Assembly (NCBI GenBank): GCA_002104905.1
Contig: MCFE01000358.1
Span: 23,647 to 87,646, forward strand
DNA length: 64,000 bases
Direction: 5' to 3'
DNA from: Basidiobolus meristosporus CBS 931.73
Lineage: Eukaryota; Fungi; Basidiobolomycota
Part shown: piece after piece, positions 1 through 64,000 of the stretch
How positions within the stretch are numbered: the stretch's first letter is position 1
How the letters are laid out: the number at the start of each line of letters is the position of its first letter
Notes under the pieces: model-generated
Database searches by the model: none
Told to the model about the DNA's origin: nothing
Seen by the model: only the letters and a program-made list of their open reading frames with translations
Program-made: the position numbers and the translations under genes

Positions 1-413
1 CGGAAATAAAGTTTGCTCGGTCGTTTGTAGGGAATTTTCATCATGATCCCGTGTTACACCAGAGGTTATGCTCGCCAAATGTTCCCGAAGAAGCTTCCCT
101 GGTTGCTAGACTTTGATTCGACGGACAGAGGGGGGGGGATTTCAGGTAACGATCGTACCATAGTAAATTCGTGTATGGCTATTGGATGTGGAGAGTTGCT
201 ACGCAAGTAGAATAGGCACATTTTTCACTCCCATTCTTGAGTCCGGAATGGTGAGTGTATCGCCATACTTTTCCACGGTGTGTGTGTCCCAACGGCCACA
301 AAAGGAATTCCAAGGTACGTGAGCCAGTCCACTCCTGCGTGTCCATAAGGGGTGTTTAAGAGCCTGGACATAGCGCCATGGATTTCGAATATCAACTTCG
401 AGAAAGAACAATC

Positions 414-1244
414 ATGAGAGTCAAGGGCCCTTTGGGACAAGTACTCCTAGTGGGATTTGTCTGCTTTGCATGTCCCGGCATGTTGAACACCGTCATCGGT
501 ATAGGTGCCGGTGGTCAGATGGACGATAGCGCTGCCAAGAGCGGAGAAGTCGCCCTTTACTCTTGCTTTGCCATGATGCTCTTGTTCACCCCGTTATTCA
601 TCAGCTCCAACTGGTTCTACTCATACCAGTTCGGCGCCGTGAACGGAGTGTTGTTCAACCTTCGCACCCGTTCCCTCAACAACGCCCTTTACTGGGGATC
701 TCAGATGCTTGGTGCCTATGGCTTTAGGGAGCCTTCCTTGACAACGCTCGCTTCGGTTGTCGTGCCAGAGCTGTGTATGGACTGGCGATTGTTGGAGCGA
801 TCTTCTCGGCCACCTGGGCCGGAGGACTTGCCCTTCAGCTCCAATACACTCGTGAGGATCACCCTATCGAACATCGACTTCATCGACCACCCCAGCGAGT
901 TCTGGCCCAAGTTCATCCTGTACATCTTCTATGGCATGTGTGATGCCATGTTGCAGACCTATGCCTACTGGGTCATGGGAGCCTTGTCGAACGACTCATC
1001 AGTGCTTGCTCGCTATGCTGGCTACTACAAGGGCATCCAATCAGCCGGAGTTGTCATTGCCTGGAGAATCGATGCGGTCGGCACTGCCTTCCTTACCCAG
1101 CTGATCATCAACTGGGGACTGTTCACTCTGTCTCTTCCATTCACCTACTTTGTAGCGCGTGAGGTCAAGGTGGCCTGTAACGATGGCGTTGAAGAGAAGG
1201 GTGAGCCCACTGATAGCGCGTGTTCTCGACATGATCATTGTTGA
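414..1244 (+). pseudogene. Degenerate UNC-93-like MFS transporter copy (copy 0) with an internal deletion of ~504 nt
   Basis: Aligns to the 436-aa copies but jumps from SCFA straight to MLLxTPLF (junction ~572-575; 507 nt of copy 1 replaced by 3 nt). It has +2 and +1 frame changes near 722 and 870, many amino-acid substitutions and a read-through tail. No clear TATA box upstream. Confidence 0.85.
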
Positions 1245-1830
1245 TCATTCATCGTCCAAAATGAATATTATTTAACTGTTCAATACTGCATCCTAATCTG
1301 GCTCATATTGGTCAAGCAAAATTCAGATGGTGCAAATACGTGGGCAAAGTACCCGAAGGTATCTAACAATCACGCCACGTAAATTACGACTCGGTACTTT
1401 CATATATTTCCCAGGTAAGAACAATTCGCGTTCAGGTTACATCACCGAGGGCAAATCCCCATAAATGGAGATTAATTAGACTATACAACGTAGTATAGGC
1501 ATTACCTATTTCGGTATGAAGGATCAACCTTAAGCTCTGGGATATGTGGTACAGAGTGCACAAGGAAATTGATGTCTGCAAATGATAACCGCGCTTCTGA
1601 CAAAAGTTCGATTCCATTTACGGCCCACAATATGCACATATTCCAGAAGCCTAGAGCGAAGGGAAGGTTAATGAAGCCAGTTGCGCCTCTTTCGGTATTG
1701 TTGCATAGAATTCCCACGTTGGTTGCTATTAACAAGCAAAGCTCGCATTCCCCGGACACCGAGTATATAAGAGCTAGCGCAGCGAGAATCTTCACTTCAA
1801 AACTTCACTACCGATAATAGAAATTAAACA

Positions 1831-3141
1831 ATGAGAATCAACAGTCCTTTGGGACAAGTACTCCTCGTGGGTTTCGTCTGCTTCGCATGCCCCGGTATGT
1901 TCAACGTCATCAACGGTATGGGCGCCGGTGGTCAGATGGACGATAACACAGCCAAGAACGGAAATGTCGCCCTTTACTCTTGCTTTGCCGTGTTCGGATG
2001 CCTAGGTGGCGGTTTCTACAACATTCTCGGTGGTCGTCTTTGCTTGTGCCTCGGTGGTTTGACTTACGCTTTGTACTCTGGCTCGCTCCTCTACTACAAC
2101 GAGACCAAGAAGCCCGCATTCGTGATCATTGCCAGTGCCATCCTTGGTGTTGGTGCTGGTATTCTGTGGACAGCTCAAGGCGTGGTGATGATGTCGTACC
2201 CTGCGGAAGATCAGAAGGGCCGCTGTGTCGGTCTGTTCTGGATTCTGTTCAACCTGGGTGGTGTGATGGGAGCCTTCATTCCATTCGGCCTCAACTTCCA
2301 CTCTGACAAGGGAGCAGTCAGCAACAGCACCTACCTCGCCTTCCTCGTGATCATGATTCTCGGTGCTCTCCTCGGACTCATTCTCTTGCCCCCTGGCAAG
2401 GTGATCCGTGATGATGGCAGCAGAGTAGTCGTGAAGAAGTTCACCAACATCGGCGGCGAGATCGTGGACATCCTCAAGCTCTTCACCAACAAGTACATGC
2501 TCCTGCTCACCCCGTTGTTCATCAGCTCCAACTGGTTCTACTCCTACCAGTTCGGCGCTGTGAACGGAGTGTTGTTCAACCTTCGCACCCGTTCCCTCAA
2601 CAACGCCCTGTACTGGGGATCCCAGATGCTTGGTGCCTATGGCTTGGGAGCCTTCCTCGACAACCCTCGCTTCGGTCGTCGTGCCAGAGCTGTGTATGGA
2701 CTGGCGATTGTTGGAGCGATCTTCTCGGCCACCTGGGCCGGAGGACTTGCCCTTCAGCTCCAATACACTCGTGAGGATCACCCCTCGAACATCGACTTCA
2801 TCGACCACCCCAGCGAGTTCTGGCCCAAGTTCATCCTGTACATCTTCTATGGCATGTGTGATGCCATGTTGCAAACCTATGCCTACTGGGTCATGGGAGC
2901 CTTGTCGAACGACTCATCAGTGCTTGCTCGCTATGCTGGCTACTACAAGGGCATCCAATCAGCCGGAGCCGCCATTGCGTGGAGAATCGATGCGGTCGGC
3001 ACTGCCTTCCTCACCCAGCTGATCATCAACTGGGGACTGTTCACTCTGTCTCTTCCATTCACCTACTTTGTAGCACGTGAAGTCAAGGAGACCTGTAACG
3101 ATGGCGCCGAGGAGAAGGGTGAGGTAGCTGACAAAGAGTAA
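1831..3141 (+). CDS. UNC-93-like/DUF895 MFS transporter, type A copy 1 (436 aa; Ngt1/NOPE1-like)
   Basis: Intact intronless ORF with about 12 hydrophobic segments. N-terminal signature QVLLVGFVCFACPGMFNVINGMGAGG and LWTAQG..MSYP motif. TATATAAG at 1764. Confidence 0.92.
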   Translation: MRINSPLGQVLLVGFVCFACPGMFNVINGMGAGGQMDDNTAKNGNVALYSCFAVFGCLGGGFYNILGGRLCLCLGGLTYALYSGSLLYYNETKKPAFVIIASAILGVGAGILWTAQGVVMMSYPAEDQKGRCVGLFWILFNLGGVMGAFIPFGLNFHSDKGAVSNSTYLAFLVIMILGALLGLILLPPGKVIRDDGSRVVVKKFTNIGGEIVDILKLFTNKYMLLLTPLFISSNWFYSYQFGAVNGVLFNLRTRSLNNALYWGSQMLGAYGLGAFLDNPRFGRRARAVYGLAIVGAIFSATWAGGLALQLQYTREDHPSNIDFIDHPSEFWPKFILYIFYGMCDAMLQTYAYWVMGALSNDSSVLARYAGYYKGIQSAGAAIAWRIDAVGTAFLTQLIINWGLFTLSLPFTYFVAREVKETCNDGAEEKGEVADKE

Positions 3142-3759
3142 ACTTATACCCGAACACTGTACAGATCCTATTTTGCAAATATCACTACCTAGCATTACCA
3201 CATTACAAACAATACGAAATTTTAAAATAAATGATCTCATAACCATCACTTTCGTTACCAGAACATTAGCCTATTTGCTGATGGGCTTAATCAACTGATT
3301 TTACCCTGCGTTTTACTTGTAAATCTTCACCATCTGCATTACCGTATTTCTGCTGTGTCTATGCTTTGGTGGACATTGGTGGGTGCTCTAGAGCTAGAGG
3401 GGAATAGTAAGCTGCCTTGGATGAAAAGTCCGCATGAATATCGCCTCATTTGGAGGGTGCTACCGTTTTTGGGAGATCCCTAGGGATTGAAAATCGCTTC
3501 GGATCCACACATCAATATGTATATGTCTATAATAGAGATTGACAGGTCATGGGTGATCAACGTCGCGTTTCGATGGAGCATGATCCCCCAATCCTGGAAA
3601 ACCCATTTCACGTCATACAGAAGTCCGTGGCGCCCAATTTGCTACATGTTCTGGCGAACAGAACCACTCTGTGACATAGAAATATGGTCAAATTGTGGTG
3701 TTTTTAAAGGGGCAAAATGCTGGTCAACAGTAATCTACTTGTTAAAGGTAAAAGTGGTC

Positions 3760-3824
3760 GGAGTTCTGGGCCTGCTCCAAATGGGGGAGATAAATCAAAC
3801 TCAGTGGTGGGTGATGTATATAAA
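3760..3824 (+). promoter_or_regulatory. Core promoter of copy 2: GGAGTTCTGG (3760), AAACTC (3797), TATATAAA (3817)
   Basis: The same motifs occur at identical spacing upstream of copies 4 and 6-9. Confidence 0.6.
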
Positions 3825-3891
3825 ATCAACATAAAGTCGTGCATGATAGCCAACCTTTACTACTACCAATACTACTAGTTACAACTATACA

Positions 3892-5203
3892 ATGAGAATC
3901 AACAGTCCTTTGGGACAAGTACTCCTCGTGGGTTTCGTCTGCTTCGCATGCCCCGGCATGTTCAACGTCATCAACGGTATGGGCGCCGGTGGTCAGATGG
4001 ACGATAACACAGCCAAGAACGGAAATGTCGCCCTTTACTCTTGCTTTGCCGTGTTCGGATGCCTAGGTGGTGGTTTCTACAACATTCTCGGTGGTCGTCT
4101 TTGCTTGTGCCTCGGTGGTTTGACTTACGCTTTGTACTCTGGCTCGCTCCTCTACTACAATGAGACCAAGAAGCCGCATTCGTGATCATTGCCAGTGCCA
4201 TCCTTGGTGTTGGTGCTGGTATTCTGTGGACAGCTCAAGGCGTGGTGATGATGTCGTATCCTGCGGAAGATCAGAAGGGCCGCTGTGTCGGTCTGTTCTG
4301 GATTCTGTTCAACCTTGGGTGGTGTGATGGGAGCCTTCATTCCATTCGGCCTCAACTTCCACTCTGACAAGGGAGCCGTCAGCAACAGCACCTACCTCGC
4401 CTTCCTCGTGATCATGATTCTCGGCGCTCTCCTCGGACTCATTCTCTTGCCCCCTGGCAAGGTGATCCGCGATGATGGCAGCAGAGTAGTCGTGAAGAAG
4501 TTCACCAACATCGGCGGCGAGATCGTGGACATCCTCAAGCTCTTCACCAACAAGTACATGCTCCTGCTCACCCCGTTGTTCATCAGCTCCAACTGGTTCT
4601 ACTCCATACCAGTTCGGCGCCGTGAACGGAGTGTTGTTCAACCTTCGCACCCGTTCCCTCAACAACGCCCTGTACTGGGGATCTCAGATGCTTGGTGCCT
4701 ATGGCTTGGGAGCCTTCCTTGACAACCCTCGCTTCGGTCGTCGTGCCAGAGCTGTGTATGGACTGGCCATTGTTGGAGCGATCTTCTCGGCCACCTGGGC
4801 CGGAGGTCTTGCCCTTCAGCTCCAATACACTCGTGAGGATCACCCCTCGAACATCGACTTCATCGACCACCCCAGCGAGTTCTGGCCCAAGTTCATCCTG
4901 TACATCTTCTATGGCATGTGTGATGCCATGTTGCAAACCTATGCCTACTGGGTCATGGGAGCCTTGTCGAACGACTCGTCAGTGCTTGCTCGCTACGCTG
5001 GCTACTACAAGGGCATCCAATCAGCCGGAGCCGCCATTGCCTGGAGAATCGATGCTGTTGGCACTGCCTTCCTCACCCAGCTGATCATCAATTGGGGACT
5101 GTTCACTCTGTCTCTTCCATTCACCTACTTCGTAGCACGCGAGGTCAAGGAGACCTGTAACGATGGGGCTGAAGAGAAGGGTGAAGTTGCTGACAAGGAG
5201 TGA
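3892..5203 (+). CDS. Type A copy 2; three single-base indels, probably consensus errors
   Basis: Full-length similarity to copy 1 from ATG to TGA (1312 nt). Indels are -1 at aagaagccgca (~4175), +1 at aaccttggg (~4314) and +1 at tccatacc (~4606). Confidence 0.75.
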
Positions 5204-5942
5204 ACAGGATATAAATTCATACTTGGTTTTATTTTTAGCCATATCTGTAATTACTTTAATCGTACTTAACTAAATGTAATAAAGCTAGCGTGTTACATCG
5301 AACCTAATTTCAATTCCAGTACCAACGTACTAATTTCTAGCAGACAAAACGCTTTCGGTGTCCCGGCTGATTACAGTGATTAGTGGTAGCGTAATGCTGG
5401 AGATAACCTTCTATAACAGATTGTTTGGTCAACATCAATTTCTTCGAAATCATTGGTGTATATTGTCGGAGCATGGCAAATACCTTTCACTGGAATCTAG
5501 CCGTAAAAACCATTTCAACTCCGCACGCCACTGGTCACCAAAATAGAATTCATCAAATCCAACATTACACCAACTTCAATTTAGCTATTTCTAAAGCAGA
5601 ACATAACTATGACGCTCGGCACATCCCGTAACCCATCAAATGATCTCTGGAAACACAACAGTGGCTTGTAGTCTGGTGACACGAGAGGGACGTTCCACCA
5701 TGAAGCTTATTCCGGACAATCACTTCGGTTCACCAAATCAAATAAGTACAGATTTCAACATCGAAATTGGAATGGTCCAATTACCAAAATACCTTGGTTA
5801 CTAAGACTGCTTATGTACCTAATACTACAGTAGCTTATGTGGATTAGCCACTCGGTGCATCGACGGTCGCTACCAAGTATATAAGACTGGGAGTAATGAT
5901 ATGTGATTATCAAATATTCACTCTCAATTGATAAACTAAATA

Positions 5943-7255
5943 ATGAGAATTAACAGTCCTTTGGGACAAGTACTCCTCGTGGGTTTTGTCTGCTTCGCAT
6001 GCCCCGGCATGTTCAACGTCATCAACGGTATGGGCGCCGGTGGTCAGATGGACGATAACACAGCCAAGAACGGAAATGTCGCCCTTTACTCTTGCTTTGC
6101 CGTATTCGGATGCCTAGGTGGTGGTTTCTACAACATTCTCGGTGGTCGTCTTTGCTTGTGCCTCGGTGGTTTGACTTACGCTTTGTACTCTGGCTCGCTC
6201 CTCTACTACAACGAGACCAAGAAGCCGCATTCGTGATCATTGCCAGTGCCATCCTTGGTGTTGGTGCTGGTATTCTGTGGACAGCTCAGGGTGTGGTGAT
6301 GATGTCGTATCCCGCGGAAGATCAGAAGGGTCGCTGTGTCGGTCTGTTCTGGATTCTGTTCAACCTGGGTGGTGTGATGGGAGCCTTCATTCCATTCGGC
6401 CTCAACTTCCACTCTGACAAGGGAGCCGTCAGCAACAGCACCTACCTCGCCTTCCTCGTGATCATGATTCTCGGCGCTCTCCTCGGACTCATTCTCCTTG
6501 CCCCCTGGCAAGGTGATCCGCGATGATGGCAGCAGAGTAGTCGTGAAGAAGTTCACCAACATCGGTGGTGAGATCGTGGACATCCTCAAGCTCTTCACCA
6601 ACAAGTACATGCTCCTGCTCACCCCGTTGTTCATTCAGCTCCAACTGGTTCTACTCCTACCAGTTCGGCGCCGTGAACGGAGTGTTGTTCAACCTTCGCA
6701 CCCGTTCCCTCAACAACGCCCTGTACTGGGGATCTCAGATGCTTGGTGCCTATGGCTTGGGAGCCTTCCTTGACAACCCTCGCTTCGGTCGTCGTGCCAG
6801 AGCTGTGTATGGACTGGCCATTGTTGGAGCGATCTTCTCGGCCACCTGGGCCGGAGGTCTTGCCCTTCAGCTCCAATACACTCGTGAGGATCACCCCTCG
6901 AACATCGACTTCATCGACCACCCCAGTGAGTTCTGGCCCAAGTTCATCCTGTACATCTTCTATGGCATGTGTGATGCCATGTTGCAGACCTATGCCTACT
7001 GGGTCATGGGAGCCTTGTCGAACGACTCATCAGTGCTTGCTCGCTATGCTGGCTACTACAAGGGTATCCAATCAGCCGGAGCCGCCATTGCGTGGAGAAT
7101 CGATGCTGTCGGCACTGCCTTCCTCACCCAGCTGATCATCAACTGGGGACTGTTCACTCTGTCTCTTCCATTCACCTACTTCGTAGCAGCGTGAGGTCAA
7201 GGAGACCTGTAACGATGGCGCTGAAGAGAAGGGTGAAGCAGCTGACAAGGAGTAA
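5943..7255 (+). CDS. Type A copy 3; four single-base indels, probably consensus errors
   Basis: Full-length similarity (1313 nt). Indels are -1 (~6226), +1 ctccttg (~6497), +1 ttcattcagc (~6635) and +1 gtagcagcgt (~7188). TATATAAG at 5878. Confidence 0.75.
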
Positions 7256-8601
7256 ATCCAAAATATATCGTTGTACAGAATTTCGTCTACATCTAACTCC
7301 ATCCATTAAATTTAAAGCATGATTTAATCAACATATAATACGCAATGAATAAACCACGTATCAATCATTTCAGTATTACGAATCCATGAGCTCACAATTC
7401 TGTAGTACAAAGTGGATATACCGAACCCTTAATTTTGAGCGGGGGTCAAATTCGGGCCATTTCTCACGTAAGATACATGTCTGATTTTACATTTCCCGAA
7501 TCACTCTAGGTTGACCAGAATAATAAATGGTAAACAAAAATCGCCTAATCTTTCCTTTTGTAGCCATTCTCGCTTCGGAGTAAGTTTGTATTGATCATCC
7601 CAAAATTATAATATTGTATTTTAATGAAACTATATTGATGCCTAAAGTCCGTAGAATCCTCGGTCCAGTGTTATTATTAGTATTGAGACCTATGTTACAC
7701 GGTGGCCCATAGCTTCCATATTTGCAGATCTTTTCGTCAAATAGAATACCAACTAGCATGAATTAATATGTTTAAATCATTAAATACTAAAACGGGTAAA
7801 ATACCTAGTTATGAGTAAAATCCCTGCGGTGCGAATGTGGTTGAACTTGTTTCTTACAATTGGTTATCCAGGACTGCGTGCTTCATTCGACAATTCTCCG
7901 TCTACTGTATGTGGCTTTGAAATCAGCTCAATTTCCTAGGTAATTGGCGTCCTCAATAATGTCCTCCGTACAGGGCATAAAGTTGATTGGACGGTGTGGT
8001 TTGTATTGAAACTATTCATTTCAAATAACGATCAAATATGTAGCTAAAAGTTGTGATAATCAGAGTAGAAAGCCTGCAATTCGATCCTAAAATGAATGAG
8101 GTTCAATTCTGTTATTATTATGAACCCCATAAATCGCTGCGCGTTGTATAGTATTGGACGAATGATCACAGAGTGTTGATTGGCTACGCGTAACGATCCT
8201 TCGCAATCCAGATTCGATATTTGCGAAATGAAATTGAGTTTCAGGATTTTCGGGTCTTACCCGAAAATGGAATGGGCTTCCATATCACTTGGTCCACACT
8301 GCTTTCCCTGATTAGGAAGCCTATACTAAATATGGCAATAATTTATGCTACAAAGATTGGAATTGAATAAGCGCGTAAACGAATGATTTTTGGACGGCTG
8401 GGCCAAGATGGACTTCAAGAAATATTTGCATGATGGAATCATCGAAAAAAGTGCAGGTCACACGATAATTTGAGGCGCACACATGAAAATCCGCTCGGGC
8501 GAATAGAGCATTGGGAACGGATGGGAATGTGTTCATATTGAAACAAATTAAAGTTGTAAAAGGTGTTAGTCTTAAAGGGTATATTCAATGAAGATGTAAA
8601 T

Positions 8602-8666
8602 GGAGTTCTGGACCAATGCCAAGAACGATATTCACTTTAAACTCGGTGAATGAATGTGTATATAAG
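8602..8666 (+). promoter_or_regulatory. Core promoter of copy 4: GGAGTTCTGG (8602), AAACTC (8639), TATATAAG (8659)
   Basis: Same -57 and -20 spacing to the TATA box as copies 2 and 6-9. Confidence 0.6.
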
Positions 8667-8730
8667 ATTAGCATCGAGGTTTCTGTTTCATCAAACACTA
8701 AATAATACTACAACTAGTTACAACTGTACA

Positions 8731-10041
8731 ATGAGAATCAACAGTCCTTTGGGACAAGTACTCCTCGTGGGTTTTGTCTGCTTCGCATGCCCCGGCATGT
8801 TCAACGTCATCAACGGTATGGGCGCCGGTGGTCAGATGGATGATAACACAGCCAAGAACGGAAATGTCGCCCTTTACTCTTGCTTTGCCGTGTTCGGATG
8901 CCTAGGTGGCGGTTTCTACAACATTCTCGGTGGTCGTCTTTGCTTGTGCCTCGGTGGTTTGACTTACGCTTTGTACTCTGGCTCGCTCCTCTACTACAAC
9001 GAGACCAAGAAGCCCGCATTCGTGATCATTGCCAGTGCCATCCTTGGTGTTGGTGCTGGTATTCTGTGGACAGCTCAGGGTGTGGTGATGATGTCGTATC
9101 CCGCGGAAGATCAGAAGGGTCGCTGTGTCGGTCTGTTCTGGATTCTGTTCAACCTGGGTGGTGTGATGGGAGCCTTCATTCCATTCGGCCTCAACTTCCA
9201 CTCTGACAAGGGAGCCGTCAGCAACAGCACCTACCTCGCCTTCCTCGTGATCATGATTCTCGGCGCTCTCCTCGGACTCATTCTCTTGCCCCCTGGCAAG
9301 GTGATCCGCGATGATGGCAGCAGAGTAGTCGTGAAGAAGTTCACCAACATCGGCGGTGAGATCGTGGACATCCTCAAGCTCTTCACCAACAAGTACATGC
9401 TCCTGCTCACCCCGTTGTTCATTAGCTCCAACTGGTTCTACTCCTACCAGTTTGGCGCCGTGAACGGAGTGTTGTTCAACCTTCGCACCCGTTCCCTCAA
9501 CAACGCCCTTTACTGGGGATCTCAGATGCTTGGTGCCTACGGCTTGGGAGCCTTCCTCGACAACCCCCGCTTCGGTCGTCGTGCCAGAGCTGTGTATGGA
9601 CTGGCGATTGTTGGAGCGATCTTCTCGGCCACCTGGGCCGGAGGTCTTGCCCTTCAGCTCCAATACACTCGTGAGGATCACCCCTCGAACATCGACTTCA
9701 TCGACCACCCCAGCGAGTTCTGGCCCAAGTTCATCCTGTACATCTTCTATGGCATGTGTGATGCCATGTTGCAAACCTATGCCTACTGGGTCATGGGAGC
9801 CTTGTCGAACGACTCATCAGTGCTTGCTCGCTATGCTGGCTACTACAAGGGCATCCAATCAGCCGGAGCCGCCATTGCCTGGAGAATCGATGCTGTTGGC
9901 ACTGCCTTCCTCACCCAGCTGATCATCAACTGGGGACTGTTCACTCTGTCTCTTCCATTCACCTACTTCGTAGCGCGTGAGGTCAAGGAGACCTGTAACG
10001 ATGGCGCTGAAGAGAAGGGTGAGGTAGCAGACAAAGAGTAA
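8731..10041 (+). CDS. Type A copy 4 (436 aa, intact)
   Basis: Protein identical to copy 1. Start placed at 8731 because the ORF-track ATG at 8650 lies upstream of the TATA box. Confidence 0.92.
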   Translation: MRINSPLGQVLLVGFVCFACPGMFNVINGMGAGGQMDDNTAKNGNVALYSCFAVFGCLGGGFYNILGGRLCLCLGGLTYALYSGSLLYYNETKKPAFVIIASAILGVGAGILWTAQGVVMMSYPAEDQKGRCVGLFWILFNLGGVMGAFIPFGLNFHSDKGAVSNSTYLAFLVIMILGALLGLILLPPGKVIRDDGSRVVVKKFTNIGGEIVDILKLFTNKYMLLLTPLFISSNWFYSYQFGAVNGVLFNLRTRSLNNALYWGSQMLGAYGLGAFLDNPRFGRRARAVYGLAIVGAIFSATWAGGLALQLQYTREDHPSNIDFIDHPSEFWPKFILYIFYGMCDAMLQTYAYWVMGALSNDSSVLARYAGYYKGIQSAGAAIAWRIDAVGTAFLTQLIINWGLFTLSLPFTYFVAREVKETCNDGAEEKGEVADKE

Positions 10042-10798
10042 ATCAAAAATACTTCAATGTACAGAATTAGCTAATTATCAATACTTATCAATGCCACATT
10101 ACTGATAGCACGAAATATTATAATAAATGATATTATAACCTCATCAACTCAACCTTGTGCCCTACAATTTTACTCCGTCTGCTAAAAGACGCAATCTGCT
10201 TAGACCCCCACAATGATCGCCTCCGTAATCAAATTTAGATGCGATCAACGGTGGTTTATCTTCATGGTCAAGTTTGTATCGAACATACAGATTTTCGATG
10301 TGGCGTTGATTCCATAGGCAACCATAAAAAAGTCCGCACAAATATCACTTGATTCGGCTGGACCTTCCTTATTTAGCCGCGATTTGGATTAACATCATTC
10401 TCGGATCCGTATATAGATAAATATACACAAAGCTACAATAAAAATAGGATCGGCCTAGAGTGATCAGCATAGTGGTTGTATTTAGAGTTTTCCTGTAACC
10501 ACAGGAAATCCATCCCAGGCCATTTAGAAGTTCGTGGCGTGAAATTCGAAGTATACTCCAATAAATCGAGCCTAATGATTAATCGAAATTTATCTAAATC
10601 CTACGATCCCAAAATGGTAAGAAAGCGGGTCAACCTTAATATACTCGTTATAGGCACAATGAAGCGTCGTTCTAGGTCGGCTTCAAACATGGCGATCACT
10701 TCATGCGCAGTGATCGAAAACATATATAAGTTCTACCTAGAGGTCTTAGTCACATTCATATCTAAAATACTACAAGAACAACTAGTTAAAACATTATA

Positions 10799-12109
10799 AT
10801 GAGAATCAACAGTCCTTTGGGACAAGTACTCCTCGTGGGTTTTGTCTGCTTCGCATGCCCCGGCATGTTCAACGTCATCAACGGTATGGGCGCCGGTGGA
10901 CAGATGGACGATAACACAGCCAAGAACGGAAATGTCGCCCTTTACTCTTGCTTTGCCGTGTTCGGATGCCTAGGTGGTGGTTTCTACAACATTCTTGGTG
11001 GTCGTCTTTGCTTGTGCCTCGGTGGTTTGACTTACGCTTTGTACTCTGGCTCGCTCCTCTACTACAACGAGACCAAGAAGCCGCATTCGTGATCATTGCC
11101 AGTGCCATCCTTGGTGTTGGTGCTGGTATTCTGTGGACAGCTCAGGGTGTGGTGATGATGTCGTATCCCGCGGAAGATCAGAAGGGTCGCTGTGTCGGTC
11201 TGTTCTGGATTCTGTTCAACCTGGGTGGTGTGATGGGAGCCTTCATTCCATTCGGCCTCAACTTCCACTCTGACAAGGGAGCCGTCAGCAACAGCACCTA
11301 CCTCGCCTTCCTCGTGATCATGATTCTCGGTGCTCTCCTCGGACTCATTCTCCTGCCTCCTGGCAAGGTGATCCGTGATGATGGCAGCAGAGTAGTCGTG
11401 AAGAAGTTCACCAACATCGGCGGTGAGATCGTGGACATCCTCAAGCTCTTCACCAACAAGTACATGCTCCTGCTCACCCCATTGTTCATCAGCTCCAACT
11501 GGTTCTACTCATACCAGTTCGGCGCTGTGAACGGAGTGTTGTTCAACCTTCGCACCCGTTCCCTCAACAACGCCCTCTACTGGGGATCTCAGATGCTTGG
11601 TGCCTACGGCTTGGGAGCCTTCCTCGACAACCCTCGCTTCGGTCGTCGTGCCAGAGCTGTGTATGGACTGGCCATTGTTGGAGCGATCTTCTCGGCCACC
11701 TGGGCCGGAGGACTTGCCCTTCAGCTCCAATACACTCGTGAGGATCACCCCTCGAACATCGACTTCATCGACCACCCCAGCGAGTTCTGGCCCAAGTTCA
11801 TCCTGTACATCTTCTATGGCATGTGTGATGCCATGTTGCAGACCTATGCTTACTGGGTCATGGGAGCCTTGTCGAACGACTCGTCAGTGCTTGCTCGCTA
11901 TGCTGGCTACTACAAGGGCATCCAATCAGCCGGAGCTGCCATTGCGTGGAGAATCGATGCGGTCGGCACTGCCTTCCTTACCCAGCTGATCATCAACTGG
12001 GGGACTGTTCACTCTGTCTCTTCCATTCACCTACTTTGTAGCGCGCGAGGTCAAGGAGACCTGCAACGATGGCGCCGAAGAGAAGGGCGAGGTAGCAGAC
12101 AAAGAGTAA
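10799..12109 (+). CDS. Type A copy 5; -1 and +1 indels, probably consensus errors
   Basis: 1311 nt from ATG to TAA. Indels are -1 at aagaagccgca (~11082) and +1 G in a G-run (~12001). TATATAAG at 10723. Confidence 0.75.
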
Positions 12110-13396
12110 ACCCAAACCGTAGCATTGTACAGAATTCAATCAATATTCCGCACTAAATATCATTACTATAAGCGCATCATAGCATTATCTTTGAGTTCAA
12201 ATTTAATATTGAATAAATCACCCTGTAAACGTACTTAGTTCAATGTTGATACGGATTTTTCTCCCCAAAGTACACATGCAACCCGCTACTAGTTCTCAAG
12301 TGTGTTGGCGACAATTATATTACTCTCGCATGTCAGTCTTTCTGAGCACATCATTCCTTATATTATCACAAGAAGTAGGGTTCATGTCTAATTTGCAGTG
12401 AGTTCCGGTAAGTGGGTTACAATCATGAAAGGGTTGGTAACATGGGTAATAGTTTGGGCTGTATAGCGGCCAGCGGCGTTTAATTTATGATCGGTTTAAG
12501 TTTGCAGATCGTTGTGATAAGTCTCTTGATGCCTAACATGTTGGTGATGTACAGGAAGTTGAGAATATCTAGTAGTGAATATGATTGCTTTACTACTATT
12601 GATTGTTCTATTGTTACGAATTCACAATCGGCGGCTGAAGAAGGCAAGTATAGCCATTCGTCTTCATGGGTAGTAGATGTGCCATCATTATTATTCAGCA
12701 TTAATCGATATCATAGTCTTCTGTGTTTAATTGGCAGCGCTTCCGGTACTGGAAGTCTGTTGTGTTATGCTTGGCCTTTACTTCGTCGGAGGTTTACTTT
12801 ATAACTTACTAATGCAACAAACAACAGCGTGATGAGCTGTGGATACTCTAGTGTTCTAACATAACAAACACATCGTCTGCGGCTTCTACACTGCCATGCT
12901 AACTATCAATACCTGAATAAGCATACGAGTTTTGTACACAATTTCCAATACTCTCGCTGACTTGACTGCTTATTACAACGATTAACAGGTGGCTCCAGCA
13001 GCCAATTCCCCCGAAACGGGAGCCGTTAGTACCATCCTACACGTTCAGCCGATCTTTAGTTGAGGACTCTTCCCTACAGCTTTACCGATAACTACCGTCG
13101 TAACTTTCAGGTAGAAGGAAGCTTATACCCGTTCCATCAATAAGGAAGAAGCATGCAATGACCGAGCGTAGTTTCAGGACAAATCCGTCAACCGTGTTTT
13201 TACACTACAATAGTCACCCATTGACATATCTATGCTACTCGTACATAGTGAGTAAATACTACTGCTTACACGACCATCGCACTTACTCCGCATAGATTTG
13301 CTGAAGAGAAAGTTGGGCGGTTCTCGGTTCTGATCATCTGAGGCAAAAATTTATCGAATGTGGGGTGTATTTAGATGTAGAAAAAGTAACTATCGA

Positions 13397-13878
13397 AACA
13401 GAAACTGAAGGCAAACACTAACATTGAAATGGTCATCTAATCATTCCTAATTTGGGGTTGCCTGTGCCATTCTTGGAGCTGAGATTGGATACTATTCCAA
13501 TTAGAGCGTAGCATATATCTTAATGTAGAGATCAATACCAACCAATCGTGATCCCAAGGACCATGAGTATTTGGTTAATGGAATACTCATGGAAAAGCTA
13601 GCTCAGATCTCCGTGCAATTAGTGGCGTCGGTGATTCGGTGCTTTCTAGGACATTGAACATGCTCATGCAATTTAGCTTTGTGGTGGTAAAAAACCCAGC
13701 TTGACAGTAATCTAATCATTATGGGACCAGGCGGAGTTCTGGACTATTTCTGAATTCAGTAATCGCCTCAAACTCCATAGTTCCGCAAGTATAAAGATCT
13801 GCAGTGAGGTAATCATAAGGCACAACCCTTAATACCACTCTTACTCTTACTCTTACTACAACTAGTTACAACTTTACA
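13397..13878 (+). repeat. ~460-480 bp upstream block shared by copies 6, 7, 8 and 9
   Basis: Clear alignment to ~16037-16495, ~19037-19491 and ~21545-22006 (e.g. aaatggtcatctaatcattcc...ggagttctggact...tacaactagttacaactttacaATG). Confidence 0.85.
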
Positions 13879-15189
13879 ATGAGAATCAACAGTCCTCTGG
13901 GACAAGTACTCCTGGTGGGTTTTGTCTGCTTCGCATGTCCCGGCATGTTCAACGTCATCAACGGTATGGGTGCCGGTGGTCAGATGGATGATAACACAGC
14001 CAAGAACGGAAATGTCGCCCTTTACTCTTGCTTTGCCGTGTTCGGATGCCTAGGTGGTGGTTTCTACAACATTCTTGGTGGTCGTCTTTGCTTGTGCCTC
14101 GGTGGTTTGACTTACGCTTTGTACTCTGGCTCGCTCCTCTACTACAACGAGACCAAGAAGCCCGCATTCGTGATCATTGCCAGTGCCATCCTTGGTGTTG
14201 GTGCTGGTATTCTGTGGACAGCTCAGGGTGTGGTGATGATGTCGTATCCCGCGGAAGATCAGAAGGGTCGCTGTGTCGGTCTGTTCTGGATTCTGTTCAA
14301 CCTGGGTGGTGTGATGGGAGCCTTCATTCCATTCGGCCTCAACTTCCACTCTGACAAGGGAGCCGTCAGCAACAGCACCTACCTCGCCTTCCTCGTGATC
14401 ATGATTCTCGGTGCTCTCCTCGGACTCATTCTCTTGCCCCCTGGCAAGGTGATCCGCGATGATGGCAGCAGAGTAGTCGTGAAGAAGTTCACCAACATCG
14501 GCGGCGAGATCGTGGACATCCTCAAGCTCTTCACCAACAAGTACATGCTCCTGCTCACCCCATTGTTCATCAGCTCCAACTGGTTCTACTCCTACCAGTT
14601 CGGCGCCGTGAACGGAGTGTTGTTCAACCTTCGCACCCGTTCCCTCAACAACGCCCTCTACTGGGGATCTCAGATGCTTGGTGCCTACGGCTTGGGTGCC
14701 TTCCTCGACAACCCTCGCTTCGGTCGTCGCGCCAGAGCTGTGTATGGACTGGCGATTGTTGGAGCGATCTTCTCGGCCACCTGGGCCGGAGGACTTGCCC
14801 TTCAGCTCCAATACACTCGTGAGGATCACCCCTCGAACATCGACTTCATCGACCACCCCAGCGAGTTCTGGCCCAAGTTCATCCTGTACATCTTCTATGG
14901 CATGTGTGATGCCATGTTGCAAACCTATGCCTACTGGGTCATGGGAGCCTTGTCGAACGACTCGTCAGTGCTTGCTCGCTATGCTGGCTACTACAAGGGC
15001 ATCCAATCAGCCGGAGCTGCCATTGCCTGGAGAATCGATGCTGTTGGCACTGCCTTCCTTACCCAGCTGATCATCAACTGGGGACTGTTCACTCTGTCTC
15101 TTCCATTCACCTACTTTGTAGCGCGCGAGGTCAAGGAGACCTGTAACGATGGCTCCGAGGAGAAGGGCGAGGTAGCTGACAAAGAGTAG
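13879..15189 (+). CDS. Type A copy 6 (436 aa, intact)
   Basis: Intact ORF; one substitution versus copy 1 (DGSEE in the C-terminal tail). Confidence 0.92.
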   Translation: MRINSPLGQVLLVGFVCFACPGMFNVINGMGAGGQMDDNTAKNGNVALYSCFAVFGCLGGGFYNILGGRLCLCLGGLTYALYSGSLLYYNETKKPAFVIIASAILGVGAGILWTAQGVVMMSYPAEDQKGRCVGLFWILFNLGGVMGAFIPFGLNFHSDKGAVSNSTYLAFLVIMILGALLGLILLPPGKVIRDDGSRVVVKKFTNIGGEIVDILKLFTNKYMLLLTPLFISSNWFYSYQFGAVNGVLFNLRTRSLNNALYWGSQMLGAYGLGAFLDNPRFGRRARAVYGLAIVGAIFSATWAGGLALQLQYTREDHPSNIDFIDHPSEFWPKFILYIFYGMCDAMLQTYAYWVMGALSNDSSVLARYAGYYKGIQSAGAAIAWRIDAVGTAFLTQLIINWGLFTLSLPFTYFVAREVKETCNDGSEEKGEVADKE

Positions 15190-16495
15190 ATGGAATGCAT
15201 GACATTGTACAGGATTTAATCAAGTTTATACTCGAAACATCGCTATTATAAGAGCATCTTTAAAATTCAATATGATAATAAATCAAGATATATTAGTCAT
15301 ATCCTTTATTCCAGGTCGTTCCCGAGTTTTCAATTACCTACAACATCTCAGTAATCCGCTCCAACTCCTCACTTTTTGCTGACAGAAATCTTATATTCAT
15401 CTATGTAGTTCTTTTAAATATATCATTCCTCCACTTTAATGCGAATATTGGTTTCAGTATTACTCATTTCTTTGCTGGACGGAATCTACTTTAATCGATT
15501 GACTTAGTAGGCGTATGACATCTGTTAACAACGTATGGTTTTCGCACGCATAGGCTCGTAGCGCTTGCTGTACCGTTAGCTCTGGTGCACAAATAACTAT
15601 CTAAGGAATGAAATAGTCGATATGCTGATCGTTCGTGTAGCACAGTTGTCAGCGATGTCAAATTACCCACTCATCCTGGTGTGCCGTTCGGTGGGATATA
15701 TTGAAATATGACCAACTAATGTAATCGAAATGACAGAAGGCTTGCTCTAACTCCGAAAAATGACCAAAGATGCAATAGTCAATGGAAACGGAGTATGCGT
15801 TGGCCGAACGATGTTCCATAGCAAATCGACCTACTGTATTTTTTTACACTACTATATTCAATCATCGATATCGCGGTGCTACCTGTACAATTTGAGTAAA
15901 GCAGCTGCTTACACGATTGTATTATCTATTCCACATGGACTTACGAAAAGAGAAATCGGTCAGTTCCCATTTCATATCTGTTACGGTGGTGATGCATTGA
16001 ATGTATGGTATATTTACATACAGCAAATGTAACCATCAAAACAGAAACTGAAGGCAAACATTAACACTGAAATGGTCATCTAATCATTCCTAATTTGGAG
16101 CTGAGATTGGATACTATTCCAATTAGAGCGTAGCATATATCTTAATGTAGAGATCAATACCAACCAATCATGATCACAAGGACCATGAGTATTTGGTTAA
16201 TGGAATACTCATGGAAAAGCTTGCTCAGATCTCTGTGCAATTAGTGGCGTCGGTGATTCGGTGCTTTCTAGGACATTGAACATGCTCATGCAATTTAGCT
16301 TTATGGTGGTAAAAAATCCAGCTTGACAGTAATCTAATCATTATGGGACCAGGCGGAGTTCTGGACTAGTTCTGAATTCAGTAATCGCCTCAAACTCCGT
16401 AGCTCCACAAGTATATAAGATCTGCAGTGAGGTAATCATAAGGCACAACCCTTAATACTACTCTTACTCTTACTACAACTAGTTACAACTTTACA

Positions 16496-17807
16496 ATGAG
16501 AATCAACAGTCCTCTGGGACAAGTACTCCTGGTGGGTTTTGTCTGCTTCGCATGTCCCGGCATGTTCAACGTCATCAACGGTATGGGCGCCGGTGGTCAG
16601 ATGGATGATAACACAGCCAAGAACGGAAATGTCGCCCTTTACTCTTGCTTTGCCGTGTTCGGATGCCTAGGTGGCGGTTTCTACAACATTCTCGGTGGTC
16701 GTCTTTGCTTGTGCCTCGGTGGTTTGACTTACGCTTTGTACTCTGGCTCGCTCCTCTACTACAACGAGACCAAGAAGCCGGCATTCGTGATCATTGCCAG
16801 TGCCATCCTTGGTGTTGGTGCTGGTATTCTGTGGACAGCTCAGGGTGTGGTGATGATGTCGTATCCCGCGGAAGATCAGAAGGGTCGCTGTGTCGGTCTG
16901 TTCTGGATTCTGTTCAACCTGGGTGGTGTGATGGGAGCCTTCATTCCATTCGGCCTCAACTTCCACTCTGACAAGGGCGCCGTCAGCAACAGCACCTACC
17001 TCGCCTTCCTCGTGATCATGATTCTCGGTGCTCTCCTCGGACTCATTCTCTTGCCCCCTGGCAAGGTGATCCGCGATGATGGCAGCAGAGTAGTCGTGAA
17101 GAAGTTCACCAACATCGGTGGTGAGATCGTGGACATCCTCAAGCTCTTCACCAACAAGTACATGCTCCTGCTCACCCCATTGTTCATCAGCTCCAACTGG
17201 TTCTACTCCTATCCAGTTCGGTGCCGTGAACGGAGTGTTGTTCAACCTTCGCACCCGTTCCCTCAACAACGCCCTCTACTGGGGATCTCAGATGCTTGGT
17301 GCCTATGGCTTGGGAGCCTTCCTCGACAACCCTCGCTTCGGTCGTCGTGCCAGAGCTGTGTATGGACTGGCGATTGTTGGAGCGATCTTCTCGGCCACCT
17401 GGGCCGGAGGACTTGCCCTTCAGCTCCAATACACTCGTGAGGATCACCCCTCGAACATCGACTTCATCGACCACCCCAGCGAGTTCTGGCCTAAGTTCAT
17501 CCTGTACATCTTCTATGGCATGTGTGATGCCATGTTGCAAACCTATGCCTACTGGGTCATGGGAGCCTTGTCGAACGACTCATCAGTGCTTGCTCGCTAC
17601 GCTGGCTACTACAAGGGCATTCAATCAGCCGGAGCTGCCATTGCGTGGAGAATCGATGCTGTCGGCACTGCCTTCCTCACCCAGCTGATCATCAATTGGG
17701 GACTGTTCACTCTGTCTCTTCCATTCACCTACTTCGTAGCACGCGAGGTCAAGGAGACCTGTAACGATGGCGCTGAAGAGAAGGGCGAGGTAGCTGACAA
17801 AGAGTAG
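16496..17807 (+). CDS. Type A copy 7; one +1 indel, probably a consensus error
   Basis: 1312 nt with one extra base at tcctatccag (~17212); otherwise full-length. Confidence 0.78.
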
Positions 17808-18359
17808 ATGGAATGCATGATATTGTATAGAATTCAATCACTTTAAACATCATCATAAGAGCATTTTTGAAACACATTATATGAATAAAGAATACATATC
17901 GAAATTTGCTAGCTTCATGTCGATACTGAATTACTCTTCATCTTTACCTAACCTAACAGGCTCTACAAAACTCCAGCTGAAGCGAATAGAATCCACGTAT
18001 TGTGTACTTACGTCTATTTTTATCTTGTCTTTCCTTTGGCTATTTATCGAAGGAATCTGATTTAATCGATTGATTTCGTATCCGATATGTCTGGTCTTCA
18101 TGGAAATTAGGTGTAGGATATTGGTAGCTAATGTTTAGTGCGTTGTGGTATGCAACACTCTGCTAAAGAGCGATATGATCGGCTCGAACAAGACTCGTAC
18201 CGCACAGCTGATTGTGGCACCATACAACACCTCACATAAGTGCTAATTTTCAGTAAAAGCAGGTTGAAAAGGCCATAGTTTACTCCTTATATAGCTATTG
18301 GGATAAGTATTATGATGACCCACGCATAGTAGTAAGTGAAAATGCCAGCCTTTTTTTCG

Positions 18360-18461
18360 GAAGATAGCACTGCAGAGAACCGAATCGGTGGCCTTCACTC
18401 ATGCTTTGCCTCATTCACAGGTTTAGGCTGTGATTTCTACAACGTGCTAGATGGTTTCCTG
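18360..18461 (+). pseudogene. Highly decayed relic of the N-terminal part of a transporter copy
   Basis: Translates EDSTAENRIGGLHSCFASFTGLGCDFYNVLDGFL, colinear with DDNTAKNGNVALYSCFAVFGCLGGGFYNILGGRL. Confidence 0.7.
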
Positions 18462-19491
18462 AGTCACGATATTGTTAGGGTCAGGGTAGCCCTAACCCGT
18501 GTTCATCCCCTGAATTGACTATGACCTCTGTAGTGCCATGATGTATTTCTATGCCTGGTTATTTATTCCAGTCTTGTTCATTATACTAACTACCACAAGG
18601 ACACCCTATCGGTAGGTGCGGTCATTGCATAAATAATCAATTTCCTTATTACCGACTTTCTCACCCTGCTGACCATCAGCTGAGGACGCTTTACCCTATC
18701 ACTTCTGAACATCTATTTCGTAGCATGAGAGATCTCGGAAATCTGTAATTAGTCTACCAACGGGTACAGGATGGGTATTAACAGTACAGAAGCCGAGACC
18801 TAACCAATATACCCCATTTATTGCACTTCCATCATCTATTATCGCTATCTCAATGAGAATAAACACAACCATGATTTACTCCACATAGACTTACGAAATA
18901 GTGTAATAGTCTGTTAATAATTCGGATCCGCCTTGGTAAAATTTTCTCGAACGTGGAGTATGTTCCATAAACATAAAGTGCTAAATCGTAAAGAATTTCA
19001 TGAGATCGAAATAGAATTCAAGGGCAAGCAATAGCATCAGAATGGTCATCCAATCATTCCTAATTTGGGATTCCCAGTGCCCTTGATGAAACTTGAATTG
19101 AACACGGTTCCAATTAGATCGTAGCATATATCCTAACGAAGAGATCAATACCAACCATTTATGATCCCAAGGACCATGAGTATTTGGTTAATGGAATACT
19201 CATGGAAAAGCCTGCTCAGATCTCTGTGCAATTAGTGGCGTCGGTGATCTGGTGCTTTCTAGGACATTGAACATGCTCATGCAATTTAGCTTTGTGATGG
19301 TAAAAAACCCAGCATGACAGCAATCTAATCATTATGGGACCAGGCGGAGTTCTGGACTATTTCTGAATTCAGTAATCGCCTCAAACTCCATAGTTCCGCA
19401 AGTATATAAAGATCTGCAGTGAGGTAATCATAAGGCACAACCCTTAATACTACTCTTACTTACTCTTACTACAACTAGTTACAACTTTACA

Positions 19492-20802
19492 ATGAGAATC
19501 AACAGTCCTCTGGGACAAGTACTCCTGGTGGGTTTTGTCTGCTTCGCATGCCCCGGCATGTTCAACGTCATCAACGGTATGGGCGCCGGTGGTCAGATGG
19601 ATGATAACACAGCCAAGAACGGAAATGTCGCCCTTTACTCTTGCTTTGCCGTATTCGGATGCCTAGGTGGTGGTTTCTACAACATTCTCGGTGGTCGTCT
19701 TTGCTTGTGCCTCGGTGGTTTGACTTACGCTTTGTACTCTGGCTCGCTCCTCTACTACAACGAGACCAAGAAGCCCGCATTCGTGATCATTGCCAGTGCC
19801 ATCCTTGGTGTTGGTGCCGGTATTCTGTGGACAGCTCAGGGTGTGGTGATGATGTCGTATCCCGCGGAAGATCAGAAGGGTCGCTGTGTCGGTCTGTTCT
19901 GGATTCTGTTCAACCTGGGTGGTGTGATGGGAGCCTTCATTCCATTCGGCCTCAACTTCCACTCTGACAAGGGAGCCGTCAGCAACAGCACCTACCTCGC
20001 CTTCCTCGTGATCATGATTCTCGGTGCTCTCCTCGGACTCATTCTCTTGCCCCCTGGCAAGGTGATCCGTGATGATGGCAGCAGAGTAGTCGTGAAGAAG
20101 TTCACCAACATCGGCGGTGAGATCGTGGACATCCTCAAGCTCTTCACCAACAAGTACATGCTCCTGCTCACCCCGTTGTTCATCAGCTCCAACTGGTTCT
20201 ACTCCTACCAGTTCGGCGCCGTGAACGGAGTGTTGTTCAACCTTCGCACCCGTTCCCTCAACAACGCCTTGTACTGGGGATCTCAGATGCTTGGTGCCTA
20301 CGGCTTGGGAGCCTTCCTTGATAACCCTCGCTTCGGTCGTCGCGCCAGAGCTGTGTATGGACTGGCGATTGTTGGAGCAATTTTCTCTGCCACCTGGGCC
20401 GGAGGACTTGCCCTTCAGCTCCAATACACTCGTGAGGATCACCCCTCGAACATCGACTTCATCGACCACCCCAGCGAGTTCTGGCCCAAGTTCATCCTGT
20501 ACATCTTCTATGGCATGTGTGATGCCATGTTGCAAACCTATGCCTACTGGGTCATGGGAGCCTTGTCGAACGACTCGTCAGTGCTTGCTCGCTATGCTGG
20601 CTACTACAAGGGCATCCAATCAGCCGGAGCCGCCATTGCCTGGAGAATCGATGCTGTCGGCACTGCCTTCCTTACCCAGCTGATCATCAACTGGGGACTG
20701 TTCACTCTGTCCCTTCCATTCACCTACTTCGTAGCGCGCGAGGTCAAGGAGACCTGTAACGATGGCGCTGAAGAGAAGGGTGAGGCAGCTGACAAAGAGT
20801 AA
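19492..20802 (+). CDS. Type A copy 8 (436 aa, intact)
   Basis: Intact ORF; one substitution (GEAAD). Confidence 0.92.
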   Translation: MRINSPLGQVLLVGFVCFACPGMFNVINGMGAGGQMDDNTAKNGNVALYSCFAVFGCLGGGFYNILGGRLCLCLGGLTYALYSGSLLYYNETKKPAFVIIASAILGVGAGILWTAQGVVMMSYPAEDQKGRCVGLFWILFNLGGVMGAFIPFGLNFHSDKGAVSNSTYLAFLVIMILGALLGLILLPPGKVIRDDGSRVVVKKFTNIGGEIVDILKLFTNKYMLLLTPLFISSNWFYSYQFGAVNGVLFNLRTRSLNNALYWGSQMLGAYGLGAFLDNPRFGRRARAVYGLAIVGAIFSATWAGGLALQLQYTREDHPSNIDFIDHPSEFWPKFILYIFYGMCDAMLQTYAYWVMGALSNDSSVLARYAGYYKGIQSAGAAIAWRIDAVGTAFLTQLIINWGLFTLSLPFTYFVAREVKETCNDGAEEKGEAADKE

Positions 20803-22006
20803 TTCCAAAGCATTACATTGTACAGAATTAATCAAGACTTCAATTGCAACATCATCTCAAGAGCACTTTCGAGAGAGACATATTAATAAATGAAAACCTA
20901 TCAATAGTTCCTCTCGCACCTCTCTGTGCGAAATACTTTCATTCAAAACGCTTTGTAGCTTGTAATAGATAATTTTTTTTGGAATATACTTACTAAATTT
21001 TGGTGGATAGGCTTACATGAGTGAAAATTGGGTGTATAGTGGGCAAATTCCGTACTTGGCACTACTTAAAATCACTGTAGTGTCGATTTAAAACCGGTAA
21101 TTCCTGGGTGGTAAGACTCCCTGAACCTTATTCTGGCTAGCGAGAGGGCTTGGGGAATCTATACTGTTGATAACTCTTTCTTAACCTTATCCCCAGTAAA
21201 AGACTCTGTACCCTACCTCTTTGAACTAATTACTGTGAGGTTCTCCCAAACCTAAGGAGAACGGAGTGTCTGTTAAAAGTTATAAAGTCCAGACTGGTAC
21301 GATATAGTGCAACTGTTACATAACTATCACCAGTGAACAATGCGTTAGTGTTATTTAACTAGTTGAATAAAGACTAGCGCTTACTTAACCTTTGCATTTT
21401 CTCCGCACAGACTTGCTTAAAGGGGTGACAATCAGTTCATGTTTCAATTCTGATGTATACGAGATTTACTTGTATATGGTGTATATTCCCATACAACACA
21501 CAGCATTGAAATACATGGGAGCGAAGCAGAACCGGATCGAAAACACTAATATTGAAACGGCCATCTAATCATTCCTGATATAGTGTTGCCTGTGCCCTTC
21601 TTGGAACTGGGATTGAATACTGTTCCAATTAGATCGTAGCATATATCTTAATGTAGAGATCAATACCAACCAATCATGATCACAAGGACCATGAGTATTT
21701 GGTTAATGGAATACTCATGGAAAAGCTAGCTCAGATCTCTGTGCAATTAGTGGCGTCGGTGATTCGGTGCTTTCTAGGACATTGAACATGCTCATGCAAT
21801 TTAGCTTTGTGATGGTAAAAAATCCAGCTTGACAGTAATCTAGTCATTATGGGACCAGGCGGAGTTCTGGACTAGTTCTGAATTCAGTAATCGCCTCAAA
21901 CTCCGTAGCTCCACAAGTATATAAGATCTGCAGTGAGGTAATCATAAGGCACAACCCTTAATACTACACTACTCTTACTCTTACTACAACTAGTTACAAC
22001 TTTACA

Positions 22007-23317
22007 ATGAGAATCAACAGTCCTTTGGGACAAGTACTCCTGGTGGGTTTTGTCTGCTTCGCATGTCCCGGCATGTTCAACGTCATCAACGGTATGGGCG
22101 CCGGTGGTCAGATGGACGATAACACAGCCAAGAACGGAAATGTCGCCCTTTACTCTTGCTTTGCCGTGTTCGGATGCCTAGGTGGTGGTTTCTACAACAT
22201 TCTCGGTGGTCGTCTTTGCTTGTGCCTCGGTGGTCTGACTTACGCTTTGTACTCTGGCTCGCTCCTCTACTACAACGAGACCAAGAAGCCCGCATTCGTG
22301 ATCATTGCCAGTGCCATCCTTGGTGTTGGTGCTGGTATTCTGTGGACAGCTCAGGGTGTGGTGATGATGTCGTATCCTGCGGAAGATCAGAAGGGTCGCT
22401 GTGTCGGTCTGTTCTGGATTCTGTTCAACCTGGGTGGTGTGATGGGAGCCTTCATTCCATTCGGCCTCAACTTCCACTCTGACAAGGGAGCCGTCAGCAA
22501 CAGCACCTACCTCGCCTTCCTCGTGATCATGATTCTCGGCGCTCTCCTCGGACTCATTCTCTTGCCCCCTGGCAAGGTGATCCGTGATGATGGCAGCAGA
22601 GTAGTCGTGAAGAAGTTCACCAACATCGGCGGCGAGATCGTGGACATCCTCAAGCTCTTCACCAACAAGTACATGCTCCTGCTCACCCCGTTGTTCATCA
22701 GTTCCAACTGGTTCTACTCCTACCAGTTCGGCGCCGTGAACGGAGTGTTGTTCAACCTTCGCACCCGTTCCCTCAACAACGCCCTTTACTGGGGATCTCA
22801 GATGCTTGGTGCCTACGGCTTAGGAGCCTTCCTTGATAACCCTCGCTTCGGTCGTCGCGCCAGAGCTGTGTATGGACTGGCCATTGTTGGAGCGATCTTC
22901 TCAGCCACCTGGGCCGGAGGTCTTGCCCTTCAGCTCCAATACACTCGTGAGGATCACCCCTCGAACATCGACTTCATCGACCACCCCAGCGAGTTCTGGC
23001 CCAAGTTCATCCTGTACATCTTCTATGGCATGTGTGATGCCATGTTGCAAACCTATGCCTACTGGGTCATGGGAGCCTTGTCGAACGACTCATCAGTGCT
23101 TGCTCGCTACGCTGGCTACTACAAGGGCATCCAATCAGCCGGAGCCGCCATTGCCTGGAGAATCGATGCTGTCGGCACTGCCTTCCTCACCCAGCTGATC
23201 ATCAACTGGGGACTGTTCACTCTGTCTCTTCCATTCACCTACTTTGTAGCGCGCGAGGTCAAGGAGACCTGTAACGATGGCGCTGAAGAGAAGGGTGAGG
23301 TAACAGACAAAGAGTAA
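22007..23317 (+). CDS. Type A copy 9 (436 aa, intact)
   Basis: Intact ORF; one substitution (GEVTD). Confidence 0.92.
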   Translation: MRINSPLGQVLLVGFVCFACPGMFNVINGMGAGGQMDDNTAKNGNVALYSCFAVFGCLGGGFYNILGGRLCLCLGGLTYALYSGSLLYYNETKKPAFVIIASAILGVGAGILWTAQGVVMMSYPAEDQKGRCVGLFWILFNLGGVMGAFIPFGLNFHSDKGAVSNSTYLAFLVIMILGALLGLILLPPGKVIRDDGSRVVVKKFTNIGGEIVDILKLFTNKYMLLLTPLFISSNWFYSYQFGAVNGVLFNLRTRSLNNALYWGSQMLGAYGLGAFLDNPRFGRRARAVYGLAIVGAIFSATWAGGLALQLQYTREDHPSNIDFIDHPSEFWPKFILYIFYGMCDAMLQTYAYWVMGALSNDSSVLARYAGYYKGIQSAGAAIAWRIDAVGTAFLTQLIINWGLFTLSLPFTYFVAREVKETCNDGAEEKGEVTDKE

Positions 23318-24405
23318 GTCCAAACCGACGGTCAATATTTCTATCAGCTACTTCACTACCATCCCTCATAATAGTATTAACAATAAAATTAATTCATTCT
23401 AATCATACCATATATTTACTCGCTTTATTGATTTGAAAAATATGATCTTCATCCTGTTTTTCGTGAGGCGTTTTCCATGTATATTTCGGAGTTCCCCCAT
23501 GCTTTGCAAATATTCATTTGCCTGTGATTCGTTCACCAAATGTGATGGGTGCCTTTAATGCTACTAATATACACCGTTTTTCTCGGCGATTACTCATCAA
23601 AAACCACAATATAGGAGCATTTATTCTGGCTGAGTTACGTGTTTAGGTACCGGAGTCCAAAGGAAGTACTATACTTGTATCTCGTCATATCAAATTTACA
23701 CATTTGCACTATTGAGTACCACAAAGTAACATATAGATGCTGATCAATTGGGGGACGGGTAAAGTACTGCTTATGGCTGATGGGCACCAATACTACATAG
23801 TGGATTCAGCTGGGACGACCCTTCAGCCACCAACATTTCTTATAGCCCATTTCCCATACCCCGAAGGCCAAAAGCACAAGAATGGTCTGGTCTGTGGGGA
23901 CGGTTTGTTCGTAATCAACAACAAGGTTTTCACTTACCAAAATTGTCAACGGACCTAGATGGCAGCATATTGTGGAGATTGGCCTGGTCACCAATTTATC
24001 AAGTCGTACTCTCCGCAAACTGCCTGCCGAAATGGGAAGGTATACAATGACTAATGAGAATCTTACGAGTTTTCTCACTCTCCAATCTGTGTAGATATAG
24101 TGACCTATCTCCGGATTCGGATGGACCAATGGGTAGCATTCCAATATTTACTCAAACAATAAAGTTAGAGTTCTCTAGTGTAACAGTCGAATTCCATCTC
24201 CATTTTAGTATAAATTACTCGCTGGTTTGGCAATTTCGGTAACCTTAAAGCCTCCCGTAGCGCAACTGGGTATAGTAAGCAATGGTAGCACAAGTGCTTA
24301 TATGAAGTCGGTTGTATAGTAACTACAAGCTCGGGGTGTGGGTGTATATAAAGCCTTCAACCTGCTGGGTATAATCATAAGTAATTTGCTACTTTCTACT
24401 CTACA

Positions 24406-25716
24406 ATGAGAATCAACAGTCCTTTGGGACAAGTACTCCTGGTGGGTTTTGTCTGCTTCGCATGCCCCGGCATGTTCAACGTCATCAACGGTATGGGTGC
24501 CGGTGGTCAAATGGACGATAACACAGCCAAGAACGGAAATGTCGCCCTTTATTCTTGCTTTGCCGTGTTCGGATGCCTAGGTGGTGGTTTCTACAACATT
24601 CTCGGTGGTCGTCTTTGCTTGTGCCTCGGTGGTTTGACTTACGCTTTGTACTCTGGCTCGCTCCTCTACTACAACGAGACCAAGAAGCCGGCATTCGTGA
24701 TCATTGCCAGTGCCATCCTTGGTGTTGGTGCCGGTATTCTGTGGACAGCCCAGGGTGTGGTGATGATGTCGTATCCCGCGGAAGATCAGAAGGGTCGCTG
24801 TGTCGGTCTGTTCTGGATTCTGTTCAACCTGGGTGGTGTGATGGGAGCCTTCATTCCATTCGGCCTCAACTTCCACTCTGACAAGGGAGCCGTCAGCAAC
24901 AGCACCTACCTCGCCTTCCTCGTGATCATGATTCTCGGCGCTCTCCTCGGACTCATTCTCTTGCCTCCTGGCAAGGTGATCCGCGACGATGGCAGCAGAG
25001 TAGTCGTGAAGAAGTTCACCAACATCGGTGGTGAGATCGTGGACATCCTCAAGCTCTTCACCAACAAGTACATGCTCCTGCTCACCCCGTTGTTCATCAG
25101 CTCCAACTGGTTCTACTCCTACCAGTTCGGCGCCGTGAACGGAGTGTTGTTCAACCTTCGCACCCGTTCCCTCAACAACGCCCTGTACTGGGGATCTCAG
25201 ATGCTTGGTGCCTACGGCTTGGGAGCCTTCCTCGACAACCCTCGCTTCGGTCGTCGTGCCAGAGCTGTGTATGGACTGGCGATTGTTGGAGTGATCTTCT
25301 CAGCCACCTGGGCCGGAGGACTTGCCCTTCAGCTCCAATACACTCGTGAGGATCACCCCTCGAACATCGACTTCATCGACCACCCCAGCGAGTTCTGGCC
25401 CAAGTTCATCCTGTACATCTTCTATGGCATGTGTGATGCCATGTTGCAAACCTATGCCTACTGGGTCATGGGAGCCTTGTCGAACGACTCATCAGTGCTT
25501 GCTCGCTACGCTGGCTACTACAAGGGCATCCAATCAGCCGGAGCTGCCATTGCCTGGAGAATCGATGCTGTCGGCACTGCCTTCCTCACCCAGCTGATCA
25601 TCAACTGGGGACTGTTCACTCTGTCTCTTCCATTCACCTACTTCGTAGCACGTGAGGTCAAGGAGACCTGTAACGATGGCGCTGAAGAGAAGGGCGAGGT
25701 GGCTGACAAGGAGTAA
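24406..25716 (+). CDS. Type A copy 10 (436 aa, intact)
   Basis: Intact ORF; one substitution (VGVIF). TATATAAA at 24345. Confidence 0.92.
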   Translation: MRINSPLGQVLLVGFVCFACPGMFNVINGMGAGGQMDDNTAKNGNVALYSCFAVFGCLGGGFYNILGGRLCLCLGGLTYALYSGSLLYYNETKKPAFVIIASAILGVGAGILWTAQGVVMMSYPAEDQKGRCVGLFWILFNLGGVMGAFIPFGLNFHSDKGAVSNSTYLAFLVIMILGALLGLILLPPGKVIRDDGSRVVVKKFTNIGGEIVDILKLFTNKYMLLLTPLFISSNWFYSYQFGAVNGVLFNLRTRSLNNALYWGSQMLGAYGLGAFLDNPRFGRRARAVYGLAIVGVIFSATWAGGLALQLQYTREDHPSNIDFIDHPSEFWPKFILYIFYGMCDAMLQTYAYWVMGALSNDSSVLARYAGYYKGIQSAGAAIAWRIDAVGTAFLTQLIINWGLFTLSLPFTYFVAREVKETCNDGAEEKGEVADKE

Positions 25717-26554
25717 AAGCATCGTGTATCTAAGTTCTGTAATAACCTACTCTAATTGTCAATTGAATAAATAGTAATGAATATTATTGAGTTTTCAACT
25801 TCTCCCAATGACAGTTAATTGGAATGTGAACCGTATCATCAAGCTGATCTATTAGAGTTAATTTGTCCTACGTTCCACAGTGCTGTTTGATTGGATGAGT
25901 CATCATTACCTTGGAAACAGTCCAATATATAGCAAGGGTTAGAAGATGGAGCTGCTGTACCGTTGTGATCAAGTGGAGTTTGTTGTCTCTAAACTATCGA
26001 TATTATAAACACACACGAAGTCTTGAATATTTCAATGCTTTGACTTCCAATGTCTTTCATAATCTGCAGGTTTACTGGTGTCACTGGCTAGTTACTGTTG
26101 GTAATACTGATCACTCCTTTGCTGTGGACAAGTAAGAGTAGGGTTCACCCGCACTGCACGTTTAGCGTGAGAGAATTTGGTATGAGCATATCCATGTCAA
26201 TAAGTGAAGTGCTCGATCACTTAACCCCTCATTTCTAGTAAACATTTTATCGAATTCAAGTTCAAACCCGTTTCTTACAATCAAGTGCAAGTGTCACTCT
26301 GGCTAAGTGGACAGAATCTGTAAGGTTGTAGAGATGGGGCTTCTGAATATTGATGAAACCGTAAAGTTGAGTCTAGTGATGTTACTATTCCTAAAGAGGG
26401 ATTCTTCTGCACTCACTATGCCAATTTATTGCTGTAACAGTTTTGGGGATTCTGTGGCTTTCACTTGATGATTTAGTGAGTGGTAAATTGGGATACATAC
26501 TTTTCCAGGGTCTTAAAAAGATTCCATGTAAAATATGCCTAGAGAGGTCTCAAG

Positions 26555-26844
26555 TGTTGTAGGAACTTGGAGGTATTGAAAGTAGTTGGGAAAATAAGCA
26601 TTGTATGTGGCTTTCAATCAATGATTTATTGGATGTAAAAACAGTGTTTATACTACTGCATAGTGCTGGCAAAAAGCCTAAAGAATATGCTCAAAAAGGT
26701 CCCAAGAGCATGTCTGCAATATATGGGGCTGTTTGGACAGCTGTGAAAATCTTCAATATTTAGGTACCTGATATTTTAATGAGATATCATAAATAGATCC
26801 TGACAAGGAATCTGGTCAAAATTATCTATAATCCTCCTATAACA
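26555..26844 (-). mobile_element. Degenerate copia LTR fragment
   Basis: Starts TGTTGTAGG and resembles the reverse complement of the LTR family at 40655; no matching TSD. Confidence 0.5.
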
Positions 26845-27747
26845 ATAATCTTGTCCTGCAGGTGGTACACATATGCTTGGTTGCCACCACTTTTGCCTTG
26901 AATATCTCTTGAATATCTGAAAAATACTTTTTGTTACTGAGCTAATATATTCCCTTGTCCTGCTGGATTCTAGTCCCCTTTATAAGTGTAAAGTGTGTGC
27001 ATCATGGCTGGGAGGTGTGTTACAATAGCCATATGGTTATTTTCTCTTCTCTTACAGCATTGCATCAAAGTAGTCCTGTCCATGGGTAAACAGCTTGACA
27101 CTCAACAACATAATACTATTATATCACTTTTTAGTTAATACTCATGTGAACTTAAGACAGTCTGATGTCTGAGGTATTACACCTACATGAATGTAAGATT
27201 CAATGATAACCCACCATAGTAAGCATCATAAATAAATCTGTGGCCCCAAACACACATGTACATAGATTGCTATTTCCCCTTATGATTGACTCACTACCAT
27301 ATATATATGTCACCAAAAAATGAAGTAAAGTTGTCTGGTTCCCAACCATGCCCCATGGCTGACAGTAGCGGAAGAATGTTTGAAGAACAGCTTGTTTCAA
27401 TGTTCAGTACAACAAGCAAGGTTACAACCTAAAAAGGCCATGCTGACAGTGTGCACTCTGAAGGTAATAATGTGGACTCCTTAGGCTCTTGGTCAAGTAT
27501 GCAACTAAGAATCTCTTTGGAGCTGCAAGCTGTCCATAATTCTCAGGCGGATGAGAATGCAATCAATGCAGTACCTCCAGCAGAAGACCAACAAATGGCT
27601 ATTGCAGCATCCCCACCAGCAGTGTTAGCAAGTAAGTTTTCAGCTTATACCAAAGCCTTAATAAGGCATTAGGTGCAGTGGCTAATAGGATGGATGCAAT
27701 GGCTTGAGAAATCAGGAAATAGTCAAAAGCCAGGATGAGCAGACAAT

Positions 27748-28481
27748 AGACTTGTTCCGTTGGATAGTGCCACATTGAGCCATGAGTGCCAAATGATGCC
27801 ATAGTGTGCCAGGGAGGCCAAGTGAGCCTATACTTGGCCACAGAGTGTGAAACACAGCTCTGCATCTTCATGCAAAGCAGCCCCTGTGTTTCACCCATTG
27901 AGCTGGAAAAAATCCATTTTTTTACCTTTTTTTTTGAATCAATGTCATGCAGGATGTGTAAGAGCACAAAAAGATATAAGACATGCATTGGGTACTCAAT
28001 ACCCATGGCACTCTGAATCTAGCTCCTGTAGCTTGTATCATGTCATAAAAATGAACGGCACTATCTTGGTCCACTGGTACTATCTGGCACTATAAGTGCT
28101 TTATATAGGTTTAACTTTAGGGCTAATATTTAAGTATAGTGCCAGATAGTACCAGTGGACCAAGATAGTGCCATTCATATTTGTGACATGATACAAGTCA
28201 CAGGAACTAGATTCAGAGTGCCATGGGTGTTGAGTATCAGATGCATGTCTTCAGTCCTTCTGTGCTCTCACACATCCTGAACAATATTGATTCAAAAAAA
28301 AAGGTCAAAAAATGGATTTTCTCCAGCTCAATGGGTGAAACACAGGGGCTGCTTTGCATGAAGATGCAGAGCTGTGTTTCACACTCTGTGGCCAAGTATA
28401 GGCTCACTTGGCCTCCCTGGCACAGTATGGCATCATTTGGCACTCATGGCTCAATGTGGCACTATCCAACAGAACAAGTCT
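27748..28481. mobile_element. 734-bp foldback/MITE-like element with ~345-bp inverted arms
   Basis: The left arm AGACTTGTTCCGTTGGATAGTGCC... is the reverse complement of the right arm ...GGCACTATCCAACAGAACAAGTCT. It is flanked by AAT on both sides and has no coding capacity. Confidence 0.85.
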
Positions 28482-28816
28482 AATATGTGTAGAGCAATCA
28501 ATTTCCCAGGTAGAGAATCAGTATCTCTGCTGCAAAGAAGGAACTCTAGTAGCTCAATGTCACAGTCAAGAACTGAGTCATCCCACAATATGACAGCAGA
28601 GGAACACTGTAAATTCTTTGAAGCACAACAACAGTGCCCAAAGATAAAGCCCCCAGAGCAACCTATTGCAGCATGGAAGAGAGAGACTGTCATCTTTATA
28701 CTGAAGCCTAAAAGTCAAATGTCACTGAAGATTGGTGAAGTCATTGAGTGTTATAATGAAGAGTAGGCTAGTTCTCAGGAGGACATAAGAAGACTAACAT
28801 GCCATCACCTGAAGGC

Positions 28817-29378
28817 TGTTGCAATATTCTATGGAGTATTGGAAGTGATGTGGAGAACCAGAGTAAATACATGCTACTCACTTGTAAATTCATTGATTAA
28901 AAGTATGGCATTGATAGTATTGACAAAGAAAGGCAAACAAACATGTCATGTTTATTAAGGAATATCCTAAGAATATATGTGCACAATTTGGGGTCTTTTG
29001 GACAACTTGGAGTAATGTTATAACATAGACTTGTTCCATTGTGACATTGATCATAGTGCCAGAAAGTGCTGTATATGCTGTTATTAATTTGCTATTTTAG
29101 GGTCATATGCATGTCAATTTTGATCCCAAATTGGCACAGTATGGCACCATCTGGCACTCTGTGGCATGATCAGGCACCATCTGGAATGCTATGGCACTAT
29201 TGGGCACTATGATCAGCTGAAATGATGGAACAAGTCTTATGTGTACCTGATAGCTTGGTAAAAGTATTATTAGTAAGTCCTGAGCGGAAAGCTGGCCAGG
29301 ACAGAATGCTAATAACTGAATAAGATCTATGTGACTAAGTTACCATAATATATAGGTGACAGCTTCATAATTATAACA
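28817..29378 (-). mobile_element. Solo LTR (copia-related) interrupted by a MITE
   Basis: Termini TGTTGCAA...TTATAACA, 5-bp TSD AAGGC, empty site at ~38520 (cacctcAAGGCtggcatacc). Homologous to the solo LTR at 57146. Confidence 0.85.
29027..29237. mobile_element. 211-bp MITE with the same termini as the foldback element
   Basis: AGACTTGTTCCAT...ATGGAACAAGTCT termini; internal tandem TGGCAC motifs. Confidence 0.8.
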
Positions 29379-29546
29379 AAGGCTGGCATACCAAGGGACC
29401 ATCAGGAACTGAAGGCCAGGAAGAATGCTCATAACTTGCTCCATCAGCATTATCATGGATTCAAACAAGCAAACATATTATGGGTTAGCATTAGTATGGT
29501 TACAAAGTATCTCAAGAATTGCATAAACTATCAGAGGCAGAAGTGC

Positions 29547-32500
29547 TATTGTAAGAATTTGTAATCCCACCTGAATGTTCACCTAACATAGTCACTTAAA
29601 TCATTACCTACAAATCTTGGTGATTACTGAACAAATTCCTTGTTGAGGATTACATGAAATATCTTCACCAAAATACCAGGTACCCAGAACATGAAAATTC
29701 TCAAAGTTGTCCAAACAGCCCCACACTTTGCCCACATGCTCTTGGAACCTTCCTTAACCTATTCTATGTGTTTGCAATGCCAAGACCAGGTAAAGCCACA
29801 ACCATGCAAAGCACAACCACTATTTTTGCATTCAATAAATCATTATGTGCAAGCCACTTGATCTACTTGTTCTTCCAATCACCTCCTATGTCTCCATGCC
29901 TCTTACCACTTGTTACAAGTGCCAAGATGTCAATCTTGGCAATATCCACTCCTGCTTTTGCTTGAATTTTTCTCTATGCAGAAAAGTTGGATGGAACTAA
30001 CTACCAAGTGTGGAGGGTGATGATGAAAATGCTGCCACAAGAAAGAGGCCTTTGGGATAATGTTACGGCAGAGGAATGACTTTGTAAAAATGTTGGAGAG
30101 GAAGCCTGAGCTAATAGAAGAAAGAACAAAGTGCCTTTAATTGCATTTGCCTCAATGTTTATGGCAAATTGCTAAATCAATGGTCAAAAGCAAAAATGGC
30201 AAAAAATGACTGAAAGGCATTTGAGGACACCTACCAGCCATGTTCAGCTGCAAAGAGAATGCATCTTAGACAAAAACTCTTTACCACAAAGATGCTGCCA
30301 GTAGAAGAAATGAAAATTCTATCAACAGAATTACACTGTCAATTGACACAATGGAATCTGCAGGTGTATCAGCTACTGATGAGGATGCAATAGCTTCCAT
30401 CCTGAGTAGCCTGATAAGCAAGTTTCAGGTCCTTGTATCAGCTGTAGAGTCCAGAACTGAAGATTGGGTCTTAAGTTACATATATGCAAGGCTCCTGGAT
30501 GAAGAATTAAGAACATCAAGTGCCAATAAGAAGGAAGAGAAATATGCCTTAATAAGCAATGACAACCAACAAAGGAGGTACCCAAGACCCTTTAAAGGCA
30601 GTAGTAACCTGTTTTGCAACTACTGCAAAAGGAAAGGATACTCATTAGACCAGTACTGCAAAAAGGGTGATAATAAGCAGAAAAAACCCAAATATGGAAA
30701 TGCTGCAACAACTGAAGATAGACTATTCCTATCTACACTAAATATGGCCACAAACAAGGATTCTCAGACACAGTATATTGACTCCGGAGCATTCAACACT
30801 TTGCACACCAAAAAGTTCTTTTTAACCAATGTCAAGAAGTTCCACCTAAATACTCACCTAGTTTAGTCACCCAGATCATTACCTACAGACCTTTGTGAAT
30901 ATCAACCAAATTCCTTGCCAGGAGCTACTTGAATATTTTCACCAAAATATCAATAAGTGAGAACCACATAATCTACTTGCTCACTTAATCACTTCCAATA
31001 TCCCCATGACTCCTACAACAGGTTATGAGCCCCAGGCTGTCACTATCTGCAATGTCTACCACTGCTACTACTGGAATGTTTCCCTCTGCTAAAAAGTTGG
31101 ATGGATTCCACTACCAAGTGTGGAAGGTGAAGATGAAGATGCTGCTACAAGAAAGAGGTCTTTGGGATACTGTGATGGGAGAAGAATGCTATCCTAAAAA
31201 TGTGGCAGAGGAAGCCTTAAAGTACCAGAAGTAAGAACTAAGTGCCTTTAGCAATACTTGCCTTAATATCAAAGACAAAATGTTCATTCAATGCTCAAGA
31301 GCTAAAATGGCAAACAATGCCTAGGAGGCATTGGAGGACAATTACCAGTCATGCTCAGCTGTTAAGAAAATAGACTTGTTCCATTGTGCCATTAATCATA
31401 GTGCCAGAAAGTGCTGTATATTTTTTTATTAATTTGATATTTTAGGGTCATATGCATGTCAATTTTGATCCCAAATTGGCACAGTATGGCACCATCTGGC
31501 ATGCTATGGCACTATTGGGCACTCTGATCAGCTGGAATGATGGTACAAGTCTATGTATCTTGGACAAAAAAATTTATTACAAAGATGCTGCCAGGTGAAG
31601 AAATGAAAAGTTTGATTAACAGAATTACCCAGCTGGTAGATGATATGGAATATCTGGGTGTACCAGCTACAGATGAAGATGTGATAGTTACCATCCTGAA
31701 TAGCCCAACAGGCAAGCTTCAGGGCATTGTATCTGCACTAGAGTCCAGAACTGAAGATTTGACCTTTAATTATATATATGGAAGGCTCCTGGATGAAGAA
31801 TTAAGAAAATTCAGTGCCAAGAAGTAGCAAAAAGATGCTTTAATAAGCAAAGATAACCAGCGAAGGAGGTAGTCAAAACCCTTTAAAATCAATAGCAACC
31901 TGATTTGCAACTACTGCAAATGGAAAGGATGCACATCAGACTGGTGCCTCAAAAAGAGAGATAGTCAGCAGAAAAAGCCTGAGTTTGGAAATGTTGTATC
32001 TGCATCAGATATGACCACAAACAAGAATTATCAGATGCTATAAATTGACTCTGGAGCATCTCAGCACTTTATACATCAAAAGGACATTTTAACTGATATC
32101 AAGAAATTCCAATTAAGAAGGTTTTCTTGGGTGACAATAGCATACTTGATGCAATGTGAGAAGGAACCATCCAAGTTGACCTTAGAAGCAGTGAAGGATG
32201 ACATACACTTACCTTTAAAGAAGTACTCTGAGCCAGAAATAGCCAAGATCTTACCATCTGTAAGCATGGCCACAGCAGAAGGACTCTGTCTTAGCTATTA
32301 GCAATTCTTGATGCTGATCACTGTACAGAATTGTGCCCATATTGCTTTGGGTTTTGGAGATCAGAATATATACCAGTTGACTCATGGTCCATCATATCTG
32401 GAAGCCAATATAAGTAATTCAAACACAAATGCCTTTGCACCAAAGAGTTGAACTCATCAATTTTCATTATTTGCACCAAATGATCAATGATCAGCTAATA

Positions 32501-32640
32501 TCTGGAGTAAAAATTGATCCCCCAGCTAATTTAGAGCACTGTGAGGCCTGCATATATGGGAAACAAGCCAGACAACTGTTCAAGAGCTCTGAGTTAATCA
32601 AAACTAAGAAAAAATTAGATCTAATTCAATCCTGACAAGG
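29547..32640 (+). mobile_element. Two juxtaposed degenerate Ty1/copia fragments (LTR-gag, then LTR-gag-protease-integrase start)
   Basis: LTR-like at ~29547-29909 and ~30850-31020, PBS GGTTATGAGCCC at 31021. Gag remnants (YQVWKVKMKMLLQERGLWD; CNYCKRKG) carry many stops and frameshifts. Confidence 0.75.
31372..31552. mobile_element. 181-bp MITE inserted in a copia gag remnant
   Basis: Same termini and body as 29027-29237; interrupts the aagaaaatgtatct site seen intact in elements A and B. Confidence 0.8.
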
Positions 32641-33233
32641 GATTTGGTCAGTATTCTCTATGGTTTGCAGGAAATGATCTAAGCAACTAAGTTAGGTGAA
32701 TATATAGGTGGAATTATGAATTTTTACAACACTTCCACACAGCTAAATGCTCACAGTGACTAGTCCTAATTTTGACCCAAGATATTCAAGCTTGTCTCTA
32801 GCTAATGGTTTGGTAAATATGTCTGAAATCATTTCATCTGAAGGACAGGAATACCAGAATCACAAACCAGGAGATCCAACCAGACCAGAAATAGCCCAAA
32901 TTAGTATATCAATCAGGGTACAAACTTAGCCTATGCCTATTCAGTCCATGTTGATGGGCCCCAGACTGTAAAGAGGCTCTAAATAGTCCTCAGACTAAGT
33001 TTTGGAGTACTTCTATATTAGGCAAGTACCTGCGCCAGTACCCGTGACACATGATCAACCAGTGTCACCATCCCTACCACTTCCATACCATTTATGGTAT
33101 CCATATGTTACAGAGGTTTCAGAATACTGATTCCTGATTGGATGGATGTGCTGTGCCTCTTAGAACCTTCTGGCACCTACCTGGAACATTCTTGGGTCAT
33201 TCTGATGCCATTAAGATTTCAATTGATATCCAG

Positions 33234-34521
33234 AACCTTCTGGAACACCATGATTAGTAATCACTTAGCCAGTGATAAAAGTATATATGGGAGGCTATCC
33301 CTCAACAATAAATCATCATCCCTTTTTTCAATATACCAACTTGTTGATTATTGTGATCACTGCTACCTGCTGCTACCTGAACTTCCAACCCCAGACCACA
33401 GGACACTCCCAGGAAACCACGCTGACAGCCAACTGACCTTGGAGGCACTACTTGTGAGGAATACTCAGAGTAGGTATCTTTTATTATATTTGATTCTTTC
33501 CCAAGTTTGTTCTTGTACAGGCAAAGATACTTTTCTGTCTTTGTAACTATTGACCACAGCTGCATTCTTATCAAGTCCCTGCTGGTGGAGTTTACAGTTG
33601 TTTTGACTTTGGAAGCTTTAGTACATTGTCATCTCAAAGGATGCTGAACCCAGCACATACTTTTGTTAAGACACCAACTAAGTTGGGGATTGTAGCTCAA
33701 TAGTTTTCCCTTGACAAGCTTGTGGCTTTATTCCCCTTCACATTAGATTAGAGACAGAATCCAAGTATTCCTAGCAAGCTTTTGTCAGAGGTTATTGCAC
33801 CCAGTGAACACCCCACCCACAAAACACTTGAGAAGTGTTGGACATATCTCTCCCTTGGACCTATACACCACCGCACCATAACCTTCTGGAACACCATGAT
33901 TAGTAATCACTTAGCCAGTGAGAAAAGTACATAAGGGAGGCTATCCCTCAACAATAAATCATCATCCCTTTTATCAATATACTGACTTGTTGATTAGTGT
34001 GATCACTGCTACCTGCTGCTACCTGAACTTCCAACCCCAGACCACAGGACACTTCCAGGAAACCACGCTGACAGCCAACTGACCTTGGAGGCACTACTTG
34101 TGAGGAATACTCCAGGTAGGTATCTTTTATTATATTTGATTCTTTCCCAAGTTTGTTCTTGTACAGGCAAAGATACTTTTCTATCTTTGTAACTATTGAC
34201 CACAGCTGCATTCTTATCAAGTCCCTGCTGGTGGAGTTTACAGTTGTTGTGACTTTGGAAGCTTTAGTACATTGTCATCTCAAAGGATGCTGAACCCAGC
34301 ACATACTTTTGCTAAGATGCCAACTAAGTTGGGGATTGTGGCTCAATAGTTTTCCCTTGACAAGCTTGTGGCTTTATTCCCCTTCACATTAGATTAGAGA
34401 CAGAACCCAAGTATTCCTAGCAAGCTTTTGCCAGAGGTTATTGCACCCAGTGAGTGCCCCACACACAAAACACTTGAGAAGTGTTGGACGTATCTCTCCC
34501 TTGGACTTATACACCACCACA
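33234..34521. repeat. Head-to-tail duplication with a 646-bp period (unclassified)
   Basis: aaccttctggaacaccatg starts at both 33234 and 33880; the units are highly similar throughout. Confidence 0.85.
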
Positions 34522-34536
34522 ATGGTTCCAAATTTG

Positions 34537-36400
34537 GCACAGTGTATACTAAGAAACTGCCTGGAAACCAGTCAAAACTTGAGCCAAAAGCTGTAAATAC
34601 ATACCTTTTGGGCTACTGCAATTAGATTAAGGCATGCAGACTCTACAGCACCAAAGCAGAGAAGCTGATCAAGTCCAGGTATGTATGTTTTAGTGAAAAT
34701 TCAAATTTTTTGCAAGAAATGACATCAGATGTTGACAAAGACTGATCTCATGTCCAACAATATTTGGTATTGAATCTGACCAATGATGAAAGCTTCTGCG
34801 CTCCACAGGACTCTGCAGCCATGATTCAACCAGAATCAGAGCCTAAGAATATCCCAGAAGTGATCATGTCAGCATTACAAACAAGGAGATCCAGCAGACC
34901 GGATATTGCCCTAACTATTATATCAATGAGGGTGCAAACTTAGCCTATGCCACTCCAGCTATATTGATGAGCCCCAGACTGTAAAAGAGGCCCTAAATAG
35001 CCCTTAGACAAAGTTTTGGAGATTTCTGATGACTGAGGAGTATCAGGCCCTGATAGTATATCAAAATTGAGACTTGGTCAGATTACCAGTCAACCAAAAA
35101 CAAATGAATGCAGATGGGGCTTCCAGACAGAATACAGTGCTGATGGTACAATCAAAAGATACAAAGCAAGACTTGTGGCCAAAAGAAGCTCTCAGACATA
35201 AGGACTTGACTCTACTGAGACCATTGCACATGCAGCCACATTTAATTCTATCTGAATAATATTTACTATTGCAGCCAAATTTAGGTTTTATATTCATCAA
35301 ATGGGTACAACAGCTGCATCTTTGAATGGAGAACTTGATGAGGACACTCACATGGACCAGCTGGATGGGCTTGCCAACCAAGATAATACCCATTTGGTCT
35401 GCAAGCTCAAAGAATTTCTATATGGTATGAAGCAATCACCAAGAGCCTGCAACTGCAAGATAGATTCCTATTTGGAATCTTTGAGTTTCCAAAGAAATAT
35501 TGCTTACTACAATATCTACTATAAGCCAGACAGAGCAAATCTAATTCTATTGGCACTATGTGTGGATGATCTTATTGCAGCCATGAATGACCAAGACACA
35601 ATGAAAGTGACCAAGTTCAGCCTATCTAAGGAGTTCAAGATGTCAAACATAGGTGAACTTTGGTACTACCTAGGGATAGAGTTCTCCATAGACAGAAGTA
35701 CCCAGACTAGTACCTCAAGTCAATCCAAGTATACTCAAGATATACTAAGGAAGTACCAAATGGAAGACTGCAAATTGGCAGCTAGCCCAATAGAGACACA
35801 TCTCAACTTGGTCAAAACTCAACCAAATCAAGAAGATTTGGTGCCATCTGAAAGCCCAGAATTCCCTTTGAAGTCCATGGTTGCAGTCTAATGTATATCA
35901 TGCTAGAAACATGTCCAGATATCTACTCTTCAGCAGGTGTTGTCAGCTAACATACTCAGAACTATGGATCTGATCATATTGCAGCAGTTAAGTGGATATT
36001 TTAATACTGAAGAGGAACTGCTGACTTCTGCTTAAGTTACACCCACAAAAGTTCAGGACATGAGCTTTTGGAATGCTCTGAAGCTGATTGGGGGCAAAAT
36101 TTAGAAGACAGAGTATCTGCAACAGGATACACCTTTCTTGACTCTAAAGGAGCAATTTCATGTTATTCCAGAAAGCAATCAACTGCAACACTGTCCATCA
36201 CAGAAGCAGAGTATATGGCAGCCTGTGAAGCTATAGAAAAAGCACTATGGCTAAGAAAGCTTTTCAAAGACTTAGACCCACGTCAAAAAGTTTCTATTAA
36301 TTTATTTCAAAATAATCATGGATGTATCCAGTTAAGTGGATATGCAACTTTTCATGCTAGAACTGTATACATAGATATTACCAAGACCATCTAAAAGCAC
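34537..36400 (+). mobile_element. Degenerate copia integrase C-terminus, RT and RNase H
   Basis: Fragments such as LKEFLYGMKQSPRA, LCVDDL, SEADWG and [11 protein letters not shown], broken by stops. Confidence 0.8.
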
Positions 36401-39400
36401 AGATACCACTTTTGCATTCAAGAAATAATCAAGTGAAAGCCATATAATCCACTTGTTTTCCCAATCAATTCTAATATGTGCAAGATTCTTACAGCAAGTA
36501 CAAGGGTGCTATAGTCAAAGACCAGCAGGGCCAAAAGCTCCAAACTAGCAGCAAAGAGACATCAGGTAGCTGGAAGAGTGCTAACAAGAGACATGCAAGT
36601 AGAAACAGATGCACAAGTGCAATAATTACCAAGGGAAAAGTATAGTTCCAGTTAACAGGTACTCAGTCACAGTAGCACTGAAGGACCTGCCAAAGATCAA
36701 AACCAGCAGCTTCCTCAGGATCCAGGCACAACCAGGGCTGAGAGCACAAAGGAAGTGGCAAAGAAACTACAGGTTGCAGTAAGAGTGCTGGTAAGGGATA
36801 AGCTGGCTGAAATAGATGCATCAGTTCAGCATTTAGCATGGAGAAAACATGGTACAATACAAGAGGCACTTAGAAAAAAGAATTGTGAAAGACCTGGCAG
36901 TGATAAAGGTATAATGAGATGGAAAGGAGTATACTCAAGCAATAGACAGGGAAGGGTGAGAAAAAAGCTGCAGTTCTCACCCATTAATGCTGTCACCTCA
37001 GAGCAAGCTAAGTCCTATAATAGCCAAGAAGTACTGATAAGACCACACTTGCTTACTCAAGAGTTAAAAGCCCAGCAAATTGAGCTACATTCTGGTGAGG
37101 TGGATGGACTGGAAATTGGAAACCAAGATTTTCTGAGATAAGAGTACCAATATACTAACTACAAAGGCAGAATGCCCCATTTATCTGGGGAGACAAGCAA
37201 GAAGCCATGCAATAACTGAAAGAGGCCTTTCAATCCCCACATATTCTAAGACCTCTTGACTATCAAGACATTTAATGCCCACATATGTTAGCAGTGAATG
37301 CAAACCCTATAGGAGCTTGAGTGTTGCTTGGCTAGGATGACTAAGATGACAACTGTAGTCCCTGCAGATATGAGAGCAGCCTATGCCCTCCTGGAGAGCA
37401 AAGGTACTCTTAAGCTGGGAGAGCACTACTAGGAGCTATTAAAATGATGAGGAAGCTGAAGTCATAACTCCGCATAACACATTTCATCCCAGAGACAGAG
37501 GCTGAGCCACCTATAGGATTGATTAACAGCCCTGACCTACTTGGTGATGCCACAAACCAATGGATGACATGGCTTTAGAATGGAAATCTAATATTAAGAC
37601 TAAAGACCTAATACCTACTTGCATACAGCAACATGAGCATCATGATTTAAATGTTAACAGAGCTGCTGAACAACCTGAGGATATGCAACTGTAGCACAAA
37701 GCACCTTTTGATAAGCTGCATTCTACAATACCCAGGCCACATTCTCCAGGAGATCCAGTATTGCTCTATGATTCCACCTCAGACAAGCAATAGAGTTGGA
37801 AGTTGGACAACAAACAGACTGGCTCATACTGCATTTCCAATTGCCTTGAAAATGAAAGTCAATACATATATAAGCTTGACAGCACCCAACTTAGAGCACC
37901 AGCTACAGGTAGCCAACTCAATGTACTCAGGCATATGTGACACAATTTCCCCTTTTGTTAGGCTCACTTTCATACAAATACTACCATAAATTTAAATTGA
38001 GTTGTCTGGTTCCTAACCAAACCCAACCACTGACAGCAGTAGAAGAACAGTTGAACAACTGCTTGTATTGATATTCAGTGCAACAAGCTGGCTAAATCCC
38101 AAAAAGGTAATACTGACGTTGAATATGCTGGTGGTTGTATTGCAGACTCCTCAGGCTCTCAGGCAATTAGGTCATTGAGAATCTTGGCAGAGCCACAAGC
38201 TGACCATAATGCCCAGGGATATGGGAGTGCAGCATCTCTGCATCAAAGAAGAGACTTAAGTATCTCAATGTCACAGACAAGAATTGGGCCATTTCCCAAA
38301 GGTTAGAGCAGTGATGCAGCATACAGTCCTTGAAGCACAACAACTGTGCCCAAAGATGATGCTGACAGAAAATATATCTCATCTTTAGAGGGAGAGACTG
38401 TGATATATATACCTCAGCCTAAAAATCAACAGATATCAAGGATCCATGAAGCCATTAGGTGTAATGATGAAGACTAGGCTAATATTCAGGTGGCCTCAAG
38501 ATGTCTAGCATGCCATCACCTCAAGGCTGGCATACCCTTGGACCATCAGGAACTCAAGGCCAGACAAAACGCTCATGGCCTGTTCCATGGGCATTATCCT
38601 ATATTCAAGCAGGTAAGCAGATTCTGAACCAGCATTGGTATGCTTAGAGAATACTTCCAGAGTAGCAGAAGCTGTCAAAGACAAAGGTACAAGGGTGCCA
38701 TAGCTAAAAGTAAGAAGCCTTGTGAGGGACCCATCACATACTGGGCAGAAATCTCTAAACAAGCAGCAAAGAAAGGTCAGGTTGTCAAAACAACCTCAGT
38801 AAGACACAAGCAGGTTGAGATGGATGCACCAGCTTGGCATTTATTAGGGAAGAGTACAGGACATTACAAAAAGCACCCAATCATAGTAGCAATGAAATGC
38901 CTTGCAGTAATAAAGATAAATTTGAATGAAAAAAGTCTACCCAAGCCAGAGATAGAGCAGGGTTTAGCAAATATCCATGTCAGAATTTGCCAGATTCTTG
39001 GCTGGTGATTGGATGGTTTTTTGCTTCTGTTTCTGCTTAAATTTTCAGTTGCATACACTGGTGGGAACAATGGGCAGCCAGCTAGCAAGTTTAGTATGAG
39101 TGTTAGTTGGACTAGTCTTTGCCTGGAAAGGATGTCTGATTGTTAGCTGTAAGGCTGGTGACAAGGATTTTGAAAGTTATTATTTTTGAGAAGATTGGAA
39201 TTCAGCTGAACATATAATTGTGTAGTGTTGGAATTTTGTTGATGTCTTTTGGGAAAAGCACCAAACTCTTACATTGAAAAAGACCATACCACTTAGCCCT
39301 ATAAAAGTCTCAAGCCTGGAATCTATTGATAATCTGCTGGTATTTTGCTGGTACTCTGATGGTATTTTGATGATATTTAGATAATTTTTTTACCTCAATA

Positions 39401-39679
39401 TTTTTGGTATCAATTTTGGTGCAAGTAATGAATGGTCACCTATCAAATAGTGTATGGATGGTAGTAGGTCTGATTATCTTTGGGGAATCCATCTACATTT
39501 TTGCCAAATAGTTGGTCATGAGGTACTGCAAGTTGCAAGTTTCTAAGGTATAAAATTTAGCCTATTTGTTCTTGTATTGTACTGATCTATTCATTAATTC
39601 TGTATTAGGAATAACTCAAAATACTCTGGAATATATACAACTTGGTAGATACCCTGTCCTCATGCCTATAATTAAGCAC

Positions 39680-40182
39680 AAAGCGATCAAGCATTATTAC
39701 ATAAATCAAAATTTAGAGAACTTCATGGTTAACTCAGCTCACTGTTCTTCTAGTGAAATGACTGCAGATATATTCACAAAACCATTGGCTTGCAGCAAAC
39801 TGGAACATCAAATATTCCATATTGAAGTAGTTGATAATAGTGTAAAAATCTGTAATTCCACTAAATTTGCACCTAGCTTAGTCACTTAAATCATTACCTC
39901 CAGATCTTGAAGATTTCCAACCAAATTCCATGTTGGAATTTATCTGAAAAGTCTCACCAAAACATCAGGTAGCCATAACATGAAATGTCTCAAAGCTATT
40001 CAGACAGCCAAAAACCTTGCACACATGTTTGTGAAGTCTTCCTCAGAATATTTTACATGTCTATTTTGCTAGGATCATAGTAAAGTATAAATGCTAAGTA
40101 TACACTTAATAAATCACTAACCATAAGCACATAATGTGCTTGTACTCCCAATTACTTCCAATATCTCCAAAACTCTTACAAC
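39680..40182 (+). mobile_element. Degenerate copia RNase H end plus 3' LTR
   Basis: [10 protein letters not shown] motif followed by an LTR-like sequence ending ctcttacaacca. Confidence 0.55.
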
Positions 40183-40225
40183 CAATAACACTATTTAGTA
40201 GAGTGGAAGTCTTTTAAATGTAGTG

Positions 40226-40641
40226 TTGGTCTACTGGTACTGTCTGGCACTATAAGTGCTTTGTATGGGTTTTACATCAGGGCTAATATTTAAATGTAGT
40301 GCCAGTTAGCACCAGTAGACTAAGATAGCCCCATGCATTTTTGTGACATACCACAAACCTCTGCAGCTGGATTCTGAATGCCATAGGCATTAAGTACCAA
40401 ATGCATGTCTTCAGACCTTTTGCACTCTTACACAGTATGCCCAATATTGATCCCAAAAAAAAGGTTAAAAAATGGATTTTCTTTAGCACAATGGGTGAAA
40501 CACAGGAACTACTTTGCATGAAGATGTAGAGCTACTTTTCACACTCTGTGACCAAGTGTAAGTCTACTTTGCCTCTCTGGCACACTAAGGCACTATTTGG
40601 CATTCATGGCTCAGTGTGGCACTATCCAATAGAACAAGTCT
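40226..40641. mobile_element. Truncated copy of the foldback element (centre plus right arm)
   Basis: Aligns to ~28070-28481 and ends GAACAAGTCT. Confidence 0.75.
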
Positions 40642-40654
40642 GATGGGTAGATAT

Positions 40655-43600
40655 TGTTGTAAAAATTTGTAATTCCACCTAAATATTCATCTAACTTAGT
40701 CACTTAGATCATTACCCTCAAATCCTAGAGAATACTGACCAAATTCCTTGTTGGGATTTACTTAGAATATTTTCACCAAAATACCAGGTACCCAGAACAT
40801 GAAAATTCTCAATGTTGTCCAAACAGCCCCACACTTTGCCCACATGCTCTTGGAACCTTCCTTAACCTATTCTATGTGTTTGCAATGCCAAGACCAGGTA
40901 AAAGTATAAATACTACTTTTACATTCAATTAATCATTAAGTGAAAACCACATAATCTACTTGTCCTCCCAATCACTTCCAATATCTCCAGGACTCTTACA
41001 ACAGGTTATGAGCCCCAAGCTGTCAATCTCTGCAATGTCTACTACTGTTATTACTGGAATTTTTCCCTATGCTGAAAAGTTGGATGGATCTAACTACCAA
41101 GTGTGGAAGGTGAAGATGAAGATGCTGCTACAAGAAAGAGGCCTTTGGGATATTGCCATGGGAGCAGAAGCCTTGAAGTACCAGAAGAAAGAACAAAGTG
41201 CCTTTAACTACATTTGCCTTGATGTCAAGGACAAATTGCTAATTCAATGCTCAAGAGCAAAAACAGCCAAGAATACCTGGAAGGGATTAGAAGACACCTA
41301 CCAGTCATGTTCAGGTGCTAACAAAATGTATCTGAGACAAAAACTCTTTACTACAAAGATGCAGCCAGGAGAAGAAATGAAAATCTAATTAACAGAATTA
41401 CCCTGCTGGTAGATGACATGAACTCTGTGGGTGTATCAACTACGGATGAGGATGTGATAGTTACCATCCTGAATAGCCTGACAGATGAGTTTCAGGGCCT
41501 TGTATCAGCCCTAGAGTCCAGAACTGAAGATTTGACCTTAAATTACATGTATGGAAGGCTCCTGGATGAAGAATTAAGAAAATCAAGTGCCAATAAGAAG
41601 GAAGAAGAAAATGCTTTAATAAGCAATGATAACCAACAAAGGAGGTACCCAAGAACCTACAAAGGCAACAGCAACCTGTTTTGCAACTACTGCAAAAGGA
41701 AAGGACACTCATCAGACCGGTGTCTCAAAAAGAGAGATTATTAGCAAAAGAAGTCTGAATATGGAAATGCTGCAACAACTGAAGATAGACTATTCATATC
41801 TGCACTAAATATGACCACAAAAAAGGCTTCTCAGACGTAGTATATTGACTCTGGAGCTTCTCAACACTTTAAACACCAAAAAGAACTTTTTACCCAACAT
41901 CAAGAAATTCCAATTAAGAAGGTTTTCATGGGTGACAATAGAACACTTGATGCTGTGGGAGAAGGAACTATCCCAGTAAACCTTAGAAGCAGTGAAGGAA
42001 GCCATACACTGATCTTTAAAGAAGTACTCTATATACCAGAAATACCCAAGAAGCTACTCTCTGTAAGTAAGGCCACAGCAGAAGGACTCAGTTTCAGTTT
42101 TGACAATTCTGGATGTAGGATCACTGATCAAAATGGTGCCCATATTGCTTTGGGCATCAGAGATCAAAATCTATACAAGTTGACTTATATTCCATCATAT
42201 CTGGAAGCCAATATAAGTAACTTAAATGAAGAAACACAAATGCTTTGGCACAGGAGATTTGAACTCATCAATTTTGATTATTTGCATAAAATGATCAAAG
42301 ATCAGCTAATTTCCAGAGTGAAATTGATCCCCCAGCTAATTTGGAGCACTGTGAAGCCTGCATATATGGGAAACAAGCCAGACAACCGTTCAAGAGCTCT
42401 GGGTTAATCAAAACTAAGAAAAAATTAGATCTAATTCACTCAGATCTGTGTGGACCTATGCAAAATTTATCCTTAGGCAGGATGAAGTATTTAATCACTT
42501 TTATTGATGATTATACAAAATACACATGGGTCTACTTCATGGAGAGAAAGGAAGTAGCTCTGTCTAGGTTCAGGGAGTTCAAAGCCATGGTGGAGAGAGA
42601 AACTGGTGAAAAAATCAAGAAAATATGCTCTGACAATGGTGGAGAATATACCTCAAAACTCTTCATCCACTTCTGCAAAATTCATGGGATAAAGCAAGAG
42701 GCTACTGTACCATACTCCCCACAGCAAAATGGAGTAGCAGAATGTGCTAACAGATCAATAACTGATATGACAAGATCTATGATCCATGATCAAAAATTAT
42801 CCTGTGATTTTTGGGTGGAACCAGTTGCCACTGCTGTGTACCTTGAAAATAGGAGTTGTAACAGAATACTTTGTGATTCTACTCCATTTGAAGCATGGTA
42901 TGGATACAGACCAAGTGCAGATCATCTAAGAATACTTGGGTATACAGCATATGCCAAAAAACTGGCCGGAAATCAGTCAAAATTTGAGCCAAAAGTGTAA
43001 AATGCATATTCTTGGGCTACTGCAATGAGAGTAAGGCATACAGACTCTACAATACCAAAGCAAAGAAGCTTATCAAGTCCAGGGATGTGTTGTTTGATGA
43101 AAATTCAAAATTTTCACAAAATATGACATCAGATGATGACAAAAATTTGATCTCAAGTCCACCAATTGTCAGGATTGAATCAGAGCAAAACAATGAAAAT
43201 TTTTTCACTCCAGAGAACTCTACAACTGTGGTTCAGCCAGAATCAGTGCCCAGGAATTTCCTGGAAGTGATCATTCCGGTATCAAATGCCCAGAGATCCA
43301 ATTGGACAAGAAATAGCCCAAATTACTATATCAATGAGGGTACAAACTTAGCCTATGCCTATTCAGTCCATATTGATGAACCCCAGACTGTAAAAGAGGC
43401 CCTAAATAGCCCTCAGACAAAGTTTTAGAGATCTGCAATGACTGAGGAATATCAGGCCCTAATGGAAAATCAACCTTGGGACTTAGTCAAATTACCAATC
43501 ACCCAAAAATCAATTGGATGCAGATGGGTCTTCAAGACAAAATACAAGGCTAATGGTACAATTGAAAGATACAAAGCAAGACTTGTGGCCAAAGGATACT

Positions 43601-45278
43601 CTCAAACAAAAGGACTTGACTATACTGAGACCTTTGCACTGGTAGCCAAGTTTAATATTGACTATTGCAGCCAAATATAAGTTTTTTATTCATCAAATGG
43701 ATGTAAAAACTGCATTTTTGAATGGAGAACTTGATGAGGATGTGTATATGGACCAGCCTGATGGGTTTGTTGACCAAGATAACCCCCATTTGGTCTGCAA
43801 GCTTAAAAAGTCAGTATATGGTCTCAATCAATCACTGAGAGCCTGGAATTGGAAGATAGATTCTTATCTGGAATCTTTGAGTTTCAATAGGAGTAATGCC
43901 AACTATAGTATATACTATAAGCCAGATAGAGCAAATACAGTTCTATTAGCTCTATATGTGGATGATCTTATTATAGCTGCCAATAATTTAGAAACATTGG
44001 AAGAGACTAAATCCAGCCTATCTAAGGAGTTCAAGATGTCCAATCTAGGAGGGCTTAATTACTACTTAGGGATTAAGTTCTCCATAGACAGAAGTACCCA
44101 GACTATCACCCTAAGCCAATCCAAGTATATTCAAGATATACCAAAGAAGTACCAAATGGAAGACTGTAAACCGGCAGCTACCCCAATGGAGACAAACCTT
44201 GACTTGGTCAAAACTCAACCAAGTCAAGAGAGCTTGGTGCCATCTGAAAGCCCTGACTTTCCTTATCAATCTATGGCCAGCAGTGTGATGTATATCATGC
44301 TTGGAACACGTCCAGATATCTCATATTCAGTGGGAATTGTCAGCCAACATAATCAGAACTATGGATCTGATCATATTGCAGCAGTTAAGTGGATTTTTAG
44401 ATACCTAAAAGGAACTGCTGATATCTGCTTAAGATACACTTATAAGGATTCAGAGCAGGATCCTGTGGGATACTCTGATGCTGATTGGGGACAAAATTTA
44501 GAAGACAGAAGATCCACCACAGGATACACCTTTCTTTACTGTAAAGGAGCAATTTCATGGAATTCAGGAAAGCAACCAACTGTAGCACTTTCTACCACAG
44601 AGGCAGAGTACATGGCAGCCTGTGAAGCTACAAAAGAAGCAATGTGGCTAAGAAAGCTTTTCACAGATTTAGGCCTATGTCAAAAAACGCCTATTTCTTT
44701 ATTTCAAGATAATCAAGGATGTATACAATTAGGTAGAAATCCAACTTTTCATGCTAGAACCAAGCACATAGATATTAGACATCATTTCATACGTGAAGCT
44801 ATAGAGAATAACTTAGTTAGCTTAGTTTACTGTCCTACAGATGAAATGATTGCAGACATATTTACCAAACCATTAGCTAGAGACAAGTTTGAATATCTTA
44901 GGTCAAAATTAGGACTAGTCAGTATGAGCATTTAGCTGAGTGGGAGTGTTGTAAAAATTTGTAATTCCACCTAAATGTTCACCTAACTTAGTCACTTAGA
45001 TCATTACCCTCAAATCCTAGAGAATACTGACCAAATTCCTTGTTGGGATTTACTTAGAATATTTACCCAGCACATGAAAATTAGATAAGTTGTCCAAACA
45101 GCCCCAAAATTTGCACACATGTTCTTGGTACCTTCCTTAACCTATTCTATGTGTTTGCAATGCCAAGACCAGGTAAAAGTATAAATACTACTTTTACATT
45201 CAATAAATCATTAAGTGAAAACCACATAATCTACTTGTCCTCCCAATCACTTCCAATATCTCCAAGACTCTTACAACA
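40655..45278 (+). mobile_element. Full-length Ty1/copia retrotransposon A (4.6 kb, inactivated)
   Basis: LTRs 40655-41003 and 44947-45278 (TGTTGTAA...TTACAACA), TSD GATAT on both sides, PBS GGTTATGAGCCC 41004-41015, PPT GAGTGGGAG. Domain order is gag (CCHC), protease (YIDSGAS), integrase, RT (YVDD), RNase H; the ORF is broken by several stops and frameshifts. Confidence 0.95.
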
Positions 45279-46974
45279 GATATAATCCTGCATGATAACT
45301 AGCCTCCGCTCAAGCAGTATATTGATGAAAGATCTACACACAGTCTTGGCATCCATATGAGGGCTTGCTCAGAAATGAATCTGCACAATACACCATGGGA
45401 AATGATGTATGAGTGTCATTGTTACATTTCTGGGAAGTTCTCACGGCAGGATTTTTGAGTGCCAGATCATGAGATTCGCCAAATCTAGATCCTGATTGCC
45501 AGACCTGGAGTACACCCCGCAAAATAGATAGGTTAAAGCCTATACTCTCACTGGATGCAGTCCATTCTGCAATAGAAATCCCTAACCCGCAACAATAATA
45601 TTACTACACCGATTGAATCAAGATGTAATCATCGTCAACGCCAAATTAAGGACATGCCCATAACGGGAAGAAAAACTCAGCAATACAAACAGGCATCGGT
45701 CACTGAATAAGAACTTGAGCAACTTTGTTAACTGTGAGTATCTTATAGGAACATGGGGACTCATATATGCAACTGAGTGGGATGTCCAGTCGTGTCGTAC
45801 CGATCCTAAAACCAATGAGCTGAGTTTGAACGTAATGCCAACGTTGTAATCGACTCCAGGTGCACTGTGGCGCACGTAGGTCCATACATTTCCCCAATGC
45901 TGAGGACTAGCCACTGTCGAAATGACCAAGAATAAGAATGATGGAATTGGCAACTCCAACTGGTCTGGAATTAAATGCGTAAACTCGTGGTTGCTGCTGT
46001 CACGAAAATTCCCCTCTCTACGCGATACCGATTTACATCGAGAATTCAAAGCGGCTGGAAACCATGTACTCTACACTGACGTATTCAAGAACCTTGCTGA
46101 CACTGCCCGTGTATGGTGATCGACTCATTCTTGCTGATTTCGGAATATTGTTGTGTTGAATCGTGTTACTCCATTGACCCATCGACTTCAACCGTAACCT
46201 CCACAGCTGGTGCATGAATGAACCAACGGGTCGAATAACAACACTTCATTCAGCAGTCCAACTGCGTATACTTCCATCCGTCACTCTGTGTTGGAGATCT
46301 AAAGATACTTCGAGATCACATAGGCAAAAGGTAACTGAGGCTGATTTCTACTGAAACCTTTTCGAGCCATTCTTGATCGGTTACATTACGGGTCCGATTT
46401 ATTCACAAATCCTTCCTAATTCGAAAAGCCACTTGGGCAAAAATGGTAGCTGCACGTACCCTATTGCTCATGTCTCAGAAGTGACGTCCATATTAAATCG
46501 GCCGATTCTGGGATTCCCAGGATATGGCGCGCGTTCTGGTTAATTAAAATCTTCCATGAAATTTTGTTCCCCATATTTGGCTGGAAATGCTAGAGAGAAG
46601 AGCCGTTGACACATCTGGAGCATTCGCACACTGATGATACGCAATGATTCTCCAAATAATCACTAGATAGGAATTCCTTTCAGTTGCGCCTTGTCATTAA
46701 GCCTATTCCAGTAAATAGCCTCCTAACTGGGATCGAAATTGGTCCATAGCCTTGTATTCTGGTATGGTGCGCTGATGGCCAGTCGAAAGTGTCACAACTA
46801 CCTATGTAAAGGAAAATAAGTTGAGCAGTGGAGTGGGTGGAGCGAGTGGAGTAGATGGTTAGCGTCTCTTGCCTCAGTAGAGCCGTAAAGATCATGAGGT
46901 GCTCAAAGTATATAAGAGCAGGTTGACTCGGAAGCTGACTTCAGTAATCTACTTCGAATAGCTACAACTATACA

Positions 46975-48276
46975 ATGAGAATCAACAGTCCCTTAGGACA
47001 AGTACTCCTGGTGGGTTTTGTCTGCTTCTGCTGCCCCGGTATGTACAATGTCATCAACGGCATGGGTGCCGGTGGTCAGATCGATGATAACACCGCCAAG
47101 AACGGAAACGTCGCGCTTTACTCCTGCTTCGCTGTGTTCGGGTGCTTGGGTGGCGGTTTCTACAACATCCTCGGTGGTCGTCTGTGCTTGTGCCTCGGTG
47201 GTTTGACTTACGCTTTGTACTCTGGCTCTCTCCTCTACTACAACGCCACCGGTAAGCCCGCTTTCGTGATCATCGCCAGTGCCATTCTTGGTATTGGTGC
47301 TGGTATTCTGTGGACAGCTCAAGGTGTGATCATGATGTCGTACCCCGAGGAAGACCAGAAGGGGCGATGTGTCGGTCTCTTCTGGATCATCTTCAACTTG
47401 GGTGGTGTGATGGGTGCCTTCATTCCATTCGGCCTCAACTTCCACTCTGACAAGGGAGCCGTCAGCAACAGCACCTACCTAGCCTTCCTTGTGATCATGG
47501 TTCTCGGAGCCCTCCTGGGCCTTATTCTCTTGCCACCTGGCAAGGTTATTCGTGAGGATGGAAGCAAGGTTGAGGTGAAGAAGTTCACCAACATCGGTGG
47601 CGAGATCCTCGACATCCTCAAGCTTTTCACCAACAAGAACATCCTGCTGCTCACCCCGTTGTTCATCAGCTCCAACTTCTTCTACTCGTACCAGTTCGGA
47701 GCGGTGAACGGAGTGCTGTTCAACCTCCGTACCCGTTCCCTCAACAATGCCCTCTACTGGGGATCCCAGATGATCGGAGCCTACTGTCTGGGTGCCTTCC
47801 TTGACAGCCCTAGGTTCGGCCGTCGTGCCAGAGCTGTGTACGGGCTGTACATGCTCGGAGCCTTCTTCACCATCACCTGGGGTGGAGGTCTTGCTCTCCA
47901 ACTTCAGTACACCCGTGAGGACCACCCCAAGAACATCGACTTCATCGATGACCCCAGCGAATTCTGGCCCAAGTTTATTCTCTACTTCTGCTACGGTATC
48001 TGCGATGCCATGCTGCAAACCTATGCCTACTGGGTGATGGGCGCCCTCTCCAACGACGCGTCTGTTCTCGCTCGCTATGCTGGCTACTACAAGGGAATCC
48101 AGTCCGCTGGTGGTGCCATTGCCTGGAGAATCGATGCTGTCAACACTGCCTTCCTTACCCAGCTCATCATCAACTGGGCCCTCTTCACCGTCTCACTGCC
48201 ATTCACCTATGTCGTGGCACGCCAGGTCAAGGAGACCTGTCACGAGGAAGGAGCTGAGAAGGGCGAGACCTCTTAA
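46975..48276 (+). CDS. UNC-93-like MFS transporter, type B copy 1 (433 aa)
   Basis: Intact intronless paralogue of type A with scattered substitutions (CCPGMYN, YNATGKP, shorter tail). TATATAAG at 46909. Confidence 0.92.
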   Translation: MRINSPLGQVLLVGFVCFCCPGMYNVINGMGAGGQIDDNTAKNGNVALYSCFAVFGCLGGGFYNILGGRLCLCLGGLTYALYSGSLLYYNATGKPAFVIIASAILGIGAGILWTAQGVIMMSYPEEDQKGRCVGLFWIIFNLGGVMGAFIPFGLNFHSDKGAVSNSTYLAFLVIMVLGALLGLILLPPGKVIREDGSKVEVKKFTNIGGEILDILKLFTNKNILLLTPLFISSNFFYSYQFGAVNGVLFNLRTRSLNNALYWGSQMIGAYCLGAFLDSPRFGRRARAVYGLYMLGAFFTITWGGGLALQLQYTREDHPKNIDFIDDPSEFWPKFILYFCYGICDAMLQTYAYWVMGALSNDASVLARYAGYYKGIQSAGGAIAWRIDAVNTAFLTQLIINWALFTVSLPFTYVVARQVKETCHEEGAEKGETS

Positions 48277-50474
48277 GCGGTCTATGTGGAATACAATTTA
48301 CTCACCTATTCATTAGTATTTATGGAACAATCAATAAATGATAGTTAATGGCTCACTACAAAGTGTCTTATTCTCCTAGTAATGATCTCAAGTAGACAAA
48401 AGGCACAGGGTGAGGCTACTATGGGGTGTTAATTAAACCCCGGTTCGACCAACCAGCATGTAGTAGTTATTTGTGAGTGAACATCAGCGGGCCTGCTGCT
48501 TGTTACTGATTTCTGGCATTTTCACCTTGGATCAGAGTAGACTGCAATTTTCCTGTACCTCAACTGCTACGTGGTAGTATCACAGATTCATACCGGACCT
48601 AAATCGGATATCAAAAAATGTCGTATCAATACCGGTGCCACTGCTGAGTTCAAACGTAATGCCAAGGTTGTAATCATGGCTGAAACTCCGATGACACTAA
48701 ATGACTTAGTCACAGGGTTGTGGCTTACGTACGGCCATATCACCTCTGCTGACCCGTTAAGTAACTCCGCCTGAGAATGACCCCCATCGGCGTGAAAATT
48801 AGACATACCCTTAATAGAGGGCTCGGTAGAAACCATGAGGGCCCGTCTGCTCGGCACTATTGGAAACTATTGCTGGTCTGCTCATGTTCTTTGCTGCTGA
48901 GTCAACCGACAATCAATATTCACTGAACAACTCCTGCCTGTTGAATACTACATGTATCTTTGCCTAGAGCGCAGGAAGACTGCGACTTTCATGTATATCA
49001 ATCTCTTACATTCACTTCAGGCCTGTGTGGCGTTATGTAGGGTCGCACCAATACCTGCTACAATAAGATTTTCTGAGTTTGAATGCTATCCCAATGCTGT
49101 CACTATGGCTAAAGCTCGGATGATTCTAGGTGACTTGGTCATCAGACTGTGGCTTTCGTACATCCATACCGCTACATCCTCTAAAGACATGATGATTGAC
49201 TAGGTCGCACTCCCGCCAATATACGGCCATGGATACAATGGTGACCTCGGCTGATCTTCAAAATCACTGCTTGATGATTTAAGATCGTGATGCGTGTAGA
49301 AGTCTTCTTTCGCGAGAGGTCTGCTTCGCAGATAGGAAAACCCACGTGGATGGTGTTGAACCAAAGCAATTAAAAATACCAAGTGGGTTCCAATATAGTA
49401 AATCAATCGTGGAGAGTGGTAACACCAGCCAACTTGGGGAAAATTGGGTTCCTGATTTGTACTTGGCAAAAGTGATCTATTCAATTAGTTGAGGCAGATT
49501 TCGAAATAAGATCAGGTTAGGACCATTTGCATCATTGACATTGCTATGAATTGCTCCGCAAAAGTCTTCCAACCCCATAACTATTGACTTGTTCAGTATG
49601 TTTAACTAGAACCAAGGTCAATGGTATGTCGTAAGCGCCCAATATTTGCTGCTGATCGAGTGATTTTCGACTTTCAATATCGTGAATACTCTTTCGGGTG
49701 TACCACCTGGTGAAATGGCATACAAATATGAGACATATGTATAACCTTGTTCAAAACCTCGATATGCTCTTCAAGTGTAAGTAGAATAATATGAATCGAT
49801 GAGTTTTGACAATCGAAGTGCAATGGTGTTCTTGAATAAACCGCTGGCCCTCCAAAGATGGATAGCATTCTGGATCATATCCAGACAGTTAGTAAATTTC
49901 TAAACAAGAAATCCGGTTGAATATGGAAATGGTCATGCGCAATTGGTTATGTCTCAGAGGTGGCATACAAAATTAAATTCCCCCAATTCATTTATTCCCA
50001 GGATATGGGATTGTTTCTGGTTAATTTAAACCTTAAGTGTAGTGGAGACGTACCCATTCGCTAGTTACATTTAGGTGGAGCAGGTAGGTTTGATATGTGT
50101 GACAGAAGAACTTTATGCACATCTCTCCTAATGATCTTTGGATATAACATTTTCATTCAAATAGTACTTCCTAAGGTACCCAGTGGCAACTTGCCATAAG
50201 GCCTATTCTGGTAAATGGCTTCCTAACTGGGATCGAAATTGGTCCATAGCCTTGTATTCTGGTATGGTGCGCTGATGGCCAGTCGAAAGTGTCACAACTA
50301 CCTATGTAAAGGAAAATAAGTTGAGCAGTGGAGTGGGTGGAGCGAGTGGAGTAGATGGTTAGCGTCTCTTGCCTCAGTAGAGCCGTAAAGATCATGAGGT
50401 GCTCAAAGTATATAAGAGCAGGTTGACTCGGAAGCTGACTTCAGTAATCTACTTCGAATAGCTACAACTATACA

Positions 50475-51776
50475 ATGAGAATCAACAGTCCCTTAGGACA
50501 AGTACTCCTGGTGGGTTTTGTCTGCTTCTGCTGCCCCGGTATGTACAATGTCATCAACGGCATGGGTGCCGGTGGTCAGATCGATGACAACACCGCCAAG
50601 AACGGAAACGTCGCGCTTTACTCCTGCTTCGCTGTGTTCGGATGCTTGGGTGGCGGTTTCTACAACATCCTCGGTGGTCGTCTGTGCTTGTGCCTCGGTG
50701 GTTTGACTTACGCTTTGTACTCTGGCTCTCTCCTCTACTACAACGCCACCGGTAAGCCCGCTTTCGTGATCATCGCCAGTGCCATTCTTGGTATTGGTGC
50801 TGGTATTCTGTGGACAGCACAAGGTGTGATCATGATGTCGTACCCCGAGGAAGACCAGAAGGGGCGATGTGTCGGTCTCTTCTGGATCATCTTCAACTTG
50901 GGTGGTGTGATGGGTGCCTTCATTCCATTCGGCCTCAACTTCCACTCTGACAAGGGAGCAGTCAGCAACAGCACCTACCTAGCCTTCCTTGTGATCATGG
51001 TTCTCGGAGCCCTCCTGGGCCTTATTCTCTTGCCACCTGGCAAGGTTATTCGTGAGGATGGAAGCAAGGTTGAGGTGAAGAAGTTCACCAACATCGGTGG
51101 CGAGATCCTCGACATCCTCAAGCTTTTCACCAACAAGAACATCCTGCTGCTCACCCCGTTGTTCATCAGCTCCAACTTCTTCTACTCGTACCAGTTCGGA
51201 GCGGTGAACGGAGTGCTGTTCAACCTCCGTACCCGTTCCCTCAACAATGCCCTCTACTGGGGATCCCAGATGATCGGAGCCTACTGTCTGGGTGCCTTCC
51301 TTGACAGCCCTAGGTTCGGCCGTCGTGCCAGAGCTGTGTACGGGCTGTACATGCTCGGAGCCTTCTTCACCATCACCTGGGGTGGAGGTCTTGCTCTCCA
51401 ACTTCAGTACACCCGTGAGGACCACCCCAAGAACATCGACTTCATCGATGACCCCAGCGAATTCTGGCCCAAGTTCATTCTCTACTTCTGCTACGGTATC
51501 TGCGATGCCATGCTGCAAACCTATGCCTACTGGGTGATGGGCGCCCTCTCCAACGACGCGTCTGTTCTCGCTCGCTATGCTGGCTACTACAAGGGAATCC
51601 AGTCTGCTGGTGGTGCCATTGCCTGGAGAATCGATGCTGTCAACACTGCTTTCCTTACCCAGCTCATCATCAACTGGGCCCTCTTCACCGTCTCACTGCC
51701 ATTCACCTATGTCGTGGCACGCCAGGTCAAGGAGACCTGTCACGAGGAAGGAGCTGAGAAGGGCGAGACCTCTTAA
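50475..51776 (+). CDS. UNC-93-like MFS transporter, type B copy 2 (433 aa)
   Basis: Protein identical to type B copy 1; located exactly 3500 bp downstream. Confidence 0.92.
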   Translation: MRINSPLGQVLLVGFVCFCCPGMYNVINGMGAGGQIDDNTAKNGNVALYSCFAVFGCLGGGFYNILGGRLCLCLGGLTYALYSGSLLYYNATGKPAFVIIASAILGIGAGILWTAQGVIMMSYPEEDQKGRCVGLFWIIFNLGGVMGAFIPFGLNFHSDKGAVSNSTYLAFLVIMVLGALLGLILLPPGKVIREDGSKVEVKKFTNIGGEILDILKLFTNKNILLLTPLFISSNFFYSYQFGAVNGVLFNLRTRSLNNALYWGSQMIGAYCLGAFLDSPRFGRRARAVYGLYMLGAFFTITWGGGLALQLQYTREDHPKNIDFIDDPSEFWPKFILYFCYGICDAMLQTYAYWVMGALSNDASVLARYAGYYKGIQSAGGAIAWRIDAVNTAFLTQLIINWALFTVSLPFTYVVARQVKETCHEEGAEKGETS

Positions 51777-52051
51777 GCGGTCTATGTGGAATACAATTTA
51801 CTCACCTATTCATTAGTATTTATGGAACAATCAATAAATGACAATTAATTCATCATTATCGAATAATCATTAAATTGACTATCAATCATGATTTATTTTT
51901 ACCGTTACATATTCATAGATGTACTGTCAAGAATATCACCTGGTATTTTTGACGAATCAGGACAAGGGAATTTTTTGGTTACTCGGGGACTATATTATAA
52001 TCAGCGAAATAGATGGAGCTTCTTCCTTCTTAACAATTGAATCCGCACAAC

Positions 52052-52779
<728 letters not shown>

Positions 52780-53070
52780 ACATTTCCATATTTTTTTCGA
52801 GAATTTCTCTTTTTACAACACAATAAACACCACTTATTTTCATCCAAATTACCTGTCGTCGCCCCCACTCCTCAATCTATCGATATTATCCGTGACCTCA
52901 TGATGTCCCGGTAGCAGCCAATCAGCTCGCTTTATTGAAGACACTTTCTCACCCTACTCCTGGTCCATATGATTTAGCAGTGAATATGGAGCTACGTAAG
53001 GCAGCAGCACCGTGGGAATATCGCCAAGGTAAATAAGGTGAGTTCACATTGAGTGCTGGGCAAGTGAGCG

Positions 53071-53520
53071 ATGGACATTATTCGTAAGCGAGTTATAAAA
53101 GCGCTGGTGAACCCGCCCCACACCCCGCACCTCCAATCCCGCTATATTTCCACTGCCTCCGTTCCCATGGTCCAAAAACTTACCACCCAAGAGCGTGAGC
53201 TTCACCTCAACACCCTGAAGGCCCAAGACTGGAAAGAGGTGGAGAACCGTGACGCCATCATCAAAACCTTCCTGTTTGACGACTTCAACCAGGCCTTCGG
53301 CTTCATGTCCCGAGTTGCCCTTCGTGCCGACAAAGTCGACCACCACCCCGAATGGTTCAACGTAAGTACTCTTGGTTTCTCCCAGCTGGGGGCTCGTTCT
53401 AATATGGTTCTTCAGGTATACAATAAGGTTGAAGTCACCCTCTCCACACACGACTGCCAGGGCCTCTCCATAAGAGATATTGAATTGGCAAATTTCTGCG
53501 ACACCGTCTATCATCAATAG
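53071..53520 (+). CDS. PCBD: Pterin-4-alpha-carbinolamine dehydratase; intron 53362-53415 (131 aa spliced)
   Basis: [25 protein letters not shown]|[17 protein letters not shown] motif; GTAAGT...TTCAG intron. Confidence 0.9.
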
Positions 53521-53675
53521 TTTAATGGATCGAATCAATTCTGTTTGAGCAGCAATTGAATCAACCTCAAAAACCATGAAATCACCACTGCATGTCACAA
53601 ACTCAAATAAACTGCACAATGTATAGCTGATATTACTCTTTATTTTTAATACAACTAAAGTAACACTTGAAAGGT

Positions 53676-54446
53676 TTACTTGCGAGCCTTGAGCTTTCTG
53701 ATGTAGAAGTCGAGCTCTTGGCCTTCCAAGATGTAACCGTCACAACGTCCGGATTGACCGGGACGGGAGGAGATGATGGCGTACAAACGACCAGTGGAGA
53801 ACTGCTCGGCCAAATGGGGATCGACCTTGGCGGCTTGCTTGCGGGCATCGATCTTGCGTTGGACGTGGTTGGAACGCTTGACTTCCTCCTCGGCAGCCTC
53901 GTCACCCTTGGTCTTCTTGCGACCCAATTGTTGGGCGTAGTGGCTCTCGTACCATTGGCGGAAAGGAGTGGCATCGACTTGGATGACGGCACCCTTCACC
54001 AAGGTGTTGGTACGGACCAACTCGTTGTTGGAGGCGTTGTAGACGACGGAAACGATTCTGGTCTTCTTGGCGATGCTCTCGGAACCCCAGGAGAAGTTAC
54101 CGGTGTCGAGACGAAGAGCACGGAACTTGCGGTTTCCACCACGAACACGGACCTCGTGAATGCGCTTGGCACCGAGCTTGGTGTTGGCGGCTTGACGGCC
54201 CAACTCGAACTTTCTCTTCTTGCGGTAGTGGGCGCGCTTGGCACCTGTGTGCGATCTCTTATGACGGGAGTCTCTGCTGATACCTATGGAAACGCAATTC
54301 AGGCGCCGGTTAGTGTTTGGTCGGATTGTTGAAGGGGGGGGAGGTCTGCCTCTCACCCATGCAAACAATCAATGGATGCGTTCAATCCATCCTTGTCCGG
54401 ATGGTGTGAGGGCCTCGAATCAACAGGGAAAATCATACGCACCCAT
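53676..54446 (-). CDS. RPS8: 40S ribosomal protein S8 (eS8); exon 1 ATGG 54446-54443 (alternative 54360-54357), exon 2 54283-53676 (203 aa)
   Basis: [31 protein letters not shown]...[10 protein letters not shown]; acceptor CATAG at 54284; pyrimidine-rich leader upstream of the distal ATG. Confidence 0.93.
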
Positions 54447-54526
54447 GGTTCCTTTAGTTCCTTGACGTAGTTGGAAACGAAAAGACCGTTGTTTGAGAAA
54501 TCCTAGTGGATTTTATCCCATCCGGG

Positions 54527-54540
54527 TCACGTGTCATGTG
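54527..54540. promoter_or_regulatory. Possible bHLH E-boxes (TCACGTG, TCATGTG) upstream of RPS8
   Basis: Motif match only, ~80 bp upstream of the distal start; Cbf1-type sites occur in fungal ribosomal-protein promoters. Confidence 0.3.
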
Positions 54541-55559
54541 ATGGTTCCTCCTCGAGGAATCTGGGGGTTTTTTTCCCAATTTTTTCTTCACAAGGTTCAT
54601 ACCCTGGCTCCTGGCCAATGGAGTGCACCAGCTGAGATGCGTTCGGATGCGGATTTAGTTGGCAGGTGTTCGATTTCACATCACTTGGTTAATGTTTACA
54701 CCAACCTTTGTTGCTCTCATGCTAGACTCATCGGTGGTGTACTGTGGGGATCTGCTGGAGGCGAATTCAGATCTTTTGGCAGATGAATAACACCTTGATA
54801 TATGGTGCGTAGGCTTTAAGTGAACTCTGCATCGTTGAAGCCCTGTTCGGGATTCTACATTAACATGATTAAAATCGGCATGTGTTATGATAACACATGA
54901 CAATGGAAATTGAAAAATAAGATGCAGGAAAATGTAGCGAGGAAATTCTTTATACCCAGTACTACACAGTGAAAGTTCCCCATTGCCTGCACATATTTCT
55001 TTTCCAAAATCTGATTGGCACACCTTTGTAGGTTTTTCAATCAAGTATTCAAATATGTACGTGTTGTGTATCATATTTTCGCACATAAATGTTTGTACTT
55101 CCCTCTTAGATCTACCATGCTCTGACCAAGCTCTCTGTTGGGATCTAGTTTGAACATTTGCATAGAAAGGTCACCTTCCTACAATATGGTAGGCAATATT
55201 TGTTGCAAATATGCAGCTTAAACCCAACCGATTGCTAAATTGTGTGTCATTTACTCATTATTTAGTTTGTAAGATTTCAGTCAACCCCAAGTCAAGATTT
55301 AAAGCTCACCCAGAACCTCCCGGCAATGCTCCATTTGCAAAGGGACATATATTATGGCACTCTAATCACTGACTTAACAAAGTCTTAAAGTTTAAATACT
55401 CTACTTGAGCCCTCTAAATAGGTGAATATGAAATAAATCTTCAAACTCCCTAGGCAAATCCAATATACCTTAGGAATCTTGGAAGAATATCACTCAATTC
55501 ATTTTGCTTGGTGCCCCACTAGAAATTTCAGCAGAAGTCTTTTCCCATTTAACTGATGT

Positions 55560-55989
55560 AACCTTTACAATCACACCTATATACTCACCTACCTTTGTCA
55601 CTTAGATATTACCTGCACATCTTAGAGAACACTAACCATATTCCTTGCTGGAACTATGTTTGAATATTTTCATCAAAACATTGGGTACCCAAAATATAAA
55701 ATTCTCAAAGCTGTCCAAACAGCCCCATACCTTGCACACTTGCTCTTGGGACCTTCCTTAACATATTCCATGCTCTGGTCTTGCCAATACCATGTATATG
55801 CATATATACTACTCTTACATTCAGCTGATAATCAAGTGAAGTCACAAAATCTACCTGCTCTCCCAATCACTTTCAATATATCCCAGACTCTGACAGCAAG
55901 TTGTGAGCCCCAAGCTGTCACTCACTGCAATGCTCACTGCTGCTGTTGCACAAAGTTTTCCCTCTGCTGAAAAGTTGCAAGGATCCAAC
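55560..55989 (+). mobile_element. Old degenerate copia LTR plus gag start
   Basis: LTR-like sequence, degenerate PBS (agttgtgagcccc) and start of gag (gaaaagttgcaaggatccaac). Confidence 0.6.
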
Positions 55990-55999
55990 TGTGGTAAAA

Positions 56000-58900
56000 T
56001 GTTGTAAAAAATTCGTATTTCCACCTAAATATTCACCTAACTTAGTCACTTAGATCATTACCTTCAAATCCTAGAAAATACTGACCAAATTCCTTGTCGG
56101 GATTTACTTAGAATATTTACCCAGAACATGAAAATTCTCAAAGTTGTCCAAACAGCCCCAAACTTTGCACACATGTTCTTGGGACCTTCCTTAACCTATT
56201 CTACGTGTTTGTAATGCCAGGACCAGGTAAAAGTATAAATACTACTTTTACATTCAATAAATCATTAAGTGAAAACCACATAATCTACTTGTTCTCCAAA
56301 TCACTTCCAATATCTCCAAGACTCTTACAACAGGCTATGAGCCCCAAGCTGTCACTCTCTGCAATGTCTACTACTGCTATTACTGGAATTTTTCCCTCTG
56401 CTGAAAAGTTGGATGGATCTAACTACCAAGTGTGGAAGGTGAAGATGAAGATGCTGCTACAAGAAAGAGGCCTTTGGGATATTGTCATGGGAGAAGAATG
56501 CCCTCCTAAAAGTGTGGGAGAGGAAGCCTTAAAGTACCAGAAGAAAGAATAAAGTGCCTTTAACTGCATTTGCCTTAATGTCAAGGACAAATTGCTAATT
56601 CAATGCTCAAGAGCAAAAACGGCAAAGAATGCCTGGAAGGCATTAGAAGACACCTACCAGTCATGTTCAGCTGCCAAGAAAATGTATCTGAGACGAAAAT
56701 TCTTTACTACAAAGATGCTGCCAGGAGAAGAAATGAAAAATCTAATTAACAGAATTACCCTGCTGGTAGATGAGATGGAATCTGTGGGTGTACCAACTAC
56801 TGATGAGGATGTGATAGTTACCATCCTGAATAGCCTGACAGACGAGTTTCAGGGCCTTGTATCAGCCCTAGAGTCCAGAACTGAAGATTTGACCTTAAAT
56901 TACATATATGGAAGGCTCCTGGATGAAGAATTAAGAAAATCAAGCGCCAATAAGAAGGAAGAAGAAAATGCTTTAATAAGCAATGATAACCAACAAAGCA
57001 GGTACCCAAGACCCAACAAAGGTAACAGCAACCTATTTTGCAACTACTGCAAAAGGAAAGGACACACATCAGACCGGTGTTTCAAAAAAAGAGATTATCA
57101 GCAAAAGAAGCCTGCATATGGAAATGCTGCAACAACTGAAGATAGTGTTGCAATATTCTGAGGAGTATTGGAAGTGATGTGGAGAACTAGAAGATTTACA
57201 TGTTATTCACTTGTAGATTTATTGATCAAAAGTATGGTATTTATACTTTTGATAAAGTAGAGGAAAACAAACGTGTAGAGTTTGTTAAGGAAGGTCCCAA
57301 GAATATGTGTGCAAAGTTTGGGGTCTTTTGGACGACTTTGAGAAAAATAATAATCTGGGTACCTGACAATTTGGTGAAAATATTCTAAGTAAATCCCAAC
57401 AAGAAATCTAGTCAGGACAGAATGCTAATCACAGAATAAGATCTATGTGACTAAGTTAGCATGAATATTTAGGTGACAATTCAATAATTACAACAGATAG
57501 ACTATTCATATCTGCACTAAATATGACCACAAACAAGGATTCTCAGATGTGGTATATTGACTCTGGAGCTTCTCAACACTTTACACACCAAAAAGAACTT
57601 TTTACCCAATATCAAGAAATTCCAATTAAGAAGGTTTTCATGGGTGATGATAGAACACTTGATGCAGTGGGAGAAGGAACTATCCAAGTAAACCTTAGAA
57701 GCAGTGAAGGAAGCCATACACTGACCTTCAAAGAAGTACTCTATGTACCAGAAATAGCCAAGAACCTACTCTCTGTAAGCAAGGCCACAGCAGAAGGACT
57801 CAGTTTCAGTTTTGACAATTCTGGATGCAGGATCACTGATCAAAATGGTGCTCATATTGCTTCGGGCATCAGAGATCAGAATCTATACAAGTTGACTTAT
57901 ATTCCATCATATCTGGAAGCCAATATAAGTAACTTAAATAAAGAAACACCAATGCTTTGGCACAGGAGATTTGGGCACATCAATTTTGATTATTTGCGCA
58001 AAATGATCAAAGATCAGCTAATTTCTGGAGTGAAAATTGATCCCCCAGCTAATTTGGAGCACTGTGAAGCCTGCATATATGGGAAACAAGCCAGACAACC
58101 GTTCAAGAGCTCTGGGTTAATCAAAACTAAGAAAAAATTAGATCTAATTCACTCAGATCTGTGTGGACCTATGCAAAATTTATCCTTAGGCGGGATGAAG
58201 TATTTAATCACTTTTATTGATGATTATACAAGATACACATGGGTCTACTTCATGGAGAGAAAGGAAGAAGCTCTGTCTAAGCTCAGGGAGTTTAAAGCCA
58301 TGGTGGAGAGAGAAACTGGTGAAAAAATCAAGAAAATACGCTCTGACAATGGTGGAGAATATACCTGAAAACTCTTCATCCACTTCTGCAAAATTCATGG
58401 GATAAAGCAAGAGACTACTGTACCATACTCCCCACAGCAAAATGGAGTAGCAGAACAAGCTAACAGATCAATAATTGATATGGCAAGATCTATGATCCAT
58501 GATCAAAAATTATCCTATGATTTTTGGGCGGAATCAGTTGCCACTGCTGTATATCTTAAAAATAGGAGTTATAACAGAATACTTTGTGATTCTACTCCAT
58601 TTGAAGCATGGTATGGATACAGACCAAGTGCAGAACATCTAAGAATATTTGGGTGTACAGCATATGCCAAAAAACTGGCCGGAAATCAGTCAGAATTTGA
58701 GCCAAAAAGTGTAAAATGCATATTTTTGGGCTACTGCAATGAGAGTAAGGCATACAGACTCTACAATACCAAAGCAAAGAAGCTGATCAAGTCCAGGGAT
58801 GTGTTGTTTGATGAAAATTCAAAATTTTCACAAAAAATGACATCAGATGATGACAAAAATTTGATCTCAAGTCCACCAATTGTCAGGATTGAATCAGAGC

Positions 58901-61024
58901 AAAACAATGAAGATTTTTTCACTCCAGAGGACTCTACAACCGTGGTTCAGCCAGAATCAGTGCCCAGGAATATCCCAGAAGTGATCATTCCAGTATCAAA
59001 TGCCCGGAGATCAAATCAGACAAGAAATAGCCCAAATTACTATATTAATGAGGGTACAAACTTAGCCCACGCCTATTCAGTCCATATTGATGAACCCCAG
59101 ACTGTAAAAGAGGCCCTAAATAGCCCTCAGACAAAGTTTTGGAGATCTGCAATGACTGAGGAATATCAGGCCCTGATGGAAAATCAAACTTGGGACTTGG
59201 TCAAATTACCAATCAACCAAAAATCAATTGGATGCAGATGGGTCTTCAAGACAAAATACAAGGCTAATGGTACAATTGAAAGATACAAAGCAAGACTTGT
59301 GGCCAAAGGATACTCTCAAACAAAAGGACTTGACTATACTGAGACCTTTGCACTGGTGGCCAAGTTTAATTCCATCAGATTAATATTGGCTATTGCAGCC
59401 AAATATAAGTTTTTTATTCATCAAATGGATGTAAAAACTGCATTTTTGAATGGAGAACTTGATGAGGACGTGTATATGGACCAGCCTGATGGGTTTGCTG
59501 ACCAAGATAACCCCCATTTGGTCTGCAAGCTTAAAAAGTCACTATATGGTCTCAAACAATCACCGAGAGCCTGGAATTGCAAGATAGATTCTTATTTGGA
59601 ATCTTTGAGTTTCAAAAGGAGTAATGCTGACTATAGTATATACTATAAGCCAGATAGAGCAAATCCAGTTCTATTAGCTCTATATGTGGATGATCTTATT
59701 ATAGCCGCCAATAACCTAGAAACATTGGAAGAGACTAAATCCAGCCTATCTAAGGAGTTCAAGATGTCCAATCTAGGAGAACTCAGTTACTACTTAGGGA
59801 TTAAGTTCTTCATAGACAGAAGTACCCAGACTATCACCCTAAGCCAATCCAAGTATATTCAAGATATACCAAAGAAGTACAAAATGGAAGACTGTAAACC
59901 AGCAGCTACCCCAATGGAGACAAACCTTAACTTGGTCAAAACTCAACCAAATCAAGAGAGCTTGGTGCCATCAGAAAGCCCTGACTTTCCTTATCAATCT
60001 ATGGTCGGCAGTCTGATGTATATCATGCTTGGAACATGTCCAGATATCTCATATTCAGTGGGAGTTGTCAGCCAACATAATCAGAATTATGGATCTGATC
60101 ATATTGCAGCAGTTAAGTGGATTTTTAGATACCTAAAAGGAACTGCTGATATCTGCTTAAGATACACTTATAAGGACTCAGAACAGGATCTTGTGGGATA
60201 CTCTGATGCTGATTGGGGACAAAATTTAGAAGACAGAAGATCCACCACAGGATACACCTTTCTTTACTATAAAGGAGCAATTTCATGGAATTCAAGAAAG
60301 CAACCAACCATAGCACTTTCTACTACAGAGGCAGAGTATATGGCAGCCTGTGAAGCTACCAAAGAAGCAATGTGGTTAAGAAAGCTTTTTGCAGATTTAG
60401 GCCTATGTCAAAAAACGCCTATTACTTTATTTCAAGATAATCAAGGATGTATACAATTAGGTAGAAATCCAACTTTTCATGCTAGAACCAAGCACATAGA
60501 TATTAGACATCATTTCATACAAGAAGCTATAGAGAATAACTTAGTTAGCTTAGTTTACTGTCCTACAGATGAAATGATTGCAGACATATTTACCAAACCA
60601 TTAGCTAGAGACAAGTTTGTATATCTTAGGTCAGAATTAGGACTAGTCAGTATGAACATTTAGCTGAGTGGGAGTGTTGTAAAAAATTTGTATTTCCACC
60701 TAAATATTCACCTAACTTAGTCACTTAGATCATTACCTTCAAATCCTAGAAAATACTGACCAAATTCCTTGTTGGGATTTACTTAGAATATTTTCACCAA
60801 AATACCAGGTACCCAGAACATGAAGATTCTCAAAGTTGTCCAAACAGCCCCAAACTTTGCACACATGTTCTTGGGACCTTCCTTAACCTATTCTACATGT
60901 TTGTAATGCCAAGACCAGGTAAAAGTATAAATACTACTTTTACATTCAATAAATCATTAAGTGAAAACCACATAATCTACTTGTTCTCCAAATCACTTCC
61001 AATATCTCCAAGACTCTTACAACA
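56000..61024 (+). mobile_element. Full-length Ty1/copia retrotransposon B (inactivated)
   Basis: LTRs 56000-56332 and 60675-61024, TSD TAAAA, PBS GGCTATGAGCCC, PPT. The gag-pol ORF is broken by a TAA ending at 56552, a TGA ending at 58368 and a solo-LTR insertion; a 727-aa integrase/RT/RNase H frame remains. Confidence 0.95.
57146..57495 (-). mobile_element. Solo LTR of a related family inserted antisense in element B
   Basis: TGTTGCAA...TTACAACA termini and 5-bp TSD GATAG; removing it restores gaagatagactattc as in element A. Confidence 0.9.
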
Positions 61025-61341
61025 TAAAAGTCTTAGAGATATTGGAAGTGATTTGGAGAACAAGTAGATTATGTGGTTTTCACTTAATGATTTATTAAAT
61101 GTGAGAGTAGTATTAATACTTTCATATAGGTCTTGGCATAGCAAGCACACATAATAGGCTTAGAAAGGTCCCAAGAACATGTGTGCAAAGTTTGGAGCTG
61201 TTTAGACCACTTTGAGAATTTTCATGTTCTGGGTACCTGATATTTTGGTTGAAATATTCTAAGAAAATTCCAAAAAAATATTTGGTCAGTATTCTCTAAG
61301 CTTTGTAGGTGAATGTTAAGGTGGAATTACAAATTTGCACA
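61025..61341 (-). mobile_element. Minus-strand LTR split by element B (first bases at 55990-55999)
   Basis: tgtggTAAAA|...|TAAAAgtcttagagatattgg reconstitutes the LTR terminus TGTTGTAAGAGTCTTGGAGAT. Confidence 0.7.
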
Positions 61342-61379
61342 TATGTGATTATCTTGAAATTAAGTAATTGGCATTTTTA

Positions 61380-61578
61380 TGTTGTAAAAATTCATATTTC
61401 CACCTAAATAATCACCTAACTTAGTCACTTAGATCATTACTTTCAAATCCTAGAGAATACTGACCAAATTGCTTGTTGGGATTTACTTGGAATATTTTCA
61501 CCAAAATACCAGGTATCCAGAACATGAAAATTCTCAAAGCTGTCCAAACAGCCTTAAACTTTGCACACATGTTCTTGG
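61380..61578 (+). mobile_element. Plus-strand LTR interrupted by element C
   Basis: TGTTGTAAAAA start; colinear with the LTR family until 61578. Confidence 0.75.
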
Positions 61579-64000
61579 TGTTGTAAGAGTCTTGGAGATA
61601 TTGGAAGTGATTTGGAGGACAAGTAGATTATGTGGTTTTCACTTAATGATTTATTGAATGTAAAAGTAGTATTTATACTTTTACCAGGTCCTGGCATTAC
61701 AAACACCTAGAATAGGCTAAGGAAGGTCCCAAGAACATGTGTGCAAAGTTTGGGGCTGTTTGGACGACTTTGAAAATTTCCATGTTCTGGGCACCTGGTA
61801 TTTTGGTGAAAATATTCTGAGTAAATCCCAACAAGGAATTTGGTCAGTATTCTCTAGGATTTGAAAGTAATGATCTAAGTGACTAAGTTAGGTGAATATT
61901 TAGGTGGAATACAAATTTTTACAACACTCCCACTCAGCTAAATGTTCATACTGACTAGTCCTAATTCTGACCTAAGATATTCAAACTTGTCTCTAGCTAA
62001 TGGTTTGGTAAATATGTCTGCAATCATTTCATCTGTAGGACAGTAAACTAAGCTAACTAAGTTATTCTCTATAGCTTCACGTATGAAATGATGTCTAATA
62101 TCTATGTGCTTGGTTCTAGCATGAAAAGTTGGATTTCTACCTAATTGTGTACATCCTTGATTATCTTGAAATAAAGTAATAGGCATTTTTTGACATAGGC
62201 CTAAATCTGCAAAAAGCTTTCTTAACCACATTGCTTCTTTTGTAGCTTCACAGGCTGCCATGTACTCTGCCTCTGTGGTAGAAAGTACTACAGTTGGTTG
62301 CTTTCCTGAATTCCATGAAATCGCTCCTTTACAGTAAAGAAAGGTGTATCCTGTGGTGGATCTTCTGTCTTCCAAATTTTGTCCCCAATCACCATCAGAG
62401 TATCCCACAAGATCCTGTTCTGAGTCCTTATAAGTGTATTGTAAGCAGATATCAGCAGTACCTTTTAGGTATCTAAAAATCCACTTAACTGCTGCAATAT
62501 GATCAGATCTATAGTTCTGATTATGTTGGCTGACAACTCCCACTGAATATGAGATATCTGGACGTGTTCCAAGCATGATATACATCAGACTGCCTACCAT
62601 AGATTGATAAGGAAAGTCAGGGCTTTCTGATGGCACCAAGCTCTCTTGATTTGGTTGAGTTTTAACCAAGTTAAGGCTTGTCTCCATTGGGGTAGCTGCC
62701 AGTTTACAGTCTTCCATTTGATACTTCTTTAGTATATCTTGAATATACTTGGATTGGCTTAGGGTGATAGTCTGGGTACTTCTGTCTATGGAGAACTTAA
62801 TCCCTAAGTAGTAACTGAGTTCTCCTAGATTGGACATCTTGAACTCCTTAGATAGGCTGGATTTAGTCTCTTCCAATGTTTCTAGGTTATTGGCGGCTAT
62901 AATAAGATCATCCACATATAGAGCTAATAGAACTGGATTTGCTCTATCTGGCTTATAGTATATACTATAGTCAACATTACTTCTTTTGAAACTCAAGGAT
63001 TCCAAATAAGAATCTATCTTGCAATTCCAGGCTCTTGGTGATTGTATGAGACCATATAGTGACTTTTTAAGCTTGCAGACCAAATGGGGGTTATCTTGGT
63101 CAACAAACCCATTAGGCTGGTCCATATACATGTCCTCATCAAGTTCTCCATTCAAAAATGCAGTTTTTACATCCATTTGATGAATAAAAAACTACTATCT
63201 GGCTGCAATAGCCAATATCAATCTTATGGAATTAAACTTGGCTACCGGTGCAAAGGTCTCAGTATAGTCAAGTCCTTTTGTTTGAGAGCATCCTTTGGCC
63301 ACAAGTCTTGCTTTGTATCTTTCAATTGTACCATCAGCCTTGTATTTTGTCTTAAAGACCCATCTGCATCCAATTGATTTTTGGTTGATTGGTAATTTGA
63401 CTAAGTCCCAAGTTTGATTTTCCATCAGTGCCTGATATTCCTCAGTCATTGCAGATCTCCAAAACTTTGTCTGAGGGCTGTTTAGGGCCTCTTTTACAGT
63501 CTGGGGTTCATCAATATGGACTGAATAGGCATAGGCTAAGTTTGTACCCTCATTGATGTAGTAATTTGGGCAATTTCTTGTCTAATTGGATCTCCGTGCA
63601 TTTGATACTGAAATGATCACTTCTAGGATATTCCTGGGCACTGATTCTGGCTGAACCATGGTTGTAGAGTTCTCTGGAGTGAAAAAATTTTCATTGTTTT
63701 GCTTGGATTCAATCCTGACAATTGGTGGACTTGAGATCAAATTTTTGTCACCATCTGATGTAATTTTTGTGAAAATTTTGAATTTTTATCAAACAGCACC
63801 CCTGGAATTGATCAGCTTCTTTGCTTTGGTATTGTAGAGTCTGTATGCCTTACTCTCACTGCAGTAGCCCAAAAATATGCATTTTACACTTTTTGGCTCA
63901 AATTTGACTGATTTCCAGCCAGTTTTTTGGCATATGCTGTACACCCAAATATTCTTAGATGTTCTGCACTTGGTCTGTGTCCATACCATGCTTCAAATGA
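61579..64000 (-). mobile_element. Ty1/copia retrotransposon C (3' part; truncated by the window edge)
   Basis: 3' LTR 61579-61926, PPT, RT/RNase H ORF 63176-61938, in-frame TAG TAG just upstream, integrase C-terminus to the window end. Confidence 0.92.

Follow-up and report, generated by a model that had tools for sequence, protein, structure and literature searches.

A tandem array of UNC-93-like permease genes, putatively of the Ngt1/NOPE1 type, in Basidiobolus meristosporus

Layout of the array

The window (the whole 64-kb stretch of DNA of Basidiobolus meristosporus CBS 931.73 that was analysed) harbors ten type A and two type B UNC-93-like MFS genes, as found by tblastn with copy 1 and by blastn. 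All 12 full-length copies are intronless and lie on the + strand, which bears out the count, the orientation and the gene structure given in an earlier note on this DNA. The features of the locus are as follows.

414..1217, + strand: psi0, a dead family copy (ORF 378-1244) with an in-frame deletion of residues 55-222 and a compensated frameshift stretch in its 3' part
1831..3141, + strand: A1, intact UNC-93-like MFS gene, 436 aa
3892..5203, + strand: A2, full-length copy; indels in the assembly: -1 (alignment column 283), +1 (columns 425 and 718)
5943..7255, + strand: A3, full-length copy; indels in the assembly: -1 (alignment column 283), +1 (columns 556, 694 and 1252)
8731..10041, + strand: A4, intact; protein identical to that of A1
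10799..12109, + strand: A5, full-length copy; indels in the assembly: -1 (alignment column 283), +1 (column 1207, G4 to G5)
12869..13168, + strand: old family remnant in the A5-A6 spacer; it matches residues 337-426 at 33% aa identity
13879..15189, + strand: A6, intact; A426S
16496..17807, + strand: A7, full-length copy; indel in the assembly: +1 (alignment column 721)
18360..18749, + strand: old family remnant in the A7-A8 spacer, preserved as three pieces with 48-53% aa identity
19492..20802, + strand: A8, intact; V432A
22007..23317, + strand: A9, intact; A433T
24406..25716, + strand: A10, intact; A296V
25717..46974, no strand assigned: nested Ty1/copia debris of ~21 kb, separating the A block from the B pair
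40655-41004 and 44947-45279: LTR pair, 91% identical, of an element within the copia debris
46975..48276, + strand: B1, intact, 433 aa, 89.4% aa identity to A1
50475..51776, + strand: B2, intact, 433 aa; protein identical to that of B1

The six intact A copies (A1, A4, A6 and A8-A10) encode proteins of 436 aa each with 99.8-100% identity to copy 1, in agreement with the earlier estimate of a difference of at most one residue. B1 and B2 differ by 7 synonymous changes. The two remnants before A6 and A8 are the two dead copies of the earlier note, and psi0, situated ahead of A1, is a third one outside the coordinates given there. In the 3' part of psi0, 15 of the 33 differences fall on codon positions 1 or 2, which speaks for relaxed constraint. 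Other neighbours of the array in the window, besides copia elements, are the genes for two ribosomal proteins and for a pterin dehydratase. The codon usage of the array resembles that of the neighbouring ribosomal protein genes and is unlike that of the copia elements; with Nc values of 40-43 and GC3 of 0.69-0.71, the bias that had been called strong is only partly so.

Every copy has a TATA box of its own, 61-89 nt upstream of the ATG, as well as a separate AATAAA signal, and its spacer is unique for the most part. For most copies the blastn similarity extends from 3 nt ahead of the ATG to the stop codon and no further; the copies do not represent a recently repeated unit. Upstream sequence is common only to A6-A9 (84-93% identity over 400-680 bp) and to the B1/B2 pair (294 bp). 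The copies are not retrocopies either, as the paralogues at other loci are also intronless, each copy has its own TATA promoter and poly(A) tails are absent. The stretch was found in none of the runs recorded as RNA. Run X3 covers gene parts only, together with 87 nt past the A2 stop codon, and one of its contigs extends beyond the TATA box of a B copy, so that RNA and low-coverage DNA are indistinguishable for this run.

Family assignment and putative substrate

Both protein types score above the Pfam gathering cut-offs: A1 reaches 63.5 bits for UNC-93 (PF05978, cut-off 22.9) and 39.4 bits for MFS_1 (cut-off 33.4), and B1 reaches 62.8 and 51.5 bits, respectively. Over its full length A1 is 43% identical to Candida albicans Ngt1 (443 residues, E 7e-125), the comparator being protein P0411 from a C. 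albicans/C. africana cluster named N-acetylglucosamine transporter by one source. The assignment to the UNC-93-like MFS family made in the earlier note is thus confirmed, and the N-terminal motifs quoted there are present in A1 and align to Ngt1. The best non-fungal matches are the plant UNC93-like 1/2 proteins (52-53% identity over the full length, E ~1e-140). Together with the Rhizophagus homologue the identities to A1 span 52-54%, whereas Ngt1 and the plant proteins share 38-42%, i.e. A1 is nearer to each of them than they are to each other. NOPE1 we take to be a member of the plant UNC93-like 1/2 group, on the proteins of which the present identities were measured. Twenty representatives of the best 150 matches were looked up, and every named one is a fungal DUF895/MFS protein.

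All 72 of the 72 invariant or near-invariant positions of the family are kept in both A and B. The polar residues proposed for Ngt1 by docking in a preprint (N80, W167, N195, N289, Y292, Q320 and Q435) are conserved in A1 according to the alignment; since they are conserved family-wide, they carry little information on the substrate. The AlphaFold model (pLDDT 90.4, pTM 0.90) predicts a 12-helix MFS fold. Sequence search of solved structures gave no match, with no UNC93B1 chain reached at E 0.01; in the fold search the best solved matches were all MFS transporters (PfHT1, FLVCR2 and sialin, probability 1.0). Such matches of the predicted fold are generic for MFS and give no pointer to the substrate.

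The array does not represent a novel type of system but a known family that has undergone a large expansion specific to this lineage. In a tree without outgroup, 16 Basidiobolus paralogues group in one clade (100% support). The clade is placed among plant, Kickxellomycotina, Glomeromycotina and Dikarya Ngt1-type proteins, with an unresolved backbone and no UNC93A/MFSD11 outgroup. The family numbers at least about 25 genes in the genome. Further arrays of equal size were sought at three loci and rejected: the P0008 locus holds a single gene, L003 a cluster of 4 genes in mixed orientation and L002 2 genes; several other single family genes are found elsewhere.

Probably, the array consists of genuine, independently transcribed, intronless genes for 12-helix permeases of the Ngt1/NOPE1 type (DUF895, UNC-93-like), with a putative function in GlcNAc uptake. 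GlcNAc use was restored to a C. albicans ngt1 mutant by C. albicans Ngt1, by Histoplasma Ngt1 and Ngt2 and by maize NOPE1 (PMC3778022, PMC7151181, PMC7558947). All members assayed, whether from the Dikarya side of the tree (Ngt1/Ngt2) or from the plant side (NOPE1), support GlcNAc uptake (PMC3778022, PMC7558947). This, along with the closer identity of A1 to Ngt1 and to the plant proteins than of these to each other and the retention of the near-invariant positions in A and B, argues against the rival view that the array is real and its proteins carry something other than GlcNAc, for instance a different amino sugar, chitobiose, some other small metabolite or a signal for export. We regard this as possible and somewhat unlikely. 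In its favor, assays exist for few family members; what NOPE1 actually transports, and in which direction, is debated, a role in signal release having been proposed (PMC8644718). The large Basidiobolus clade has diverged internally, its subclades being 54-69% identical to each other, and its more than 25 paralogues may have diversified in substrate. Two other family loci, in two species, adjoin a BBE/FAD oxidase gene. Also consistent with another substrate is that no GlcNAc catabolic genes (HXK1/DAC1/NAG1 type) were found in the window and that Ndt80-type MSE sites show no enrichment in the 12 promoters (6 MSE cores against 6.4 expected), for which reason these sites were dropped as a mark of the GlcNAc regulon. 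Clustering of Ngt with GlcNAc catabolic genes or Ndt80-type sites occurs in some fungi and is not obligatory.

Integrity, selection and authenticity of the copies

As assembled, 8 of the 12 copies are intact, and four A copies (A2, A3, A5 and A7), all of full length, carry frameshifts. Most or all of these frameshifts are probably errors of the long-read assembly. Three observations suggest this. The private codon changes in the four copies comprise 15 synonymous and 0 nonsynonymous ones (P ~3e-10 under neutrality); the spectrum of the 8 distinct indel events is biased to insertions (7 of 8 are +1); and two of the insertions, in A2 at window position 4605 and in A3 at 7189, are present in no read contig compared. 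An insertion at 7408/9 in a unique spacer is likewise missing from every read contig compared, although read contigs can lose variants and the presence or absence of an indel in them is no proof. In addition, a family gene elsewhere in the assembly (L003, 15617-16928) is also read in two frames. The same evidence speaks against the opposite explanation, according to which the four copies are true, very recent pseudogenes and 8 working genes are left in an array undergoing birth-and-death erosion. This is a somewhat unlikely reading with some facts on its side. Copies do die in the array, as psi0 and the two old remnants demonstrate; 5 of the 7 indels in A2 and A3 are not contradicted by read contigs; and the -1 at alignment column 283, also uncontradicted, is common to A2, A3 and A5, which is odd for a random error and could have spread via conversion. 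If the frameshifts are assembly errors, the organism probably has 12 working genes. The twelve-copy amplification proposed in the earlier note thus stands as to the 12 full-length copies and needs qualification as to their integrity in the assembly, where the frameshifts appear to be of mostly technical origin. Together with them, the patched gene models, such as those of 380 aa and 322 aa on contig MCFE01000358.1, are probably artefacts.

The A copies differ at 89 variable sites, 80 of which are at codon position 3. Among them dS is 0.10 and dN 0.001 (ratio 0.01); between A and B, dS is 0.62 and dN 0.063. Over all ten A copies the private changes amount to 37 synonymous and 3 nonsynonymous ones and, being own to one copy, cannot derive from other copies in the window. 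This pattern suggests that the coding regions are held alike by very strong purifying selection acting on every copy. In A1-A5 and A10, the flanks of which no longer align, gene conversion restricted to the coding region is a probable further contributor. The four-gamete test is failed by 653 of the 1128 informative site pairs, with a minimum of 30 events; in a PHI-type test the compatible sites showed no spatial clustering (p = 0.19), and conversion tracts are therefore not directly supported. The mosaic pattern of variants fits frequent conversion, as would be expected if the amplification were a neutral by-product of a duplication-prone genome, with copies converted from a few selected ones and no benefit of dosage. 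Such an origin appears improbable, given the excess of synonymous private changes over all ten A copies and the preservation of a TATA box and a poly(A) signal in each copy despite the diverged flanks.

The tandem array is genuine and fairly old. Its copies are separated by mostly unique spacers (A6-A9 and B1/B2 are the exceptions), and private synonymous variants are found in each of them. Each of the 30 bins has short-read contigs from the sample, and these reach across unique spacers with at least 3 different upstream junctions, and loose contig ends match the upstream sequences of other copies. The depth of spacer contigs is ~150-210, while that of single coding-region contigs is 500-800, i.e. 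several-fold higher. The coding regions are 97% identical and small errors are present in the assembly, but the differing spacers and promoters of most copies, their private variants and the read contigs largely refute the idea that the assembly has over-expanded a single gene or a few, the concern raised in the earlier note, and leave it a negligible likelihood.

Proposed role and comparison with known systems

Taken together, the ten A genes encode practically one protein and the two B genes a second isoform, so that the array would multiply production of the same protein through many distinct promoters. Purifying selection on each copy, along with conversion of the coding regions in A1-A5 and A10, probably keeps the coding regions alike, the frameshifts would be mostly assembly errors and 12 genes would be working. 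Judging from relatives only, the proteins may serve the uptake of N-acetylglucosamine or a close amino-sugar relative at the plasma membrane. Basidiobolus is found in the gut and dung of amphibians and reptiles that feed on insects, and it can also cause infections in people; an uptake amplified within a Basidiobolus-wide family expansion (~25 or more genes) would suit a chitin-rich niche. That twelve genes form one array with a dN/dS of 0.01 suggests an unusually high demand in Basidiobolus for the putative transport activity. A more far-reaching proposal, which we put forward tentatively, is that a normally single-copy Ngt1/NOPE1 transporter has become a Basidiobolus family of more than 25 genes, the twelve-gene core of which is held at one protein by selection and conversion and is read from different promoters for high-capacity uptake or sensing of chitin sugars under multiple conditions, as an adaptation to the guts of insect-eaters.

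If this is true, it is the first concerted array described for the Ngt1/NOPE1 family; no description of an array or an expansion in this family was found in the literature. The array also offers a clean natural case for studying how coding regions stay alike while promoters diverge, and whether placing identical proteins behind different promoters is a matter of dosage or of regulation. In the organisms described, Ngt1-type transporters occur in one or two copies, and already the two paralogues of Histoplasma capsulatum, Ngt1 and Ngt2, which both carry GlcNAc, were called "surprising" by the authors (PMC3778022).

Histoplasma is thus comparable as a fungus with more than one Ngt-type transporter, but its two paralogues are dispersed and diverged, whereas Basidiobolus has a twelve-gene array of two near-identical isoforms. 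C. albicans Ngt1 (orf19.5392) has the same Pfam domains as the array proteins (UNC-93 and MFS_1) and shares with A1 the blocks PGMFN, LWxAQG..MSYP, FNLG, SNWFY.YQ and YKGIQSAGAAIAWR; it differs in being single-copy, against 12 genes in the array and ~25 or more genome-wide in Basidiobolus, and in its length of 509 aa with a 55-residue N-terminal extension. Plants have 1-3 NOPE1/UNC93-like 1/2 genes with introns, in contrast to the intronless genes of the array.

The closest parallel in organization is provided by the yeast ENA1-5, HXT6/7 and CUP1 arrays, which are usually read as a result of selection for dosage. They resemble the Basidiobolus array in their head-to-tail copies on the same strand and near-identical proteins, and to this extent the comparison with HXT and ENA drawn in the earlier note is apt. 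It fails for the repeat unit, which in Basidiobolus does not include the flanks and is not near-identical throughout. In yeast the entire unit, flanks included, has been repeated recently and the copy number varies between strains, whereas the spacers of the Basidiobolus array are mostly unrelated, dS among its A copies is 0.10 and the similarity stops at the ends of the coding region.

Composition and authenticity of the array

A tblastn search of the window with the first 436-aa ORF retrieved ten type A (A1-A10) and two type B (B1, B2) UNC-93-like MFS genes, all intronless and on the + strand, which is the set described in an earlier note made from the sequence alone. Six A copies are intact, and the tblastn matches and alignment bear out that no more than one residue separates their proteins from A1. 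A2, A3, A5 and A7 are full length, each with 1-nt indels. The proteins of B1 and B2 are identical (433 aa) and share 89.4% identity with A1. Both remnants counted as dead copies in the earlier note are present, but a third dead copy, psi0, lies to the left of the region it assigned to the array. The array is split between A10 and B1 by copia fragments, and B2 is followed on its right by two ribosomal protein genes, a dehydratase gene and further copia elements.

Family remnants and neighbours of the array in the window
414-1217, + strand: psi0, dead family copy (tblastn)
12869-13168, + strand: short, highly diverged remnant (tblastn)
18360-18749, + strand: short, highly diverged remnant (tblastn)
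25717-46974: nested Ty1/copia fragments, ~21 kb, between A10 and B1
52450-52776, + strand: exon of ribosomal protein uS11 (S14), in a compact housekeeping block (52450-54365) directly after the array
53071-53517, + strand: pterin-4a-carbinolamine dehydratase, same block
53676-54365, - strand: ribosomal protein eS8, same block

A near-complete Ty1/copia element at 56118-61024 carries gag, integrase and RT in three successive + ORFs (56592-57158, 57523-58365 and 58480-60660). With LTR segments (56118-56332 and 60810-61024) 99% identical it looks young, and its ORF breaks may be assembly indels. An older copia element (40655-45279) lies within the 21-kb block; its LTRs (40655-41004 and 44947-45279) are 91% identical, a divergence close to the dS of the A copies.

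The array is real. According to blastn with the first unit and its flanks, similarity between copies begins 3-9 nt before the ATG and stops at the stop codon, with a short downstream extension in A4 and A5 only. In the all-against-all spacer comparison, upstream sequence is common to A6-A9 (84-93% over 400-680 bp) and to B1 and B2 (294 bp, 96.6%), and the remaining spacers are unique. Collapsed-repeat artefacts yield no unique spacers. Each of the 30 bins of 3142-9141 is covered by independent contigs built from short reads of the same sample (runs X1 and X2). Where these contigs break off at gene starts, their loose ends carry upstream sequence of three kinds: that of A1, the A7/A8 type and that of B. 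An over-expansion of the assembly, considered in the earlier note, is thus contradicted by the spacers, the contigs covering them and the differing upstream junctions. Read depth was proposed there as a check; contig depth is several-fold higher in coding regions (500-800 for single exact-matching contigs, up to 1000-2400 when summed) than in spacer contigs (~150-210 by word depth); contig depth does not give copy number, and these values are no more than consistent with many copies.

Conserved coding regions and diverged flanks

The coding regions of the ten A copies contain 89 variable sites, 80 of them at codon position 3, six at position 1 and three at position 2. Variation at the protein level is limited to five residues, four of which lie in the C-terminal tail. 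The Nei-Gojobori estimates are dS 0.10 and dN 0.001 (ratio 0.01) for A versus A, dS 0.62 and dN 0.063 for A versus B, and dS 0.024 and dN 0 for B1 versus B2. As an internal control for pseudogene decay, psi0 has lost residues 55-222 in frame and contains a compensated frameshift stretch, and of the 33 differences in its 3' part, 15 affect the first or second codon position. A true pseudogene at this locus therefore looks very unlike the A copies. Every copy has been under strong purifying selection.

The upstream divergence of A6-A9 (7-16%) is roughly as dS predicts, so these copies look like ordinary duplicates. In the flanks of A1-A5 and A10 only short motifs remain, among them the 5'UTR motif adjoining the ATG, yet dS is the same. 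These six copies are probably older duplicates in which gene conversion has homogenised the coding regions, its tracts stopping where homology stops. The four-gamete test is failed by 653 of 1128 informative-site pairs (minimum 30 events), but a PHI-type permutation test on the A copies revealed no spatial structure (p = 0.19); conversion among the coding regions is thus likely, short of demonstrated. The pattern of conserved coding regions with diverged flanks is instructive.

A TATA box is found at -61 to -89 in 11 of the 12 copies, and an AATAAA signal ~80-100 nt downstream. A conserved TGTACAGAAT-like motif ~15-30 nt 3' of the stop codon is retained in the otherwise unalignable flanks of seven copies (A1, A3-A8; e.g. 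3160-3172, 7277-7290); it may represent a UGUA-type regulatory element of the 3'UTR, or residual homology only. The twelve genes are transcription units in their own right, every one equipped with a core promoter and a poly(A) signal, and between them they encode two isoforms of one permease.

Frameshifts in four type A copies

Most of the frameshifts in A2, A3, A5 and A7 are rather likely to be technical. The private codon changes of these copies are 15 synonymous and none nonsynonymous, for which the neutral chance is ~3e-10 given 23% synonymous sites. Among the eight distinct indel events, seven insert one base (+1), and such an insertion-heavy spectrum is typical of long-read consensus error. 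The inserted bases at 4605 (A2) and 7189 (A3) are absent from every short-read contig covering the site, as is a 1-nt insertion in a unique spacer (7408/9), so the assembly does contain such errors. At L003, another B. meristosporus locus of the same assembly, a family gene (L003:15617-16928) is also broken into two frames by tblastn and annotated as 428 aa, probably a further indel patched by the gene model. That the frameshifts are real would agree with the -1 at alignment column 283 (CCC to CC), common to A2, A3 and A5 and not contradicted by the read contigs; five of the seven A2/A3 indels are likewise uncontradicted, and short-read contigs cannot prove the absence of a variant. Technical origin of most of them is nevertheless preferred, and most of the "dead" full-length copies of the array are probably alive.

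In the unique spacers of 3142-9141 the read contigs show single-base mismatches to the assembly (e.g. 3611, 5828, 7657 and 7726). Some sites in 3297-3360 are split ~50:50, and X1 and X2, from one sample, conflict in a few places. These discrepancies suggest allelic differences among nuclei or haplotypes, in addition to assembly error.

Family, putative substrate and lineage-specific expansion

Both the UNC-93 and MFS_1 Pfam models score over the cut-off. The nearest relatives outside Basidiobolus are proteins of Kickxellomycotina, Dimargaritales, Zoopagales and Glomeromycotina (50-56% identity), followed by many plant "UNC93-like protein 1/2" sequences (~52%), a group to which NOPE1 presumably belongs; these plant proteins stood in for NOPE1 in the family comparison, which was made without a UNC93A or MFSD11 outgroup. 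In a full HMMER scan against 1.8 billion representatives, 368 clusters reached E <= 1e-30. Among 20 representatives examined from the best 150, all named proteins are fungal DUF895/MFS; one leads to CTG-clade yeasts and a 509-aa C. albicans/C. africana cluster, named "N-acetylglucosamine transporter" by one source. This protein is Ngt1. A1 is 43% identical to it over 443 residues (E 7e-125), with the N-terminal and LWxAQG..MSYP motifs of the earlier note aligned in register. With homologues from grasses, water lily and Rhizophagus A1 has 52-54% identity, against only 38-42% between Ngt1 and the plant proteins. Assignment to the Ngt1-type UNC-93-like MFS transporters, as first proposed from the motifs, is supported by these comparisons.

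According to reviews, a C. albicans ngt1 mutant regains the use of GlcNAc when given maize NOPE1 or either of the two Histoplasma paralogues (PMC7151181, PMC7558947, PMC3778022). Together with the identities of A1, this places the Basidiobolus proteins inside the sequence space of proven GlcNAc carriers, and by analogy the substrate would be GlcNAc or a close relative. Within the window no link to GlcNAc catabolism was found, and the array promoters are not enriched in MSE sites. Basidiobolus lives on chitin-rich material, which a GlcNAc-like substrate would fit. A confident AlphaFold model (pLDDT 90.4, pTM 0.90) built from a 42-sequence alignment has the standard MFS fold. None of the 72 positions that are invariant or nearly so in the family is among the 46 differences between A and B, which cluster in a single helix (residues 292-303) and in the C-terminal tail.

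In codon usage the array genes are similar to the ribosomal protein genes next to them (RSCU r ~0.65, GC3 0.69 versus 0.71), but the bias, called strong in the earlier note, is only moderate (Nc 43); it is compatible with good expression. The array may raise the capacity of the cell to make the transporter; alternatively, the differing promoters may spread its expression over many conditions.

In a 67-sequence tree, likewise confined to the ingroup, the 16 Basidiobolus proteins fall together in a single clade (100% SH-aLRT), within which the A and B genes of the window make up a subclade (98%) adjoining a group of B. meristosporus and B. ranarum genes. At other loci the same assembly, GCA_002104905.1, contains several single family genes besides a four-gene cluster of mixed orientation (L003) and a pair at L002 that adjoins a BBE/FAD oxidase gene. 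On a B. ranarum contig (L004) a family gene is also near an FAD-oxidase gene, and the two arrangements look syntenic. The two sites are L002:1993-3485 (oxidase with FAD_binding_4 and BBE) and L004:7540-8096 (oxidase with FAD_binding_4). The BBE-like FAD oxidase family includes chito-oligosaccharide oxidases, and a functional link between transporter paralogue and oxidase is possible. Window and other loci together hold roughly 25 or more family genes. In the array a known transporter family has undergone a striking, lineage-specific expansion; it does not represent a new kind of system.
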